Source: Abditibacterium sp.
Lineage (GTDB): Bacteria > Armatimonadota > Abditibacteriia > Abditibacteriales > Abditibacteriaceae
DNA: 64,000 nt
Direction: 5' to 3'
Assembly: GCA_965199495.1 (NCBI GenBank)
Contig: CBDASK010000003.1
Span: 1,408,001 to 1,472,000 of the forward strand
Shown here: positions 1-64,000 of the stretch, one piece after another
Numbering within the stretch: the first letter of the stretch is position 1
Layout of the letters: every line of letters starts with the position of its first letter
Made by a program: the position numbers and the translations under genes
The notes under the pieces: generated by a model
Database searches by the model: none
Told to the model about the DNA's origin: nothing
Seen by the model: only the letters and a program-made list of their open reading frames with translations

Positions 1-31
1 CGCCGAATAATTGAGGTTTACTTTCCTCGCT

Positions 32-62
32 AAAAACGCCCCGCAAAAAGCGGGGCGTTTTT
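32..62. terminator. Bidirectional intrinsic terminator
   Basis: AAAAACGCCCCGC-loop-GCGGGGCGTTTTT hairpin just downstream of the minus-strand ORF ending at 83. Confidence 0.8.
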
Positions 63-82
63 GGTTTTTCGGTGAACGATTT

Positions 83-1684
83 TCAATTCACCCGCATCAC
101 ATGAGCCACCGGCGCGCCATTGAGCATCAACTCGCCTTCGTCGCTAACTTGATAACGCGCGTTTAACTCCGCATTGAACGCGGCGAGTTTGCCGACATCC
201 ACGATGATATGGGCCGGGCGCGGCAACGTGCCGTCGCCCAAAGCGCGCTCGATTTCGGGCAAACCATCGCCCGACGGCGTGTTGTAACTTTGGTAATTGT
301 GCGCCACGAAATTGGCGCCGACGTTATTCGTATCGGTCGTCGCCAGAAATTTGAGCGCATCGGACGGCCAGTTGGCGGCGTAGAGCGCGAATTGCGTGTC
401 GGGATGCGCGTGCAAATAGCGCCCGACGACAGTCGTTTCGGGATAAAATCCCCACGCGAACGGCTGCTTATCTATGTAAAGTTTCTTCCAGCCCGCGCCC
501 ATTTGCAGCGCGACGAGCAATGTTAAAGCCGTCGCCAAAACTGGTTTCGTCGCGGGCGATTGCCAGCGTTTTCGCGCCCAGTTTCCCAGAGCGATGAGAA
601 AGTAGCAAGCCAATAAATAAACAATTGGCAACGTTCCAATCGCGCGGTGAAAGCCCGGTTTGGTGACGACGCTCGGCAACAAAAACAGCGAAAACAAAAG
701 CAATTCCGGCCAATAATTGCGCAAACGGACGCCCGCGAAAACAATTCCCGCCGCCCATAAAATCAGCATCGGGCCTTCGAGAACCGGAAAGTTAGTGAAA
801 AAATCGTCGCCACGCGCGGAGAAATCGTAGTAACCCAGCGCGGCTTTGAGGTTATCGAATTTGCCCGCCAATCCACCACCATCGGTCATCAGCGAGGCGG
901 CGCGCCCGTTCCACTCTTGCGGATGATGAATCGCATAGTTCAGCATCGGCGCGCAGATGGTGAAAAACAAGAGGAGCGACAACGCCGCGTCAATCCAAAC
1001 GCGGCGCGCGCCGCGCATTTGTAAAAGGCGAAATAGCCAGAAAATCGGCACAAACGCCAAAATCGCGCGCCCGCCATTGTAGGTATAAAGCGTGACGCCC
1101 GCGCTTAACCCGATTTGCAGCGCCCAAAATCGCGCCCGCGCCGGTTGGTCGAAATAAAACCGGCACGATGCCGCCACCCACAGCGCGGCGGGAATTAAAG
1201 TCACCAACTGCCAGCCGACGCGGCTAAACAAAACGAACGCCGAACTCGAAATCCACAGGCATGACAGCAGAAACGCCAGCCAAGGGTTGCCGGTTTTACG
1301 TTGCATAATCCAGAAAAATAAGATCGTCGCCAGCCAGCCGAAAAAAGTCGCGGTCAGTTCGATGGTTTCTTTGGAATAGCCGAAAACTCGGAAAACTCCG
1401 GCCATAAAATAAAGGTAAGGCGTTTCGTGGCCATAGGCTTCGGGCGTGTAAATCCCCAACGATTCGCCGCCCAGAATGCGAAACGCCATCAACGCGTGCC
1501 AGCTCGCGTCGTGGTTGAGGCCGGGCGGAAACGCGCCGCCGCGCCCGTAAAAGACGAAGAGCGCGTAGGCGCAACAGGCCAACAAAAATGGCACGATTTC
1601 GAGCAAACGAGAGATGAATTTCGGTCGCGAATCAGACGCCGCGCTCGCCGTGGCTGCATCGCGCGCCGGGGAAGGAGAATTCAC
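83..1684 (-). CDS. GT-C fold membrane glycosyltransferase (ArnT/PMT-like, GT39/GT83)
   Basis: 533 aa; many TM helices, acidic first loop (NHDASWH...GHETPYLY), soluble C-terminal domain. Confidence 0.7.
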   Translation of the reverse strand: MNSPSPARDAATASAASDSRPKFISRLLEIVPFLLACCAYALFVFYGRGGAFPPGLNHDASWHALMAFRILGGESLGIYTPEAYGHETPYLYFMAGVFRVFGYSKETIELTATFFGWLATILFFWIMQRKTGNPWLAFLLSCLWISSSAFVLFSRVGWQLVTLIPAALWVAASCRFYFDQPARARFWALQIGLSAGVTLYTYNGGRAILAFVPIFWLFRLLQMRGARRVWIDAALSLLLFFTICAPMLNYAIHHPQEWNGRAASLMTDGGGLAGKFDNLKAALGYYDFSARGDDFFTNFPVLEGPMLILWAAGIVFAGVRLRNYWPELLLFSLFLLPSVVTKPGFHRAIGTLPIVYLLACYFLIALGNWARKRWQSPATKPVLATALTLLVALQMGAGWKKLYIDKQPFAWGFYPETTVVGRYLHAHPDTQFALYAANWPSDALKFLATTDTNNVGANFVAHNYQSYNTPSGDGLPEIERALGDGTLPRPAHIIVDVGKLAAFNAELNARYQVSDEGELMLNGAPVAHVMRVN

Positions 1685-1836
1685 GCGTTCAAGGTTATAA
1701 CGCGCGCTGGATGTTGGCGAATGTCGTTGCGCGTTTGTCTGCCAATCTGTTCAGCCAATTAAAATCCGCAACGATTTGAATGGTTCAGTTTCCAAGGTTT
1801 GCGCGTTAAACTGGCGCTCGCATCTTTTTCCAAACC

Positions 1837-2388
1837 ATGAAAATCTCCAACTTTTCTCTGCTCATCCCCGCCGTGGCTGTTATCGGCGCAGCCCTACTTC
1901 CCGCGCGCGCGGCGCACGCGCAGGGCGTCGGACTTTTGCCGCTTCGCGTAAAAATCGGCGCGCTGTTGCCCACGCAAAGCGAAACCAAAGATCGCGCGGG
2001 CAGCGTCATTCCCGCCGCCGAACTCGATTTGCGCATTCCGCGCTTGTTTTCGGGCGGCAATGGCAGCACTTACGCCTCGATTGGCTATCAAGATCGGGGC
2101 GGATTGCGCACCGTTCCGCTCACGCTTTCGCGCACCTTTTCGCCCAAAAACCCGCTCAAAATCGCGACCGGCAATCCCTATTTCGGTCTGGGCGCGGGCG
2201 TCTATTTCTTGCAGGGCGACAACAAAATCGGCAACTCCGAATCGAAGACGACTTTCGGCGGCTTCGCGCAAGTCGGTTACCAGTTCCCCAATCCCTATTT
2301 CATCGAGGCCAAATATCAATTGGTCGCCCAGAAAGCCGACGGCCTGAGCGCCGACGGCCTGATGTTGTTCGTCGGTCGCAAGTTTTAA
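1837..2388 (+). CDS. Outer-membrane beta-barrel protein
   Basis: Signal peptide (AHA|Q), alternating beta-strands (PYFGLGAGVY, FAQVGYQF), C-terminal F. Confidence 0.7.
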   Translation: MKISNFSLLIPAVAVIGAALLPARAAHAQGVGLLPLRVKIGALLPTQSETKDRAGSVIPAAELDLRIPRLFSGGNGSTYASIGYQDRGGLRTVPLTLSRTFSPKNPLKIATGNPYFGLGAGVYFLQGDNKIGNSESKTTFGGFAQVGYQFPNPYFIEAKYQLVAQKADGLSADGLMLFVGRKF

Positions 2389-2494
2389 GGAAAGGATAAA
2401 GGCTGAAGGATAAAGGATAAAATGACGTTATCATGCGTCATTACTTCACGCGATTTCCCCTTTATCCTTCAGCCTTTATCCTTTATCCTTTTCC
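2387..2494. repeat. Inverted pair of heptamer tandem arrays (AAGGATA)n...(TATCCTT)n
   Basis: 26-bp core AAAGGATAAAGGCTGAAGGATAAAGG present in both orientations. Confidence 0.85.
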
Positions 2495-2495
2495 C

Positions 2496-3827
2496 ATGCT
2501 TCTCAAACCCGGCGAACATATTTCCGGCGCCGCGCACTCTTACGAAATCGTCGAAATTCTCGGCCAGGGCACCTACGGAACCGTGTTTCGCGCGCGCGAC
2601 GAAGACGCCAATTTCGTCGTCATCAAACAATTATTCGATACCGGCTCGGCCTCGGAAGAAGATTTCGAGTATCAGCGTAAGCTGTTCTGGCGCGAAGCCG
2701 AGATTTTGTCGCAGATTAATAATCCCAAAATCGTCAAGTTCGTCGAGCGCATCCCCGATGCAGCCACGCCGCCGCCCGACGAAGATATTTTCCTCGTCAT
2801 GGAACTGGTGCAAGGCATCACGCTACGCAAAGTTTTCGACGATTATCGCATTGCGAACAACTCGCAGCCGTTTCCCGCCGAAACCGTGACCGCCGTCGGC
2901 ATCGAGATTTGCGACGCGCTGCATTATCTGCACACGTTGCCCGGTCAGATTATCTATCGCGACCTCAAGCCCGAAAACGTGATGTGGGACAGCGTCGCCC
3001 AAAAATGCAAATTGATCGATTTCGGCACCGCGCGTTTTTCCGATAAAAGTCGCCGCGCCACGCAGGGTTTGGGAACAGAAGGCTACGCGCCGCCCGAATT
3101 GTATTCGTCGCGCTCCGAACTCAGCTTTTCGACCGACGTTTTCACCATCGGCGCGCTGATGTATGAGCTTTTGACGGGCGAAACGCCCGAACCCAAAAGC
3201 GTGCCGTCGAACTTTCGCGGTTACGACGCCCGCATTCCACCCGCGCTGCAAAAGGTCGTTCTCACCGCGCTGCAACTCGATCCGATGAATCGCTTCCAAA
3301 CCGCCGGAGCGATGGGCGACGCGCTACGCGCCACGCATCTGGCGCCCGAAGAACCGGCTTTGGAAGGCGTCGGCGCGCCCAGAGCCACCAATTTGCATCC
3401 GTTGCTCAGTTGTTTCTGCGCCAACTGCGGCGCGGTGCCGCGCACCGACAAAGCGATTTATTGCGGAAAATGTCGCGGCCTGATTCATACCGTCATGCTG
3501 CGCGTCGTGCCCAAAAACGCGCCGCCAACGCTATTGTATCTCCAAAAATCCGATAGCCTATTGGGTCGCACCGACCCCGACACCGGCATCTTCCCCGACG
3601 TTGATTTAAGCCGCTTCGACGCCGGGAGGTTCGTGAGCCGCAAACACGCCGAAATCAAACGTCAAGGCGTAAAATTCTTCCTAACGCCCGGCAAAACCAT
3701 GAACCCAACGCGCGTCAACGGCTTCGCCGTGGCTGAGGGTGCGACCGTGCCACTCGCCAACGAAGATCGGTTGGAATTCGCCGATTTGGTGTGTAATTTC
3801 GTGGTGAGGCCGGTGGTGAACGAGTAA
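2496..3827 (+). CDS. Hanks-type Ser/Thr kinase with zinc ribbon and C-terminal FHA domain
   Basis: GQGTYG, VIK, YRDLKPEN, DFG, GYAPPE; CANC...CGKC; FHA motifs LGR...VSRKHA...NPTRVNG; start moved to ATG 2496, after the repeat. Confidence 0.92.
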   Translation: MLLKPGEHISGAAHSYEIVEILGQGTYGTVFRARDEDANFVVIKQLFDTGSASEEDFEYQRKLFWREAEILSQINNPKIVKFVERIPDAATPPPDEDIFLVMELVQGITLRKVFDDYRIANNSQPFPAETVTAVGIEICDALHYLHTLPGQIIYRDLKPENVMWDSVAQKCKLIDFGTARFSDKSRRATQGLGTEGYAPPELYSSRSELSFSTDVFTIGALMYELLTGETPEPKSVPSNFRGYDARIPPALQKVVLTALQLDPMNRFQTAGAMGDALRATHLAPEEPALEGVGAPRATNLHPLLSCFCANCGAVPRTDKAIYCGKCRGLIHTVMLRVVPKNAPPTLLYLQKSDSLLGRTDPDTGIFPDVDLSRFDAGRFVSRKHAEIKRQGVKFFLTPGKTMNPTRVNGFAVAEGATVPLANEDRLEFADLVCNFVVRPVVNE

Positions 3828-3840
3828 TAGGAGAATCAAA

Positions 3841-4242
3841 ATGTCATTTCAAGTTCGCGTCGTGCTGGGATTTATCGCCGCTTGTCTGGTGATTCCGACG
3901 ATATGGTTGATGATTCCGACGCCTCAAGCCAAAAAAGTCAATCGCATAAAAATCATCATGTCGAGCTTGCCGATGGGCTTGACCAAAGAACAGGTCGCTT
4001 CGCTCTTGAACAAAGAAGAGATAGATTCGCATTACCAAAGCATTGACGAGTTTTCGATCTACGATTCTGATGTGAAAGACTCTGGTTTTAAGCCCACCGA
4101 TTTGAGCGGTTATACCGTCGGTTGGGTTCGCGGCACGCCCAGAGACATCATTGGCGAATGTGGCGTTTATTTCAATTTCTACTTTGATAAAAAAGGCAAG
4201 TTAATCAAGGTCATTGACGAAACGCGTTGTATCGGGTTGTGA
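3841..4242 (+). CDS. Hypothetical membrane-anchored protein
   Basis: 133 aa, GGAG RBS, N-terminal TM segment, AT-rich; weak SmpA/BamE-like pattern (GLTKEQV...FYFDKKGKL). Confidence 0.6.
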   Translation: MSFQVRVVLGFIAACLVIPTIWLMIPTPQAKKVNRIKIIMSSLPMGLTKEQVASLLNKEEIDSHYQSIDEFSIYDSDVKDSGFKPTDLSGYTVGWVRGTPRDIIGECGVYFNFYFDKKGKLIKVIDETRCIGL

Positions 4243-4293
4243 CTTCGCAGTGAAGTCCGCAGTGAACGAATAAACCGCCATTATACTTCTCCC

Positions 4294-4533
4294 ATGCTCA
4301 CCATCAGCGCCGACGAGATGCAACGCGATTTGCCCGCTTACCTCAAATTGGTGCAAAGCGGCGAAACTTTGCTCATTACACAGGCCGATCAACCCGTCGC
4401 TGAAGTTAAGATGGCGGCGCCGCCGAACAAGCAACCACGTCCATTCGGTTTGGCACAGGGCGAGTTCGTCGTGCCCGACGATTTCGATGCGCCGCTTCCC
4501 GATGATATTTTGGATGGCTTCGAGGGCCGATGA
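4294..4533 (+). CDS. Phd/YefM-type antitoxin
   Basis: 79 aa, YLKLVQSGETLLIT and PDDFDAPLP tail; ATGA overlap with the PIN gene. Confidence 0.85.
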   Translation: MLTISADEMQRDLPAYLKLVQSGETLLITQADQPVAEVKMAAPPNKQPRPFGLAQGEFVVPDDFDAPLPDDILDGFEGR

Positions 4534-4916
4534 AACTTCTACTCGACACTCACATTTTCCTGTGGTTCATCAGCGCCGACGCCCGACTTTCTGCGGCGGC
4601 AAAGGCGATGATTGGCGCGCCAGAAAATGAGGTTTATTTGAGCGTTGCTTCTGTTTGGGAAGTTGTCATCAAACATCAGTTGGGCAAATTGCCGTTGCCG
4701 CAAGCGCCCGAAATCTACCTGCCCGCGCAACGCCAGAATCATGGTATCGCAACTCTCGAAATAGACGAAGCAACGATTCGCTTTCTGCCCAAACTTCCGG
4801 CTTTACATCGCGATCCGTTCGACCGCATTCTCATCTGTCAGGCGTTGCAACACGGTTTAACTCTGGTGACGGTAGACGCCGCGATTGTGGCTTATCCCGT
4901 TCCTACAATCGCTTGA
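4530..4916 (+). CDS. vapC: VapC PIN-domain toxin
   Basis: LLLDTHIFLW, SVASVWE, HRDPFDRILICQA, LVTVD. Confidence 0.92.
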   Translation: MKLLLDTHIFLWFISADARLSAAAKAMIGAPENEVYLSVASVWEVVIKHQLGKLPLPQAPEIYLPAQRQNHGIATLEIDEATIRFLPKLPALHRDPFDRILICQALQHGLTLVTVDAAIVAYPVPTIA

Positions 4917-4920
4917 GCCA

Positions 4921-5033
4921 CGTCAACGAAACGCCGCGAGGTTAGGCGCGACCGTCCCGCTCGCCAACGAAAACCGCTCGGAACTCGCCGATTTGGTGTG
5001 CAACTTCGTCATTCGCCCGTTGTGAGCGAGTAA
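4921..5033 (+). pseudogene. Degenerate duplicate of the 3' end of the kinase-FHA gene
   Basis: Encodes GATVPLANENRSELADLVCNFVIRP, versus GATVPLANEDRLEFADLVCNFVVRP at ~3738-3827. Confidence 0.9.
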
Positions 5034-5043
5034 GCTAATTTCG

Positions 5044-5988
5044 ATGATGAAAATCAAAGCTTTGCTTTTATCGCTCGCGCTTGGCGCGGGATTGATGGGC
5101 GCGACAACAATCGCCAGCCATGCCCAAACCGAACCTGCCGCCAGAGAAACCGCGCAAGCCCAGCCGCCCGTGGAAATTCTGCTCGCCAAAATAAACCGCG
5201 CGCGGCAAGCGGATGGGTCGCCCAATGCTTTCGTTGTAACCGGCCCTGCGGGTTTAGCGCTCAAAAAAGTCGTCGTTACCACTGAGAAAGATAACCTGTT
5301 CAACGCTGACCTGACAGTGGACGACTTTAAGGAAGAACTGGGCGATTCGTTGGTGGTTCGCGTCGGCGACAAGGTTCTGGTGCCCTACAGTTACGGCGGC
5401 GATAAGGACAGATATTGGTCGCCGGAATTGCGCGATTTGAACAAAGAGAGCGCGGAAATTCTCAACGGCGGGCCGCTTGCGGGCGCGCCCAAAGAAAGTT
5501 TCGAGATCGAATACTCGCCCTATCAAGGAACTTACGCCGTTAATAAAGCCGTTGAAGTTCAACTCGGCGTGCATAACGTGGGCGCGGTTCCGCTCACGAT
5601 TTACTGGGGCACGAACGGCGGCGGTAATTACCCTTGCCGCGACACAAGCCTCGCTTTCACCGCGACTTTGGATGGCAAGCCGATGCCCGCCAATCCCAAG
5701 CCTTTGCCGCCGGGTTTCATCAGTTCACCTTTCGTGAGCAAACCCGATAATACGCTGAAACGAGGCGTGGATTTAAGCGAATGGTTGCAGTTTTCCCAGC
5801 CCGGCGAGTATCTCGTGGATGCGACTTATACTTTGGAAATCAACAACCCGGAAAAGGACGCTTCGCCCGCCAGTTGGAAGGTTGACTATCACAACCAGTT
5901 TTCGGTGCGCGTGGCAAACGAGGCTGCGCCGCTCAATAAAATCGCCGCTCCGCCGCGCATCTCCGCGCCCGCGAAATCGCAAAATTAG
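5044..5988 (+). CDS. Secreted hypothetical protein with an Ig-like C-terminal domain
   Basis: Signal peptide (SHA|Q); DLSEWLQFSQPGEYLVDATY is an Ig-like pattern. Confidence 0.65.
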   Translation: MMKIKALLLSLALGAGLMGATTIASHAQTEPAARETAQAQPPVEILLAKINRARQADGSPNAFVVTGPAGLALKKVVVTTEKDNLFNADLTVDDFKEELGDSLVVRVGDKVLVPYSYGGDKDRYWSPELRDLNKESAEILNGGPLAGAPKESFEIEYSPYQGTYAVNKAVEVQLGVHNVGAVPLTIYWGTNGGGNYPCRDTSLAFTATLDGKPMPANPKPLPPGFISSPFVSKPDNTLKRGVDLSEWLQFSQPGEYLVDATYTLEINNPEKDASPASWKVDYHNQFSVRVANEAAPLNKIAAPPRISAPAKSQN

Positions 5989-6014
5989 ACAGGAGTTACA
6001 CATTTGCGTTGCCC

Positions 6015-6431
6015 CTATTCCCACATCGATTTGTCGGTGACAAAACACATAATTCCCGTGCCCACGACGAGCGTATGCAACATGCCCTGCGCGATTTGCG
6101 CGGCGAAAGTTACGTTGATGAAACGTGGCGAATGCGTGTAGCGCAGACGATAAGGCAGATTGAACGAGAGCAACAGCAACAGCGCGCCCAGCGTGAAAAA
6201 GACGATATAGCGCGTGTGTTTGTCTTTGATGAGCGCGGCCAACAGCGCGTAACCGACGGCGACTAAAATCGAGCCGCCGAACGTTCCGGCGAAAACCTGT
6301 TGCGGCAATAAGGGCGCATAATCGGGCGGCGCGCCCGAAATGCGCAGCAAGACCAAACCCGCAGGAACGCAAATCGAAGTCGAGATGATGATGGCCAGAG
6401 CCAGACGCGAGAACCAATTGGCGAAATTCAT
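6015..6431 (-). CDS. Small 4-TM hypothetical membrane protein
   Basis: Hydrophobic helices; start chosen at ATG 6431 to avoid overlapping the divergent LuxR gene. Confidence 0.55.
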   Translation of the reverse strand: MNFANWFSRLALAIIISTSICVPAGLVLLRISGAPPDYAPLLPQQVFAGTFGGSILVAVGYALLAALIKDKHTRYIVFFTLGALLLLLSFNLPYRLRYTHSPRFINVTFAAQIAQGMLHTLVVGTGIMCFVTDKSMWE

Positions 6432-6497
6432 AAGCGCAACAAAGCATGGCGTGTAATCGGGCAGCTTCCTATGCCCCATTCGGGTAAAACTGCCGAT

Positions 6498-7100
6498 ATG
6501 CCCGCTCCCACTCTGCTCGAAATCTTGAATCGCGCCGCCGATTTGGATGAACTGCGCGGCGACTTTCTGGCGCGCGCCCAGAAGCATTTCGGCGCCGCGC
6601 GCGCCGCGATTTTCCTAATTGACCAGTTGCCGCCCGGCGTCAGGGATGGCGCGCGCAATCCGCTAATGGATTACGTATTACAGCATCATGCGCCGATGTC
6701 GAGCGACGCTTTGCCCGCGCGCGCTCTCGTGAGGCGCTCCGATCACGGCCATGCGTTGCTTGGGCCGCTGATTTACGAAGGAAAATTGCAGGGCGTGCTG
6801 GCGTTTACGCGCCATTTATCGGACGCGGCGTTTGAAGCCGCCGACATCGCCGACGTGACGGCGCTTTGTCTGCACGTTTCGGCGTTGCTGGCGAGCCAAT
6901 CGGTCGCGCCAAAATTGCCGGATTTAACCGCGCGCGAACGGCAGATTTGCGCGCTGGTGGCGCGCGGCAAGACCAACGCGCAAATCGCCGGGGCATTGTG
7001 CGTTTCGCCCGAAACGGTGAAGGCACATCTCAAAACGATCTTTCGCAAATGCGAAGTTCATTCGCGCGCGGGTTTGGCAGGTTTGTTTTCGCGGCAGTAA
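6498..7100 (+). CDS. GAF + LuxR-type HTH transcriptional regulator
   Basis: LTARERQICALVARGKTNAQIA...SPETVKAHLKTIFRK. Confidence 0.9.
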   Translation: MPAPTLLEILNRAADLDELRGDFLARAQKHFGAARAAIFLIDQLPPGVRDGARNPLMDYVLQHHAPMSSDALPARALVRRSDHGHALLGPLIYEGKLQGVLAFTRHLSDAAFEAADIADVTALCLHVSALLASQSVAPKLPDLTARERQICALVARGKTNAQIAGALCVSPETVKAHLKTIFRKCEVHSRAGLAGLFSRQ

Positions 7101-7139
7101 CGAATTACGCACTTTACGTGCGCTTCGAGCGGAGCTAAC

Positions 7140-7307
7140 GTTCTCACCGGGTAGTTTGATAGGGTTGCCGTAAGCCGTAGAGACGCCGATTTATCGCGTC
7201 TAAAGCGTCCATGTTCCCCTAACTCTGCGAAAATCCTGATGTTTTAGACGCGATAAATCGGCGCCTCTACGGGGCTGTGACACTATACCGAACTATCCGG
7301 TTAGAAC
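7140..7307. repeat. REP/REPIN-like palindrome, GTAGAGACGCCGATTTATCGCGTCT family
   Basis: Inverted core copies at ~7176-7204 and ~7243-7271 with degenerate outer arms; same core at 30576. Confidence 0.85.
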
Positions 7308-7387
7308 ACTAACGTCCTGTGCGTAAAGTCCAACCTTGAGATAATTCGCCGCGTTTCAAGACAGGCTTTTAAACTAAAGCCATCGCC

Positions 7388-9055
7388 ATGAGATTCTTTT
7401 CCAAAAACGTGCCCATCCCCGAAGTCCCCGCCGAACCCGCAATTACTCCCGCGCCCGATGCAGCCACGGCGCCCGCGCCCGAACCCGCGCCGGTTGTCGA
7501 AGTTGACCTCGAAACCGCGATTCCCATCGAAAATGATGAGCTGGAAATCATCGAAACCGTTGCAGCTTCGCCGGAATCGGAAACGCAAATCGAGGCCGAT
7601 GTCGCGCAACTCGAACACGCGGCGCCCGAACCGCCGCGACCTTTATCGCCGGGCGCGTTTTTGGGCGGCGATTTAGAAATCATCGAAGTGATGGCGCGAG
7701 GACAAATTAATCTCTATCGCGCCGACGTTGACGAATGGGGCGCGCACGATTATCAATTGGTCGCCGAGCGTTTGGCGCCCGCGAATGTTGCCGAAAACGC
7801 GCCCGAATCGGCGCTGTTTCCCGCCGCGCGGCGTTGGACGCAGGACGAGCGCGAATACGCGGCGTGGCCTTTGGCGCACTTGACGCAATTGGCCGACTGG
7901 AATCCGCCCGCCAACGACGAGGTTTATCTGCAAACTCTGGCGGCTCTGGCCGCAGGTTTGGCCGCGCTCGAAGAGGCCGGACTTGCGCCCGATTTGCCGC
8001 GCGACGCGCTGTGGATTGACCAAAGCGGCGCCATCAAATTTTATGGATTCTTCGATCAAATCGGCGAAAACGCGCCGCCGATGAGCGCGCTCGAACAGTT
8101 ATCGGCACTTTCCAGTCGTCTGGCCAAAAGCAATCTGGCGCGCAGTGCGACGTTGAAATTGGACGACGAATTTAGCGCGTTGCCTTTGTCGGACGAAACC
8201 AAAACTTTCGCCAAACGCCTGGCGGCGGGCGAATGGGAAACCATCGGCGAGGCGGCGGAGTGGCTGCAAATCGCGCCGGTTCATAGCAGCGAGATCGCGT
8301 TGTTGTCCGATGTCGGCTTGTTGCGCGAACTCAACGAAGATTGCGGATTGACTTTGCGCCTCAGTCGCGCCGGGCACGCCACGCATTTCGAGATCGAGGT
8401 CGTCGCCGTGGCTGATGGCATGGGCGGGCACGAAGGCGGCGAAGTCGCCTCGGAACTGGCGCTGACGACGTTGCAAAATCAGTTACTCCAACTCGATTTG
8501 GATTGGAACGACAACGCGGTTTTGATGCAATCGGTCGCGCAGATTTGTGAAAACGTCAACGCCGCCGTCGTCGCGATGAACGAAAATCCGCCTTACGCCG
8601 CGATGCGCAACAAGCCGGGCGCGACGTTGGTTTGGGCGTTGCGTTTGGGCAGTCGCGTTTTCATCGGCAACGTCGGCGATTCTCGCGCCTATCGCTGGAG
8701 CGCGCGCGAAGGTTTGCAACGATTGACGACCGACCATTCGTATGTGCAGGATTTGATTGACAGCGGCAGACTGCGCGAGGAAGAATCGTGGGGCCATCCC
8801 GACGGATCGGTGATTACTTCGCACATCGGCATGGCGCGCGGCATGCAACGCGATGTTTTTCTGCATTTGGTGCGGCCCGGCGACAAACTATTTTTGGTTT
8901 CGGATGGCGTCGTGGATATGCTGCGCGACGAAACCATCGCCGAAATCGCCGCCGAACAGGCCGACCCGCGCGCGCTGTGTGGCGCTCTGGTCGAAGCCGC
9001 CAATGACGCGGGTGGCGCGGATAATATTACCGTGGCGGCGCTGTTTTGCGTTTGA
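7388..9055 (+). CDS. PP2C-family Ser/Thr phosphatase with an N-terminal degenerate kinase-like domain
   Basis: RELNED, VADGMGGH, NVGDSRAY, TTDHS, LVSDGV, GGADNIT. Confidence 0.92.
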   Translation: MRFFSKNVPIPEVPAEPAITPAPDAATAPAPEPAPVVEVDLETAIPIENDELEIIETVAASPESETQIEADVAQLEHAAPEPPRPLSPGAFLGGDLEIIEVMARGQINLYRADVDEWGAHDYQLVAERLAPANVAENAPESALFPAARRWTQDEREYAAWPLAHLTQLADWNPPANDEVYLQTLAALAAGLAALEEAGLAPDLPRDALWIDQSGAIKFYGFFDQIGENAPPMSALEQLSALSSRLAKSNLARSATLKLDDEFSALPLSDETKTFAKRLAAGEWETIGEAAEWLQIAPVHSSEIALLSDVGLLRELNEDCGLTLRLSRAGHATHFEIEVVAVADGMGGHEGGEVASELALTTLQNQLLQLDLDWNDNAVLMQSVAQICENVNAAVVAMNENPPYAAMRNKPGATLVWALRLGSRVFIGNVGDSRAYRWSAREGLQRLTTDHSYVQDLIDSGRLREEESWGHPDGSVITSHIGMARGMQRDVFLHLVRPGDKLFLVSDGVVDMLRDETIAEIAAEQADPRALCGALVEAANDAGGADNITVAALFCV

Positions 9056-9081
9056 GTTTGGCGTTATATTGGGGTGACACC

Positions 9082-9371
9082 CAAGGACTTGTGCCCAATG
9101 GCATGAATTGAGTTGGAAGCAACTCTGACTCACACCCCCACTGCCTGCGCACTGCCCTGGTTTCACCGGGCGCCCACCCCCTCCGAGAGGGGAAGAATGC
9201 CTCGGACGTTTCGGAGCTTCCTTAATCCATGCGAAGCAGTCAAAGTAACTGCGGCATCCTCCCCTCTCGGAGGGGGTGGGCGCCCGGTGAAACCAGGGCA
9301 GTGCGCAGGCAATGGGGGTGTGAGTCAGAGTTGCTTCCAACTCAATTCATGCCATTGGGCACAAGTCCTTG
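9082..9371. repeat. Long near-perfect palindrome (MITE-like), ~119-bp arms
   Basis: 9082-9201 is the reverse complement of 9253-9371 with few mismatches; contains CCCCTCCGAGAGGGG. Confidence 0.9.
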
Positions 9372-9398
9372 ATATCGCCACTCTATAAAAAGAGAAAC

Positions 9399-11471
9399 TC
9401 ACCGCCCGCTCGCACTCTGCAACGCCAACCACACCATCGCGCCCATCGCGCCCAAGCCAGCCAAAACCCCGAAGATACGCAGAGAAAACCAATCGCCCAC
9501 GCGCCGCAACGCGCCCCAAATCGAGCCAATTGCGGCGCCCGCGACCATCCAGCCACCGGCGGCATAATTGCCGACGTGCGGTTTTAATATCGGCTTGAGA
9601 ATCGTATCGAGTTGAACGATCAAACTCGGCCCGCCAATCGCCGCGAAAATCGCCAGCATCGTTCCGAAAAGGCCGATGCCGATTATCATGCCGCACGAAC
9701 GTTTGCGCGTGGCTTCGACAATTGTCCAAACCGCCGCGCACGCCCACAGCGTCGCGCCGAAAATCGGAGCGATTGGAAGCCATTTAATTTGGCCGGGCTG
9801 CGTAAGCCAACCCGGCACGGCGCCATCATACATCCACGGCACGGTGCGCGACAGCGCGCCCGAAGCCGCGCCCGCCGCGCCGCACCATACGACCGTGAGA
9901 AACGGCGGCCACAAACTCGGCCCGGCGACCTTCGCCGTAAACGGAATGCGCGTCTGACCCGCACTGCCGTCCAACTCGATTTCGCCTTCGTAATGGCCGG
10001 GATGGAGACGCAGTCCGTCGAAACTGACGGGCAGGCGCGCGCGGTTGCCGTCCCAGCCGCCGGGCGTCGCAACCGCGCCCAGCGACGCCCGCACCAAACC
10101 TGACAAATGGCCACGCCCGGCGTTGGAAATTTCCAAATTGATCGTCTTTTTGCCGTCGGCTTTAATGGTTCCGAAATCCAGACGCGCCGGATGAACCTGC
10201 AATTGCGGGAGCGCCAAAAGCCCAGTCGCGGCGATGAACGCTTCCAAACCTTGCTCTTGCCGCGCGCCGAATCGTTGTCGGATTTGCGCGGCTTTGACCG
10301 CCAGTTCTGTTTCGTTTAGCGACACCAAAAACCGTTCGATTTCGCCCGAAAACAAACGCTTGGCGCCTTCGCGCCCGTAAGCGTCCAGCAGCCAAACCAA
10401 TTCGCCGACGGTTGAGGCCGCGTGCCCCGATTTGAACAACAGAGGCACGACAATCGGCGCCGATGATTGCGTTTGTTTCTGCATCGTAAACACAGTCGGC
10501 GATGCAGAAACGGGCGCCGTGGCTACTGGTTCTTCTGCGCCGATTTCGTCCAAACGTTCCAACAACTCGGCGCCATTTTGCGGGCGCTGAATCGGTTCGG
10601 GATCAATGCAATCGCCGATGAGTTCGTCCCAATCTTCGGACAAATCGGGCCGAAATCCGCTCAAGCGATGCACGCGCAGACGGCGCAATTCGTCCGGTTC
10701 GGTCGGGTCTAAACCGCTCAGCAGATGATACCACGTCATGCCCCACGCGTGAATATCGGAGCGCGCGTCGGGATTGCGGCGCTCGGCGGGCGAATCGGGC
10801 GCGTAGCCAACCGTGCCGCCGCCCTGCGTGTGACGTTGCGCGCGCGTGCCGTAGGCGTCGCCAACGGTGCCCTGCCCTTGCGTCGCGATGCCGAAATCCA
10901 ATAAAACCGCTTCGGCGGTTTTGTCGGCGTTGGGGCGCAAGCGAATGTTTTCGGGTTTGATGTCGCGATGCACCAAATCGCGCGCGTGAAGATACGCCAG
11001 CGCCGCCGCGATTTGCTGGCCGTAAAGCAATGCCTCGGCTTCGTCCAAGCGCCCGCCGCGCCGCTCTGCCAATTGCAATAAATCCGGCCCGGCGATGTAC
11101 TCCATCACCAAATAATAACGCGATTTTATTTCGATAAGTTGCGCGCCGTGCTCAGGACACACGGTCTGGTTGGGAAAATCCAGACCGCAAATCGGGCAAA
11201 CGTGCCAGTCGCCCGAAACCGGTTCGTAGTGGCCCGAAACGATATTGGGATGGCGCAGACGCGACAAATGCTGCGCTTCAGCGCGAAACTGCGCGAGCGC
11301 AACGGCGCGTTCGGCTTCGTCCAAAACGTGGAGTTCTTTAACAGCCACCGGCACGTCGAGTTCGGTATCGCGGCAACCGTAAACGGTGCCAAACGCACCC
11401 GAACCCATAATTTTGCGGACTTGATAACGGTTGTCAATCAACTCGTCAATGCGGTGTTTTAGCTCGGCCAT
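9399..11471 (-). CDS. Membrane Ser/Thr kinase (kinase, Ig/BACON-like domain, multi-TM C-terminus)
   Basis: GSGAFG, VAVKE, HRDIKPEN, DFG, GGTVGYAP; hydrophobic C-terminus. Confidence 0.9.
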   Translation of the reverse strand: MAELKHRIDELIDNRYQVRKIMGSGAFGTVYGCRDTELDVPVAVKELHVLDEAERAVALAQFRAEAQHLSRLRHPNIVSGHYEPVSGDWHVCPICGLDFPNQTVCPEHGAQLIEIKSRYYLVMEYIAGPDLLQLAERRGGRLDEAEALLYGQQIAAALAYLHARDLVHRDIKPENIRLRPNADKTAEAVLLDFGIATQGQGTVGDAYGTRAQRHTQGGGTVGYAPDSPAERRNPDARSDIHAWGMTWYHLLSGLDPTEPDELRRLRVHRLSGFRPDLSEDWDELIGDCIDPEPIQRPQNGAELLERLDEIGAEEPVATAPVSASPTVFTMQKQTQSSAPIVVPLLFKSGHAASTVGELVWLLDAYGREGAKRLFSGEIERFLVSLNETELAVKAAQIRQRFGARQEQGLEAFIAATGLLALPQLQVHPARLDFGTIKADGKKTINLEISNAGRGHLSGLVRASLGAVATPGGWDGNRARLPVSFDGLRLHPGHYEGEIELDGSAGQTRIPFTAKVAGPSLWPPFLTVVWCGAAGAASGALSRTVPWMYDGAVPGWLTQPGQIKWLPIAPIFGATLWACAAVWTIVEATRKRSCGMIIGIGLFGTMLAIFAAIGGPSLIVQLDTILKPILKPHVGNYAAGGWMVAGAAIGSIWGALRRVGDWFSLRIFGVLAGLGAMGAMVWLALQSASGR

Positions 11472-11541
11472 GAATCGCCTCTTAGTTTGATTGATTCGCG
11501 TGCGCACAACGCGCCCACGAAAACGCGGTCAAACTTCGCTT

Positions 11542-12654
11542 ATGAAATTGTTCCGTCTGCTGGCACTTTCTGTGGCATTGCTCGCTCCGTGCGCCCACGC
11601 GCAAAACCCACCCGAAACGTTGCGCGAAGCCGCGCCCAAAGGTTTGCTCGTCGGCGGCGCCATCGCGACGCAGGATTTGGACAAACCCGAACTCGCGAAT
11701 TTGGCCGCACGACAGTTCAGTGCGATTACGCCCGAATACGAAATGATGCCCGAAAAGTTAGTGGACGACAACGGCAAATTCGATTTTGCGACCGCCGACC
11801 GCGTCGTGGATTTCGCCAAAAAAAATCATCAAAGCGTTTTCGGGCATATGCTGGTTTGGCACTTCGTCACGCGCCGGTGGCTCTTTGAAAGTCCCGATGG
11901 CAAACCGTTGCCGCGCGACAAAGCGTTAGCAAATCTGGAGCTTTATATTTCGACGGTCGTCGGCCATTATAAAGGCCGCGTCAAAGCGTGGGATGTCGTC
12001 AACGAAGGCATCAGCGACGCCGATGGCGAATATCTCAAAGATACGCTAGCATTGCGCGCAATTGGGCCGGATTACATCCAAAAAGCCTTCGAGTTCGCGC
12101 ACGCCGCCGACCCAAACGCCGAGTTGTATTACAACGATTACAACATCGAACAGCCGGGCAAATTGGAAAAAACGATTAAATTGGTGCGCTCGCTACAAGA
12201 CGCGGGCGTACGCTTGGACGCCGTCGGCATTCAGGGCCACTGGCTCATCAATTGGCCGCCGACCGAGATGATCGAAAACGGCATCGAAGCCTTAGCAAAA
12301 ACCGGCGTCAAAGTGATGATTACCGAGTTGGATGTGGACGTTTTACCGCGCGATGTGAGCGGCGCCGACATGGCGCAAACCGAAACCGGCGCCAATCCGT
12401 ATAAAGACGGATTGCCCGCCGCGATGCAACAAAAATTGGCCAATCGTTACAGCGAAATCATGACGGCGATTTTGCGTCATCCCTCCGTCACGTTCATCGG
12501 TTTCTGGGGCACGCACGATGGCCGCTCGTGGCTCAACGATTTCCCGGTCAAAGGCCGCACCAATTATCCGCTTTTGTTCGACCGCAGGTTGCAACCCAAA
12601 CCCGCGTTCGACGCCGTGATTAAAGCGTTGAATTCCGCGCCAAAAACTGATTGA
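11542..12654 (+). CDS. Endo-1,4-beta-xylanase, GH10
   Basis: Signal peptide; GHMLVWH, WDVVNE, YNDYN, GIQGH, ITELDV. Confidence 0.95.
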   Translation: MKLFRLLALSVALLAPCAHAQNPPETLREAAPKGLLVGGAIATQDLDKPELANLAARQFSAITPEYEMMPEKLVDDNGKFDFATADRVVDFAKKNHQSVFGHMLVWHFVTRRWLFESPDGKPLPRDKALANLELYISTVVGHYKGRVKAWDVVNEGISDADGEYLKDTLALRAIGPDYIQKAFEFAHAADPNAELYYNDYNIEQPGKLEKTIKLVRSLQDAGVRLDAVGIQGHWLINWPPTEMIENGIEALAKTGVKVMITELDVDVLPRDVSGADMAQTETGANPYKDGLPAAMQQKLANRYSEIMTAILRHPSVTFIGFWGTHDGRSWLNDFPVKGRTNYPLLFDRRLQPKPAFDAVIKALNSAPKTD

Positions 12655-12694
12655 TTTCCGTCAACGCCTCACGCGCGCCCAAATCAATCGCAAT
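12620..12694 (-). pseudogene. Displaced original 3' end of the sirtuin gene
   Basis: Reads IAIDLGAREALTEINQFLARNSTL*, homologous to ISITLGARDASD*IDQIV at the current sirtuin end. Confidence 0.8.
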
Positions 12695-13390
12695 TTAGGC
12701 GGCGACTAATTCTTTAGCCCGTTGCTTTCGAGTTGTCGTGCCACTATCCCACATTCGATCAAATTTGGGGCGTTGCTTATAATGAGCCGTATTCTGAGTC
12801 CAACGGAGAGAAGAATACCCTGCCATCAAACGATGGCCTACCCATCGAGTATCAACAAAATTGGGGGCACCAGGAATGTTAAGAAGCAAGATGCGCCCCA
12901 TGAAACGTGTCCATTGCCTTTGTGTCAGCAAAGTCAAACCGTAAAAATGAAAAGAACGTCCTGAATTAAAAATTTCGAATTTATCGCAACCAAAATCACT
13001 GGAGAGTTCGACCAAACGGTTAATGTCCTGATCGTTGATGTCCGATCCAAAATCGATCATTGGAATGTGGTAAAGTCGTTGAGTCCAGCCACGCCGCACC
13101 CACACCCTCGAATGAAAAGCGATTTCCTGATCGTGGCCGAGCGAAGACTGCTCGATTTGAAAACGCGAAATTAAATCTTGAGCGTTGATTCTGAATGTGC
13201 GGCGCTCATCTTCAATCGTTTGAGGCCTATACGAGTAAACGCTCAATTCGAGTTTTTCAATCTCGGAATGACGACGACAAAATTTTTCCAACAAAAGAGC
13301 CGGATGATCGGGCTCTTGAGCGGGAGGCGAAACATCTTTGGAGCGCGCCCACAAAAGCTGGGGCAAGGCGAAATTCTGTGAGCGTAGCAT
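12695..13390 (-). CDS. Archaeo-eukaryotic primase (AEP)-like protein, possibly 'primase 1D-like'
   Basis: HIPMIDF (motif I-like), FNSGRSFHFYG (motif II), FVDTRW (motif III-like); AT-rich. Confidence 0.6.
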   Translation of the reverse strand: MLRSQNFALPQLLWARSKDVSPPAQEPDHPALLLEKFCRRHSEIEKLELSVYSYRPQTIEDERRTFRINAQDLISRFQIEQSSLGHDQEIAFHSRVWVRRGWTQRLYHIPMIDFGSDINDQDINRLVELSSDFGCDKFEIFNSGRSFHFYGLTLLTQRQWTRFMGRILLLNIPGAPNFVDTRWVGHRLMAGYSSLRWTQNTAHYKQRPKFDRMWDSGTTTRKQRAKELVAA

Positions 13391-13429
13391 AGTGCAGAGA
13401 TAGCAACTTTTTGTCCTAAATCTCGGTTT

Positions 13430-14935
13430 CTATGTGGTAATGCCTTTGAGCATATTGAAGGTCTTGACGGCGTGACTGTCTGTCATGCCAGAAACGTAAT
13501 CGACGATGAGATGGGCACGCAAAACTGGCTCCAAATTCGCCGACTCATGCTTTGCTTCGAAATAAGCGTGCAACTGTTTGTTAGACAGCAGAGAATAGAG
13601 TCGTTTCTCCAAATGAAACTTACTGTTTGAAGGCAAGTTCGCGAATTCTTCACTTCTAAGGCGCAGTAAAGGAGAGAAGCCATCTAAAATGCCCTGCACG
13701 ATATGGTATCCGCTGAGTTCAACGTTCATCGCTTCTTTGGACGTAAAGATGTATTTTTTGGCGAACGCTCGCAGAAAATTCAAGATTTTCTCTCTTTCCA
13801 AGTCAAGCAATGTCCGTTGAAATTCTCCAGCCAAAATAGCCGCGTGATTTTCCAAATAGACCTTAGTGGCTCTCTTCACCAGCGCATTGGTCACAGCTAC
13901 TTTGAAACTCACAAAAAGAGCATTGGGTGAACGAATCTCTTCACTGCCATTTTGATACGAAAAAATTGTGGGAGTTTTGCTGCCCCTTTCTGGGCGCGTT
14001 TGGTAACTGCGACACCACTTTTGATAGTCTATAATGCCGTCCAAAAATTTGCTCATTCCCAGAGATTCACACACTCGTTTAACTTCACCAATAGTTCCTA
14101 ACAACTCACCTTCTAATACTTCATAAACGAAAACTTTTTCGGTGATAATCTGCTTTTCCAACGCATCTTCGATGTCGCTCGAACAATATGCGATATCATC
14201 AGCGGCTTCCATCAGAAAAACCAGGGGATGACGTTAAGCTGGCAAGCCACCAGAATTTGTTTTCAGTCCCAGTTGCTTCCATGTTTCTCTAATTATTTCG
14301 TGTTCTGTATGGAAAAACCCCGCTTTTTTGCCGAATGGGGCACCTTCATTCTTGCGCGGCCCCAAATATTTCAAGAGTGCGGCAATTAGCGTATAGGTTG
14401 GGTTCAGGCCAAATTCGTTGTCGAGCCACTGCAAACGAGTGATGATGCGTAAAACTTGGGGATTGCCATCGAAATGCTCGAAGGCCCAAAAATGGGCTTC
14501 GGCATCAGCGATACCGTCCCAAGCGGACTCGATTTCCTGGCGACGTTGCGAAAACCAATCGCCGATAGCGGCTTCGCCCAAATGACCAAACGGCGGATTC
14601 CCAACATCATGCAATAAACACGCGTTTTGCACCGTCAAATAAAAAGGCAAGCGCAAACTTTCTGCGATGAGGTTTCCAGAGAGCAATGCATCGAAAGTAT
14701 ATGTCGCTATGAGTTCTCCAATGAAGGCCACCTCCATCGTATGGGTCAACCGAGAACGCACAGCGGCATTTTGTTCAAGTGAAAAAACTTGGGCTTTAGT
14801 CTGGAGACGCCGGAACGGAGCGGAAGTGATGATACGGCCTTTGTCACTCAACATTTCAGTAGTTAAATCGCGTCCCTCTTGCCGTGTTTTCTTACGCCTT
14901 TCGTGAGTTATTAAATGGTTATAATCATTTGACAT
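13430..14935 (-). pseudogene. dGTP triphosphohydrolase (long HD-domain type) interrupted by an in-frame TAA
   Basis: FRRLQTKAQVF, RSRLTHTMEV, LHDVGNPPFGH, FDGNPQ, then GGLPA*RHPLVFLMEAADDIAY, DYVSGMTD; both ORFs share one frame. Confidence 0.9.
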
Positions 14936-14966
14936 AGAATTTTTGAGCAGAAACAATTTGATCGAT

Positions 14967-15761
14967 TTAATCTGATGCGTCACGCGCGCCAAGTGTAATA
15001 GAAATTGTGCCGCGCGGCCCCTGACTTTCGCGCACGTTGATTCTCACGAGAGTCGCGCCCGCGCGTTGCAGACGTTCGCCGAAATCGCGCACCGTCGGAA
15101 TCGCCGTGCCCGCCCCACATTCGATGATCGTCAATTTCGTTTTGTCAATTTCGCTGAGCCAACGCGTTAGCGATTGTTCTTCTTTCAAACTGCGGCCCAA
15201 AATCCACGCGCCGTCCCAAAACATCAAAATATTGGGCCGCAATAACTCGCCGCAATTGGGGCAACGCGGCAAATCACCAACGGCACGAAACGTTTGCGCA
15301 TCCACTTCGATATTTGTGTTGGCCGCGCTCCAAATCGTATCGCTGCACGGCACGACGCATTGCAAATGATGAATCGAACCGTGAACTTCGCAGACGTTTT
15401 CGATGCCCGCTTTCCTAAATTGTCCGTCCACGTTCGAGGTATAAACGCGCGCCGGTTTTTCGTCGGCCCACTTTTTCAGAATCGCGAAACCCTTATGCGG
15501 CGCGGTTTGGCGATACAAATTTAAGCGGTGGCCGTAGAAACCCCACGCCAATTCGGGATCGCGTTCAAACCACGATGGATTGGCCATCTCCGCGAAACCG
15601 ATGCCCAATTGTGCGAGCGGCGGATAAGCGCGCCAGAAGCCTTCATTGCCCCTGAAATCGGGCAAACCCGAATCAACTCCCATTCCGGCGCCTGCCGTGA
15701 ATAGCAAAAATTCGGCGTTCGAGATGGCACGCGCGGCGGCTTCAATTGAAGAATTGATCAT
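14967..15761 (-). CDS. Sir2-family NAD-dependent deacylase
   Basis: AGAGMGVDSGLPDFRG, TSNVDG, EVHGS, CPNC, RPNILMF. Confidence 0.92.
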   Translation of the reverse strand: MINSSIEAAARAISNAEFLLFTAGAGMGVDSGLPDFRGNEGFWRAYPPLAQLGIGFAEMANPSWFERDPELAWGFYGHRLNLYRQTAPHKGFAILKKWADEKPARVYTSNVDGQFRKAGIENVCEVHGSIHHLQCVVPCSDTIWSAANTNIEVDAQTFRAVGDLPRCPNCGELLRPNILMFWDGAWILGRSLKEEQSLTRWLSEIDKTKLTIIECGAGTAIPTVRDFGERLQRAGATLVRINVRESQGPRGTISITLGARDASD

Positions 15762-15762
15762 A

Positions 15763-16221
15763 TTAAAATTTGAGTTTGCCATCATAATCTAAAATGCCCA
15801 CTTCAAACATTTTATTGAAATTATCCGCAGCGAAACGCTTTTCCAAATGTGGAATATAAATTTCGAGCAGTTCTTCGGGCGTGTGACAGAAGCGACCGTT
15901 CAAATCGTGAAATATCGTATTGGGAATCCAACTTAAAACTGCATAAGCCAAATGCGCCACACACAACAGATCAGGCGCACCTCGCGTGCTGTCAGTCGCA
16001 ATCGTCCAGTGGGCGCTCTGGCCCAACAAATGTTTTTGGCGAAACGGATATAAAGAACACCAGACTGCTGCGCCTTTTTCGCGCACCATCCATTCCGCTA
16101 AACAAGGAATAGAAGACGAATGTGGCTCACGAGATTCCGCATCGAAGAGCGTCAATATCTCTTCCCATTGGGCGAACGGAAACTCAGCTTCCGCGAAGTA
16201 AATGGCCGTGTTCGTGCTCAT
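15763..16221 (-). CDS. Hypothetical protein
   Basis: 152-aa ORF from ATG 16221 filling the gap between co-oriented genes. Confidence 0.55.
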   Translation of the reverse strand: MSTNTAIYFAEAEFPFAQWEEILTLFDAESREPHSSSIPCLAEWMVREKGAAVWCSLYPFRQKHLLGQSAHWTIATDSTRGAPDLLCVAHLAYAVLSWIPNTIFHDLNGRFCHTPEELLEIYIPHLEKRFAADNFNKMFEVGILDYDGKLKF

Positions 16222-16244
16222 TGTAAAATATAAATTTGAAGAGA

Positions 16245-18035
16245 TTAACCGCCGCGTTGCGGCAAGACGCCCAACTTTACGCCCGGAACTTCGCCCTGCG
16301 GATAGCATTTCATTTTCAGCGCGAGCGAATCGGCGGGCACGCGCAGATCGAGCGTTGAATAATCGGCGACGGCAAACGGCGCGATGGCGCTGCCGTTTTC
16401 CAGCTTCAATTCGGTTTGCACGCTCGTCAAATCGCGATAATTTTGATGGTGCTTCCAATCGGCGCCCCAGTTGAATAAACCGCCGTTATCGCCGGGCGCG
16501 TAAAGGTTGTTCGAGAACTTCAAATTCAGCTTTTCCAACGATAAATTCGGCGGCGTTTTAGTTTTGTCTGTCGCGACGTAAGCCGCAGCCACGTCGCCGG
16601 GGGCTTTTGCTGCGTCGGCGGATTTTTGTTGCATCGCGCGCGGCCACAATCGTTCGTCGTCCACGTCAAACCAGCCGCCGACGCCCGCGTTGCGGTTGAG
16701 GGCGAACACGTTGTTATGCACGTTTTCGTCGTGATTCCACACCGCTTCTTCGGGCGATTTTTCGGGCGCGTCAATGCGCGGCGTGGTGCGATTGGCCTCG
16801 CGAAACTGGAAACCCTCGCGATTGCCGATCAGCAAATTGCGCTCGATTTCGCAGTTGGGAGACGAACTGACGGCGATGCCACCGCTCGCGCCCCACGCGT
16901 AAGCGTCATCGGTAAAACCGTTGCCGACGATGACGTTATCGCGCGCGTGCAAACCATAGGAAATCTCATAAAAAATCCCGGCGTCCTCGTTGTCGGCGAT
17001 CAGACAATTGGAAACCGTGCAGTTTTCGTTGCCGATGTCGAACCAAATTCCGATGCCGCGATTGGCGATAAACCGCGAATTTTCGATGGTCATATCGCGC
17101 GTCAAAACGATTTTATCGCCGCCCGCTTCCCAGCCACGAGCGAAGTTTTTGGTGTTGTTGTGCGTCGTCAAACAGCCGGTCATCCGCAGCCGATGCGCGC
17201 GTTCGGCGCCCCAGCCCAACTGGCCGTTATCCTGAAAAGTGCAGCGCGTAACAGTGATATCCGTGCCTTTGAACTGCGCGCCAGAACCATTGGAATTCTG
17301 GAAAATGCAATCGGACACGCCGTCGAATTTGCCACTGAAACGCGCCATGCCGTTTTGCGCCGAGTTCGCGCACATCGAAAACGTCAGGCCGCGCACATCC
17401 ACATAATCGCCGCTGCAATCCCACACGTTCTCGCGCGTCGCGGCCTCGATGCGCGGCGCCCACGGCGGCGCTTTACCGATGTCGGCGCTGTTGTTGTCGG
17501 CCTGAATATAGAGCTTTTTATTTTCGACATCGGCGAAAAACGTCCCGCGCGCCAACTTGTCGCGCGAAAGAACCTGACGCAGCGCATAACCATTGAAACT
17601 CACCTGCTCGCCGCGCCCAATCAGCAAATGATAATCGTCGTTGGGATGCGCCATCGTCGGACTCCAATTGATGAAACGATGATCCCAATCGGCGACAAAA
17701 ACGTTATCGGCGCCAGTGTCGGGCACTTTTTCCCATTTGTCCAACTGGTCGGCCCCCGTCACCACGACGCGCGCGCCGGGCACGCTTTGGAAGCGAATCG
17801 GCTGCGCGCGCGTGCCGCTATTTTTGACGACGACTTGCTCGCGATAAGTGCCGCCATGAATCAGCACGACATCGCCCGCCTGAGCGACTTTCGCTGCGTC
17901 GCTAATCGTGCGGAATTGTGCTTCGGCGGCCACATTGGGTAGCGCGGCGGGCGCGACGTGAAGCGTGGCGGCGTGGGTAAGGTTGGCGCTCAACAGCAGA
18001 CCAGCGAGCGCGACAAAACGCGAGGATTGGAGCAT
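16245..18035 (-). CDS. Secreted right-handed parallel beta-helix protein (pectin lyase-like)
   Basis: Signal peptide; FRTISDAAKVAQAGDVVLIHGGTYRE; repeated GIWFD/GIFYE coils. Confidence 0.85.
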   Translation of the reverse strand: MLQSSRFVALAGLLLSANLTHAATLHVAPAALPNVAAEAQFRTISDAAKVAQAGDVVLIHGGTYREQVVVKNSGTRAQPIRFQSVPGARVVVTGADQLDKWEKVPDTGADNVFVADWDHRFINWSPTMAHPNDDYHLLIGRGEQVSFNGYALRQVLSRDKLARGTFFADVENKKLYIQADNNSADIGKAPPWAPRIEAATRENVWDCSGDYVDVRGLTFSMCANSAQNGMARFSGKFDGVSDCIFQNSNGSGAQFKGTDITVTRCTFQDNGQLGWGAERAHRLRMTGCLTTHNNTKNFARGWEAGGDKIVLTRDMTIENSRFIANRGIGIWFDIGNENCTVSNCLIADNEDAGIFYEISYGLHARDNVIVGNGFTDDAYAWGASGGIAVSSSPNCEIERNLLIGNREGFQFREANRTTPRIDAPEKSPEEAVWNHDENVHNNVFALNRNAGVGGWFDVDDERLWPRAMQQKSADAAKAPGDVAAAYVATDKTKTPPNLSLEKLNLKFSNNLYAPGDNGGLFNWGADWKHHQNYRDLTSVQTELKLENGSAIAPFAVADYSTLDLRVPADSLALKMKCYPQGEVPGVKLGVLPQRGG

Positions 18036-18166
18036 GAGACCAAGTTTAACTCGCGCAACGGGCGCTAATTAAAGCCTGAATTTTTCGGTATCGAGATAGA
18101 GTTTGAGCCAAACTCATTGTCACCACAAAACGGACGCATCATCGCAGTGTCCAAAGCCGCCCTTAC

Positions 18167-20368
18167 ATGAAACTCGAAATTCTTTTGCTTGCTCCGCTTT
18201 TGCTCTCTGCCAGCCACGCCGCGTCCGCGCGGGCCGCTGCGATTTTGAAAAATAACGCTTGCCTGTTGAGCGCCGATAAGAAAACGGGTTTGCAACTCGC
18301 TGGGCGTAATTTCAGCTTCGATCAGCGAGCGCCGCTGCAAATCGAAATCGTGGACGCAGACGGCAAAACGCAATGGCTGAATGGCAATTATTCGAGCGTC
18401 AAATCGCGCAACGGCGTTTTGAAATGCGCCGGTCAAATCGTTTCTCCAAACGGAACTCAATTTCAAATCTCCGACGAATTTACGCGCGACGCCGCTGGAT
18501 TTTTGCTGTCGCGCAACGTGCAAATCGCCGCGCCAAATGCCCGCGATGTCGGGTTTGCTTCGCGTTTTGGACTGGCGTGGAGCGCTCCGCAAAGCGCGCG
18601 CGCGGCGGAGATTTTGATGCCGGGCGTCTGGTATGGGCACAACGAATTCGTCAATCCCAGCGCCTTCGGCTCTGACGCCGATTATCAAAGTTTGATGACG
18701 CGCGGCGACCGCTTGGGCTTGCCGCTCGTAGCGGCGCGCGACCCAAAAAGCGGCGTTTCGCTCGAATTGGAACGCGTCGGCGGCACGCCCACGACTTCCG
18801 CGGGCGATAGCGGCGGCCAACGTCTGATTGACGCGCGTTTGCAAGTCGGTTCGCTGGGATTTTTGAATGCGGGCCATTTGCAGCCGACGTTTGTTTTTCC
18901 CGCGACCGAAGACGAGCGCGCGATAATCGGCCCGGACGCGCCAATTGGCCGCCGTTTCGCGCCGCGCTCGCATCCGGTGAAAGTCGGCGTGCAGCACGCG
19001 TACCGGTTGCACTTTGAAATGGAGCAGACGCCCGATTTCGCGAGTTTGGTCGAGAAGACCACGAAATCGGCGATTACGCGCGCTCATTCGCCGCTCTTCA
19101 AAGCCGATTTGAATCAGGTTTATCGCGCCAGTTTAGATTTGCTCGATGCCGTCGTGGCTCCTTACAACGGCACGGTCGCGGTGCCGTTTTTCGCCGCGAT
19201 TCCCAGTGGCGAAGTCAAAGATACCTCAACGCAAATGGGCTTCGTCGGCATGGCGTTGCCCTGCGCGGCGTTCCTATTACGCGATGGTTATGCGCGCCAA
19301 AATCAGAGCGAAATCGAACGCGCCGGGCAGGTCTTAGATTTTTGGGTGAATAAATGCGCGCGACCTTCCGGCGTGCCACAAAACTGGGCCGATTTTCCGG
19401 CGCCCGACAAAGTGACTTTTCGCGGTTTCCCAACGCATCTGCGCGTGGCATGCGACGGCATGAAAGGCGTTTTGGACGCGTGGAACGTGGCGCGCGCCAA
19501 CAAAGTGGATAAACCGGAGTGGCTCGGTTTCGCGCGCAGTTGGGGCGATTTTTTGGTAAAAAACCAGAACGCCGATGGCTCGTGGTTCGGCGCATGGAAC
19601 GGCGACGGCACGCCGAACGCGCGTTACACCAACGCCTCGACGCATCCGCTCGAATTTATGATTGAGCTTTCGCGCGCGACGGGTGACGAAAAATATCAAA
19701 GTGCGGCCTTGCGCGCGGGCGAATTTTGCTATCGGACGGTTCATCAGAATTACGCTTATTCCGGCGGCACGCCCGATAATCCCAACGTCACCGACAAAGA
19801 GGCGGGCGTGATGGCGACCGAAGGTTTTATGGCACTCTACGATGCGACAGGCGACAAAAAATGGTTGGGCGCCGCGAAACAAGCGGCGATTTTCTGCGAA
19901 ACGTGGGTTTATTGGCGCAATTTCCCGATACCGGCGGACACGCCCAAACAGGTTTTTCCAGATAACCGTTCGACGGTAGGCATGAGCCTGATTTCGACGG
20001 GCCATTCGGGCGCCGACGATTACATGGCGATGGCACCGTTTCTGTGGTATCGGATTTATCTGGCGACGGGCGACGCCCATTTTTTGCAAAGCGCGCGCAT
20101 TTTGCAGCACGATACCAAACAAATCATGGATTGGAACGGCACATTGGGCTACAAATATCATGGACTGTTGCCCGAAGCCGTCAGTTTGTCCACCAATCGT
20201 GGAACTGGCGTCGCGGGTTGGTTGCCGTGGCTCACAGTTGTCAACATTCGTCCGATAGTTCAATTGAAAAACGTTTTCGGCACTTTTGATTTGGATGAAA
20301 TTGAAAAAATTCCGCTCGCCAAACGCCGCGAATTAAGCGCGCAATTTGGCGTAACGCGCGGTTTTTGA
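18167..20368 (+). CDS. Secreted putative glycoside hydrolase with an (alpha/alpha)6-barrel-like C-terminus
   Basis: Signal peptide; QNADGSW, ATGDEKY, ATGDKKW, ATGDAHF helical-hairpin repeats. Confidence 0.6.
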   Translation: MKLEILLLAPLLLSASHAASARAAAILKNNACLLSADKKTGLQLAGRNFSFDQRAPLQIEIVDADGKTQWLNGNYSSVKSRNGVLKCAGQIVSPNGTQFQISDEFTRDAAGFLLSRNVQIAAPNARDVGFASRFGLAWSAPQSARAAEILMPGVWYGHNEFVNPSAFGSDADYQSLMTRGDRLGLPLVAARDPKSGVSLELERVGGTPTTSAGDSGGQRLIDARLQVGSLGFLNAGHLQPTFVFPATEDERAIIGPDAPIGRRFAPRSHPVKVGVQHAYRLHFEMEQTPDFASLVEKTTKSAITRAHSPLFKADLNQVYRASLDLLDAVVAPYNGTVAVPFFAAIPSGEVKDTSTQMGFVGMALPCAAFLLRDGYARQNQSEIERAGQVLDFWVNKCARPSGVPQNWADFPAPDKVTFRGFPTHLRVACDGMKGVLDAWNVARANKVDKPEWLGFARSWGDFLVKNQNADGSWFGAWNGDGTPNARYTNASTHPLEFMIELSRATGDEKYQSAALRAGEFCYRTVHQNYAYSGGTPDNPNVTDKEAGVMATEGFMALYDATGDKKWLGAAKQAAIFCETWVYWRNFPIPADTPKQVFPDNRSTVGMSLISTGHSGADDYMAMAPFLWYRIYLATGDAHFLQSARILQHDTKQIMDWNGTLGYKYHGLLPEAVSLSTNRGTGVAGWLPWLTVVNIRPIVQLKNVFGTFDLDEIEKIPLAKRRELSAQFGVTRGF

Positions 20369-20387
20369 GCCTGTGAAAAACAAAAAT

Positions 20388-20421
20388 CACCGCGTCAATT
20401 AACTTCCTGACGCGGTGTTTT
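20388..20421. terminator. Bidirectional terminator between convergent genes
   Basis: CACCGCGTCA...TGACGCGGTG hairpin flanked by A/T runs. Confidence 0.6.
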
Positions 20422-20439
20422 CCGTTGCGATAAATTCGA

Positions 20440-21144
20440 TCAAATGCCCGTGGCTGTGATAATTGGCGATTGCTCGAACGGCTGCATCACGACAAAACCT
20501 TCGCCGCGAAACACCATCTGAAACGTTTCGCCGCCGCCGCGCGCGACCAGACTGCGCAGCGAAGCGTCAATGCGAATATCGGGCGACAAGTTGCCCGACC
20601 ACGCGACCGTTGCGTTCGGGTCGGTCGAAACTGGATCATTGGGCGTGACTTTGAGCGTCAACGGCTGGCCGTGCGACACCATCGCGACCATGCCGCTCCC
20701 GCTTAACTTCACCGAAAACAAACCGCCCGACAAAACACCAGCCACGCGGCGGTGCATATTGATTTCGTAGCTCACGCTGTCCTCGAACGCCAACAAATCG
20801 TTGCCGTTGACGTTGAGGGTTTCGCCCTGCAACCGCAAAATCGTGACGTTCTTGGCGTGGTCGGCCAGATAACAAATGCCCTGGCCTTCGATTCTGGTGA
20901 GCGGCGCCATTTCGCCCGCAACCATTTTGAGCAGTGCCGTGCTCAAACCTTGTTCCATCATCCCTTCGCGTTTAAACGTGAGATTGCCGCGATAAGCGAT
21001 CATCGCGCCCGGTTTGCTCCATATCGCGCCGTTAACGTTCGCTTCGAGCATTTGGGGGCTTTCGAGTTCAAAGACATCGCCGGGCTGGTCGCGCTCGGCG
21101 GTTCCGTTGAGGAAATCTTGGAGTGTATGCGTGGGTTCGTTCAT
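20440..21144 (-). CDS. AIM24 family protein
   Basis: KPGAMIAYRG, NGNDLLAFE, GGLFSVKLSG, GEGFVVMQP. Confidence 0.9.
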   Translation of the reverse strand: MNEPTHTLQDFLNGTAERDQPGDVFELESPQMLEANVNGAIWSKPGAMIAYRGNLTFKREGMMEQGLSTALLKMVAGEMAPLTRIEGQGICYLADHAKNVTILRLQGETLNVNGNDLLAFEDSVSYEINMHRRVAGVLSGGLFSVKLSGSGMVAMVSHGQPLTLKVTPNDPVSTDPNATVAWSGNLSPDIRIDASLRSLVARGGGETFQMVFRGEGFVVMQPFEQSPIITATGI

Positions 21145-21222
21145 AACGGAGTAGGTTTACAATAATTTTTGATAATGGGTGCTGGAATGAGTGAGCGCCA
21201 GTCAATTACGGCTCACAACTAA

Positions 21223-21258
21223 AAATCTCCTGCGACATTGATTTGTCGCAGGAGATTT
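21223..21258. terminator. Probable terminator hairpin
   Basis: AAATCTCCTGCGACA...TGTCGCAGGAGATTT, downstream of the small lipoprotein gene. Confidence 0.65.
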
Positions 21259-21297
21259 CGCCGGACGGTTTTCGGTTGTTGCGGTTGCAATTATATT

Positions 21298-21456
21298 TTA
21301 GCCACCATTGGACTGCCCACGCTCAGGCGGCATCGTGGGGGCCGCTTTTCCCGATGTGGGCGGCGGAGTCGTTGGTTCTTCTTCTTTGCTGCCGCATCCG
21401 GTGAGAGCGGTCGCAGCCAGAGCGGAGAGGGTCAGAGCAATTAAGATTGGTTTCAT
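21298..21456 (-). CDS. Small lipoprotein (52 aa; absent from the ORF track)
   Basis: MKPILIALTLSALAATALTG|CGSKEEEPTTPPPTSGKAAPTMPPERGQSNGG*, with lipobox LTGC. Confidence 0.75.
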   Translation of the reverse strand: MKPILIALTLSALAATALTGCGSKEEEPTTPPPTSGKAAPTMPPERGQSNGG

Positions 21457-21487
21457 GGGAATTGAGCACATCGTGCCACGCTAAGTA

Positions 21488-21610
21488 TTACTGAGTGTTG
21501 GGGCTAAAGCTATATCCGGTCGCGTTGGTCGGCGGATTAATTTTGTCCGGCTTGAGCCACTTGACGTGCCCATCGGCAAAAGCGTAATTGGCGCCATCCA
21601 AGTGACGCGT
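21488..21610 (-). pseudogene. C-terminal remnant of a DUF1559/H-X9-DG prepilin-type gene
   Basis: TRHLDGANYAFADGHVKWLKPDK...TQ*; in-frame TAA directly upstream, no start codon. Confidence 0.85.
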
Positions 21611-21711
21611 TTATACCCAATTCTTCTGTTTTTCAAACATTGTCGAACTAAAGACGAAAACATTTCGGTCTCACAAAGCGCGAACGCGCGAAAGTGTTCA
21701 ATTTTAGCGCG

Positions 21712-21763
21712 TTGGCAACACGAAACAACTACGAGCCGAGTCACGGTTGTTTCGTGTTGCCAA
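21712..21763. terminator. 18-bp inverted repeat downstream of the FHA gene
   Basis: TTGGCAACACGAAACAAC...GTTGTTTCGTGTTGCCAA. Confidence 0.55.
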
Positions 21764-21770
21764 ACAAAAT

Positions 21771-22508
21771 TTAAGCTGGCAACAAGCGCAACACGACTTT
21801 GCCAAACGCGACTTTATCGCCCAATTTCAGCGGCGACGGCTGGTTATCTGGAATTGGTTTATTGTTGATGCGCGTTTTGTTGGCGCCGCCCAGATGCGTA
21901 ACGCTCACGTTGCCGTTATCGAAATTGACGCGCGCGTGCTGGCGATGAACGTAACCGGCATCTTGGTCGGATAAATCAATGTCGGGATAAATATCGGCGT
22001 CTTCATCTTCGCGCCCGACGAGCATTTCGGCGTCGCCCAGCACGAACTGCGCGCCGACCGATTGGCCCTGCTCGACGACCAATTTCACGTTGCCCGGCAT
22101 CAAATCGCCAGCCGTTTGTGATGCAGTGCCAACAGGAGCCACGGCGCCCGTGGAGACGGGCGCGACCAAACCAGCGGTTGCGGTGCTGGCGGCGGGCGCA
22201 TCGCCAATTGACGTTTCGTCGGCGGGCATATCAAACGAGGTGATCGGATCGGCCTGGTTCATCGTATCCATCGGCTCGTCTTCGGGCGAAACTGCGGGAG
22301 CAATCACGGTCGCGGCGCCGGGATGCAAGTCGGCGCCGCAGGCTTCGCAGGCGAGGTTATCGGCGGGATTTTCGGCGCCACAATCGGGGCACTTAATCAT
22401 CGCTTCGGTCGCCGTGGCTGCATTGGCCGAGGGCAACTCTTCGCCACAGTTTTCGCAAAATTGGGTGCCATCCACGTTTTCGTGCTGGCATTCGGGACAG
22501 GTAATCAT
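21771..22508 (-). CDS. Double zinc-ribbon + FHA domain protein
   Basis: CPEC..CENC, CPDC..CEAC; VGRED...PDIDL...VHRQHA...NKTRIN. Confidence 0.9.
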   Translation of the reverse strand: MITCPECQHENVDGTQFCENCGEELPSANAATATEAMIKCPDCGAENPADNLACEACGADLHPGAATVIAPAVSPEDEPMDTMNQADPITSFDMPADETSIGDAPAASTATAGLVAPVSTGAVAPVGTASQTAGDLMPGNVKLVVEQGQSVGAQFVLGDAEMLVGREDEDADIYPDIDLSDQDAGYVHRQHARVNFDNGNVSVTHLGGANKTRINNKPIPDNQPSPLKLGDKVAFGKVVLRLLPA

Positions 22509-22515
22509 AATATTA

Positions 22516-22591
22516 GGTGACAAGTAACAAGTGGCAAGTGACAAGGAGCGGAGGCGGGAGATAAAAGGGGCGAAACTTGCCACTTGTCACC
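22516..22591. repeat. Inverted heptamer arrays (GTGACAA-type)
   Basis: GTGACAA GTAACAA GTGGCAA GTGACAA ... CTTGCCACTTGTCAC. Confidence 0.75.
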
Positions 22592-22597
22592 GTTGCG

Positions 22598-23860
22598 CTA
22601 CGCTAATCGTTTCGTTTTCTTCGTTTCGTTGCTCGAAACCGCCAGATCATCGGCAGAAATCGCGCCACCAGAATCCAAAGTCTCTTCCATCTCTTCCAAA
22701 ACTTTAGTCGCGGCGACTTTGCCCAAACGCTGCGTCATTTTCTTTTTGCGCTCCAAAACTTGCGTCATCTTGCGCTTGTCGCCGCTTTTCACGGCGGCTT
22801 CGAGGTCAACTTGCAATTTGTAATCGTTGGCTTCTTCGATAAGCCGCACCACTTCGCCGTTACGCTGCGCCAGTTCGACATCGTTATCGGAATAGCCCGT
22901 CAAAACATTCGCTTCGGCGCGCGCATTGGGACTGGCGCTGTTCCACGCGGCGATTTGACACAGCAAATCGCGGCTTTTGGCGCCGACTGGCGCGCTCGTC
23001 ACCACATCCAACAGATACGCTTGCGGCTGATCGTTTTGAATCGAGCCAACGGAAATCTTGAACGAATTATCCGAAACCGTCGGCGCATCGAAAACTTTTT
23101 TATCAGGCACCACGCGCCAGAAACGGCGCGGTTTGCCATTGAGTCTCGAAACTTCAATCGTCACGTCCGACATCACCGTTGAGGCGATGCGGCCAAATTC
23201 GTCCTGAAAAACTTCGCTCAGCGCTTCGGGCGTGGCGGCCATCAGGAATTTGCCGGAGCCTTTGTCGGCCAAATCACGCAGAAACGCGGCGTCGTAATCA
23301 GCGGGGTCGCCCAATCCAATCGTCGAAAGCGAGACGCCGTTGCTCTCGAACTCGGTTTTGCCGCGTTCGAGAAACTTCTCCAAATCGCGGTCAATAAAGC
23401 CCTGTGAATCGGTCGGCTGACCGTCGCTCAGCAAAATCACAAACGTCGTCACGGCGGGGCTGGCGTGCGGCGCGATCTCTTTGAAGATGGTATTTAAACC
23501 GGTCAATAATTCGGTCGCGCCTTCGACGCGCACGTCTTGGACGGCACCTTTGGCGCGCATTTTCATGCCTTCGCCGAACTGTGTCGCGGGCACGATGATG
23601 CGCGAACCGCTGGAAAACACGGCGACAGTTGCGCGGTCATCGGGCGAGAGTTTGTCGAGAATCAGCGAACAGGCGCGCTTGGCGTTTTCGAGTTTCGGCC
23701 CTTCCATCGAGCCGGAGTTATCGAGCAAAATGCCCAGATTGAGCGGCAACGTATTCATGCCGCGTCCGGGCGAAAGTTCGAGCAGAATGGTTTGCAGAAA
23801 GTCGCCGCGCGTGGGGCGAAACTCTTTATCTAAAGCGGTGCGAAGACTTAAATCGGGCAT
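22598..23860 (-). CDS. vWA domain protein
   Basis: MIDAS DNSGS, ATEL, LLSDG, STIGLG. Confidence 0.9.
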   Translation of the reverse strand: MPDLSLRTALDKEFRPTRGDFLQTILLELSPGRGMNTLPLNLGILLDNSGSMEGPKLENAKRACSLILDKLSPDDRATVAVFSSGSRIIVPATQFGEGMKMRAKGAVQDVRVEGATELLTGLNTIFKEIAPHASPAVTTFVILLSDGQPTDSQGFIDRDLEKFLERGKTEFESNGVSLSTIGLGDPADYDAAFLRDLADKGSGKFLMAATPEALSEVFQDEFGRIASTVMSDVTIEVSRLNGKPRRFWRVVPDKKVFDAPTVSDNSFKISVGSIQNDQPQAYLLDVVTSAPVGAKSRDLLCQIAAWNSASPNARAEANVLTGYSDNDVELAQRNGEVVRLIEEANDYKLQVDLEAAVKSGDKRKMTQVLERKKKMTQRLGKVAATKVLEEMEETLDSGGAISADDLAVSSNETKKTKRLA

Positions 23861-23876
23861 TGGGTTTTAGTTTAAG

Positions 23877-24389
23877 TTACGGGCGCACGCGTTGCGGCAA
23901 ATACGCGTCCAAAACGCGATTGAGCCGTTTGTTAAAGCGCGGATTCAGTTTGTAATTCATTGGAGGAGAAGGAAAGGAATATCCATTTTTCCCCCTCACT
24001 TGTTTCACAATTTCGCTCGAAGTTGCGTTTTGGAAGAGAATGATGCCATAGAGATACCGTCCCTTTTTGTAAAACGATAAGTTGATAAAAATTGACTTCT
24101 GATTCTGAGATGGGCTGACTTCTTTGTCAAACACGCGAATTTTGTCAATAACATCGCGCGTTTGTTCGGCGTCCAAGGGGCCAAATTTCAGTTGCTCGTC
24201 GCCAACGCAAGAAGAGTTTTGGCAACGTGCCTGAGTTGCCTTCATGCTGTCGGCGCCCGCGACGAGGGCGCGAAACTCTTTATCCGCTTTCGTCAAAGGC
24301 GGATGATCCAAGCGATAATTGACGCCCCACAGCGCCGCGCCGACGACGAGTAACAGCGTGAGTGCGAGGATTAACGGTTTGCGTTTCAT
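23877..24389 (-). CDS. Hypothetical membrane-anchored protein
   Basis: 170 aa with an N-terminal signal/TM segment. Confidence 0.6.
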   Translation of the reverse strand: MKRKPLILALTLLLVVGAALWGVNYRLDHPPLTKADKEFRALVAGADSMKATQARCQNSSCVGDEQLKFGPLDAEQTRDVIDKIRVFDKEVSPSQNQKSIFINLSFYKKGRYLYGIILFQNATSSEIVKQVRGKNGYSFPSPPMNYKLNPRFNKRLNRVLDAYLPQRVRP

Positions 24390-24404
24390 AAGTTTAGTGA
24401 AAAC

Positions 24405-24869
24405 TCACGCAGTCCAATTCCCGACATATTTCACCGACGGCATCGCCGCCGAAACGGTGTTGAACAGCTTCTTATCCGCCGTCCATAATTCCACGCCGCG
24501 CGCCTGTGCCAGAGCTAAATACGTCGCGTCATAACAACGCACCATCGCAAAGCGTATCGCCAGTTCGCGCGCGAGTTGGCGGGTTTCGTCGAACACAATT
24601 TCAATTGGGAGCGCATCAATCAACGCGTGGGCGTTCGCCTCATCTTCGGGGGCAAGAGTCTTTTTGATTTGCACGCGCAAACGAATAGAACTACTCGTCT
24701 CACTTTCCCAAAGCGGCGGCGCAATGAAGCGCGCGCCCGCTTTGCCCAAGGACGCCAACAAACCCAGCGCGGATGCTTGCATTGGTTCGTCGGCAAAGCT
24801 CGCCGCGATAGCAACACTTGCGTCTATCGCCACGAAAAGCGGAGTTTGTGAAGTGGGATTAATCTGCAA
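24405..24869 (-). CDS. vapC: VapC PIN-domain toxin
   Basis: AIDASV, PPLWESE, YDATYLALA, LWTADKKL; probable TTG start. Confidence 0.85.
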   Translation of the reverse strand: MQINPTSQTPLFVAIDASVAIAASFADEPMQASALGLLASLGKAGARFIAPPLWESETSSSIRLRVQIKKTLAPEDEANAHALIDALPIEIVFDETRQLARELAIRFAMVRCYDATYLALAQARGVELWTADKKLFNTVSAAMPSVKYVGNWTA

Positions 24870-25125
24870 GTTCTTCCATCCTACCCGCGCGCACTTCTTC
24901 CAAGTCCGCTGCCGCATTCATGGGGCCAAGAGATCGGATAGGATTGGCTTTAATATATGCAACGGCGCATTCCATCGGAGACAAAGTGCGCTCCGATTCC
25001 GTCTCAGAGCCAAGCACCCGCCGCGCCGCTTCCAGCAGCCAAGCGCCAGCATCCGTGTTCTGCGCTCTTGCCGCCGCCTGAATCTGCGCTTCTAAATTAT
25101 TAGGGATTTCGATTTTCAATATCAT
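24859..25125 (-). CDS. Putative antitoxin
   Basis: 88 aa with an RHH-like N-terminus (ILKIEIPNNLEAQI); overlaps the toxin start. Confidence 0.7.
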   Translation of the reverse strand: MILKIEIPNNLEAQIQAAARAQNTDAGAWLLEAARRVLGSETESERTLSPMECAVAYIKANPIRSLGPMNAAADLEEVRAGRMEELAD

Positions 25126-25261
25126 TGGTTCGCTCCTTTAGTTTTTACCCCAGCCACGCCGACCAAGTCCAACCGCGCAATGGCGTTATAGCCTTGGATT
25201 GTTTCTCGTGTCATGATTTTAGCTCAGTTTAATTCATGAACAAATTCGATGGGATTTTCGC

Positions 25262-26278
25262 TTACTTTTCGCCCACAAACGCGACGCTATTTTCCGCCAA
25301 TGCATCAATTTGTTCCAACGCGCGGCCCAATCCGTTGGCGACGCACGAGAGCGAATCTTCGGCAACGTGAACGTCCAAACCGGTGACTTCAGCGATTTTT
25401 TTATTCAATCCACGCAACTGGGCGCCGCCGCCCGAAAGCCATAGACCGTTTTGCGCGATGTCGTTGGCCAATTCGGGCGGCGTCTGTTCCAAAACCGCGC
25501 GCACGCACGCGATGATTTGATTGACCGGATCGGCAATCGCCTCGCTCAGTTCGGCGCTCGAAATTTCAATGGATTTGGGCATACCATCGCCCAAATCGCG
25601 CCCACGCACTTCAAATTTGGGTTCGGGCGATTGCGGCCACGCCGAGCCGATGGCGAGTTTGATTTCTTCGGCGCTGCGTTCGCCCAGCAAAATGTTGTGG
25701 GCACGCCGAATCTGCCGGTGAATCGCTTCGTCGAATTTGTCGCCGCCCACGCGAATCGTGGCGTTGACGACCGTGGCGCCCAGCGAAATCACCGCGACAT
25801 CGGACGTGCCACCGCCAATGTCCAACACCAATTGTCCTGACGCTTCGCCGACGCCCAAACCCAAACCCAATGCCGCCGCCATCGGCTCTTCCAAAACCCA
25901 GACTTCGCGCGCGCCCGCCGCACGACACACATCCAAAACCGCCTGCTTTTCAACGCTCGTCACGTCGCAGGGCGCGCTGACGACAACGCGTGGCCGCGTG
26001 ACGTTAAATCGTCCATTGAGGCGCACGAAAAAATGACGCAACATCGCTTCGGTCGCGGTAAAGTTGGCGATGGCACCGTCGCGAATCGGGCGAATAATCT
26101 CGATAGTGCCGGGGCTGCGTCCCGTCATTTCGAGCGCCGCCGTGCCATACGCTTTGGGTTCGCCCGTCGTCTTGACGAGCGCGACAACCGAAGGCTCGCG
26201 CAGCACGATGCCACGGCCTTTCTGGAAAATCACCGTGTTCGAGGTGCCAAGGTCAATACCTAAATCGCGGGAAAACAT
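25262..26278 (-). CDS. mreB: Rod shape-determining actin homologue MreB
   Basis: GIDLGTSNT, EPSVVA, EEPMAAA, DIGGGT, LSGGGAQL. Confidence 0.93.
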   Translation of the reverse strand: MFSRDLGIDLGTSNTVIFQKGRGIVLREPSVVALVKTTGEPKAYGTAALEMTGRSPGTIEIIRPIRDGAIANFTATEAMLRHFFVRLNGRFNVTRPRVVVSAPCDVTSVEKQAVLDVCRAAGAREVWVLEEPMAAALGLGLGVGEASGQLVLDIGGGTSDVAVISLGATVVNATIRVGGDKFDEAIHRQIRRAHNILLGERSAEEIKLAIGSAWPQSPEPKFEVRGRDLGDGMPKSIEISSAELSEAIADPVNQIIACVRAVLEQTPPELANDIAQNGLWLSGGGAQLRGLNKKIAEVTGLDVHVAEDSLSCVANGLGRALEQIDALAENSVAFVGEK

Positions 26279-26289
26279 GGGTCGGATAT

Positions 26290-26508
26290 TTCGGATTGCG
26301 GATTTCGGATTTCGGATGGTGGTGCGCTTTGTCATTTCGAGTGAGGCACGAACCGAGAAATCTTGCGGCCCCGCGCCAGCGGAAGTCAGTCGTTCTTTTC
26401 ATTTCGGAAGTCGCTTCAACCTGCGCTGCCGCGCGGGCGTAAGATTTCTCGGTTCGTGCCTCACTCGAAATGACAAAGCGCACCACCATCCGAAATCCGA
26501 AATCCGAA
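26290..26508. repeat. Composite palindrome: TTCGGAT heptamer arms enclosing a GTCATTTCGAG...GAGAAATCT element
   Basis: ~26297-26364 is complementary to 26441-26508; core shared with 41947 and 51487. Confidence 0.9.
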
Positions 26509-26509
26509 C

Positions 26510-29338
26510 TTACTTGCCCCGGCTCGGCGGCGGAATAACGAACGGCGGAATTTCAATCGGGCCGGGCGGAAGCGGGCGCAAATTGCCGGGCAATGGGCGC
26601 GTTGTCGGCGGCGGCGGCAAAATGACGGGCGGCGGCAACGGGCTGGGCGTCGCAGGCTGAATTGTCGGCGGCGGCGTAATCAGCGGCGGAAGGGGCGCCA
26701 CGAACGGCGGTTGCGTGGACGGGCCGCTGATAATCGGGGGCGGCGCCGTGGCTCCTGTTCCGCTATCAACGGCGCCCTGCAACGTGAAGCCCAGCGTGCC
26801 GCGCAGGGCCGAAGTTAAACGGCCTTCGGGCAGAAAAGTCGCTGTGTTGTCCCACCACGGGAAATTGCCGTTTTCGCGGCCCCAATCCAAAACTTCGCCC
26901 TCGTCGTTGTGCAAAAGCCAGCCAAATCGCACGATGTCGTCGCGTTGCGCCAACTTCTGCGGGTCAATGCCGGGCAGCGCCGCAAGCGGAATCGCGGCTT
27001 CGTAAAATGTCAAATTGCCGCGCTCGTCGCGCCGGATCGCGCAATTGGAGCCGGGCACTTGGCCGCCCCAACGCACGCGGTCGGTCGCGCGATTGAAACC
27101 AATATCGTTGCCCCACAATTTCAAGACGCGCCCGTCGTATTGGCCCGCGCCCGATTGGCCAAACGGCGCAATCAAAAAGCCCAGATCGCTGTCGCGAAAC
27201 GGCGCGCGCGCGGGCGCGGTTTCGGGCGTATCGGACGTGCCAAACGCCAGTTGAATCGCGTCGTGACCGCGCCAGAAATCATACGAACTTTCTTCAACGC
27301 GGCGCGGCGAAACGGCTGGCTCGTGGACTTCGGCGGCCAGATAAAGCGTCTGCGCGTCCCATTTGAACGCCAATTTTCCTTTGACTTTGGCGGCGTTTGG
27401 CCCGGCGTTCATCCAAATCGCGTCCTTCCAATCGCTCAAATCGCCGTCAACAACCGGGCGCGCGCCCGGCGCCACGTTGAGCGCCGTCGCGACCGGCGGA
27501 TCGAAACGCCAATCGGTGCGATTATCGGCGCGCACGATCACGCGAAATGGGTCGCCGTCGCGCCGGGGCGAAATGCCGCGCGCCGTGGTTTCCAATAAAC
27601 GAAACTCGTAAGTCTTCGATTCGCCCGCAGCCAGATTCACATCGTATTTGTCCTGCGCCGGTTTCCACGAGCGCGGCACGTCGAGTTCGATGGTGCCTTT
27701 TTGCGGGCTGATGCCGATATTTTGCAAACGCACGCGCACCGCCGCGCTGCCCGGCGCCGAAGCGGCGGCGTCGCGGCTGAGCGGCATCATTTGCGCGGCA
27801 ATCGAACGCAAGCCGCTGATTTTGGCGCGATTAAGCGCGAACGTCAAAACGTCGGGCGTGCCGTCGCTGAAAACGTAGATCGGTTGGCCCGCGATGTCGA
27901 ATTTGAGTTTGCCATCGCGCGCCGTGGCTATGGTGTTGCCAAACACGTCAACGGCGCGGCCCTGCGCCAGTTGCAGTTCCATTTGGCCGCGTCCGTCGGG
28001 CGCGTAAACCACACCGACGCCGCCGCGCGGCAACTGAAACAGCGCGCCTTCGAGCATCGGCGATTTGGGGAATAATTCTTCTTTGAACGCCGCGTCTTCG
28101 AGCGTGCGCGACAGCATGGCGAAGGCCGCGCCGCGTGCCATCGCGTCCTGGCCGTTGTTGTCGCCGCGCGGCGGCGCCAGCGATTCGGCCATCGAAGAGG
28201 CGCCAGCCACAATCGCCGACAGATAATCCGCCGTCAGCGAACCCGCAGCCACGTCGGGCGTTTCACCCGCGCCCGCGATGCGCGCGACATCGCGGCGCAG
28301 ATGAAACGAACTCAACCCGGCATTGCGCGCCGCCTGGGCGCGCGAAAGCCACAACCGGCGCAACGCCGCCGGATGCGTGACAGGCGTCGTCGGCCAATTG
28401 AACGTCACGCCATCGAGGGCTTTGATCTTGACGCTGGCGTTGGAAGGCAACGTCGGCAAACCGGTCGGCAACGGCCCCAAAAGTTTCACGTCGGAGCGGC
28501 GCGCGCGCGCGACCTGCGCCCACGCGTCCAAGTCGGTCGGCGCGACTTCGCCCGCCAATTCCCACGTCGAAAGCGCGCCATAACGCGCCAGATTGGTCGG
28601 CACTTGGCGCGACCAAAACGCTTGTGAGCGTCCCGAATCGTCGTCGCCCAGCGGCAACAGCGCGATGCTGGCCAGATTGCGCCGGATGCGTTCGCCCAAC
28701 TGGGTTTCGACGGCGCTCCAGTTGGGGTTAACCGGATCAATTGGGAGCGGCGAGCGCAAAACGCGCGCGCCCATGCGACTATAAAAATCGAGCTGGAGCG
28801 GCGACAAATCGCCCGGCGTGCTTAACACGAAAAACGACTGCGGACGCGCGATGGCGCGCGCGCCCGCCGGGGGCGCGGTGATAATGGCGAAGGGGATTTT
28901 CTGGCGCAATTCAAAGTCGGGACCTTTGACTTTGACTTTGGCCGAAACATCGAGCAAATAAGCGCCGCGCGCGCTGGCATCGAACAGCTCGCGGCGCACC
29001 AGAAGTCCGTTGGCGTCGGCGTTCAATTGCGTGTTGCGCCTGAGAACTTCGTGGCCGCTCGCATCGGTGATGCGCCATTGCAAATCCACGCGCCGGTCTT
29101 CGGTCGCCGGGTTTTCGACGCGCGCGGTAAACAAAATCGGCGTTTGGGTGCCCAAGGTGTCGCGGTCGTAAAAAACGCCGGTCGGTTCTTCGGCGCGCAC
29201 CGTCAAAGTCGGCGCGCCCGACCCCGACTGAGCCAAAGCCAACGGCAGAAGCCGAGGCGCCAAAAGCGGCGTCGCCAGCAGAGCAATAAAAAGAGAAAGC
29301 GAAGAGATTTTCACGCGAAGACCTTGAGTTTGAGGCAA
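26510..29338 (-). CDS. Large secreted protein with a CBM9-like sugar-binding domain and Pro-rich tail
   Basis: Signal peptide; VDGDLSDW, WDAQTLYLAAEV, YEAAIP; start may be GTG 29314. Confidence 0.65.
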   Translation of the reverse strand: MPQTQGLRVKISSLSLFIALLATPLLAPRLLPLALAQSGSGAPTLTVRAEEPTGVFYDRDTLGTQTPILFTARVENPATEDRRVDLQWRITDASGHEVLRRNTQLNADANGLLVRRELFDASARGAYLLDVSAKVKVKGPDFELRQKIPFAIITAPPAGARAIARPQSFFVLSTPGDLSPLQLDFYSRMGARVLRSPLPIDPVNPNWSAVETQLGERIRRNLASIALLPLGDDDSGRSQAFWSRQVPTNLARYGALSTWELAGEVAPTDLDAWAQVARARRSDVKLLGPLPTGLPTLPSNASVKIKALDGVTFNWPTTPVTHPAALRRLWLSRAQAARNAGLSSFHLRRDVARIAGAGETPDVAAGSLTADYLSAIVAGASSMAESLAPPRGDNNGQDAMARGAAFAMLSRTLEDAAFKEELFPKSPMLEGALFQLPRGGVGVVYAPDGRGQMELQLAQGRAVDVFGNTIATARDGKLKFDIAGQPIYVFSDGTPDVLTFALNRAKISGLRSIAAQMMPLSRDAAASAPGSAAVRVRLQNIGISPQKGTIELDVPRSWKPAQDKYDVNLAAGESKTYEFRLLETTARGISPRRDGDPFRVIVRADNRTDWRFDPPVATALNVAPGARPVVDGDLSDWKDAIWMNAGPNAAKVKGKLAFKWDAQTLYLAAEVHEPAVSPRRVEESSYDFWRGHDAIQLAFGTSDTPETAPARAPFRDSDLGFLIAPFGQSGAGQYDGRVLKLWGNDIGFNRATDRVRWGGQVPGSNCAIRRDERGNLTFYEAAIPLAALPGIDPQKLAQRDDIVRFGWLLHNDEGEVLDWGRENGNFPWWDNTATFLPEGRLTSALRGTLGFTLQGAVDSGTGATAPPPIISGPSTQPPFVAPLPPLITPPPTIQPATPSPLPPPVILPPPPTTRPLPGNLRPLPPGPIEIPPFVIPPPSRGK

Positions 29339-29456
29339 AGTGGTATTTGGAACGCAAAGAAGCGAAGTCGTTGCTGAGATTTTATGCCGGTTACTTATTT
29401 TGCCTCGGCTCTCCTAATTTGTCATGGGTGCAGAATGACAAGGAGAAACTTCTCAC

Positions 29457-29738
29457 CTATAAATCCAACCGCGCCTTCACTTCGTCCGCGCTCAATCCGC
29501 GAACGCGCACACTTTTCTCGCGTCCGCGCGCGCCCCGCACCAATTCAACGCTCGATTTCGGCACACCCAGCGCCTTTGCCAAAACTTTGATCACGCTCGC
29601 ATTGGCCTCGCCATCAGTCGGCGCGGCGCGCACGCTGAGTGTTAAGCGGCCCTCGCGTTCTCCGGTAATTGCGTCTTTGCTCGCGCGCGTCGTCACGCGA
29701 ATGGCGAGCAAAACGTCGGCGTTATCGTCGCGAATCAT
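29457..29738 (-). CDS. yggU: DUF167/YggU family protein
   Basis: AAPTDGEAN...LGVPKSSVELVRG..GREK. Confidence 0.9.
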   Translation of the reverse strand: MIRDDNADVLLAIRVTTRASKDAITGEREGRLTLSVRAAPTDGEANASVIKVLAKALGVPKSSVELVRGARGREKSVRVRGLSADEVKARLDL

Positions 29739-29744
29739 GCCAAT

Positions 29745-30542
29745 TTATGCGCCCAATTCGCGCGAGCGCTCGGCAGCAGCCACGACGGCGTCCATGACAA
29801 CTCCGCGAAAACCGCCGCGCTCCAATTCATGAATGGCGGCGATGGTGGTGCCGCCGGGCGAAGCCACGCGATCTTTCAAAACGCCGGGATGATCGCCGGT
29901 TTCGAGAACCATCTGAGCGGCGCCCAAAACGGTTTGCGCGGCCAACTGCTGCGCCGTTGCGCGTGGCAAACCGGCACAAACGCCGCCATCGGCCAGCGCC
30001 TCAATGAACGCGAAAACATAAGCCGGGCCGCTACCCGAAACGCCGACAACGCCGTCCATCTGGCTTTCGGGAATCGTAACGCACAGTCCGACGGCCTCGA
30101 ACAAGGCGCGCGCTTTGGCCAAATCCGCGTCGCGCGCGTATCGCCCCGCGCAAATCGCCGCCGCGCCCGCCCCGACAAGCGACGGCGTGTTGGGCATCGC
30201 GCGCACGACGGGAACCGGCTGGGCGAAGCACGCCTCGATGCGCGCCGTCGAGGCACCCGCCAAAACCGAAACGACCAATTGATTGGGCGTGATTTGTTCG
30301 CGCAACTCGGCGAGCGCACTTTCGAGTTGGTGCGGCTTCATCGCCAACACGAGGATTTCGGCATCATGCGCGGCCTCGCGGGCCGACGTGGCTGCACGCG
30401 CGCCCAACTCGTCGGCCAACGCACTTGCCCTTGATGGACTGAACAAAACGATGTCGGTCGGCGCCCAAAGTTTGGCGCCCACTAAACCGCGAACTAACGC
30501 CTGCGCCATCGCGCCCGCGCCGAGAAATGCGAGTTTTGCCAT
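29745..30542 (-). CDS. proC: Pyrroline-5-carboxylate reductase
   Basis: GAGAMA, RAMPNTP, SGSGPAY, VASPGGTT. Confidence 0.97.
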   Translation of the reverse strand: MAKLAFLGAGAMAQALVRGLVGAKLWAPTDIVLFSPSRASALADELGARAATSAREAAHDAEILVLAMKPHQLESALAELREQITPNQLVVSVLAGASTARIEACFAQPVPVVRAMPNTPSLVGAGAAAICAGRYARDADLAKARALFEAVGLCVTIPESQMDGVVGVSGSGPAYVFAFIEALADGGVCAGLPRATAQQLAAQTVLGAAQMVLETGDHPGVLKDRVASPGGTTIAAIHELERGGFRGVVMDAVVAAAERSRELGA

Positions 30543-30559
30543 GAATTACGGAATTGCTT

Positions 30560-30687
30560 CGGGCGCCGTGGCTTCCGTAGAGACGCCGATTTATCGCGTC
30601 TAAAACGTAACACTTGCCTTTTCATTAAAACAAGCTCAACTTTTTAGACGCGATAAATCGGCGTCTCTACGGAAGCCACGGCGCCCG
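30560..30687. repeat. Perfect 46-bp-arm palindrome: REP-like core inside an inverted GCCGTGGCT pair
   Basis: 30560-30605 is the reverse complement of 30642-30687. Confidence 0.9.
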
Positions 30688-30693
30688 GCGAAA

Positions 30694-31458
30694 CTACCGT
30701 TCCCACGAACGGCGTTCGCTCGCAGCATCGGCAGGGTTCGGCTCTATGGTGATTTGCGCGGCTTTGGCCTGAGCGCGGGCGTCGTCGCGTTCTTGCTGGC
30801 TGACATCTTTGAAGATGATGTCGCGATTTTCGGCGTAATCAATTTCATCGGACGTGATCTCAAAATCGCCCGGCGTGAACAAGAAAATCACGTCGCCCAG
30901 TTTCATGGCGTGGCCTTGATCTTCGAGGCCATAGCAAACGCCGCTCATGAAATCAATGATGCGCACGGCGACCATACGCTCGACCTCTTCCAAGTTGACG
31001 ACGACGGCGCAACCGGTTTTGAGGTAATCGGCGGCCAGACTCGCTTCGTCCATCGTTTTGGGCTTGAGCGTGTAGATGTTTTTATCGCGAGCGCGCAGTG
31101 GCATGGCAACCGAACGCAAATTATGCGCGCCGCCCGAACCGCCGCGTCCGCCGCCCGGCGCGGCTTGACCTTGGCGCGACGACTGAACGCGCGGGTGATT
31201 GCCCGCGTCTTCGCCTTCGGATTGGCGGCCCGAACGCGCGGCGCTCGTCGGTGCGTAAGTGGTGCGGCTCACGGTGCGTTGCTCTTCGATGGCTTCGTAA
31301 TCGGGTTCGATCTCGATTTGCGAGGCGGGTTGTGCGTTTTGGGCTTCGTAGCGGGCGCGGCGCGAGGACGCTTCGGATTCTTCATCCTCATAGTCGTCGT
31401 CCTCTCCCATGCCCCAGACTTTGCGGAATCCCTGCGTGACGTTGCGTAGAGCGTTCAT
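30694..31458 (-). CDS. sepF: Cell division protein SepF
   Basis: N-terminal amphipathic helix, acidic linker, VVVNL...RIIDFMSGVCY...IFLFTP; lies next to yggS. Confidence 0.9.
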   Translation of the reverse strand: MNALRNVTQGFRKVWGMGEDDDYEDEESEASSRRARYEAQNAQPASQIEIEPDYEAIEEQRTVSRTTYAPTSAARSGRQSEGEDAGNHPRVQSSRQGQAAPGGGRGGSGGAHNLRSVAMPLRARDKNIYTLKPKTMDEASLAADYLKTGCAVVVNLEEVERMVAVRIIDFMSGVCYGLEDQGHAMKLGDVIFLFTPGDFEITSDEIDYAENRDIIFKDVSQQERDDARAQAKAAQITIEPNPADAASERRSWER

Positions 31459-31540
31459 GTTATTTGGTGTCTCCTGTGCTGTGTTGAATCTGCGATGATT
31501 GGTGTATTGTGACGTTTCGTGCGAAACGTTGGCGCGCAGT

Positions 31541-32206
31541 TTACACTCTGGCGCCAAAAAGTGCAGTGCCAATTCTAATTTTTGTCGCTCCCTCTTCAAT
31601 CGCCACTTCATAATCGCGGCTCATGCCCATCGAAAGCTCCGGGCCAATTCCCAGTTTCACGCTCAATTCGCGCAATTTCGCATGGAAAACCCGCGTCTTT
31701 TCGGAATCTTCATCATAAGGCGGCAACGACATTAAACCTTCGACCGCTAAATTTTCGAGTTGACCAATTTTTTCAAATAATGCTGCCAACCCATTGGGAG
31801 CCACGCCCGCTTTGGAGGCTTCGTCGCCGACGTTGACCTGAATCAAAACGCGCTGAACCTTGCCAATTTTGCGCGCTTCTTTATCCAATTCTTTGGCCAG
31901 CGACATTCGATCTACCGAATGAATCAACTCGAAATTGGCGACGGCTTCGCGCGCCTTATTCGATTGGAGCGCGCCGATGAAATGCCAGTGCGCGTTTAAA
32001 TTCCTCTCGCGAAAATAAGCAACTTTGTCGAGAGCTTCCTGAATATAATTTTCGCCAAAATCGGTCAAACCGGCGGCGAAGTAAGGTTCCAAGCGCGCGG
32101 CCTCGACGGTTTTGGAGGCGCCGATGAGTTGCACGCCCTGCGGGTCGCGCCCGACGCGTGCGCAGGCGGCGTTGATATTGTCTCGAATAATTTGAAGCGA
32201 TTGCAT
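31541..32206 (-). CDS. yggS: PLP homeostasis protein YggS
   Basis: ASKT, FGENYIQE, WHFIGALQSNK, LSMGMS, RIGTALFG. Confidence 0.96.
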   Translation of the reverse strand: MQSLQIIRDNINAACARVGRDPQGVQLIGASKTVEAARLEPYFAAGLTDFGENYIQEALDKVAYFRERNLNAHWHFIGALQSNKAREAVANFELIHSVDRMSLAKELDKEARKIGKVQRVLIQVNVGDEASKAGVAPNGLAALFEKIGQLENLAVEGLMSLPPYDEDSEKTRVFHAKLRELSVKLGIGPELSMGMSRDYEVAIEEGATKIRIGTALFGARV

Positions 32207-32268
32207 GAATGGAGCTGATGAACGGCGAATATCGCGTTTTGATTATCTCACGATATGAGTCGCACCGT

Positions 32269-34371
32269 TTAGTTCGTCCTCTGTGCCCACACCGCGATGT
32301 CGCGCGAAACGGACGGAATTTGCAACTTCAAACCTTGCTTATCCGCGCGCGCTATCGTCATTTGTAGCGGTTTGCCCGCGACCGTATCCCACCACGTCAC
32401 GCGATAATTGCCCGGTTTCATCGGCGAAATCAACGCCGTTCCGCTCGCGCTACTCTGCGGCGTGGCTGCTTCGATGTTGTCGCGATTGTAGAACCAACCA
32501 ATCATCCAATGGTCGTTGGCTTTGGCATAACCGCTCAAAACTGGCGCGGCGTTTGGCACGCTCAAATTGTTAAAAACGATCCAATCCTGTCCGGTGTTTT
32601 CCAGCGCGAGGGTTTGCGGCCCGGCGCCGACCGGAATCGAAATTTCTTTATCCAAATTAGTATCGTTTTCCGTCGCTGCGAACGGATATTCCGTGGTTTT
32701 GCCGCCGCTCGTCACACGCAAGTTGGCGCCCGCTTTGGCGACCTGTTTGAGCGTTAAAATCAGCGTCGTCGGTTTGGGCAAATCCAATTTGATTTGAAGC
32801 GGTTTCGGGTTCATAGCGCGGTGATTCTCGCCCTGAAAATACGATGACAACTTGCCGAATTCGGCCACGTCATCGGGCTGGGACAAATCGAAATCGCTCC
32901 GCACGAGCGCGCTCCAGCCGCCCGAAAAACTCAGTTTTAAATCGGTGCGGTCAGGCGTATCAATCGTCGCGCTAACGCGCCGCACCATCTGACGTTTATC
33001 CTGCGCCGCGAAACCACTTTGTTTCAATAACGCACTGGCCGATGCGAAATGGAAATAAAGATGGTCGCGCTCGACGCGGTCGCCTTCCCAATACTGCGCA
33101 GCGCCCGCGACATCGCTCATCAAACCGGCCCACAAACCCGAATGCAGCGTCCACTCGTCGGGCCGGTCTTTGGTGTTATCGGGGCCAAATTCGCCGACGA
33201 ATTCGGGTTTGACCGGCCACTCTTTGCCATTAAAATGCTCCGCGCTTAAAACCGGAATCAGATTGATCGGATAGGCGTGACGCTGATAATAATCTACCGG
33301 CGCGAAAACGGACGCGGGCACTTCGGAACTTGTAGTGATGAGATGATCGTAAATATCTTGGGCGCGCAGAAAGTCCGCCATCTCGCGGTGCCAAGCAGCC
33401 ACGTCGTCCCACTTGCCGTCTTGCGCGGCGGCGCTAAATTGGACTTCATTCCACAATTCCCACGCCATAATATGCGGCGAATAACCGTAGCGTGCCACGA
33501 TGTAGCGCAGTTTGCGTTTGGTCAATTCGCGGGCGCGGGCGTTGGTAAAAAATTCGTCGGGCGTGTTCAAGAAGCCGCCATTTTCGACGTTCCACGGGTT
33601 ATCGTCCCAGTTCGGATTAACCTTGAGCGAATACTGGCCGTGATGCTGAATCGTCATCTGCACGTAAACGTTGTGGCGGTCGGCGCTCTGAATAATATCG
33701 TCCCAAGTGTGCGCGACTTTCAAATCAAGGTCGCCGATGGGCAAGTGGTCGGATTGCGTCCAGTCCAAATTTTTGGAGTCCCAGTGATTCATCCAAATGC
33801 GCGACCAATTCAGCCCCGCGTTTTGAAGATCGGTGAATTTCGCTTCGTAACCCTTTTGCTCGCCGCCAATCCACGCCTGATTCAGGCCGAACGGATAAAA
33901 GCGCTTTCCATCTGCGAGGCTAAAACGCCGCGCGTTTTTGGCGTCAACACGCACCCACGCGCCGCTCAAAACGCTGGTTTTGCCGACTTTAAAGCGTTGC
34001 GGTTGCGCATTTAAATTCAATTTCTGGCCGTTATCGAAAACGCCGACAACTTTGTAAATCCCCGGCGTTTTGGGCGTGTGGCGCGCACGCCATGTGGTGC
34101 CGCCGTCGAAAAACGCGGGCAGCAAAATCGTTTTAGCATCGGGCATTTTCACAGCCACGCGCACGTCGTGGCTGAGGTAATCGAACGGATCGCCGACGAA
34201 GCCCGGCCACTCGAACGCGACCTCGATTTTCGCATAAGCGCGCACGCCCTGCTGGTTAACCGGTATAGCAAGGCGATTTGTTGGCGCCGAAGTTTGTGCC
34301 AAGGCGTAACTGGCCGAAATCAAGATGGCAGTTAAAGCCAGAGAAAAACAACGAAATTTGGATTGGGACAT
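32269..34371 (-). CDS. Secreted DUF5060 + GH-A clan TIM-barrel glycoside hydrolase
   Basis: PAFFDGG..WRARHTP, YIVARYGYS, WELWNE, VGEFG. Confidence 0.75.
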   Translation of the reverse strand: MSQSKFRCFSLALTAILISASYALAQTSAPTNRLAIPVNQQGVRAYAKIEVAFEWPGFVGDPFDYLSHDVRVAVKMPDAKTILLPAFFDGGTTWRARHTPKTPGIYKVVGVFDNGQKLNLNAQPQRFKVGKTSVLSGAWVRVDAKNARRFSLADGKRFYPFGLNQAWIGGEQKGYEAKFTDLQNAGLNWSRIWMNHWDSKNLDWTQSDHLPIGDLDLKVAHTWDDIIQSADRHNVYVQMTIQHHGQYSLKVNPNWDDNPWNVENGGFLNTPDEFFTNARARELTKRKLRYIVARYGYSPHIMAWELWNEVQFSAAAQDGKWDDVAAWHREMADFLRAQDIYDHLITTSSEVPASVFAPVDYYQRHAYPINLIPVLSAEHFNGKEWPVKPEFVGEFGPDNTKDRPDEWTLHSGLWAGLMSDVAGAAQYWEGDRVERDHLYFHFASASALLKQSGFAAQDKRQMVRRVSATIDTPDRTDLKLSFSGGWSALVRSDFDLSQPDDVAEFGKLSSYFQGENHRAMNPKPLQIKLDLPKPTTLILTLKQVAKAGANLRVTSGGKTTEYPFAATENDTNLDKEISIPVGAGPQTLALENTGQDWIVFNNLSVPNAAPVLSGYAKANDHWMIGWFYNRDNIEAATPQSSASGTALISPMKPGNYRVTWWDTVAGKPLQMTIARADKQGLKLQIPSVSRDIAVWAQRTN

Positions 34372-34446
34372 TTGCAATTGATCCATAAAATGGAACAGTA
34401 GTTTGACCCAATCCAAATTTCGTTGTTCAAGACGCCAACCTTAATT

Positions 34447-35199
34447 TCAGGGAAGCGTCGGCGGATTGGTGGTGCCACCGCCGCCCGCCAACGTGCTGCC
34501 CGCAGTAATGGCTCCCGCCGTCGAGCCGCCAGAAGTTGTCGTGCCCGTCGTGCCGCCAGCCGTCAAACCAGTTGTTGTTCCACCCGCCGTCGTGTTGCCC
34601 GCCGTTGTTGCTCCCGTCGTCGTTCCAGCTGTTGTGCCCGCCGTCGTCGTTCCAGTTATGCCGCCAGCCGTTGTGCCGCCAGAAGTTGGTGTTGGCGATA
34701 CAACCATTGGCGGCACAACGCGACCGCGCAAAACGCTGTCGCCCGCTTTGAAGGGCGCGCTAATCGAGATCAAACCGTCATCGTCAAAATTTCCGGTCAG
34801 GCGAAATTTGGGGCCACCCTGATAGGAACCGTTCACATCGAGGTCGTAATCGAAACCGTTGGTGCCATCGAGAGCATTGCCCGTCAGGATATAAGTGCCG
34901 GGCGGCAATGCAACTGTAAAACCGATGGGATTTTCGGTCGCGGGCTTGGGATTGGTGGCGTCCACGACTTGCAGCGTGCCCGCCGCGCGCGTTGGGAACG
35001 CGGCCTGATCGGCGAATCTGATGGTCAAAATGCCGCGATATTGGGGAAAATCGAGGAACTGAATATCTTTCTGGCGCCCAAAACGTAACTCATCCGTGGA
35101 GCCGGAGCTGGAGCCACCGCCACCACATCCGGGCAAAAGTAAGGTTCCAGAAGCCAAAATTAGCGTCAAAGCGCCCGCAATTAAAAAAGAAGATTTCAT
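34447..35199 (-). CDS. Lipoprotein with a Thr/Gly-rich low-complexity tail
   Basis: LPG|CGGGG lipobox; TTAG repeats. Confidence 0.7.
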   Translation of the reverse strand: MKSSFLIAGALTLILASGTLLLPGCGGGGSSSGSTDELRFGRQKDIQFLDFPQYRGILTIRFADQAAFPTRAAGTLQVVDATNPKPATENPIGFTVALPPGTYILTGNALDGTNGFDYDLDVNGSYQGGPKFRLTGNFDDDGLISISAPFKAGDSVLRGRVVPPMVVSPTPTSGGTTAGGITGTTTAGTTAGTTTGATTAGNTTAGGTTTGLTAGGTTGTTTSGGSTAGAITAGSTLAGGGGTTNPPTLP

Positions 35200-35342
35200 G
35201 AAAGTTAAAGCCGCTCCGGCGCGCGTCCGAAACTGCGCAAACATAGATTGCCACACATCTGCCATTGCGCCCGTGGGCGTCGCCAATTTTTGGGCGAAGA
35301 ATCTGCTATTTGGTGCGCGCGGTTTTGTGGCCGCGTATTATT

Positions 35343-35648
35343 ATGCAATATGAAGTCGGTTCATTGGAAGATTTGCCCGAAGGCGAGGGATTTTTGTTTC
35401 GCCGCGGCCCCTATCAAATCGCGCTGTTTCGCGACGGCGAGCGGGTGAGCGCCATTGACAACGAATGTCCGCACGCTGGAGCCTCGCTGTGTGGCGGCGA
35501 TACCGATGGACACATCGTCGCCTGCCCGTTTCACGGTTGGGAGTTCGATTGCCAAACCGGCGAATGTCTGTCGGTCGAGGGCTTCGACGTGGCTGTCTAT
35601 CCCGTCGTCATCGAAAACGGCGTCGTCAAAGTCAGCGTGCCGGATTGA
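35343..35648 (+). CDS. Rieske 2Fe-2S ferredoxin (NirD-like)
   Basis: CPH...CPFHGWEFD. Confidence 0.92.
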   Translation: MQYEVGSLEDLPEGEGFLFRRGPYQIALFRDGERVSAIDNECPHAGASLCGGDTDGHIVACPFHGWEFDCQTGECLSVEGFDVAVYPVVIENGVVKVSVPD

Positions 35649-35657
35649 GGTGCAACA

Positions 35658-37028
35658 TCATCCGCTATCCGCAGCCGAGACCACGCAATTTTTGCCTTCG
35701 TCTTTGGCTTGGTAGAGCAGTTCGTCAACGCGGTGAAGCGCGTTTGTTGCGGTGAGCGTGTGGCCCGGTTCGAGCGTGAGGGCGCCCACGGAAATCGTGA
35801 CTTTGCCCAATAGTGAGTTTTTGCCAAAGCGAATTTCGAGTTCGTGCAACACGCGCTGATGCAAACGGCGCGCGATCTGTTGCGTCTGTTTTTGGTCGGT
35901 TTCGGGCAAGATAATCAGAAACTCGTCGCCGCCGATGCGCGATAAATCGTCCACTTCGCGCAGTTCGCCCTGCGCCGATTCGTGGACGGCGATCAAAACG
36001 CGGTCGCCCGAAGCGTGGCCCAGCGTGTCGTTGACCGGCTTGAAGTTATCGAGATCGAACATCAACAGCGAAAGCGGGCGGCCAAAACGGGCGGCGCGCG
36101 CCAGTTCGGTTTCCAAAACGCGCTCGCAGTGGCGCCGGTTGTAACCGCCCGTCAGCGAATCGGTTTCGGAAATCGCCTTCATTTTCAAGGCTTGCAACGC
36201 CAAATCAAACGCCGAATCGAAGACGCGGCGCCGCAACACGGCGTTGAACTGCGACAATAACACAATAAATAGCGCCACGGTGCCCACGACCCAGACCGCG
36301 CCCGCCATTGAAATCGTCTGCATCGAAGCGGGAGTCGCCTTCAATCCCATAATTAACGTGCCCACCACAATGCCGCTGATGAGCATCGTTTCGCGAAATC
36401 TGAGCGGCAACACCAGCGAAGTGAGCAGAATATGGCAAAACGACGACGCGATGACGAACTGAACCGCGCGCGCGCCCGCGAATTGCGGCGAAGCGACGGG
36501 CGCAAAAACCAGCGGCAGGGCGAGGGCCGTAGTCGCGGAAAAGAGCGCGAAGCCCGCCAAAGTCAAAAGTCGCGCCTGAGCCAGCGAACGCACACGAAAT
36601 GTCAACGCGATTTGCGCAGTCATGCCAAAGATAGCCACGGCCCCATCCAATAAAATTTCGCGCGCCAGCCCGGAATATAATACGAAATAAAAACCGATGA
36701 AACTCGTCAGACAAACGATGCCGATGGTCGCCGCCAAACGCAAACGCACGATAAAAATGCGCAACCACTGCTCGCGAAAAAGCGGCTCGCGCGCGGCCTC
36801 GGTCAACGCAGACGCCTCGATCACGCCGGGCGCATCCGGCGCATCCAGCCCGCCGGGCGCATCTTCCAAATCGAAAATCGGATGCTCGCGCAACGAATCC
36901 GACAGCGCATCCCAAAGGTCTCGCCAATTCGATGCTCGCCACAACGAACTTCGCCACAACGAACCTCGCGTTCCGCTTTTGGAACGCGAGCGGTGGGCCG
37001 AGCGAGAAGAACGTGACATAAAAGTCAT
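35658..37028 (-). CDS. Membrane-bound diguanylate cyclase
   Basis: Multiple TMs; DSLTG, DLDNFKPVND..GH..GD, GGDEF. Confidence 0.92.
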   Translation of the reverse strand: MTFMSRSSRSAHRSRSKSGTRGSLWRSSLWRASNWRDLWDALSDSLREHPIFDLEDAPGGLDAPDAPGVIEASALTEAAREPLFREQWLRIFIVRLRLAATIGIVCLTSFIGFYFVLYSGLAREILLDGAVAIFGMTAQIALTFRVRSLAQARLLTLAGFALFSATTALALPLVFAPVASPQFAGARAVQFVIASSFCHILLTSLVLPLRFRETMLISGIVVGTLIMGLKATPASMQTISMAGAVWVVGTVALFIVLLSQFNAVLRRRVFDSAFDLALQALKMKAISETDSLTGGYNRRHCERVLETELARAARFGRPLSLLMFDLDNFKPVNDTLGHASGDRVLIAVHESAQGELREVDDLSRIGGDEFLIILPETDQKQTQQIARRLHQRVLHELEIRFGKNSLLGKVTISVGALTLEPGHTLTATNALHRVDELLYQAKDEGKNCVVSAADSG

Positions 37029-37241
37029 CCCTGGGGCGATAAAATGTCAAAGCCCATTTTTATCGAAATACGCGGTCTTGCAACGGTAAAAAACAGTCAT
37101 TTTTCATCGCACCTAAAGAATATCTTATATTCAATATAAACGATTTTGGCCAATTATAACACCGGTTAAAATCGGACTACAGCAACTCTTTTGCTCATAT
37201 CGCCGTAACGCATTTTCGTTCGACACTTGTTTTCTCTTGCT

Positions 37242-38396
37242 TCACGAGCCACGCCACGAAGTCGGCGTAAAAATCTCGGCAAAAGTTTGCGAGGCGAAAC
37301 GGTCGGTCATGCCCGCGATGTAATCGCAGACGCAGCGCGCCAATTGTTCTTGGCTCAAATCGCGCCAATCGCCCGAAGTTGCCGGGCACAAAGTGCCCCG
37401 CATTACGCCGGGATTGTCCATGAAATAATCGAACAAACTGTTGATAACGTGATAAACGCGCGGCTCTTCGTCGGCGGAGTTGACCAAGTAAACATGGTCG
37501 AACATCCAATTTTTCAAGGCATCGGTCGCTTCCATCACGTCGTCGCGCATGGCGATACGCGCGCACTGGCGCTCGCCATTCACGGTTTCGCTCGACGCCT
37601 CGATAATCGCGCCGACCATCGTCGCAATGCGTTGCGCGTGACGCTCGCCTAAAACGTTCAGACATGCGCGCGGCAACTGATTTTGCTCGATAAACCCGGC
37701 GCGTAACGCGTCATCAATGTCGTGGTTGACATAAGCCACGCGGTCGCAGATGCGAATGACCTGGCCTTCGAGCGTCGAGGGTTTGCCGACTTGCAGCCAT
37801 TTATCGAGGGATTCGCCCGCCAATAAATCGGATTTGCCCTTGGAGTGATGCAAAATTCCGTCGCGCACTTCCCACGTCAAATTTAAGCCTTGCCCGCCGT
37901 TTTCCAATTCGTCGAAGATGCGCAGCGAATGTTCATAATGCCGAAAGCGCGCCTTGGAATCGTGGCGCCGATAAGCTGCGTCGAGCGCTTCCTCGCCGAC
38001 GTGGCCATAGGGCGCGTGGCCGACATCGTGGCCCATGCCGATGGCTTCGGTCAAATCTTCGTTCAAACGCAACGCGCGCGCGACGGTGCGCGAAATCTGC
38101 GTGACTTCGAGCGTATGCGTCAGCCTCGTGCGATAATGATCGAATTCGGGCGAGATAAAAACCTGCGTTTTGTGTTTCAGTCGCCGAAACGCTTTGGAGT
38201 GAATAATGCGGTCGCGGTCGCGCTGCCAGTTGGTGCGAATCGGGTCGGGTGAGATGGGTTTTTCGCGGCCTTTGGAGAGCGCCGATTTGGCGGCGTTGGG
38301 GCCGAGCGTGGCGAACTCGCGCGCTTCGAGCATTTGTCGAATATCGCTTAAATCCGCGCGCGGCGCGATGTCGGTGGCGTCGTGGGTGTTGTTCAT
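37242..38396 (-). CDS. dgt: dGTP triphosphohydrolase (short housekeeping type)
   Basis: QRDRDRIIHSKAFRRLKHKTQVF, RTRLTH, HDVGHAPYGH, DYIAGMTD. Confidence 0.93.
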   Translation of the reverse strand: MNNTHDATDIAPRADLSDIRQMLEAREFATLGPNAAKSALSKGREKPISPDPIRTNWQRDRDRIIHSKAFRRLKHKTQVFISPEFDHYRTRLTHTLEVTQISRTVARALRLNEDLTEAIGMGHDVGHAPYGHVGEEALDAAYRRHDSKARFRHYEHSLRIFDELENGGQGLNLTWEVRDGILHHSKGKSDLLAGESLDKWLQVGKPSTLEGQVIRICDRVAYVNHDIDDALRAGFIEQNQLPRACLNVLGERHAQRIATMVGAIIEASSETVNGERQCARIAMRDDVMEATDALKNWMFDHVYLVNSADEEPRVYHVINSLFDYFMDNPGVMRGTLCPATSGDWRDLSQEQLARCVCDYIAGMTDRFASQTFAEIFTPTSWRGS

Positions 38397-38479
38397 AAAA
38401 AACTCTTTTCCCCAAAAGTCATCTTCTCCAGTTTGACGCCGATGCGTTCATACTAAATAGTCTGAAAAAGAAAAACGTG

Positions 38480-38603
38480 CCAGCGAATGAATTCGCGGCT
38501 GGGAGGCATTCTGCCGAGCGTCCCCCTACGGGGACGCAATCGCATCCTGTCCGCGCAGGCGGACTTCCGGCTTTAGCCTCCCAGCCGCGAATTCATTCGC
38601 TGG
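38480..38603. repeat. REPIN-like palindrome (GTCCGCG.AGGCGGAC family)
   Basis: 28-bp perfect arms CCAGCGAATGAATTCGCGGCTGGGAGGC plus internal hairpins; related to 49218. Confidence 0.85.
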
Positions 38604-38659
38604 TTTGAATTTTATCGCTTTTCTTTGTTTCGATTAATTAACAATAGAGCCTTCTCCCG

Positions 38660-39538
38660 ATGAAACGTTTTTCCCCGCTCTTGTTGTGCGCGCTGCCGTT
38701 AATTTTATCGGTCAAACCGGCGCGCGCGTGGTGGCCGCAGGGCCACTCCATTATCGCGGCGGGTGCTGTCGCGGCGTTGCCCGATGATGTTCCGATTTGG
38801 TTTCGCGCCGGAGCCGGGCAAATCGCGCACGATGCGCAAGACCCCGATTTGCAAAAAAACAGCGCGCTGCCGATTATGACCGAGCGCGAATATCCGCAGC
38901 ATTTCTTCGACTGGGAATTGGTCGGCATGGAGAAATTGCCGCCAACGCGTCGCGCGTTCTACGCCGATTGCGCCAAACGCGGCGTCAACCCGTTCGATGT
39001 CGGCGAATTGCCCTACTCGCTCGCCGAATGGACGGGGCGCCTGACGATGGATTTCGCCGAAGCGCGCGCCTATCCCGGCAACGCTTATGTGCAAACCAAA
39101 ACTTTGGTGACCGCCGGAATTTTGAGCCATTATAGCGGCGACGCCACCATGCCGCTCCACGTCACCAACGATTTCGATGGCCACGTAAAACCGGACGGTT
39201 CGTCGCCCAAAACCGGCATTCACGCGCGCGTAGATTCGCTTATCGAAAAATTGGAGTTGACGCCGCAACAGTTAGCACAAAATCAAACTATCGAGCCGTT
39301 GCCCAATTTATGGCCCGGCATCGAAGCGCAGATGCGCGAGACTTACAGCCACGTCGGCCAAACCTACGATTTAGAAAGTCAGTTGCCGCTCGAAACTGGC
39401 GATTATAAACCAACGCCCGCCGTGCAAGCGTTCGCGCTCGAACGCGGACGGGCGGCGTCGCGTTTTACGGCGCAACTGTTTTTGACAGCATGGCGCGATT
39501 CGGCTGTGATCAAGTTGCCGGCGTGGCTCAAACGTTAA
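38660..39538 (+). CDS. Secreted S1/P1 nuclease / phospholipase C-fold protein
   Basis: ARA|WWPQGH, HYSGDATMPLH, IHARVD zinc ligands. Confidence 0.8.
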   Translation: MKRFSPLLLCALPLILSVKPARAWWPQGHSIIAAGAVAALPDDVPIWFRAGAGQIAHDAQDPDLQKNSALPIMTEREYPQHFFDWELVGMEKLPPTRRAFYADCAKRGVNPFDVGELPYSLAEWTGRLTMDFAEARAYPGNAYVQTKTLVTAGILSHYSGDATMPLHVTNDFDGHVKPDGSSPKTGIHARVDSLIEKLELTPQQLAQNQTIEPLPNLWPGIEAQMRETYSHVGQTYDLESQLPLETGDYKPTPAVQAFALERGRAASRFTAQLFLTAWRDSAVIKLPAWLKR

Positions 39539-39548
39539 TGGGTTTGCT

Positions 39549-40361
39549 TTAATTCCGTTCGCGTCGCGCCCAAACCAGCCAAATGCCCCACGCCGCGCTT
39601 TGCGGCTCCGGCTCGCAAACGACGGTAAAGCCCTGCGCGCGCAGCAAATTTTCGACTTGGTTGACGCGTCCATTTTCGTCGTGAACTTCGGCGACGACCT
39701 GGCGAATGCACGGCCAATCGCGCGCGCTGATGCCGCGCAAAACGTCCCATTCGGCGCCTTCGACATCAATTTTGAGCAAGTCAACTTTCTCGATTTGCAG
39801 CGCGTGAACGATGCGGCTGAGCGTTTCGACGCGGCAACTGACTGGACGTGGCTGCATAAAAACGCGCACCATTCCCGCGACCAAAGCGTTGCGCAACCAA
39901 TGCGGCGCGCGGCGAAACCAACCGAAGCGCGGCGCGAGTTGCGCATCGTCCAAAACGGCCATCGCGCCCGACGCGGCATGGTTGCCGATCCATTCGGGAA
40001 AACGCGTCGAAAGCGCACTCATCCAGCGAAAATAAGCGAATTGCGCCACGCCCGCTTCGCCGCCCAAAGCCAAATTATGCGCGCGGATTTTATCGTCGCC
40101 AAACGCGCGCGCGTTGGCTTGTAAAGCGGCGAAAGTCGCGGGCATCGGCTCGAACGCCTGAACGTGGGCGCCGCGCCGCGCCGCTTCGAGCGAAAACAAA
40201 CCGATGTTGGCGCCAATATCCACCACGCAATCGCCGTCTTCGATGGAGATTCCGTGTCGCAGATACAGCTCGATTTGACCAGCCACGCCGCGCACTTCCT
40301 CGCGATTCGTGCAATAAATTAAGCGGCCATCGGGCGCAACGACGCGGGAAAGTTTGGGCAT
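39549..40361 (-). CDS. FkbM family methyltransferase
   Basis: VVDIGANIGLF, AFEP, LLKIDVEGAE. Confidence 0.9.
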   Translation of the reverse strand: MPKLSRVVAPDGRLIYCTNREEVRGVAGQIELYLRHGISIEDGDCVVDIGANIGLFSLEAARRGAHVQAFEPMPATFAALQANARAFGDDKIRAHNLALGGEAGVAQFAYFRWMSALSTRFPEWIGNHAASGAMAVLDDAQLAPRFGWFRRAPHWLRNALVAGMVRVFMQPRPVSCRVETLSRIVHALQIEKVDLLKIDVEGAEWDVLRGISARDWPCIRQVVAEVHDENGRVNQVENLLRAQGFTVVCEPEPQSAAWGIWLVWARRERN

Positions 40362-40368
40362 ATTTGGG

Positions 40369-40565
40369 TTTTGAGGTAATTGCGACGCCTCGCACCCCCT
40401 CTGTCCTTCGGACATCTCCCCCTCCGAAAGGGGGAGAGGCAGCTTTACCCTCGACATCGCCAGAACGAATGCAAATAATGAACGGTGAATGCGCACTCTC
40501 CCCCTTTCGGAGGGGGAGATGTCCGAAGGACAGAGGGGGTGCGAGGCGTCGCAATTACCTCAAAA
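40369..40565. repeat. Palindrome with 70-bp arms (CCCCTCCG..AGGGG family)
   Basis: 40369-40438 is the reverse complement of 40496-40565. Confidence 0.9.
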
Positions 40566-40600
40566 ATTACAAGTATTAAAACAAACGTGTTCCTAAAAAT

Positions 40601-41851
40601 TTAATCGTTATGTTCCAAAACCCAGCGACGCAATAAATCAATTGCCGTCAGCGCGGCGCGTTTGCGGATCGCGTCGCGGTCGCCGTGAAACTGTTTCTTC
40701 ACCACTTCGACGCCGCCCGGATGCGCCAGACCAATATAAACCGTGCCGACGGGATTGTCGGTTGCCGGGTCGGGGCCAGCTTCGCCGGTCGTGGAAAGTC
40801 CGTAAGTGGCATTCATCGCTTTTTGAACGCCGGTCGCCATTTGCGCGGCGATTTGTTCGGAAACCACGGTATATTTTTCGATGTCCGCCGCGCTGACGCC
40901 CAAAACTTCTTCTTTGATAAACGGCGAATAAGCCACGACGCCGCCCAGAAAAACCGCGCTGCAACCGGTCGCCTCGGTCATTGAGGAACCCAGCCAACCG
41001 CCAGTCAACGACTCAGCCACGGCGACCGTCGAGGAGCGCGCGCTGAGCATATCCACCAAAACCTGCGGCAAATGTTGGTCGTCGCGCCCGAAGATTTTGT
41101 CGCCGACGCGCTCGCGCACGCGGTCTTCCATCGCGTCCAAAAGTTGCGTCGCTTCGGCCTCGTCGCGGGCTTTGGCTGTCATGCGCAGATGCACTTCGGT
41201 GTTGCCGAAAATTAGCGGCGCCACGGTCGGATTGGTCGCCGTTGTCAAAATATCTTCGACCTCATCGGCCAACTGCGATTCGCCCACGCCAAAAGTGCGC
41301 AGCACGCGCGAGACGATAATCATGCGCTCGCCGCCGATTTTTTCCAATAATGTCGGGATAATCGTCGCGCTCATCATCGCGCGCATTTCGCGCGGCACGC
41401 CCGGCACGGCGAAGATGAGTTTGCCGTCTTGGTCATACAAAACGCCGGGCGCCGTGCCCGCCGGATTGTCGAACGCCCGCGCCGTGGCTGGGATGTAGGC
41501 CTGACGCAAAAACGTTTCCTGCATCGGAATCTCGCGGCCCGCGAAAAAAGTGCGCAGAGTTTCGGCCAAATTCTCGTGAAATTCGAGTTCGACGCCCAAC
41601 GCGGCGGCGATGCCTTCGCGCGTCAAATCGTCGGTCGTCGGGCCAAGCCCGCCGGTGATAATGAGAACATCGGCGCGAGATAACGCGCCTTGGATGCAAT
41701 CGGTGATGCGATCCAAATTGTCGCCGACGGTCTGTTTTCGGTGAAGGTCAACGCCCGCTCGTGCGAGTTCTTGGGCGATATAAACGGCGTTGGTGTCGGT
41801 GATTTGTCCCAGCAAAAGCTCGGAGCCGACACAAAGTATTTCTGCGCGCAT
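40601..41851 (-). CDS. cinA: Competence/damage-inducible protein CinA (MoCF-like + PncC)
   Basis: GSELLLGQITDTN, TGGLGPTTDD, AESLTGG, TGEAGP. Confidence 0.95.
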   Translation of the reverse strand: MRAEILCVGSELLLGQITDTNAVYIAQELARAGVDLHRKQTVGDNLDRITDCIQGALSRADVLIITGGLGPTTDDLTREGIAAALGVELEFHENLAETLRTFFAGREIPMQETFLRQAYIPATARAFDNPAGTAPGVLYDQDGKLIFAVPGVPREMRAMMSATIIPTLLEKIGGERMIIVSRVLRTFGVGESQLADEVEDILTTATNPTVAPLIFGNTEVHLRMTAKARDEAEATQLLDAMEDRVRERVGDKIFGRDDQHLPQVLVDMLSARSSTVAVAESLTGGWLGSSMTEATGCSAVFLGGVVAYSPFIKEEVLGVSAADIEKYTVVSEQIAAQMATGVQKAMNATYGLSTTGEAGPDPATDNPVGTVYIGLAHPGGVEVVKKQFHGDRDAIRKRAALTAIDLLRRWVLEHND

Positions 41852-41946
41852 AAATTTGAGATGACCAGTCTAAGCGTTTTGCGCGCCAAAGTTGTTTTGG
41901 ATTTTGGGATAAGCCACCGAGGACGAAGAGAACACAAAGGATTACC

Positions 41947-42112
41947 ATAGTTGCGCTCGCGTTGTCATTTCGAGCGAAGCCGAGAAATCTTACGCCCGCG
42001 CGGCAGCGCAGAGAATGCGAGAGCTTGAACGTAAGATTTTCTCCAACTTGCGCTGCCGTGCGGGCGTAAGATTTCTCGGCTTCGCTCGAAATGACAACGC
42101 GAGCGCAACTAT
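41947..42112. repeat. Palindrome of the GTCATTTCGAGCGAAGCCGAGAAATCT family
   Basis: 41947-42010 is complementary to 42049-42112 (1 mismatch seen). Confidence 0.9.
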
Positions 42113-42158
42113 TGCCCTTGGTGTCTCTACAAAATTTGCAACCGATAAACTAAAAGCC

Positions 42159-43295
42159 GTGCCCGGAATTTACGTTCATATCCCGTTTTGCGCGCGGCGT
42201 TGCCCCTACTGCGATTTCGCCGTAACGATAAACTCGCGCGCCGATTTTCGGGCGGCTTACGTTGCGGCGCTCACGCGCGAGCTGCAAAACGAATTGAACG
42301 CGCGCGATTGCACGTTCGACACGGTATTTTTCGGCGGCGGCACGCCGACCGAACTCGACGTGGCTGCATTGAACGGCTTGCTTCAAACCATTCGCGAAAG
42401 CGGCAAATTGGCGAGCGATGCCGAAGTTGCGCTCGAAGCCAATCCCGAAAATCTCGATTTCGATTATTTGAGCGAACTCAAAAACGGCGGTTGGAATCGT
42501 CTGTCGCTGGGCGCGCAGAGTTTTTCGATTCAAGCGTTGGAAAAGTTTGGGCGCGCGCACGCTCCCGAAAAAATTGACGAAGTCGTCGCAGCGGCGCGCG
42601 CGGCGGGCTTCACTAACATTTCGCTCGACTTGATTTATGGCGAAGGTTTTACGTCGTTGCCCGCGTGGCGCGAAACGTTGCGGCGCGCTTTGGCGCTCGA
42701 TGTCGAGCATTTGTCGTGTTATTCGCTGACGATTGAATCGGGCACGCACTTCGGCACTTTGGCGGCGCGCGGATTGTTGAAAGTTCCGACCGATGACGCG
42801 CAGGCCGATTTGATGGAGGCAGCGACGCAAATGTTGGGCGCGGCGGGTTTGGAGCGTTACGAGGTTTCTAATTGGGCGAAACCGGGTTTCGAGTGCCGCC
42901 ATAATTTGAATTATTGGCGCGGCGGCGATTATCTGGCGGCGGGTTGCGGCGCGCACGGTCACTGGGGCGGCACGCGTTGGTGGAATGTCCGCGATGCCAA
43001 AAATTATATCGCGCGCATGAACCAAAGCGGAAGCGCGCGCGAGGGCGAAGAAAATTTGGATGCGCGCGAGCGTTTGAGCGAATATATTGCTTTGGGCGTG
43101 CGGTTGCGCGAGGGTTTCGATTTGGACGAACTGGACGTGCGATTGGGTTTGGACGCGCGCGCGCTACTTGGCGACGGTTTAGTGTTTCTAAGCCAAGCGG
43201 GCGCCCTTCAACAAGACGGCGCAAAAGTGCGCCCGGCGCCCGACGCGATGGCCATTGCCGATGGCATGGCGCTGCGACTGCTCCGCGAAATTTAA
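42159..43295 (+). CDS. hemW: Radical SAM heme chaperone HemW
   Basis: YVHIPFC, CARRCPYC, GGGTP, YEVSNW, HNLNYW. Confidence 0.93.
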   Translation: MPGIYVHIPFCARRCPYCDFAVTINSRADFRAAYVAALTRELQNELNARDCTFDTVFFGGGTPTELDVAALNGLLQTIRESGKLASDAEVALEANPENLDFDYLSELKNGGWNRLSLGAQSFSIQALEKFGRAHAPEKIDEVVAAARAAGFTNISLDLIYGEGFTSLPAWRETLRRALALDVEHLSCYSLTIESGTHFGTLAARGLLKVPTDDAQADLMEAATQMLGAAGLERYEVSNWAKPGFECRHNLNYWRGGDYLAAGCGAHGHWGGTRWWNVRDAKNYIARMNQSGSAREGEENLDARERLSEYIALGVRLREGFDLDELDVRLGLDARALLGDGLVFLSQAGALQQDGAKVRPAPDAMAIADGMALRLLREI

Positions 43296-43370
43296 TTTGG
43301 AAGTCGAGGGTCGGCAGACGTTTTACTGGCTCCTGACTTATTGCTCTCAACTTCTTATACTCCTATAAGC

Positions 43371-44957
43371 ATGAACATCACAAACCTCAGGGCACTCACC
43401 GGATTGACGTTGGTTGCAGCGGGAATCGCGATTCCCAATGCGCGTGCGCAAAGCCCACGCACGGTTTATCTTTACAATGCTTCGTTGGGAACATCTACGG
43501 CGAGTGTGGCGAGCGCCAAAACCGCGTCCTGGGGTAACGGCGAAATCAAAGCCACGCGCCAACCCGTCCAATATGAAGGCGCCAGCGTGTTGCAAGTCAC
43601 CACGCGCAACTTCGCCGAGGGCGCGCGCTTCGATCTGAAAACGCCCATCAACATTGATTCGTATATCGAAAAAGGTTTCGTTCGTCTGCGCCTGAAATTC
43701 GCCACCGATACCTCGTTCGCGGGCGGCTTCCCCGGACAAGGCGGCGGTTTTCCGGGCGGCCCCGGCGGTGGCGGCTTTCCCGGTGGCGGTGGTGGTTTCC
43801 CCGGTGGCGGATTTCCCGGTGGCGGCGGTGGCTTCGACCCGCGTGGTGGCGGCGGCTTTCAGGGCGGCGGCTTTCGCGGCAACGGATTGATGACGCCGCG
43901 CACGCAGGCCAACGCGCAGTTTGGCGCGCCCGGCGCGTTGCCACCGATAGGCGGTGGACAGGGGTTCGACCCGCGCGGCGGCGGCTTTGATCCACGCGGC
44001 GGCGGCTTTCCCGGTGGCCCCAGTGGAGGGTTTCCCGGCGGAGATGGATTGGACGGCGGCTTTTCTGGCTTTCCAACGGGGCCAGCGCCACAAAAGACCG
44101 ACATCACCGATTTGCGCGTGACGTTGGTGCGCGAGAACGGAGCGTTGGTCGGCAACATTCCCATAGATTTGGAGAAAACGACGCCCGACGATGGCGGTTG
44201 GCGCTTGTTCGTGTTGCCGATTAGCCAAATGAAGGCGACGCCCGGCAGCAGTGGCGCGGTTTCTCGCGTCGTGCTGACCAGCGATGAGGAAGACACCTTT
44301 TTCATGGCGCAGGCCGCGCTGGTGATCGAAACCGGCAAAATGGAAGTCTCCATTCGCTCAGCCGATTCCCCCGAAGGCTCGCAGGTGGCCGAGGTCACCG
44401 TCAAACCGGGGCCAGTCACGCTCATCGCCGATGTCGAAGCGGGCGCCGCCGACCCGCAGGTCGAATGGAATTTCGACGCCGATAACGTCGGCAACTTCGC
44501 TCCGCCCACACCGCCCGGTGGTTTCCCCGGCGGATTCCCCGGTGGCCCCGAAGGCGGCGGATTCGACCCACGAGGCGGTGGCGGATTTCCCGGTGCTGGC
44601 GGTGGCTTCGACCCACGCGGCGGCGGTGGTGGATTCGACCCACGCGGTGGCGGCGGTTTTCCGGGCGGTGGCGGATTTCCCGGCGCTGGCGGTTTCGACC
44701 CACGCGGCGGCGGTGGCGGTTTCCCCGGCGCTGGCGGTTTTCCGGGCGGTGGCGGTGGCTTTCCCGGCGGGCCGGGCGGCTTTGGCCCCGATGGTACGCC
44801 CATAGCGCTGGGGCCGCGCGTGGATGCGCGTGGTTTGACGGCGACGTTCACTTATCCCAACGAAGAGCAGAATTATCGGGTGGAAGTCAAAGTGACCGAT
44901 AAAAGCGGCAAGAAAGATCCAGTGACTTCATCAATCATCGTGAAAGTGCGTAATTAA
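43371..44957 (+). CDS. Secreted protein with two Gly/Phe/Pro-rich repeat tracts and a split PKD-like domain
   Basis: Signal peptide; GGFPG and GFDPRGG repeats; VEWNFDAD...ATFTYP..YRVEVKVTD. Confidence 0.75.
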   Translation: MNITNLRALTGLTLVAAGIAIPNARAQSPRTVYLYNASLGTSTASVASAKTASWGNGEIKATRQPVQYEGASVLQVTTRNFAEGARFDLKTPINIDSYIEKGFVRLRLKFATDTSFAGGFPGQGGGFPGGPGGGGFPGGGGGFPGGGFPGGGGGFDPRGGGGFQGGGFRGNGLMTPRTQANAQFGAPGALPPIGGGQGFDPRGGGFDPRGGGFPGGPSGGFPGGDGLDGGFSGFPTGPAPQKTDITDLRVTLVRENGALVGNIPIDLEKTTPDDGGWRLFVLPISQMKATPGSSGAVSRVVLTSDEEDTFFMAQAALVIETGKMEVSIRSADSPEGSQVAEVTVKPGPVTLIADVEAGAADPQVEWNFDADNVGNFAPPTPPGGFPGGFPGGPEGGGFDPRGGGGFPGAGGGFDPRGGGGGFDPRGGGGFPGGGGFPGAGGFDPRGGGGGFPGAGGFPGGGGGFPGGPGGFGPDGTPIALGPRVDARGLTATFTYPNEEQNYRVEVKVTDKSGKKDPVTSSIIVKVRN

Positions 44958-45048
44958 ACCAGCGATGCCAGCTCAATTCCACAAGTTCTCGCGCGAGTCG
45001 GAGCTTGTGGAATTTTTTCTATCGAATTGTCGATTTCTCACTTTTTCA

Positions 45049-45906
45049 ATGAACAGCTGCGCAACTTTAGAAAATCCCATTGAAATTAGCGGCGTGGGTT
45101 TACATAGCGGACAATCGGTCAATGTGACTTTGCGGCCCAGCGCACGAGCTGGCATTGTGTTCGCGCGCGTTGATTTGCCCGGCACGCCGCAGGTCGAAGC
45201 CAGTTGGCGTAACGTCACCACAACCACGCACGCGACGACGCTGCAACAGAGCCACGCCAGCGTGATGACGACCGAACATCTGTTGGCCGCGCTGTGGGCG
45301 GGCGGCGTTACGCATTGTCGCGTCGAACTCGACGCGCCCGAAGTGCCGATTCTCGACGGCAGTGCAAAACTGTGGTGCGAGGCGATTGAACGCGCGGGCG
45401 TGCGCCCATTGGACGAAGCGCGCCCGACATTAACCCTGCGCGAACCCGTCTGGATCGCACAGGGAGAAACTTCGGTTTTCGCTCTCCCCTGTTCAGACTT
45501 TCGCGTTTCAGTCGCCGTAAATTTCGATGTCGCCCACGCGGGTGCGCAGGTTTTCGACGCATGGATTTCGCCCCAAACCTTCGCGGAAGCCATCGCCGAT
45601 GCGCGCACTTTTACCTTACAAAGTTGGATCGAGCCGTTGCAAAAAGCGGGTTTGATTCGCGGTGGCTCGCTCGACAACGCGATTCTCATTGACGATAACG
45701 GTTGGTCATCGCCACCGCGTTTTTCCAACGAGTTGGCGCGCCACAAAGCGCTCGATTTGGTTGGCGATCTGGCGTTACTGTTTGGCCCGGCGCGATTTTG
45801 TGGACATATCATAGCCACGCGTGCCGGACATGGCGCGCACCGATTGTGGATGGAAGAGTGCCGCCGCAAAAACGCCTTGGTAACAGCACAAAAACACTTT
45901 AGTTGA
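45049..45906 (+). CDS. lpxC: UDP-3-O-acyl-N-acetylglucosamine deacetylase
   Basis: GVGLHSG, TEHLLAAL, EVPILDGS, ARTF, HKALDLVGDL, AGH. Confidence 0.95.
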   Translation: MNSCATLENPIEISGVGLHSGQSVNVTLRPSARAGIVFARVDLPGTPQVEASWRNVTTTTHATTLQQSHASVMTTEHLLAALWAGGVTHCRVELDAPEVPILDGSAKLWCEAIERAGVRPLDEARPTLTLREPVWIAQGETSVFALPCSDFRVSVAVNFDVAHAGAQVFDAWISPQTFAEAIADARTFTLQSWIEPLQKAGLIRGGSLDNAILIDDNGWSSPPRFSNELARHKALDLVGDLALLFGPARFCGHIIATRAGHGAHRLWMEECRRKNALVTAQKHFS

Positions 45907-46084
45907 CAGATTTATTCTGTTAGACTATAGCAATACGTGCGATAATTAATGAAGCAGACGCCCTCGATTGCCAGTCTTCTATAATTATCTTAACCTTTCG
46001 GCTGTTTCAAAAGTGAGTTGCGCGGGTATAATTAAGGCGAGCCTTCGCAATTTTCCCAATTTCTCCGCGCGCTCTTTCGTTATT

Positions 46085-46759
46085 ATGTATTCCTTTCTCC
46101 CGAATTCCACTCCCCTTAAACGCGAGCGGAACGCTTTCACCCTTATAGAGCTGCTCGTGGTGATCGCCATAATCGCCATCCTTGCCGCCATTTTGTTCCC
46201 CGTCTTCGCCCGCGCCCGTGAAAATGCGCGCCGTAGCTCCTGCCAATCCAATCTCAGGCAAATCGGTTTGGGCATGATGCAATATACGCAGGATTATGAC
46301 GAGAAGTTTGTGACCCAAACCATCGATCCTACGGTGCCAACCAACTTTTTGTTTTTCGGCAATCAATTGCAGCCCTACCTCAAAAGCACGCAGATTTTCG
46401 TGTGTCCTTCCGCAAGCGGTTCGGAGTATTCATTGGCCAATCCCGGAACCGCTCCAACAGATGGAAAAGACCATGTTTGGACGGCACCAGCAGGTTCTAA
46501 CATCCCCATGAGTCCAATGAAAGGAACCTATGGTTTGAGTTCCATTGTGGATGGCTCTTCTTTGGCGGAGATTACGGTTCCCGTCAAGACGCCAATGTTT
46601 ATGGAAGCAACGGATATTTCAGCCGTTGGCGGCGCGACTCCGCAGATTCGCAATGCTCGCCGCCACTTTGACGGCAGCAACTTTTGTTTTGTCGATGGCC
46701 ATGTGAAATTTCAAACGGACGCACAAAGCTACGTCATGGATTTCTTCCCGACTTCTTAA
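46085..46759 (+). CDS. DUF1559 prepilin-type N-terminal cleavage / H-X9-DG protein
   Basis: [57 protein letters not shown]. Confidence 0.93.
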
Positions 46760-46774
46760 ATAGCCCGACCCAAG

Positions 46775-46807
46775 AAAACGCCGCCCAAATTTTGGGCGGC
46801 GTTTTTT
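46775..46807 (+). terminator. Intrinsic terminator
   Basis: AAAACGCCGCCCAAA-TTTGGGCGGCGTTTTTT. Confidence 0.8.
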
Positions 46808-46845
46808 GACACGCGTTTGCGCGCCATGAAGTAAAATTTTAGGTC

Positions 46846-47607
46846 ATGGCTTACGGCGAATTTCATTATTTTTCTTCCGCGCTGGGCAAGGCAGCCACCT
46901 GCAACGTCATCTTCCCCGAAGAGACCGACTCGCCCGGCCCCTACCCGGTTTATTATCTGTTGCACGGCCTGAGCGACGATTACTCGGCGTGGCAACGGCG
47001 CACCTCCATCGAGCGTTACGTTCAAACTTTGCCGCTCATCGTCGTGATGCCCGACGGCGGGCGTGGCTGGTATTCCAACGCGCACGCGGGCGCCAAATAC
47101 GAAGACGCGATAATTAACGATTGCATTGGTTTCATTGACCGCACTTTCCACACCGATGCGCGACGCGAGGCGCGCGCGATTGGCGGGCTTTCGATGGGCG
47201 GTTACGGTGCGCTAAAACTGGCGCTGCAACATCCCGATAAATTTATCAGCGCCAACGGACATTCAGGTGCCTACGGATTTGGCCACGCGCAGTGGCGCAA
47301 CGAAGAAAGCGAATTTAGTCGGATTATCGGGCCGCAACCAAGCGGCGGGCCGCTCGATTTATGGAAAATAGCCGCCGATTGCGCGCCCGAAAATCGCCCG
47401 GCATTGCGCATTGACTGCGGCACCAGCGATTTTCTCATCGAATCGAATCGTGAGTTTCACGGGCACCTGAACGATTTAGGTATCGTTCACGATTATGAGG
47501 AGTTTCCCGGCGCCCACGATTGGGCGTATTGGGACAAGCACGTTCAAAGCGCGCTGCGTTTTCACGCGCGCCATCTGGGCATTTCTAAGCCGCGCGTGCG
47601 CGGGTGA
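46846..47607 (+). CDS. Alpha/beta-hydrolase esterase
   Basis: YLLHG, GLSMGG, GTSDFL, GAHDWAYW. Confidence 0.9.
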   Translation: MAYGEFHYFSSALGKAATCNVIFPEETDSPGPYPVYYLLHGLSDDYSAWQRRTSIERYVQTLPLIVVMPDGGRGWYSNAHAGAKYEDAIINDCIGFIDRTFHTDARREARAIGGLSMGGYGALKLALQHPDKFISANGHSGAYGFGHAQWRNEESEFSRIIGPQPSGGPLDLWKIAADCAPENRPALRIDCGTSDFLIESNREFHGHLNDLGIVHDYEEFPGAHDWAYWDKHVQSALRFHARHLGISKPRVRG

Positions 47608-47658
47608 TTACTCCGATTTTACTGGAGTTATTGTCGGAGTATTCTTTGCAAATGCACG

Positions 47659-47825
47659 AATGCACCGTTCTGCGGGGCTGACGCCCTCTTCCAATCGGCG
47701 GTCTCTTCGAGGAACTTAGCCGATTGGAAGATTGTATCGCCTTACGAGCAGCATGAACGAGACTGCCCGCTCTCCGAAGAGACCGCCGATTGGAAGAGGG
47801 CGTCAGCCCCGCAGAACGGTGCATT
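47659..47825. repeat. Palindrome with 51-bp arms
   Basis: 47659-47709 is the reverse complement of 47775-47825. Confidence 0.88.
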
Positions 47826-47851
47826 GGTCAGAAAATATTGTGAATAGGCGT

Positions 47852-48091
47852 TCAGCTTCCGATTTTGCTGGCGCTCGAACGCATCTGTTTGGGCGTGGCT
47901 TGCGAACCGCCGCCCTGCGATTTATCGGCGCTGGGATCGGGGCGTTTTTCTTTGGCGGCGCGATTGCTGGCCTGCGCGGATTGGCGCGCCTTTAATTTTT
48001 GCAGCGGAGTCATATTGGTCTGGCCCCCCGCTTCGATGGCGTCAATGTCGGCGGCGGGTTCGGTGGAAAGATTTTTTTCTGGTTTTGCCAT
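47852..48091 (-). CDS. Small hydrophilic hypothetical protein
   Basis: 79 aa with a plausible RBS (AGGA) upstream. Confidence 0.55.
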   Translation of the reverse strand: MAKPEKNLSTEPAADIDAIEAGGQTNMTPLQKLKARQSAQASNRAAKEKRPDPSADKSQGGGSQATPKQMRSSASKIGS

Positions 48092-48207
48092 AATGTTTTT
48101 CCTGTTGTGGAGACGGTTAGTTTAATCTTTAACGCAGCCACGTCGGCGCCGTGGCTGCGATGTCGCTCTAAAGATTTTGGCAGAATTGTCGAAAACAGCC
48201 GTATTTT

Positions 48208-49149
48208 ATGAAATGGATTCGAGATCACTGGCGCTGGGCGCTCAAAGGCGTGGTGCTGGCGGGCCTTTTAATCGCGGGCGCCAAATATCTGAGCGGCGGC
48301 CAATTCTGGAACGCCATCGGTCATTTTCGCTGGATTTATGCGCTACCGATTACAGCTTTGACGCTACTTTATGTGATGATTCGCGGCGCTCGCTTTGGCG
48401 TGCCGCTGCATTATCTCGCCGGATTAAACCGCCTGACGGCGGGCGTGGCTTCGGCGTCGGGTGAGGGCGCCGCACTGATGCCCGGCGGCGTGATGACTTA
48501 TCTCGCGATGCTCAAAGAAGTCGGTGTCAAAGTCGGGCGTAGCGGCGCCACGGTCGCTTGGGTCAGCGTTTTAGATCAAGGATTATTCGTTTCGCTTTCC
48601 CTCATTGCCTCGCTGTGGCTGCCCGCCGCACGCCGGGGCGCCTTCGCGGTTTTGACAATGTTAATCCTCTTCGGTGTATCGCTGGCGATTCCCATGACGC
48701 GCCTGTGGCTGAGCGTCGCGTGGGAAAGTTTGCTGCTCAAAATCGGCGCGTTGGTTTCGTGGCGCGACGGCTTGAGCGCGATGCGCGATTTGCTCAACGC
48801 GCGCGTGATGGGCGAGGGATTATTGCTCACGCTGGGCGCGGCGTTGGCGATGGCGGGCGCGCTCAATCTGGCGGTTTCGGGATTGGGCGCCGACATCACG
48901 TTTGCCTCGGCTTTGCTCGCCTACACGCTCTCTTCGATGCTGGGCCGCCTGACGCCTTTGCCGGGCGGCGTTGGTGTGACCGAAGCGGCCCTCGTGGGCG
49001 TATTGCACCAAGTCGGCGGCCTCAATTTGGAGCAGGCCGCAGCAGCCACGGCGATCTTTCGCGTCGGCACGACGCTGTTTAGCGCAGTCGTCGGCACGAC
49101 GGTTTATGCGCTGTGGTGGAATCGGCGCGTGGCGCACGAAGCGAGTTAA
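48208..49149 (+). CDS. Lysylphosphatidylglycerol synthase TM / flippase-like protein (UPF0104)
   Basis: Multi-TM; PLPGGVGVTEA, AIFR. Confidence 0.8.
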   Translation: MKWIRDHWRWALKGVVLAGLLIAGAKYLSGGQFWNAIGHFRWIYALPITALTLLYVMIRGARFGVPLHYLAGLNRLTAGVASASGEGAALMPGGVMTYLAMLKEVGVKVGRSGATVAWVSVLDQGLFVSLSLIASLWLPAARRGAFAVLTMLILFGVSLAIPMTRLWLSVAWESLLLKIGALVSWRDGLSAMRDLLNARVMGEGLLLTLGAALAMAGALNLAVSGLGADITFASALLAYTLSSMLGRLTPLPGGVGVTEAALVGVLHQVGGLNLEQAAAATAIFRVGTTLFSAVVGTTVYALWWNRRVAHEAS

Positions 49150-49217
49150 ATGACTTCGCTCAATCTCTGAAGCCAATTAATCGGGAAAAAGAAGCTCGGT
49201 AGTATTCAACTCAAACC

Positions 49218-49342
49218 AGCGACTAAAGTCGCGGCAACATAGAGCAAAGTCCGCCTACGCGGACTGAAATTATAACCGTTTAGGTTTCGCTCGCAGTCCG
49301 CGTAGGCGGACTTTGCTCTATGTTGCCGCAACTTTAGTCGCT
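49218..49342. repeat. REPIN-like palindrome with 49-bp arms
   Basis: AGCGACTAAAGTCGCGGCAACATAGAGCAAAGTCCGCCTACGCGGACTG and its near-perfect inverse. Confidence 0.88.
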
Positions 49343-49372
49343 TGCAAAAGATTGGTTTCTTTTTCTGACTAC

Positions 49373-50359
49373 TTAATTTTTATTTCCCTCTGCATTGGAA
49401 TCACCCTTCGTATTGTCCTTCGCGCGTAGAGACGCCGCGATTTTCGATTTTTCGGGCGCCTGTCCCTCGCCTTTGGGCCAGCCTTCGCGCTGAGCCGCGC
49501 GGTCGCCGTCGGTGGCTTCGGTTTGGTCGTGCCACAAAATCTGTTGAGTCGGGAACGGCATATCAATGCCCGCCTGAGTCAGCGCGCCTTTGATCTGTTC
49601 CAAAACTTTGTCCTGCACATTCAGCACATCGGCCTGACGCGGCGGCGCCACCCAGTAACGAATGCGAATATTTACGCTACTGCCCGCCAGATCAACCACG
49701 ATGGCATCGGGCGCCGGATCATCCAAAACTTCTTCGATATTTCGCATCACGCCCAACATTATTTTTTTGGCCTTAGCGATGTCATCGCCATAACCGATGC
49801 CGACATCATATTGCAAACGGCGCTTTTCGTTGGCCGTATTGACCGTCACCGAGTTGGTAAATAAATTCGAGTTGGGAATCACCACGGTGCGCCCGTCGTA
49901 GGTATGAATAAAAGTCGCGCGCGTTTGAATTTCTTTGACGGTACCCTCGAAATCGTTGACTTTAATTTGGTCGCCGATGCGAAACGGCTCGGACAAAAGT
50001 ATTAAAATGCCAGCGAGAAAATTTTGCAAAATATCGCGAAAAGCAAAGCCCAGAGCCACGCTCGAAAGTCCCAAACCGCTCACCAACTGGCCGGGCGTAA
50101 AGCTGGGAATCGCGATGACTAAAGCGATGAGCAGACCGATAAAAATCATCACACCCTGCGCCAATCGGCCCAAAACCAAACCCAGACTGTAATGCTGCTG
50201 GTTGCGCTCGGCCAGTTTGCGCACCAGACTGCGCACTAATTTCCCCACAAAAAAGAAGATAAAGAAAATGATAAGGCCCAGCACGATGTAGGGCACGCGC
50301 AACAAAAATCCAGCGACCATTGTTTGCAATGAGGATGTCGCTTCCGAAAGATCGAACAT
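49373..50359 (-). CDS. mscS: Small-conductance mechanosensitive channel
   Basis: GFAFRDILQNFLAG, PFRIGDQI, VIPNS, IDMPFP. Confidence 0.9.
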   Translation of the reverse strand: MFDLSEATSSLQTMVAGFLLRVPYIVLGLIIFFIFFFVGKLVRSLVRKLAERNQQHYSLGLVLGRLAQGVMIFIGLLIALVIAIPSFTPGQLVSGLGLSSVALGFAFRDILQNFLAGILILLSEPFRIGDQIKVNDFEGTVKEIQTRATFIHTYDGRTVVIPNSNLFTNSVTVNTANEKRRLQYDVGIGYGDDIAKAKKIMLGVMRNIEEVLDDPAPDAIVVDLAGSSVNIRIRYWVAPPRQADVLNVQDKVLEQIKGALTQAGIDMPFPTQQILWHDQTEATDGDRAAQREGWPKGEGQAPEKSKIAASLRAKDNTKGDSNAEGNKN

Positions 50360-50444
50360 ATGGAAAACAAATGCGCCGCAAAGCCAGTGCCGCTTTCTGA
50401 GAAGAAACTCGACGGCACAAATCGCGCATCTGCGTCGTGTTCTC

Positions 50445-51338
50445 ATGCCCGAAGGCCCCGAAGTCCGCCGCTATGCCCAACAACTCGCGCAGGTTTTGGA
50501 CGGCGGTGAAATCCTCCATTTCTCCGCGCGAACCAAAGCCGCCAAGGCGTGGTTGCTCGAACACGTCACCGAACTGACCGGACAAAGAATCCTCGAAGTT
50601 CGCTCGCACGGCAAACATTTGTATGGCCGTATCGAAGGCGGTTATGGCTTTCATTCGCACTTGATGATGTGGGGCCGTTGGTTCGTGCATCCCGGCGACC
50701 AAATCGTCGAGACCGACAAGCGCGAACGCGCGCGCATCGCTACAGCCACGGCGATTGCGGTTTTGTTTTCCGCGCCGATTTTCGATGTTTTCGCGGGCGA
50801 TCCCTACGAGCAAATCGAGAATTTAGCCACGCTCGGCCCCGACATCATTCCGTATAGCGGCGCTTTCGACGCCGCCGAATTCAATCGCCGATTGCTCGAA
50901 CACGGCGACCGCGAAATTGGCGCCGCACTTTTGGATCAACGCATTTGCGCCGGAATTGGCAATTACATTCGCGCCGAAGTTTTGTTCTTCTGCGGCATTA
51001 ACCCCTTTACTTTGATTCGCGATTTAACCGCTACCAATTTCGCTTGTTTAAACCAACAAATCCCGCTCGTCGGCGGGCGCGCGTGGGCCGAACCGGGCGT
51101 ATCGGTGCCGCCGGAAATGCGCGCGCGTTTGCTTTCGGAAAACGAGTTATCTTACGGAGAAGAAATTCGCGAATTCGCCGCACGCCACGCGGTTTTCCGT
51201 CGCACTAATTTGCCGTGCTTAAATTGCGGCGAGAAAATTAAGCAAAAGCGTCAAATAATTCTCAAGTCGGAAGAAGAAAACGAGAAAGACAAATCGCGCA
51301 TCATCTATTTTTGCTCGAATTGCCAGCAAGTTGGATAG
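50445..51338 (+). CDS. Fpg/Nei family DNA glycosylase/AP lyase
   Basis: MPEGPEV, GKHL, HLMMWG, LGPD, LLDQRICAGIGN, CLNC..CSNCQ. Confidence 0.92.
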   Translation: MPEGPEVRRYAQQLAQVLDGGEILHFSARTKAAKAWLLEHVTELTGQRILEVRSHGKHLYGRIEGGYGFHSHLMMWGRWFVHPGDQIVETDKRERARIATATAIAVLFSAPIFDVFAGDPYEQIENLATLGPDIIPYSGAFDAAEFNRRLLEHGDREIGAALLDQRICAGIGNYIRAEVLFFCGINPFTLIRDLTATNFACLNQQIPLVGGRAWAEPGVSVPPEMRARLLSENELSYGEEIREFAARHAVFRRTNLPCLNCGEKIKQKRQIILKSEEENEKDKSRIIYFCSNCQQVG

Positions 51339-51486
51339 ATTATTTTCCTGAAATTAGCCGTTTGTGCGTTCGCCGTTCCGTTCGCCGTGGCTGCATTCGT
51401 TGGGCGGATTAAACGTTATAAACGGTTTGCCTCAACGCCGATAAAAAGACGATTTCGTAGCTGAAAAACTCGCGCCTTTAGCTTTC

Positions 51487-51679
51487 AATTTAGGAGTTAC
51501 GCAGTGGCCCTCTGCTTGTCATTCTGAGCGCAGTGAGGCACGAACGAAGTCGAAGAATCCACCGGTCGCGACGAAGTTTGACGTTCGTCGGCGAATTCAC
51601 GTCATGGATTCTTCGACTTCGTTCGTGCCTCACTGCGCTCAGAATGACAAGCAGAGGGCCACTGCGTAACTCCTAAATT
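51487..51679. repeat. Palindrome with 75-bp arms (GTCATTCTGAG...GAAGAATC family)
   Basis: 51487-51561 is the reverse complement of 51605-51679. Confidence 0.9.
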
Positions 51680-51725
51680 TTTTCTTCTCCAACTCGACAC
51701 AGTAATTTTTTTTTGTTAAATTGTC

Positions 51726-54700
51726 TTGATGTTTTCGACGAAACATCAAGACAAAACGCTCGGCGATTTCGTTAAAGCCCGCCGTTTTCCCGCCGTGATT
51801 ACCGGCGCGCACATTCGCGAGTTACGCGAAAATCCCGATTCCGACGAAACGCTCGATTTCGTCGGCGGCTATTTAGGTTTCGACGCCCGTTCGCATCACG
51901 CCCTCGAAGCGTTATTGACGAGTTTGAGCGGCGACAAAGGCGGCGCGTTCTGGCTCAACGGCGTTTACGGCGCAGGCAAAAGCCACTTGCTGGGCGCCGT
52001 GGCTCTATTGTGCGATGGCGCCGCGCACGAAGTTTTCGGCGCGCTTTATCCGGCGTTCGCGCCGTTGTTAAAACGGTTCGCGCCGCGTCTGGTGATTTCG
52101 ATTGCGTTGGACGATTACAGTGCGCGCACCTTCGATTTGGAAGGAATTTTCTGGCGCGAACTCGATACGCAAGCCGCGCGGCAAAACCTGAATTTGCCCG
52201 CGCGCAAAGCCGATGAATCGCGCGCGGAAAACTTCGCGCAATTGGAAAACGCGTTGCGCGAAAACGGTTTGAGCGGCCTCGTCATTTGCATAGACGAAGT
52301 TTCGCTGTTTTTGGGCGGGCGCGAGCGCGAGGGCTTGCAAAGCGACGCGGCGTTTTTGCAGTTTTTGGGGCAACATTCGCGGCGTTCGGCGCTGTGGATC
52401 GTCGGCGCCATCCAAAAAACAGTCGAAGACATCGGCGATTTGGAAACCTATTCGTTGAGTCAAATTCGTGACCGCTTCACCACGTTGCCGCTTTCGCTGG
52501 CGCATTTGCCGGCCCTCGTCGAGGCGCGCTTGCGCGTGATTTCTGATGCGCAAGCCGTTGACGAATTGTGCGCGCAAACTTTCGCCGCGCAGAGCGAAGC
52601 GTTGCCGCGTTTGGATTTCGGGCCGCAGGAATGGCGCGCGCTGTTCCCATTTCATCCCTCTGCGATTGATTTACTCGAAAAGGTGACCAGCCGATTTTTC
52701 TCGCGCACACGCAGTGCGGCGTTGTTTTGCGTTCACGCGTTGGATAAGTGCGGCGATGAGGCAGCCACGGCGCGCGTGGGGCCGGAACGAATTTGGGATT
52801 ATTTCGTGCCCGAACTCGAATCGCACCCCGATTTGCGCGCGCTGGGCGAAGTCTGGGAAAGCTGGGAGCCGCTCGCCGCTTCGATTGCGCCTTCGGACTC
52901 GGACGATATGCGGAGAACGATGAAATTTTTGTTGGTCAGCAAAATCGCCGGACAAAACCCGACGCCGCTTCACGTCGCCAACGCATTGGGATTCGATGTC
53001 GGATTGGGCGGCGACGGCAACCTTGATTACGCGCGACAGTTATTAGAAAAATTGCGCCGCAACGCGCCGTTTGTCGCGCTCGAACGTGGCGACGAGGCCT
53101 TGGGCGACCGTTACGCGATTGATCTGGGCAAGCGCGTCGGCGAATTGGCGCGGCGCCAAATCGCCCAATCCGCCGAAGGTTTGAGTGTGGGCGACGCACG
53201 TTTGATGGCGCAGGCGCTACGCGCCGCTGGGGCCGAGCCGATGCCGCTATCGCAATTGAGCGGTGGCAATATCGCGACGATGTGGGCCAACTCGCCGCGC
53301 GCGATTGCGGTTGATGTCGAAAGCGGCGCGAGTGCTGCGACTTTGGCCAATCGCATCTTGTCCACGCGCGAAGCGGGCGCGTTGGCCAGCGCGTTTTTAT
53401 TGATTTTGCCGCCGTTTTCTTTAGATGAATGGGACAGATTTGGCGTGATAAATCTACTCGAAGACCCGCGCGACCGCGCCGCGTTTTGGATGTGGAAGCC
53501 GCGCCCACCCGCGCGAGACGAATGGGAATTGTGCCGCGAAAGCGAGGCGGCGCGTTTAGCGGCGTCCGATCCGGCACTGGCCGACAACCGGCGCGGACGA
53601 GCGATCACAGAACATCTCGAAAAAGGTGCGTCCGCCCGCGACGCGCAACTTGCGCGCGTGGTGACGCGACTTTATTTGGAAGGCGAATTGGTGTTGGGAA
53701 CCGGCGTGGCTCTGGAAGCCGCCGAACTGGCGCGCGGCGAAACCTTCGCGGCGCTGTTGGAAAGCGTTGCCGACTTCGCTTTGCCGCAACTGTTTCCGCG
53801 CTGGCCCGAAATCGCGCCGCGCGCGCGACTTCTCACGCCATCCAACGCCGACGCTTTGTGTCTCGAAATTCTGCGGCGCCCGACGAGCGAACCGTTTTTC
53901 GCGCCCTCGCTCGAACGCTTGGCGCGTCACGTCGCGATGCCGCTCGGATTGGCGACTTCGAGCGCCGGGCGCTGGAAAATCGCGCCCGGTTTAGACGCGT
54001 GGCGCGAGCCGTTTATCCAAAGCGTCGGCGGCGGCGCGACATTGAGCGCGCTCGAAGCGATGTGGGCGAAAAACGAATGGGGCTGGCCCGCCGAAACGTT
54101 CGCGCTCGCGGTTTGCGCGTTGCTACGCGACGGCGAATTGAGCGCACTCGATGCGCGCGGCCAAGTTTTGTCGCCCGCGCAAATCGGTTTGCCTTTGCGC
54201 CGCAGCGTCCATTCGCTCAAACCGGGCGAGTTGCCCGACAACCAAATGTGGACGCGCGCGGCGAGTTTCGCCCACGTCGTTTTGCGCGAAAAAGTCGGCG
54301 CGCCGTCGTTCGAGGCGACGCAGCAATTGGCCGCGCGTATCGCGAATTGGCAAAGCGAAACCACGCGCGAACTCGAATTGGCGCGCGCCCGCGCCGCGCA
54401 GTGTCGCCGCCAATTGAATCACGATTCGCAAAGCTGGCCCCATTTTGAAGCGGCCTCGAATACGATTGGCGAGGCGTTGCAATCCTTGCCGCGTGATGGC
54501 GCGCCCGACGCGCTGATAGCAGCCACGGCGAACGTGGACGGCGAAGCCTTAGCGCGCGCGTTGCGCGAATTGGAAGTGACGGGCGCGCTTTTGGAAACGC
54601 GTTTGCCGACGCTTTTATCCACGCACGCGATGTTGGGTGACGGACAAAATGCGGCGCCATCACAGCTTTCGCAAAGTCGCGGCGAACTGCGTGCGCGTTT

Positions 54701-55373
54701 TGCGGCGGGCGAAAGCACGTTGCGCGACGACGATTTGCTCGAAAGCGCGGCCAAATGGAACGCCGAATATGCTGAATCTTACGCTCAATGGCACGGCGCG
54801 CAACACGACGCCGCGCGCTGGAATTCGCTGCGCCGATTGAACCAATCCGATGGTTTACGCGCGCTCGAACGACTGGCGATTTTGCGTCATCGTCCGCTCG
54901 AAGGCGGCGCGAAGATTCGCGAAATGTTGGACGGAGAGTTGTCCAAATTTTGCGCGCGCGATGGCCAACTCGAACGCGGCGGCGCGACGTGCGCTTCGTG
55001 CGATTTGCGCTGGGGCGAGCGTTTGCAGTTAGCCGATCCAATTCAAATCGCAGCGCAAATCGAAAACGGTTTAGCGCCACTGCGCGATTGGCTCGCGGAT
55101 AAAGAAGTGCGCCCGCATTTGGAACGGCGCCGTAGCGCGTTGTTGGATTGGAACGGGCAAGCGAGCGAATTGAGTGCGCTTTTAACGCCCGCAACTTTGG
55201 CCGATTTGGACGCGGCTCTGGCGCCGCGCCGCCGCGTTACGCGTTCGATGGGCGAGTTGGAAAGCGCGTTAAAAGAGTGTCGCACGCAAAGCGAGTGCGC
55301 GGCGACGTTCGCGATTTGGCTCGATGGCGGACAAGGTTTGGCGGGCGAAGACGAGATCGCGTGGCAGGATTGA
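51726..55373 (+). CDS. Large P-loop ATPase, BrxC/PglY-like (DUF6079-like)
   Basis: Walker A GVYGAGKSHL, Walker B VICIDE, QIRDRF, FPFHP, C-terminal CASC; 1215 aa. Confidence 0.7.
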   Translation: MMFSTKHQDKTLGDFVKARRFPAVITGAHIRELRENPDSDETLDFVGGYLGFDARSHHALEALLTSLSGDKGGAFWLNGVYGAGKSHLLGAVALLCDGAAHEVFGALYPAFAPLLKRFAPRLVISIALDDYSARTFDLEGIFWRELDTQAARQNLNLPARKADESRAENFAQLENALRENGLSGLVICIDEVSLFLGGREREGLQSDAAFLQFLGQHSRRSALWIVGAIQKTVEDIGDLETYSLSQIRDRFTTLPLSLAHLPALVEARLRVISDAQAVDELCAQTFAAQSEALPRLDFGPQEWRALFPFHPSAIDLLEKVTSRFFSRTRSAALFCVHALDKCGDEAATARVGPERIWDYFVPELESHPDLRALGEVWESWEPLAASIAPSDSDDMRRTMKFLLVSKIAGQNPTPLHVANALGFDVGLGGDGNLDYARQLLEKLRRNAPFVALERGDEALGDRYAIDLGKRVGELARRQIAQSAEGLSVGDARLMAQALRAAGAEPMPLSQLSGGNIATMWANSPRAIAVDVESGASAATLANRILSTREAGALASAFLLILPPFSLDEWDRFGVINLLEDPRDRAAFWMWKPRPPARDEWELCRESEAARLAASDPALADNRRGRAITEHLEKGASARDAQLARVVTRLYLEGELVLGTGVALEAAELARGETFAALLESVADFALPQLFPRWPEIAPRARLLTPSNADALCLEILRRPTSEPFFAPSLERLARHVAMPLGLATSSAGRWKIAPGLDAWREPFIQSVGGGATLSALEAMWAKNEWGWPAETFALAVCALLRDGELSALDARGQVLSPAQIGLPLRRSVHSLKPGELPDNQMWTRAASFAHVVLREKVGAPSFEATQQLAARIANWQSETTRELELARARAAQCRRQLNHDSQSWPHFEAASNTIGEALQSLPRDGAPDALIAATANVDGEALARALRELEVTGALLETRLPTLLSTHAMLGDGQNAAPSQLSQSRGELRARFAAGESTLRDDDLLESAAKWNAEYAESYAQWHGAQHDAARWNSLRRLNQSDGLRALERLAILRHRPLEGGAKIREMLDGELSKFCARDGQLERGGATCASCDLRWGERLQLADPIQIAAQIENGLAPLRDWLADKEVRPHLERRRSALLDWNGQASELSALLTPATLADLDAALAPRRRVTRSMGELESALKECRTQSECAATFAIWLDGGQGLAGEDEIAWQD

Positions 55374-55423
55374 GCGCATCGCAATTTGCTCAAGGCGCCG
55401 CTTTTGCATGGCACAAAGCAATT

Positions 55424-56617
55424 GTGACAATTCATAAATTCGGCGTCGCGCTCACGATTATGAGCGGCGCCCTGTTCTGTTCTTCCCTTTCCGCACGCGC
55501 CACCGACAAGTTCGGTGCCCAAAACGCGGGCGGCGTTTCGGTCAAAGGTTTGAATCGCGACCAAGCGATTCAACGCCTCAAACGCGAGCTGGCGCCCAAA
55601 CTCGATAAGCCGATTCAATTGCGCGCCGGGCCAGCGAACGATATCAAAACCGTCACACGGCGGCGCAGCGATGTAGGTTTCAACGTGAACATCGGCAAAA
55701 TGCTGGCGCGCCTGGAGCGCGGCGACAAATATGTTCCGATCTTTTTTCGCGTGGATACCGACAAAGCGCAACGCGCGTTGCGGCGCGTGCAAAACGCGCT
55801 GAATACGTCGCCCACAGATGCGCGCCCGGTTTATTTCAAGAAGAAAGTGCGCATCAATTCGCAAAAGTCGGGCGGGCGTTTGGACATCGGCGCCAGCGCC
55901 GTGGCTCTTCGTCAGCGCGCCGAAAAAGACGCGGCGCAAACGCGTTTTCCGCTCGTGCGCAAGGCCGTCGCGCCCAAAGTTAGCGCCGCCGATTTGAAAG
56001 GTATTAACGCGATTTTGGCGACGTATACGACCGATTTGAACCCCAACAAAAAGGGCCGCACCACCAACGTTCGCGTCGCCAGCCAGACCATTGATGGCAC
56101 GGTGTTGAAGCCCGGCGCCGTGTTTTCGCTCAACGATACTGTGGGCGAGCGCACGCCTCAACGCGGTTACAAAAAAGCGATTATTTTCGCCAATCGCCAA
56201 CTCAAAACCGAATACGGCGGCGGCGTTTCGCAGGTGACGGGCACTTTGTTCAATGCTGCGCTCGAAGCCGGTTTGCCGATTGTGACTTATCGCGTTCATA
56301 CGCGCCCGGTCGAATATATTTCGCTGGGCCGCGACGCCACGGTTTCGTGGGGCAACTTCGATATGAAGTTCAAAAATAACACGGCGGCGCCGATTTATAT
56401 TTCCTATAAATTGGAAGGCAGCGAATTGACCGCGCGTTTATTCGGCCACAAAACCGGCAACAAAGTTAAAATCAGCGTCCGTTCGCAACACATCGGCGAG
56501 CGCGAAATCAAAGCGCAATTGTATCGCACAATTCGGCGCGATGGCAAAGTCATCACCAAACAACGCGTTGGCACTTCGCATTATAAATGGGAAAAAGACG
56601 AAAATCCCAACGATTAA
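55424..56617 (+). CDS. VanW family protein
   Basis: FSLNDTVGER, GGGVSQVTGTLFNAAL, GRDATV, DMKFKN; probable GTG start. Confidence 0.9.
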   Translation: MTIHKFGVALTIMSGALFCSSLSARATDKFGAQNAGGVSVKGLNRDQAIQRLKRELAPKLDKPIQLRAGPANDIKTVTRRRSDVGFNVNIGKMLARLERGDKYVPIFFRVDTDKAQRALRRVQNALNTSPTDARPVYFKKKVRINSQKSGGRLDIGASAVALRQRAEKDAAQTRFPLVRKAVAPKVSAADLKGINAILATYTTDLNPNKKGRTTNVRVASQTIDGTVLKPGAVFSLNDTVGERTPQRGYKKAIIFANRQLKTEYGGGVSQVTGTLFNAALEAGLPIVTYRVHTRPVEYISLGRDATVSWGNFDMKFKNNTAAPIYISYKLEGSELTARLFGHKTGNKVKISVRSQHIGEREIKAQLYRTIRRDGKVITKQRVGTSHYKWEKDENPND

Positions 56618-56778
56618 AATTTCAATAGCCACAGAGTTCGCAGAGAACACACAGAAGGGCACAGAGAGAACGAAGAAATTAAAAGAACAGGAAATCGCTT
56701 TCTTTTTTTTTTAATTTCTTCGTTCTCTCTGTGCCCTTCTGTGTGTTCTCTGCGAACTCTGTGGCTATTGAAATTTTA
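56615..56778. repeat. Palindrome with 70-bp arms (AGCCACAGAG...CACAGAG family)
   Basis: 56615-56684 is the reverse complement of 56709-56778. Confidence 0.9.
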
Positions 56779-57924
56779 TCGCCGATGCGAACTCACGCTT
56801 TGCAAAAGTCCCGCGCACAACGAAAAATTGAGAAAACTCGATCCGCCGTAACTGAAAAATGGAAGCGGCACGCCGGTAATCGGCATCACGCGCATCGTCA
56901 TGCCGATGTTGATGATGCAGTGAAACGCCAACAGCGCCGTGAAACCGCCGCATAATAATACGCCAAAATAGTTATCGGCGAAAATCGCTAAATTGGTGGC
57001 GCGGTATAAAAGCAGAAAATAACAACCGATGAGGAGTGCGCCGCCCAGAAAGCCCAATTCTTCGGCGACGACGGTAAAGATGAAATCGGTCTGGTTGAAC
57101 GGAACGTAATTGGCGCGGTTTTGCATGCCCTCGCGATAACCTTGCCCAGTCAATTGGCCGCCGCCAATGGCAATCAAACTTTGGTCGAGTTGATAATTAT
57201 CTTTCGATTTCGGGTCGGCGAACGCGGTCAAGCGCGCGACTTGATGCGGTTTTAAGACGCCCGATTTGTAGGCGCCAAACATCAGCAATATTCCTATCAA
57301 CGTCACGATGAGCAGATGTTGCCAGCGCGCGCCGCCAAAAAACATGATGCCAAACCAGATGGACAAAATCGCCATCGCCGTCCCAAAATCGGGCTGTTTG
57401 AGAATCAGCAACAACGGCGGCGCCAGATACAGCAACGATAGCGCGACGGTGCGTCCCTCGTTGATACGCGTTTGGCGACGCGTGACGAACGCCGACAACG
57501 CCAGCAACAAAGCGAACTTGGAAAATTCGGAGACTTGCAGCGACAATGGCCCGATGAATATCCACGATTTGGCGCCATTGACTTCGCGCCCGACCAATAA
57601 AACGCCGACCAGCGCCGCCAGATTCATCCAATAAAGCCAGCCCTGCAAATACATCAGCCACCGGTAGTTGGCAAATCCCAGCGCCGTCATGGCGCCCAAA
57701 CCCAAAACGATAAAACCGATTTGTTTGGCCGCGTCGCTGGGTTGCCCGTGATGAAGTAAAGGCGTGCCCGGTGGCTGTGTCGCCGAAATTACGGTGAAGG
57801 CGCCCCACACCGACAGGAAAACCACGAGCGCCCACAACGGCCAATCGAAGCCCCAGATCGAGCCGCGCCCAGACGCGGAAATCGTAGCGGAAGTCGGGAG
57901 ATTGGATTGAGAAACGGAAGCCAT
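56776..57924 (-). CDS. rodA: Rod shape-determining protein RodA (SEDS)
   Basis: GAKSWI, QVSEFSK, QPDFGT, TDFIF, EELGF, PITGVPLPFFSYGGSS. Confidence 0.92.
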   Translation of the reverse strand: MASVSQSNLPTSATISASGRGSIWGFDWPLWALVVFLSVWGAFTVISATQPPGTPLLHHGQPSDAAKQIGFIVLGLGAMTALGFANYRWLMYLQGWLYWMNLAALVGVLLVGREVNGAKSWIFIGPLSLQVSEFSKFALLLALSAFVTRRQTRINEGRTVALSLLYLAPPLLLILKQPDFGTAMAILSIWFGIMFFGGARWQHLLIVTLIGILLMFGAYKSGVLKPHQVARLTAFADPKSKDNYQLDQSLIAIGGGQLTGQGYREGMQNRANYVPFNQTDFIFTVVAEELGFLGGALLIGCYFLLLYRATNLAIFADNYFGVLLCGGFTALLAFHCIINIGMTMRVMPITGVPLPFFSYGGSSFLNFSLCAGLLQSVSSHRR

Positions 57925-57952
57925 CGCGAACACAGTTTAAGCGCGGCTCAGT

Positions 57953-59047
57953 TTAAGGGCGCGTTGCCATCTTTCCATCCACGCACCACACGCCGAAAAT
58001 CCCGTTAATCTTCGTGCTGGAAAGCGCACTCACAGTTTGCGAATCTTTGCTCCACAACGAATTCCACAGTTGGTTCGATGATTCAAGCGCCGCGAACGGA
58101 AACGAAATATCGGCGAAGTCGCGCGCATTTTCGTCGCCCGTCCAAACCGCCATGTGCGAGTGGTTCATATCGCCGTCGGGCGCCAGTTGCGCCGATAAAA
58201 GCGTGGTGCCGTCGCTCATTTGGCACAAATAAGGCGCGCCCGCGTAAGCAGCCACGGCGAGCGGCTCTTTGAGCGCGCCCCAACGATTGGGACTGGCGCC
58301 ATCAATATATCCATTGGTTTGCGGCGCGATGATCACCGGCTTGAAAGTGCCGCTCAAGCCGTTATCTTCGATGGCCATCACGATTTTTCCGTTGCGCAAA
58401 ACCAGCGAAACCGGCATTCCGTCGCGCGCTTGGGCACGAAAAGTGACGGTTTGTGGCACGCTCCAATTGTGGCCGTTATCGCGTGAAATCAAACGCGTTA
58501 TTTGCTGCTCGTTAGTCGTGGAATAAGGCGCTTCGTTGGCGAAGTAAAGTTGAATCGAACCGTCGGGCGCATTAATCGCGCGCGGTTCCCAGCAACCGTT
58601 CTCGAATGTCGTGCCCGCGCGATAAACCGCGACGGGCGCGCTCCACGTCAGGCCCGCGTCGGTGCTGCGACACGTCGCAATCGTGAACGGCAAACCGGTG
58701 TCGCGGCGCGGGCGCCCATTGAAACTGCACAGCCAATCGCCGCCAGGCACAATCAACAGTTCGGGATTGGCGGCGTGATAATTTGCTAAATCGGCGACAT
58801 TGATTTCGTCGCCCCACGTTACGCCATTGTTGCTGCTGCGTTTTACGCGAATGCCACCGCCATGTTCGTAAATGCACGCGACGTTGCGCGCGTCAACGCG
58901 CGCAACGCGGGCGTAATTGCCGCCGCTTTGAATCAATTGCAAAGTTTGGTTTTGCCATTGAATCGGCGCGGCCACAGCAAGCAGAGAATACCAAGGCGTC
59001 ATCAGACAAATGAATATCCAGATTTTGGCATGGCGCGAGAAGTTCAC
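57953..59047 (-). CDS. Secreted BNR/Asp-box beta-propeller (sialidase-like)
   Basis: SSNNGVTW, STDAGLTWS, SRDNGHNWS. Confidence 0.85.
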   Translation of the reverse strand: MNFSRHAKIWIFICLMTPWYSLLAVAAPIQWQNQTLQLIQSGGNYARVARVDARNVACIYEHGGGIRVKRSSNNGVTWGDEINVADLANYHAANPELLIVPGGDWLCSFNGRPRRDTGLPFTIATCRSTDAGLTWSAPVAVYRAGTTFENGCWEPRAINAPDGSIQLYFANEAPYSTTNEQQITRLISRDNGHNWSVPQTVTFRAQARDGMPVSLVLRNGKIVMAIEDNGLSGTFKPVIIAPQTNGYIDGASPNRWGALKEPLAVAAYAGAPYLCQMSDGTTLLSAQLAPDGDMNHSHMAVWTGDENARDFADISFPFAALESSNQLWNSLWSKDSQTVSALSSTKINGIFGVWCVDGKMATRP

Positions 59048-59189
59048 GAACGAATTGGAAAAACGCGGGCGCGGCGAAGTTGCGATTTGAATTCAGACGC
59101 TTTAACTGGAAGCGCCCGACAGCTCTAAAACGTCAAGGTTTTCCCGCGCTACTCCAACCGTCTTTTGGAGACCTTTCTAAACTCACCTC

Positions 59190-61421
59190 GTGCCCGTTTC
59201 TTCCGTTTCCGATTCTCCTTCCACCCATCCGCTCTCGGCCTCCGACGACCGCCAACTGACCAAAATTTTGGGCACGGACGGTTTCATGGCGAACATGATG
59301 GCGGCGCAGAAACGGCACTTCGAGGCGCGACCCGAACAATTGGAAATGGCCAAAGCGATTTTTGCCGCCGCGCGCGAGAAAAATCATTTGTTGGTCGAAG
59401 CCGGAACCGGAACCGGCAAATCTTACGCGTATCTGGTGCCGCTGATTTTGTGGGCCGTCGAAACCAAAAAACGCGTAATGATAGCCACCGGCACCAAGGC
59501 ACTGCAACAACAGTTGGTCGAGCGCGATTTGCCGTTTTTGCACGAACTGTTCAAGTCGCACATGGGCACCGACATCAAGTTCGCTTTATGTCTGGGAACC
59601 GGCAATTATGTGTGCCCGCGCCGATTAGCAAAAACCGAATCGCTGGGTTTGTTTGGCGACAGTAAAGAGGTCGAACAATTACAGCAGTTGCATCGTTTTT
59701 CGGCATCGTCGCCGACGGGCCGCAACGTGGATTTGGACTTTGAGCCTGCCCGTGGCTTGTGGGCGCAGGTCAATCGCGAATCGGATTTGTGTCTGGCGCG
59801 CAACTGCCCGCATTTCGAGCAATCGTTCTATTGGAAGGCGCGGCGCGAACAGGAAAAAGCGCAGATTTTGGTCGCCAATCATCATTTGCTGTTCGCCCAT
59901 ATCGCGGCGGGCGGCAACGCGGGCGGCGTTTTGCCCGCCTTTGACGCGCTCGTGATTGACGAAGCGCATCACGCCGAAGATGTCGCGGCGAGTTATTTGG
60001 GTTTGGAAATCTCGAACCTGAGCGCGGCGAAATTAATCGAATTATTGTCAAATCGTAAATCGGGCAAAACCGTGATTAGCGCGACCAAATGGCCGCAGCG
60101 TGGCGAACTCGAAAGCCGCTTGAACGAAGCCGCGACCGAAGCGCGCGAAGCCGTCGGCAGGTTTTTCGAGAATTTGCAACGCGCGATGAACTTTCACGAA
60201 GGCCGTAGCCAGACGATTCGCATTACGCGGCCCGGCATTATCGCCGACGAACTGGACGAGCCGATTCTGAAAATTGAAACCATTATCGGCACGGCGTTGC
60301 GGCTGGCAGTTTTGAGCGAGGACGAAGAATTATCGCGCGAGTTGGAAGGCTACGCCAATCGTTGCGCTGAAATGCGCCGCACCGTGCGCGATATTCTGGG
60401 CCAAACGCGCGACGGCTACGTTTATTGGACGCAAAGCGTGCCGCGTCTGCCCGATGGATTTGGCAAAGCCGAACGCGTGCCGAGATTAAGTTTGCACGGC
60501 GCGCCAATTGAAGTCGCACAATCCATGCGCGAATCGGTGTGGAAGCAGTTCAAACCGACGATTTTGACTTCGGCGACTTTGACGACCGGCGGCAGTTTCG
60601 ACTTTTTGGTCGAACGCTTGGGCCTGAGCGTGCCGCCAATTATCGCGGACGCGGCGGAAGATAAAAACGCGAAACTGACGAAAACGTCCGCCGCCAAAGC
60701 CAAGGCGCCCGATGCAGCCACGGCAACCGACTCCGAGGCGCCCGAAGAGTTCGACGTGCGCACATTGACGCTGGGCAGTCCGTTCGATTACGGGAAAAAC
60801 GCGCTGATTTACGTCGCGGCGGATTTGCCCGATCCTTCGACGAACGTTTCGTTTTGGGAAGAAGCCGCGATTAAACGCGCGGCGGAAATCATCAAGCGCA
60901 CCGACGGCAAAGCATTTATTTTATGCACCAGTTATCGTTTGGTTGACCAGACCGCGCGCTTTTTGGAGCGCGTGATGCCCGCACGCATCCGCATTTTGCG
61001 GCAGGGAGAAATGGCGCGCGGCAAATTATTGAGCGAATTTCGCAAAGACACCCATTCGGTTTTGGTCGGCACCACGAGTTTCTGGCAGGGCGTTGACGTG
61101 CCGGGCGAAAGCCTGTCGTGCGTGATTATCATGAAACTGCCGTTCGCCGTGCCCGACGAGCCGATGGTGCAGGCGCGCGTCGAAACCATCAAAGAGCGCG
61201 GTCAAGACGCCTTCGTCGGCTACCAAGTGCCGCAAGCCGTGATGATGTTTCGTCAGGGTTTTGGCCGTTTAATCCGCACCGCGACCGACCGTGGCATCGT
61301 GGCGATTATGGATCCGCGCGTCAAGACCAAACCCTATGGCCGCACGTTTTTAGAGTCATTGCCCGACTGTAATCGGACGGAAGAATTGGATCGCGTCAGT
61401 TTGTTCGTAACGGGCATTTAA
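59190..61421 (+). CDS. dinG: DinG/YoaA family ATP-dependent helicase
   Basis: EAGTGTGKS, DEAH, TSATL, FWQGVD, KLPF, QGFGRLIR. Confidence 0.93.
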   Translation: MPVSSVSDSPSTHPLSASDDRQLTKILGTDGFMANMMAAQKRHFEARPEQLEMAKAIFAAAREKNHLLVEAGTGTGKSYAYLVPLILWAVETKKRVMIATGTKALQQQLVERDLPFLHELFKSHMGTDIKFALCLGTGNYVCPRRLAKTESLGLFGDSKEVEQLQQLHRFSASSPTGRNVDLDFEPARGLWAQVNRESDLCLARNCPHFEQSFYWKARREQEKAQILVANHHLLFAHIAAGGNAGGVLPAFDALVIDEAHHAEDVAASYLGLEISNLSAAKLIELLSNRKSGKTVISATKWPQRGELESRLNEAATEAREAVGRFFENLQRAMNFHEGRSQTIRITRPGIIADELDEPILKIETIIGTALRLAVLSEDEELSRELEGYANRCAEMRRTVRDILGQTRDGYVYWTQSVPRLPDGFGKAERVPRLSLHGAPIEVAQSMRESVWKQFKPTILTSATLTTGGSFDFLVERLGLSVPPIIADAAEDKNAKLTKTSAAKAKAPDAATATDSEAPEEFDVRTLTLGSPFDYGKNALIYVAADLPDPSTNVSFWEEAAIKRAAEIIKRTDGKAFILCTSYRLVDQTARFLERVMPARIRILRQGEMARGKLLSEFRKDTHSVLVGTTSFWQGVDVPGESLSCVIIMKLPFAVPDEPMVQARVETIKERGQDAFVGYQVPQAVMMFRQGFGRLIRTATDRGIVAIMDPRVKTKPYGRTFLESLPDCNRTEELDRVSLFVTGI

Positions 61422-61497
61422 GGGAGCGGAAAAAGGAGTTGACTTCGTCAACGAAAAAGAGTTATAATTGCAAAGCGTTAGTCATTGGAGCAACTCT

Positions 61498-62538
61498 ATG
61501 AAAATTTCTGTTTTGTCACGGTTTCCGATGATAGTTTTGGGCGCCGCATTGACAGTTGGAACTGCAAGTCAAGCACACGCGCAAACGGACGCGCCCGCAG
61601 CGACAGTTGCGCCAAAGCCAATGCAAACTATCGAGATTCCCCTCCGCAACGCGGATGCGGATGTGTTGGCTTACCGATTTAACGCTGAGCAAGTGATGAC
61701 GGCCTTTAGACTTTCACATGATAATGGAGGTTACTCTCAGGTAGGAGAGCTTCAGAGATTCCCTTGGGAGAGGGAGCGCAATTTGAAGATACCGGACGGA
61801 ATCGCCTCGATCTCAAGTGCGCCAAGCGGCAAGTCGTTATTCGCCTCTGGCACTACGCCGGGTCTGCAAGCCTTGATACAACAAATCGCCGAACTCGATG
61901 TGACGCCGCGTTTCGTGGAAGTTCAGATGCGACTTATGGGTATTCGCCCTGCCGATTTGGACGCGCTCAAGATTCCCTTTGGCACGGTTTTGCCCGGAGA
62001 AGTGGGCGCATATAGTGGCATCAAAGCCGGGTTTGTGCCGTCTTCTGCGCCTACGAGCGCGGGGAAAAATGTTCAAGTAGGGCTTAAGGAAAGTGAGTTG
62101 GAAGCCAAACTCACCGACCTAATATCCAAGGATAAAGCCTTATCAGTTACGGCATCTCGCTTAAATATTCGCGATGGTTCGACCCGCGAAACGGAATCGC
62201 ATCGCTCGATGATACTGAGAGTAACACCAACGACGGATGACCCAATTTCTTCGCCGCCACACCATGAGGACGAAGGGTTTGGCTCTTACAAAAGTTTAGG
62301 TTACAGCGATGTTATCGAGAACGGGTTCAAAGCGAGACCAATCATTAAAGACGGGTTTGTCGCGTTGAGTTTCCAAGTTATCCTGTCCAATCGCATCACG
62401 CAGATGAGCACGGTTTTCAAAGACGGTGAAACGCTCGTCGTGCAGATACCCGGCGCCAACGTCGGGCCAGATAACGTGGCGGTCGCGCTGGTAACAACCC
62501 GCATCGTGCCACGCAAAGAGATCGCCCGGCTGAATTAA
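61498..62538 (+). CDS. Short secretin-like protein
   Basis: Signal peptide; IEIPLRNADA...IAELDVTPRFVEVQMR (N3/NolW-like domain leading into a secretin strand). Confidence 0.55.
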   Translation: MKISVLSRFPMIVLGAALTVGTASQAHAQTDAPAATVAPKPMQTIEIPLRNADADVLAYRFNAEQVMTAFRLSHDNGGYSQVGELQRFPWERERNLKIPDGIASISSAPSGKSLFASGTTPGLQALIQQIAELDVTPRFVEVQMRLMGIRPADLDALKIPFGTVLPGEVGAYSGIKAGFVPSSAPTSAGKNVQVGLKESELEAKLTDLISKDKALSVTASRLNIRDGSTRETESHRSMILRVTPTTDDPISSPPHHEDEGFGSYKSLGYSDVIENGFKARPIIKDGFVALSFQVILSNRITQMSTVFKDGETLVVQIPGANVGPDNVAVALVTTRIVPRKEIARLN

Positions 62539-62550
62539 GCGAGGCCGTTC

Positions 62551-62611
62551 TATCGCGTCTAAAAATGTCGGATACGCTTTGTTGTATTCGACATTTTGAC
62601 GCGATAAATCG
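62551..62611. repeat. Degenerate copy of the TTTATCGCGTCT palindrome family
   Basis: TATCGCGTCTAAAAATGTCG...CGACATTTTGACGCGATA. Confidence 0.65.
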
Positions 62612-64000
62612 TCATTTCTCCGACAAACTCACGCGCCGCGAATACTTTCCTGCGCTGACCTCGAACGTTTCACCGTTTGGCAAAGTCACCTGTGCGCGCG
62701 TGTTGGCAGGCACGACAAAATCCCAGAGGAACTCGCCGTCTTCGGTGCGCCACGCGCTTTCGATGCGGCCAAAAAGCGAGTCGTAGTGCGCCGTGGCTGA
62801 TGTCAGGCCAGCGCCGGGTTGCGGTTGCAACTTAAAACTTTGGTAACCATCTTTGCCGGGCGCGATGCCAGCGACGACCTGCGCCAGCCAATCGCCGACG
62901 GCGCCGTAGGCGTAGTGATTGAACGAGTTCATGCCCGCATCCTGAAAACCGTTCTTTTGCGTCCAACCGTCCCAGCGTTCCCAAATCGTGGTCGCGCCCT
63001 GCGTGACGGCATACAAAAAACTCGGCCAATCGTGTTGCAGCAACAGTTCGTAGGCGGTCGAGTTCGCGCCGTTTTCGCTCAGGACGAACGGCAGATAACT
63101 GGTGCCGACGAAACCCGTCGAAAGTTTGCCGCCGCGATGCGCGATTTCTGCAACTAATTCGTTCGTCGCATCGGCGCGCAAATTTTCGGGCAATAAATTA
63201 AAGTGCAACGCCAAAACGTAGGGCGTTTGGTAAGGCGGCGACAACCGTCCGGCGGGCGTGACGAAACGTTCGCAGAAAGTTTTGGCGACGCTCTCGAACA
63301 GTTCGCGATAACGCGTTTGGTCGTCGGTGCGGCCCAAAACGCCCGCGATGCGGCTCATCAAATCGGCGTCGTGCGCGTAAAACGCCGTGCCAATGAGTTC
63401 TTTGGGCGTGCCTCCCATCGTTTGGCCGCTGCCGTCGAGCGCCAGCCAATCGCCGAAACCTTCCCAGTAATCCGCGCCTTTGGCGCAACGCACATTGTCG
63501 CGCGCGGTGTTTTGCAGATAATTGAAATAACGCTCGAAAACCGAGTAATTATCGCGTAAAATGCGCGTGTCCCCATAACGCTGGTAGAGCGTCCACGGAC
63601 AAATCAAAACGGCGTCGGCCCACGCCGGGCCGCCATCATGCCACGGGCCGAGCTGGCCGCCCTGCTCGCCGACAACGGCATCGCGCGCGCCGGGCAAGGG
63701 CACCACGCAGGGAACCGAACCGTCGGCGTGCTGCGCATCAGCCACGTCGCGTGCCCACTTCGTCCAGAACGCCGGAACATCGCGCAAAAAGCATGAAGTC
63801 CCCGCGAAAACCTGCGCGTCGCCCGTCCAGCCCAACCGCTCGTCGCGCTGCGGACAATCAGTGGGCACATCGAGTGAATTGCCGCGCCAGCCCCAATCGA
63901 TATTTTTTTGAAGCTGATTGACCAACGGATCGCTACACCTGAAATCGCCGGTTTGCGGCGCGTCGCTGTGCAAAACAACGCCGGTCAAAAAATCGTCGTC
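62612..64000 (-). CDS. Alpha-L-rhamnosidase GH78 (5'-truncated by the window edge)
   Basis: PTDCPQRDERLGWTGD, FGDWL, GATTIWERW, MNSFNHYAYG. Confidence 0.93.
   Translation of the reverse strand, partial: DDDFLTGVVLHSDAPQTGDFRCSDPLVNQLQKNIDWGWRGNSLDVPTDCPQRDERLGWTGDAQVFAGTSCFLRDVPAFWTKWARDVADAQHADGSVPCVVPLPGARDAVVGEQGGQLGPWHDGGPAWADAVLICPWTLYQRYGDTRILRDNYSVFERYFNYLQNTARDNVRCAKGADYWEGFGDWLALDGSGQTMGGTPKELIGTAFYAHDADLMSRIAGVLGRTDDQTRYRELFESVAKTFCERFVTPAGRLSPPYQTPYVLALHFNLLPENLRADATNELVAEIAHRGGKLSTGFVGTSYLPFVLSENGANSTAYELLLQHDWPSFLYAVTQGATTIWERWDGWTQKNGFQDAGMNSFNHYAYGAVGDWLAQVVAGIAPGKDGYQSFKLQPQPGAGLTSATAHYDSLFGRIESAWRTEDGEFLWDFVVPANTRAQVTLPNGETFEVSAGKYSRRVSLSEK

Follow-up and report, generated by a model that had tools for sequence, protein, structure and literature searches.

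One short DNA word recurs on both strands of this part of the Abditibacterium sp. genome, inside genes and between them, raising the question of what reads it. The word, CGNCGTGGCTG, has a strict core, CGTGGCT, and in its full form, CGNCGTGGCTG(C), is wider than the 11-mer of the first-pass annotation. In the window, by which we mean the whole analyzed stretch of 64,000 nucleotides, we counted 69 cores between 1647 and 63746 (32 on the plus and 37 on the minus strand), 56 of which read GNCGTGGCT; they are intergenic or lie in genes in either orientation. The earlier estimate of 65-70 cores, about even between strands, was accurate, and all ten reported 11-mers were recovered at their coordinates (4 plus, 6 minus). 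In 100 first-order Markov resamples of the window there were 7.6 cores (maximum 14) and 0.06 11-mers, confirming the excess over chance. Plus-strand 11-mers are found 5′ of a gene start (1647..1657), antisense to a zinc-ribbon/FHA gene (22411..22421) and in intergenic DNA (51384..51394). On the minus strand, copies are antisense to genes for a PP2C phosphatase (7460..7470), a lysylphosphatidylglycerol synthase-like protein (49042..49052), a DUF6079/BrxC-like ATPase that holds two of them (52761..52771 and 54519..54529) and a YoaA/DinG-like helicase (60714..60724), and one is sense to a BNR-repeat gene (58248..58258). The peptides DAATA and AVAA, described earlier for copies in both orientations, were seen at 7460 and 58248, respectively. 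Of two proposed intergenic inverted pairs, one is an abutting inverted motif pair (48133..48159; 13-nt arms, 1-nt gap), whereas the other (30565/30674) consists of cores within each arm of a 49-nt REP-like inverted repeat (30560..30687). A low-GC island with primase-like, split dGTPase and Sir2 genes (12600..16240, 47.5% GC), which serves as a negative control, has a single core at 13087, as had been noted.

Across this Abditibacteriaceae-like genome we found 2,180 copies, about 1 per 2 kb. Coding copies number 1,999 versus 59 in synonymous shuffles, so the enrichment persists (34-fold) under the codon-preserving null that the first-pass annotation had proposed. A codon or peptide bias (AVAA, DVAA or AATA linkers) could be read into the two frames that hold 1,555 of the 1,999 coding copies; however, each of the six frames is enriched 8- to 90-fold over the shuffles and 172 copies are intergenic, which refutes this explanation, and with silent positions conserved and the word absent from close relatives we give it virtually no chance. 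Outer positions of the motif tolerate mismatches. Copies are not polarized by replichore (1,104 of 2,179 on the leading strand, versus 296 of 380 for KOPS in the same test), both strands are evenly populated in each 100-kb bin, and density is 323-390 per Mb across intergenic geometries. The depletion in islands suggested earlier was also observed (96 versus 453 per Mb), and the small contigs are nearly motif-free, with 0 copies versus 11 expected on C1 and 1 versus 29 on C2. Unlike KOPS, AIMS, matS and SlmA-type sites, the motif thus has neither replichore polarity nor regional confinement. Unlike REP or miniature inverted repeats, it is mostly coding (1,999 of ~2,180 copies) with unrelated flanks, a minority of copies sitting in REP-like arms. 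Altogether, these data show that selection throughout the genome acts on the word as DNA. On the 3′ side of the motif, an excess of G over C did not hold up when controlled within genes (4.6, bootstrap -1.4 to 11.2, null 3.3). Decayed one-off sites are not more frequent close to same-strand sites, and there is no sign that unshared sites are compensated by neighboring ones (p 0.63 and 0.07).

Of 13 genus genomes, 3, all of one clade, have the motif in excess, and the other ten congeners lack any such word. Seven further family genomes have different dense words, mostly palindromes, and true palindromes are the words of G014, G018, G020, G022, G024 and G042; G001, which has AddAB, also repeats a word densely, but one of a different kind. 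Considered as hairpins, the palindromes did not hold up, since in G020 and G022 the outer arms show little co-variation and in G014 some. Our literature search found no paper describing the motif, which word-survey tables in supplements could contain. The competence genes that the first-pass annotation had suggested looking for are present: comEC, comEA, dprA, comM, recA and pilus genes are intact, and comM remnants lie inside a motif-poor island. With the codon null, the six frames and the lack of replichore polarity, these genes lead us to uphold the earlier view of a lineage-specific signal read by a protein.

The more specific part of that view was a classical DNA uptake sequence, in which the duplex word, whichever way it points, is bound by a surface pilin and multiplies through biased uptake, as for the Neisseria DUS. 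Like the DUS of Neisseriaceae and the USS of Pasteurellaceae (PMC3630211, PMC1939737), the motif is a non-palindromic 10-11-mer at about 1 per 2 kb, with hundreds to thousands of copies in genes and between them and in all frames, without replichore bias, with a sharply defined core, dialects between lineages, a number of inverted pairs, depletion in mobile or foreign DNA, and competence genes in the host. Its density, 14 convergent intergenic pairs of the hairpin type and the full competence gene set all fit uptake. Of the 27 family genomes, however, 27 have ComEC, 25 ComEA and 25 DprA, whether or not the motif is present. Differences from DUS and USS are the few inverted pairs (50 pairs <40 bp apart among 2,526 sites), the lack of a known receptor and the palindromes of relatives. 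We found 12 pilin-like genes by pattern and four in the pilus operon, none linked to the motif, and no ComP-like receptor was identified. ComEC itself was considered as the reader and set aside: its branches are long in G014 and G017, but motif-less lineages have long ones too, and no signal is specific to one domain; our search found no reader protein.

Spacing between copies depends on their orientation. Among pairs separated by 40-600 bp, 85 of 449 are on the same strand (p 4e-42), with spacing ratios of 0.10-0.33 for same-strand and 0.82-1.11 for opposite-strand pairs, and this repulsion reaches about 1-1.5 kb. The top six of 2,079 7-mers tested for same-strand repulsion are all motif pieces, and the repulsion grows with site strength (0.92 to 0.17). 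G011 reproduces the effect (2 same versus 13 opposite, p 0.007) and G004 has fewer same-strand pairs than expected (7 versus 13.8); small locus samples lean the opposite way in G004 (8 same, 2 opposite) and G017 (3 and 0). Unequal pairs have no 5′/3′ asymmetry (295 versus 314). Within about 1-1.5 kb, a second copy on the same strand is superfluous or disfavored, and opposite-strand copies are nearly independent. One cause could be site-specific recombination or nicking at the word, purging close direct copies because they delete the DNA between them, and close direct pairs are indeed missing while inverted ones are not. However, the repulsion does not depend on shared repeat length, 11,187 other frequent 10-mers cluster instead (ratio 1.71), and the gain of thousands of sites would be left unexplained, so we consider such a target very improbable. 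Neisseria DUS gave an orientation-blind result at 100-600 bp in the identical test (same 0.53-0.78, opposite 0.68-0.79), a control that covers DUS, and an uptake system could be strand-specific. Together with competence genes equally common without the motif, this weakens the DUS/USS analogy, and we regard a classical uptake sequence as unlikely. Since same-strand copies are spaced and opposite-strand copies are not, a directional self or recombination signal looks likelier than a classical uptake tag: the spacing pattern points to a polar signal.

Resection genes differ along with the motif. AddA was found in 0 of 10 motif-bearing family genomes and 10 of 10 motif-less genus genomes, a correlation amounting to about three lineage events, and a UvrD_C family search concurs for 4 of 4 motif-bearing genomes tested. 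Five genomes in which no word was detected (G016, G019, G021, G023 and G041) likewise gave no AddA, and a search for a cognate RecBCD/AddAB in the motif genome found none. The motif clade has a Dna2-like nuclease-helicase instead of AddAB. This gene (contig C3, 4111365-4115630) encodes an N-terminal PD-(D/E)XK domain with four invariant cysteines and an SF1B helicase, with DNA2 as its best PDB match, an arrangement like that of Geobacillus Bad and eukaryotic DNA2 (PMC7430649); the abstract of that paper describes no sequence-specific regulation, and the distribution of the Dna2-like gene mismatches that of motif genomes. The six palindrome genomes lack the gene, motif-less G016 has it, and in G011 it is broken; in G011, transition variants are 16% versus 12% of perfect sites, a difference that does not establish decay. 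Metagenome Dna2-like loci were mostly distant helicases, and the three long loci examined, out of 77, showed no dense word.

Our preferred reading, with a probability of roughly 0.4, is that the motif is a polar DNA signal with a lineage-specific reader, Chi-like in action and uptake-sequence-like in accumulation, propagated through biased recombination in lineages that lack AddAB. The reader would bind the site in duplex DNA and license one strand or direction, possibly via a resection stop, nicking or RecA loading, during transformation or break repair; the Dna2-like protein is a candidate for the resection engine only. A site-bearing stretch would survive and recombine better than a site-less one unless a same-strand site is nearby, and biased recombination would fix new sites, space each strand separately and evenly, and mark self DNA. 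In the palindromic words of relatives, one place would serve both strands. Like Chi of RecBCD/AddAB (GCTGGTGG, AGCGG; PMC5101192), the motif is an asymmetric, apparently polar signal, enriched in the core genome and poor in foreign DNA; unlike Chi, it has no AddAB/RecBCD found with it, no leading-strand skew and far higher enrichment, and E. coli Chi lacks its 1-kb same-strand spacing (8 versus 10.6). Repulsion of motif pieces, scaling with strength, replication in G011, the AddA distribution and the competence genes speak for a polar signal, as does the report that HIP1 acts partly in a manner "reminiscent of" Chi (10.1101/2024.09.10.611283). Against it stand the missing reader, word-less genomes that lack AddA, Chi without same-strand spacing, AddAB beside a dense word in G001, the lack of 5′/3′ asymmetry, the mismatched Dna2-like distribution and the opposite lean of the G004 and G017 samples.

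Polarity without replichore bias could also arise if the motif were an asymmetric methyltransferase site steering mismatch repair or a mutational ratchet, as in Elhai's HIP model, with one usable orientation per daughter duplex and hence strand-specific saturation at repair-tract length. Outer positions tolerate mismatches in HIP1 too (PMC4390886), and all 7 MutL sequences seen carry N or C where DQHA has its first D; in B. subtilis, MutL D462N abolishes nicking (PMC2965676). However, the MutL change is shared with motif-less G003, G009 and G012, silent divergence from G011 stays level (0.24-0.28) at distances of 12 to 1,500 bp around sites, and a partial look at the methyltransferases listed saw none restricted to motif genomes. 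We consider methylation distinctly unlikely. As with cyanobacterial HIP1 and alternate HIPs (PMC4390886, PMC5861425 and PMC13756078), the motif is hyper-abundant, overrides codon choice and is replaced by other words in some lineages. Its 34-fold enrichment and silent conservation in a close relative (135 of 149 versus 101) lie within the HIP range of 15- to 300-fold over-representation with silent conservation. The relatives' words are palindromes like HIP1; the motif itself is not palindromic and belongs to another phylum, and no methyltransferase linked to it was seen. Picocyanobacteria poor in HIP1 possess recBCD, whereas recB, recC or recD is missing from model strains rich in HIP1, a juxtaposition of separate sources.

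Besides the strand-specific spacing, a second feature sets the motif apart from a classical uptake sequence: its sites share the phase of the 11-bp AT/GC bending signal that runs through the genome, with a period of 11.1-11.5 bp extending ~110-160 bp from the site. The amplitude on the 5′ side is 0.066 versus ≤0.015 for six control words and increases with site strength: strong sites have a set rotational position on bent duplex DNA. A genome-wide 11.2-bp signal is strong across the motif clade, and it is equally strong far from and near sites, so the sites ride on the signal and do not create it. Phased flanks could help kinking at an uptake pore, and the phasing fits an intracellular architectural role just as well as the polar reading. 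In such a role, a protein on bent, supercoiled DNA would load, stall or anchor a directional machine (an SMC-type extruder, topoisomerase or nucleoid protein), and selection would hold about 1 site every 3.5 kb on each strand. The flanks of gyrase sites are periodic at 10.75 bp (PMC6379681) and HIP1 has been proposed to be architectural (PMC5861425). However, the 11-bp signal is not stronger near sites, the motif has no tie to replichore or intergenic geometry, ten congeners do without any such word, and motif-less G023 has a period of equal strength. We rate an architectural site as unlikely, slightly above uptake in likelihood.

A bolder and rather doubtful proposal is that AddAB-less Abditibacteriaceae have an undescribed self-tagging recombination system, in which an evolvable reader of a 10-14 bp word on bent duplex licenses one strand over ~1-1.5 kb and drives the word into the proteome. 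The palindromic dialects would be the same system, and HIP1 an independent case, a Chi substitute without RecBCD/AddAB whose polarity is hidden by symmetry. 

The uptake-sequence papers cited here report words of this kind from two families, and the functions given for HIP1 are proposals. A non-palindromic hyper-abundant word makes orientation, which palindromes hide, measurable, and the measurement made here indicates a polar reader with a reach of ~1-1.5 kb. Within this one family there are several such words alongside sister lineages without the motif, with a clean exchange of resection genes; the reader should therefore be findable by comparative genomics, and uptake, Chi-like and architectural models should be separable by orientation experiments. 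If the broader proposal is true, HIP1 would be an independent Chi substitute where RecBCD/AddAB is missing.

The genome-wide signal around the core CGTGGCT (reverse AGCCACG) is real. The first-pass annotation had reported ten exact copies of a longer 11-mer form and about 65-70 cores in the window; all ten copies and 69 cores are present, against 0.06 and 7.6 expected from 100 Markov resamples. For one protein encoded in the window, the named homologues come from Armatimonadetes, Abditibacterium, and Abditibacteriaceae at 55-57% identity, suggesting an Abditibacteriaceae-like lineage. Across the genome that carries the window (G000; 4.81 Mb in three contigs, with the window at C3:1,408,001-1,472,000), GTGGCT is the top over-represented hexamer. 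The motif consensus is CGNCGTGGCTG(C)(W), with 1,073 copies on the plus strand and 1,107 on the minus strand; the reversed pattern occurs 18 and 15 times. Variants with a single mismatch in the six inner positions occur at 0.2-2.0 times expectation, and the outer positions tolerate change. Using gene calls from a purpose-built hexamer model (3,896 genes), we counted 1,999 coding copies versus 58.9 (sd 8.6) in 10 synonymous shuffles, distributed over the frames as 914, 24, 147, 242, 31, and 641 versus shuffled values of 14.7, 3.0, 15.8, 17.2, 1.2, and 7.0. A further 172 copies are intergenic. REP-like inverted repeats embedding the motif were seen at window positions 30560-30687 and in the relative G004 (L031-L035), and the related words GTAGAGAC and GGTGTCTCTA have 160-290 copies in G000. 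The genome also avoids many palindromic hexamers, and strongly avoids GTAC and CTAG (O/E 0.10 and 0.03).

Spacing of the sites is strand-specific. Same-strand pairs of GNCGTGGCTG occur at 0.10-0.33 of expectation at 40-600 bp, recovering by 1.5 kb, and opposite-strand pairs at 0.82-1.11. The effect is also found inside single genes (43 same-strand versus 245 opposite-strand pairs), and its range is 0.9 kb by a Gaussian fit or 1.47 kb by a linear fit. Repulsion tracks site strength rather than the length of the shared repeat, and the six most repelled of 2,079 frequent 7-mers are all pieces of the motif. In the congener G011, the first 100 listed sites yield 2 same-strand and 13 opposite-strand pairs, and in G004 the first 100 forward sites give 7 same-strand pairs versus 13.8 expected. 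Smaller samples gave no clear difference in G011 (13 same versus 17 opposite, counted with a weaker form of the motif pattern) and the contrary direction in G004 (8 versus 2) and G017 (3 versus 0). For the Neisseria uptake sequence (1,095 DUS in 50 non-overlapping loci of 80, picked around inverted pairs), the ratios at 100-600 bp are 0.53-0.78 on the same strand and 0.68-0.79 on opposite strands, and unpaired DUS likewise lack a strand effect. The first 100 of 499 forward Chi sites of E. coli form 8 pairs versus 10.6 expected.

Silent positions flanking the sites in G000 alternate between AT-rich and GC-rich with a period of 11.1-11.5 bp out to 160 bp, with an amplitude of 0.066 upstream (5′) and 0.035 downstream (3′), compared to at most 0.015 for six control words. 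This phasing is more pronounced at stronger sites, rising from 0.02 to 0.19, and also surrounds sites in G011, G014, and G020; unpaired DUS show a weaker periodic signal of another period. An 11.2-bp signal runs throughout the G000 genome, both near sites and far from them. Such 11-bp signals are commonly linked to negative supercoiling (PMC4132750). The phasing of the sites on this genome-wide signal suggests that their reader recognises duplex DNA at a fixed rotational setting.

With the origin of G000 presumed to lie at a dnaA-like gene, identified by a sequence pattern, matches to a KOPS pattern are polarised by replichore (296 of 380), in contrast to the motif (1,104 of 2,179 leading). 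GC skew is almost nil in this genome, yet KOPS-like words are polarised. The motif is almost missing from contigs C1 and C2, and its density in four islands is 96-259 per Mb versus 453 overall. In the region of one motif-poor island (C3:1,120,000-1,256,000), an intact comM is accompanied by three 3′ remnants of the gene; in G020, comM is split by about 29 kb (C1:2,145,624-2,176,085), and G012 has many comM remnants. The low-GC island of the window holds Sir2 and primase-like genes adjoining a split dGTPase homologue (13430-14992), whose N- and C-terminal halves are two adjacent ORFs. Elsewhere in the window (51726-55373), a 1,215-aa protein has weak DUF6079/BrxC similarity in its N-terminal part only, and no BREX neighbours were seen within the 64 kb.

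In 122 kb aligned to G011 at 84.5% identity, the two genomes share 135 of the 149 codons in which a core base is silent, versus 101 expected, and amino-acid conservation at motif sites is not raised (102 of 118 versus 102 expected). Compared to G004, silent core-base codons are not kept in excess (62 of 107 versus 64 expected), so motif sites turn over.

Motif excess is found in 3 of 13 genus genomes, namely G000, G011 (1,838 copies), and G004 (739), which form one ComEC clade in a quick tree, and in no other genome among 151 searched from the phylum. G004 has a shifted dialect, mostly GACGTGGCTG, at equal density, with 2,735 copies of GNCGTGGCTG. Sampling 12-100 kb of each of the other 26 family genomes except G021 (25 in all) revealed different dense, evenly spaced words in G014, G018, G020, G022, G024, G042, and G017 (L071-L078, L083-L090, L119-L124, L128-L130): TGCAAGTACTTGCA, CAAAGTACTTTG, WTCGAGTACTCGAW, CGAGTACTCG, and the non-palindromic TTCGACCGTACY. 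The palindromic words are evenly spaced (CV 0.55-0.69), and AGTACT has 2,813-4,733 copies in six family genomes versus 1-285 in the other 21. Samples of the same size from the remaining 15 family genomes contained no dense word. G001 carries a repeat-like word resembling TTCCACAAAAAATGAAG (59 copies in the 51 kb of L095-L098), often as inverted pairs about 30 bp apart and without strand-specific spacing in these loci.

Competence and recombination genes are present without separating motif from non-motif genomes. In this and the following gene comparisons, several of the assemblies fall short of complete, and related genomes do not count as independent observations. All 10 motif-less genus members carry an AddA/AddB-like pair, matching below NCBIfam cut-offs. 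No such pair was found in the ten motif-bearing genomes (G000, G004, G011, and the seven with other dense words), nor in G016, G019, G021, G023, and G041; G013 has a weak match and G015 another AddAB. The addAB neighbours in G001 and G008 (purA and a GDSL-like gene) are still side by side in G000. A Dna2-like nuclease-helicase is encoded in 5 of 27 family genomes: G000 (C3:4111365-4115630; its 21 close homologues are 64-89% identical, and the next ones drop to about 43%), G004, G017, G016, and G011, where it is frameshifted and lacks its N-terminal half. In all 7 family sequences examined (G000 C3:84585-86483; L517-L520, L428, L091), the MutL endonuclease motif opens with N or C in place of D.

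By the features tested, the motif is not a member of the DUS, Chi, or HIP1 systems, and the signal has apparently not been described before. Whole-word searches matched no literature for the motif strings and only unrelated papers for the relatives' words; in a search of largely open-access main texts, no paper was found that names this taxon together with uptake sequences or palindromes, or that addresses strand-specific spacing or words of this lineage. The first-pass annotation proposed a lineage-specific uptake-like or protein-binding signal. Under orientation-blind duplex binding, any neighbour cancels the gain of a new site, and DUS conforms to this; in G000, we infer that a neighbour does so only if it lies on the same strand. 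A site would then license one strand or one direction, yielding strand-specific spacing. This could occur if a scanning or resecting enzyme acted at the first correctly oriented site, if the site directed a nick on one strand, or if an incoming single strand were protected there. Biased recombination would drive both the abundance of the motif, despite its codon-choice cost, and even spacing on each strand separately. The measurable polarity of the motif makes its mechanism testable.

Follow-up and report, generated by a model that had tools for sequence, protein, structure and literature searches.

A Dgt-type dGTPase and a predicted AEP-fold protein form a mobile gene pair, a likely anti-phage system

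Introduction

Single-gene dGTPases such as Sp-dGTPase defend bacteria against phages (bioRxiv 10.1101/2025.07.09.663793). In the Clover system, described by Yamaguchi et al. in the same preprint, the dGTPase CloA is joined by CloB, a nucleotidyltransferase of the Pol-beta fold. CloA is activated by dTTP and is toxic without CloB, which makes p3diT, a 5'-triphosphate dinucleotide that occupies the dimer interface of CloA and suppresses the enzyme. The preprint names Nicastro et al. 2023 (NAR 51:11479) as the predictor of the Clover operon, and lists Clover, Hailong and Panoptes as recently described cases in which a nucleotide signal of immunity holds an effector back (bioRxiv 10.1101/2025.07.09.663793). 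A nucleic acid ligand has also been reported for E. coli Dgt. Single-stranded DNA binds this enzyme at the dimer interface (PMC9257424) and stimulates it (PMC9478638, PMC9257424), and R30 was proposed as a mark of the activation (PMC9257424).

In this study, we analysed a window of 64,000 nucleotides from Abditibacterium sp., in which the original prediction, made from the sequence alone, had pointed to a two-gene island of a dGTPase and an AEP-like protein as a candidate undescribed anti-phage module.

Results

The island and its insertion site

The two genes lie between a sir2 gene and a GH10 gene of the host. The features of the region and the second dGTPase gene of the window are as follows.

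11491..12654, plus strand: host gene for a GH10 glycosyl hydrolase, the other flank of the island
12669..12695, minus strand: imperfect direct repeat, GH10-side copy; it begins the displaced original sir2 3' end and reads IAIDLGAREALTEINQ...
12695..13390, minus strand: predicted AEP-fold 'primase 1D-like' protein, PF24387, 231 aa, intact
13430..14935, minus strand: dGTPase gene, HD-domain dGTP triphosphohydrolase of the E. coli Dgt type, 501 codons with an in-frame stop
14236-14234, minus strand: the in-frame TAA, codon 234, which precedes the EAADD catalytic Asp motif (aa 243-247)
14967..15785, minus strand: host gene for a Sir2-family deacylase, target of the insertion, which replaced its last codons; outside the module
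14980..15006, minus strand: imperfect direct repeat, sir2-side copy; 27 bp, 20/27 identical, with an 11-bp exact core
37242..38396, minus strand: native dgt, PRK01286-type, the intact housekeeping copy

The block at 12695-14966 has a GC content of 0.454, where the contig averages 0.557, and falls within the lowest 0.6% of 2077 windows of equal size, and the GC3 of the island genes is 0.46-0.47 against 0.59-0.70 for GH10, sir2 and the native dgt. The AT-richer block of ~2.3 kb described in the original prediction is thus borne out (GC 45% against 56% for the genome). Both island genes are on the minus strand and co-oriented, and 39 bp separates the dGTPase from the AEP ORF, where 40 bp had been given.

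The island is inserted within the 3' end of sir2. The original end of this gene has been displaced to 12695-12650, where it matches the 3' ends of sir2 in two genomes of the same genus, G125 and G134, at 85-88%. In G125, sir2 and GH10 adjoin with no intervening DNA. In addition, run X3, which belongs to another study, has a contig in which 12691 is fused to 15003, with a short side of 33 letters, and the length that it skips equals the repeat spacing of 2311 bp. These two empty sites show, as had been proposed, that both genes were transferred together. As happens with integrative elements, the insertion has exchanged the last sir2 codons for a divergent version of the same motif, although the island carries no integrase.

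A three-gene Sir2-dGTPase-AEP system was considered and rejected because sir2 is host-like in GC3, occurs in relatives that have no island and is not a recurring neighbour at the pair loci. The sir2 gene gives no PADLOC match. Scanning the island for promoters and terminators gave results at chance level and no minus-strand promoter, and no RNA holder is listed for the island. On the far side of sir2, a low-GC ORF at 15763-16242 (GC 0.448, GC3 0.46), which matches no model of Pfam, PADLOC or NCBIfam, is possibly a second small insertion. Elsewhere in the window, at 9091-9388, two near-identical intergenic repeats of ~150 bp with near-duplicate ORF translations lie between a phosphatase and a kinase gene.

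The dGTPase gene

The window copy of the dGTPase gene is a pseudogene, because its TAA lies upstream of the catalytic EAADD motif, and this copy of the pair is likely inactive. The original prediction had no more than hinted at the break, by speaking of a repaired operon. A depth-36 contig of run X1 also has the TAA; this observation is not independent, since X1 may be the source sample. In run X2, one 151-bp contig (depth 2.2) from a ~94%-identical relative reads CAA at the stop position; this single low-depth contig would fit a recent nonsense change in the window dGTPase.

The original prediction had called the enzyme a long-type HD dGTPase. It is an HD dGTPase, but its type is that of E. 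coli Dgt and not that of the Sp-dGTPase anti-phage family. The best-scoring model is the E. coli Dgt equivalog of NCBIfam, NF003429 (390 bits, cut-off 405), whereas the score against the anti-phage model NF041026 is 171 bits, far below the cut-off of 400. The enzyme passes TIGR01353 (287 bits, cut-off 152), scores 205 bits against the PADLOC dGTPase model and has 7w1f and 4x9e as its nearest PDB chains. A profile of 40 AEP-linked dGTPases scores E. coli Dgt (452 bits) above PA1124 (440) and CloA (319), and the HD/HE catalytic residues (H-HD-H-E-D), with the H-HD-D metal ligands and the HE dyad, are invariant in all 40. A control row, L108, was left out of the residue counts as a wrongly picked ORF.

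In a quick tree, the window dGTPase groups with the AEP-linked enzymes of loci L009 and L086 (support 100), outside a 10-member clade of housekeeping Dgt. The housekeeping copies form a clade of their own (SH-aLRT 100), and an AEP accompanies 0/10 of them. The native dgt at 37242, which had already been noted, is present as a member of a separate, PRK01286-type family, and a second dGTPase was found in 4/4 pair-bearing genomes examined. In the same tree, the housekeeping E. coli-type clade nests inside the AEP-linked diversity, on weak branches (82-89) and with long-branch outgroups, a hint that housekeeping Dgt might derive from a dGTPase-AEP system.

The 231-aa protein

Structure prediction gives the 231-aa protein the catalytic-core fold of the AEPs, as had been suggested from its motifs. 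All three of these are present, PMIDF at aa 110-114, SGRSFH at 143-148 and VD at 179-180. The ORF scores 124 bits against Pfam PF24387, 'AEP 1D-like' (cut-off 27), a model that 39/39 aligned AEP partners match, and has no match among the models of PADLOC or NCBIfam. With its AlphaFold2 model (pLDDT 86.9), the top 19 matches of a VIA structural search all belong to the AEP superfamily, with RepB' as the best (Z 10.6, rmsd 3.1 Å, 157 residues), and the structural neighbours include LigD and PrimPol. The best Foldseek matches are also AEPs, none at E<=0.001.

Among 166 homologues, D113 and D180 are kept in 166, H148 in 165 and S146 in 163, and both the SxH of motif II and the Asp of motif III of the superfamily are retained. 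Conservation extends to S143-G-R-S-x-H148, R182-W-x-G-H-R187 and R196. Motif I has the single acid D113 and no DxD/E, position 115 being acidic in 5% and position 111 in 0% of the homologues (n=166), so that canonical two-metal chemistry is not assured. E89 and D61 are two more conserved acids in the same homologues (97% and 91% acidic), and one of them might, as a guess, replace the missing metal ligand of motif I. From these sequences we infer that the AEP may well be a nucleotidyl-transfer enzyme. It has no accessory domain, and the search for fused or longer forms, which is weak evidence, found none.

Conservation and spread of the pair

The AEP loci number 86 in total: six from genomes, less one rejected as spurious, the 80 best of 114 from metagenomes, and one viral; L006 was left out as a spurious match and L008 as below the cut-off. 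The linkage proposed from the window recurs among these homologues, with a dGTPase directly upstream in 79 of the 85 loci that have upstream DNA (one has none; the metagenome part is the best 80 of 114). Clustering of the 85 ORFs at 90% identity gives 70 AEP clusters, 65 of which have a linked dGTPase. A 4-bp overlap of the dGTPase stop with the AEP start is seen in 36 of 74 pairs. No conserved third gene was found at the pair loci, where the next commonest neighbour cluster occurs in 7 loci.

Reverse searches were made for the dGTPase. In 401 genomes of one order, one new dGTPase (590 bits) had an adjoining AEP, and none of 7 housekeeping-clade matches had one. In 401 genomes sampled from one family, an AEP adjoined both of two new dGTPases (>620 bits) and was absent beside one housekeeping-type match. 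Over both searches, an AEP thus accompanies 3/3 new dGTPases above 580 bits and 0/8 of housekeeping type (470-485 bits). A further reverse search, of 401 genomes across the class, gave no new pair member. The pairwise identities of the dGTPases and of the AEPs are correlated (Spearman 0.50, 0/2000 permutations), although the sequences are kin and not independent.

These data bear on whether the island could be an anti-phage dGTPase that acts alone, accompanied by an unrelated passenger gene, as the existence of single-gene defence by Sp-dGTPase might suggest (bioRxiv 10.1101/2025.07.09.663793). Linkage in 79/85 loci, the 3/3 reciprocal result, the stop/start overlap and the correlated divergence largely exclude a passenger, which we hold to be highly improbable. 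Many bacteria carry the dGTPase and its AEP partner as one mobile unit of two genes whose pairing is tightly conserved.

The unit is patchily distributed, occurring in 2/401, 3/401 and 1/201 genomes. PF24387 is found in 0/9 genomes of the same genus and passes its cut-off in 1/201 genomes of the phylum, the source genome. The spread of the system comes to 835 proteins in one listing and 1045 representatives in another. The pair is present in cultured Pseudomonas and in other strains. Intact operons include that of Pseudomonas sp. EpS/L25 (L005) and that of L009, which among intact pairs is closest to the one in the window; the pair of L004 has no DNA match in 5,426 E. coli genomes.

AEP genes without a dGTPase

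In 6 of the 85 loci, the AEP occurs without a dGTPase. A solo AEP-1D on a phage contig of IMG/VR (L134:6001-6654, also L135) is found ~1.3 kb downstream from a tail-sheath gene; the ORFs in 12 kb include no dGTPase, and this AEP is a candidate counter-defence gene. Another (L089:5986-6558) lies amid tandem paralogues of a repeat protein on a 181-kb IMG/VR contig. A gene nearby presumably resembles IcmW of Dot/Icm, so this contig may represent an element similar to a plasmid. In bacteria, solo AEP-1D genes whose motifs are intact (L001/L016:7830-8498, L010 and L023) have as neighbours a flagellin-like gene, a 286-aa gene of no assigned kind or a chemoreceptor. In the ESM Atlas, a 109-member cluster of AEP look-alikes is 89% viral. 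Searches of GenBank phages gave no match to the AEP, and PHROG no meaningful match.

The solo AEPs retain D113, D180 and H148, which matters for whether the AEP is an enzyme at all. It might instead be a non-catalytic sensor of nucleotides or DNA, or an antitoxin, that binds the dGTPase directly and releases it on infection. Conserved surface motifs, YxYxP and RWxGHR, could serve such binding, translational coupling suggests a fixed stoichiometry, and one canonical metal ligand is missing. However, the near-invariance of D113, D180 and H148 (n=166) is what would be expected of a working active site, and their retention in solo AEPs also speaks against a purely binding role, which we consider quite unlikely.

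Genomic context

Representatives of neighbour-ORF clusters were scanned, 142 against PADLOC and Pfam and 84 against PADLOC, of 241 listed. Of the pair loci flanked by 4 kb or more, 22 of 37 have a defence-type neighbour, and after removal of near-duplicates 17 of 30, with none in the other 13. The neighbours include type I and II RM, BREX, Hachiman HamB, Mokosh, IetA, PD-Lambda-3B and GmrSD, and the tally also counts weaker calls, namely a lone methyltransferase, HNH, Fic and PDC candidates. Control loci around non-AEP dGTPases (n=10, 104 ORFs) gave one comparable and one doubtful match, with DegP-like, nucleosidase and helicase matches discounted as housekeeping genes. The difference between 17/30 and 1-2/10 gives a Fisher p of 0.013 or 0.07, in a hand tally with controls that are not taxon-matched. 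The island of the window has no defence neighbour of its own.

At other loci the surroundings are of a different kind. Many pairs sit among housekeeping genes, some of them beside nrdB or yfbR; in L005, L034 (upstream flank) and the L052 cluster, the pair directly follows a gene for a ribonucleotide-reductase small subunit or the deoxynucleotidase gene yfbR, which may mark either an insertion hotspot or a link in function. A second HD-like protein is encoded just downstream of the pair at L086:5265-6281, beside genes of DUF5131 and PDC-M41 type.

The housekeeping surroundings would suit a mobile cassette for nucleotide pools or DNA repair, with a dGTPase that would trim or sanitise dGTP and an AEP for gap filling or repriming. 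The dGTPase is also closer to housekeeping Dgt than to NF041026 (171 of 400 bits), and LigD and PrimPol are among the structural neighbours of the AEP. Against such a cassette stand the rarity and patchiness of the pair, its redundancy with a native dGTPase, its repeated inactivation and its enrichment beside defence genes, and, as weak evidence, an AEP with no accessory domain and no fused forms found. We regard a repair cassette as improbable. On gene content and context, the dGTPase-AEP pair is probably an anti-phage system.

The ligand pocket and the direction of a proposed signal

PDB entries 9p8s-9p8v were assigned to CloA by residue numbering. Among the p3diT residues of CloA, R29, R34 and D37 are each found in 0/40 AEP-linked dGTPases, R38 in 40/40 and F41 as F/Y in 27/40. 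Among the dTTP residues, D61 and K256 are each found in 0/40, R47 in 40/40 and Y452 in 4/40. Since the fold of the partner differs and the ligand residues of CloA are not kept, the pair as judged from these alignments is not Clover, and any ligand and trigger must differ from those of Clover.

Pocket residues of E. coli Dgt are better represented, with S34 and R38 in 40/40, G37 in 25/40, Q75 in 20/40 (H in 13) and Y79 in 20/40; at the ssDNA site, R30 is found in 2/40 and N41 in 10/40. The window dGTPase has T, T, F and L at the equivalents of R30, N41, Q75 and Y79, and the last two are lost to F and L in its subclade.

The first product of an AEP primase is a 5'-triphosphate dinucleotide. This, together with p3diT in Clover and the single-stranded DNA at the dimer interface of E. 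coli Dgt, is why we look to the AEP for a pocket ligand. In the mechanism that we propose, the dGTPase would starve the infecting phage of dGTP. The AEP would make a short 5'-triphosphate oligonucleotide of the type of a primase's first product, pppNpN, which would bind the pocket at the dGTPase dimer interface and restrain the enzyme until infection. Both the AEP-made signal and its inhibitory direction are drawn by analogy, and we propose the mechanism as a whole, a mobile anti-phage pair whose dGTPase is restrained by an oligonucleotide from the AEP, only tentatively, as quite possible and short of probable.

The inhibitory direction is suggested by the pattern of gene loss. The dGTPase is the broken member at five loci (the window, L003, L030, L070 and L120), none of the 86 AEPs is broken, none of 79 pairs has a broken AEP beside an intact dGTPase, and solo AEPs exist, among other places on a phage contig. 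This asymmetry is biased, because the loci were found through the AEP and the dGTPase gene is ~2.4x longer. In addition, it is not specific to the sign, because a costly effector would be lost first under either polarity.

The pocket, however, resembles more that of E. coli Dgt, where nucleic acid activates. The AEP might accordingly be a sensor of phage DNA or of altered nucleotide pools, whose oligonucleotide activates the dGTPase through a Dgt-like ssDNA site. The closeness of the partner dGTPases to E. coli Dgt and PA1124 before CloA, the retention of S34 and R38 throughout and of G37, Q75 and Y79 in part, and the stimulation of E. coli Dgt by single-stranded DNA (PMC9478638, PMC9257424) are in its favour. 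The loss of R30 and N41 from most of these enzymes weakens it, as does the solo AEP of the phage, where an activator would have no obvious use, and so does, with the biases just given, the lack of any pair with a broken AEP and an intact dGTPase. An activating signal is, in our estimate, unlikely.

Discussion

Pfam accessions close to PF24387 include PF24390 (PRTase-CE) and PF24391 (HD-CE), names that we take to come from Nicastro et al. 2023. The PF24387 model thus probably stems from that paper on conflict systems. It may have predicted the dGTPase-AEP pairing, and since the linkage is so tight, the pair was probably noted there. In full-text literature searches, we found no paper describing the pair, and neither 'primase' nor 'AEP' appears in the main text of a 2026 dGTPase survey (PMC13519002) or of a review (PMC13434031). 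For PF24387 we found no function established by experiment. The pair is possibly a system predicted before, is unnamed and has no entry in PADLOC 2.0. The word 'undescribed' in the original prediction holds to the extent that we found no description of the pair, and has to be softened because Clover is a tested two-gene analogue.

If the AEP makes a ligand of the kind proposed for the inhibitory mechanism, the primase fold would join the enzymes that make immune signals. The ligand would probably be a new molecule, because the thymine-reading residues of CloA are absent. The pair is small, widespread and available in cultured strains. It could help to explain why single-stranded DNA binds to E. 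coli Dgt, and it also yields a candidate counter-defence gene of phages.

Drawn together, the observations allow a more far-reaching model. The AEP would be a template-free synthase of an immune signal, and its pppNpN-type ligand would set the threshold at which the dGTPase fires, in convergence with Clover from an unrelated fold. Phages with a solo AEP would use it to switch the system off, and the long-unexplained site for ssDNA on E. coli Dgt would be a relic of the signalling pocket. We think it unlikely that all of these parts hold jointly.

In comparison with known systems, Clover is similar in having two genes adjacent in an operon and in defence contexts, a dGTPase and a small nucleotide-polymerising enzyme, an activity that is predicted for the AEP. 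CloA and the AEP-linked dGTPases have the HD/HE catalytic core in common, and p3diT is chemically a 5'-triphosphate dinucleotide of the primase type. In contrast, CloB has the Pol-beta fold and the partner here is predicted to have the AEP fold, and the AEP-linked dGTPase is of Dgt type (319 bits for CloA against 452 for Dgt). The nearest solved relatives are E. coli Dgt (4x9e) and P. aeruginosa PA1124 (7w1f), housekeeping enzymes regulated by single-stranded DNA. They have the pocket residues S34 and R38 in common with the AEP-linked dGTPases, and Q75 and Y79 with about half of them, but the housekeeping clade has no AEP, and pair-bearing genomes keep a separate dGTPase. Sp-dGTPase (NF041026; PADLOC PDLC02374) is similar in the likely effector action, depletion of dGTP, and differs in family, as the score of the window dGTPase against its model shows, and in lacking the near-obligate second gene of the pair. 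Replicative and repair AEPs such as RepB', the S-2L PrimPol, PriS and the LigD polymerase resemble the AEP of the pair in predicted fold, in the SxH of motif II and in the Asp of motif III. Unlike them, it has ~190 aa, no accessory domain and one acid in motif I in place of DxD/E, and where they are coupled to a helicase or a ligase, the AEP of the pair is coupled to a dGTPase.
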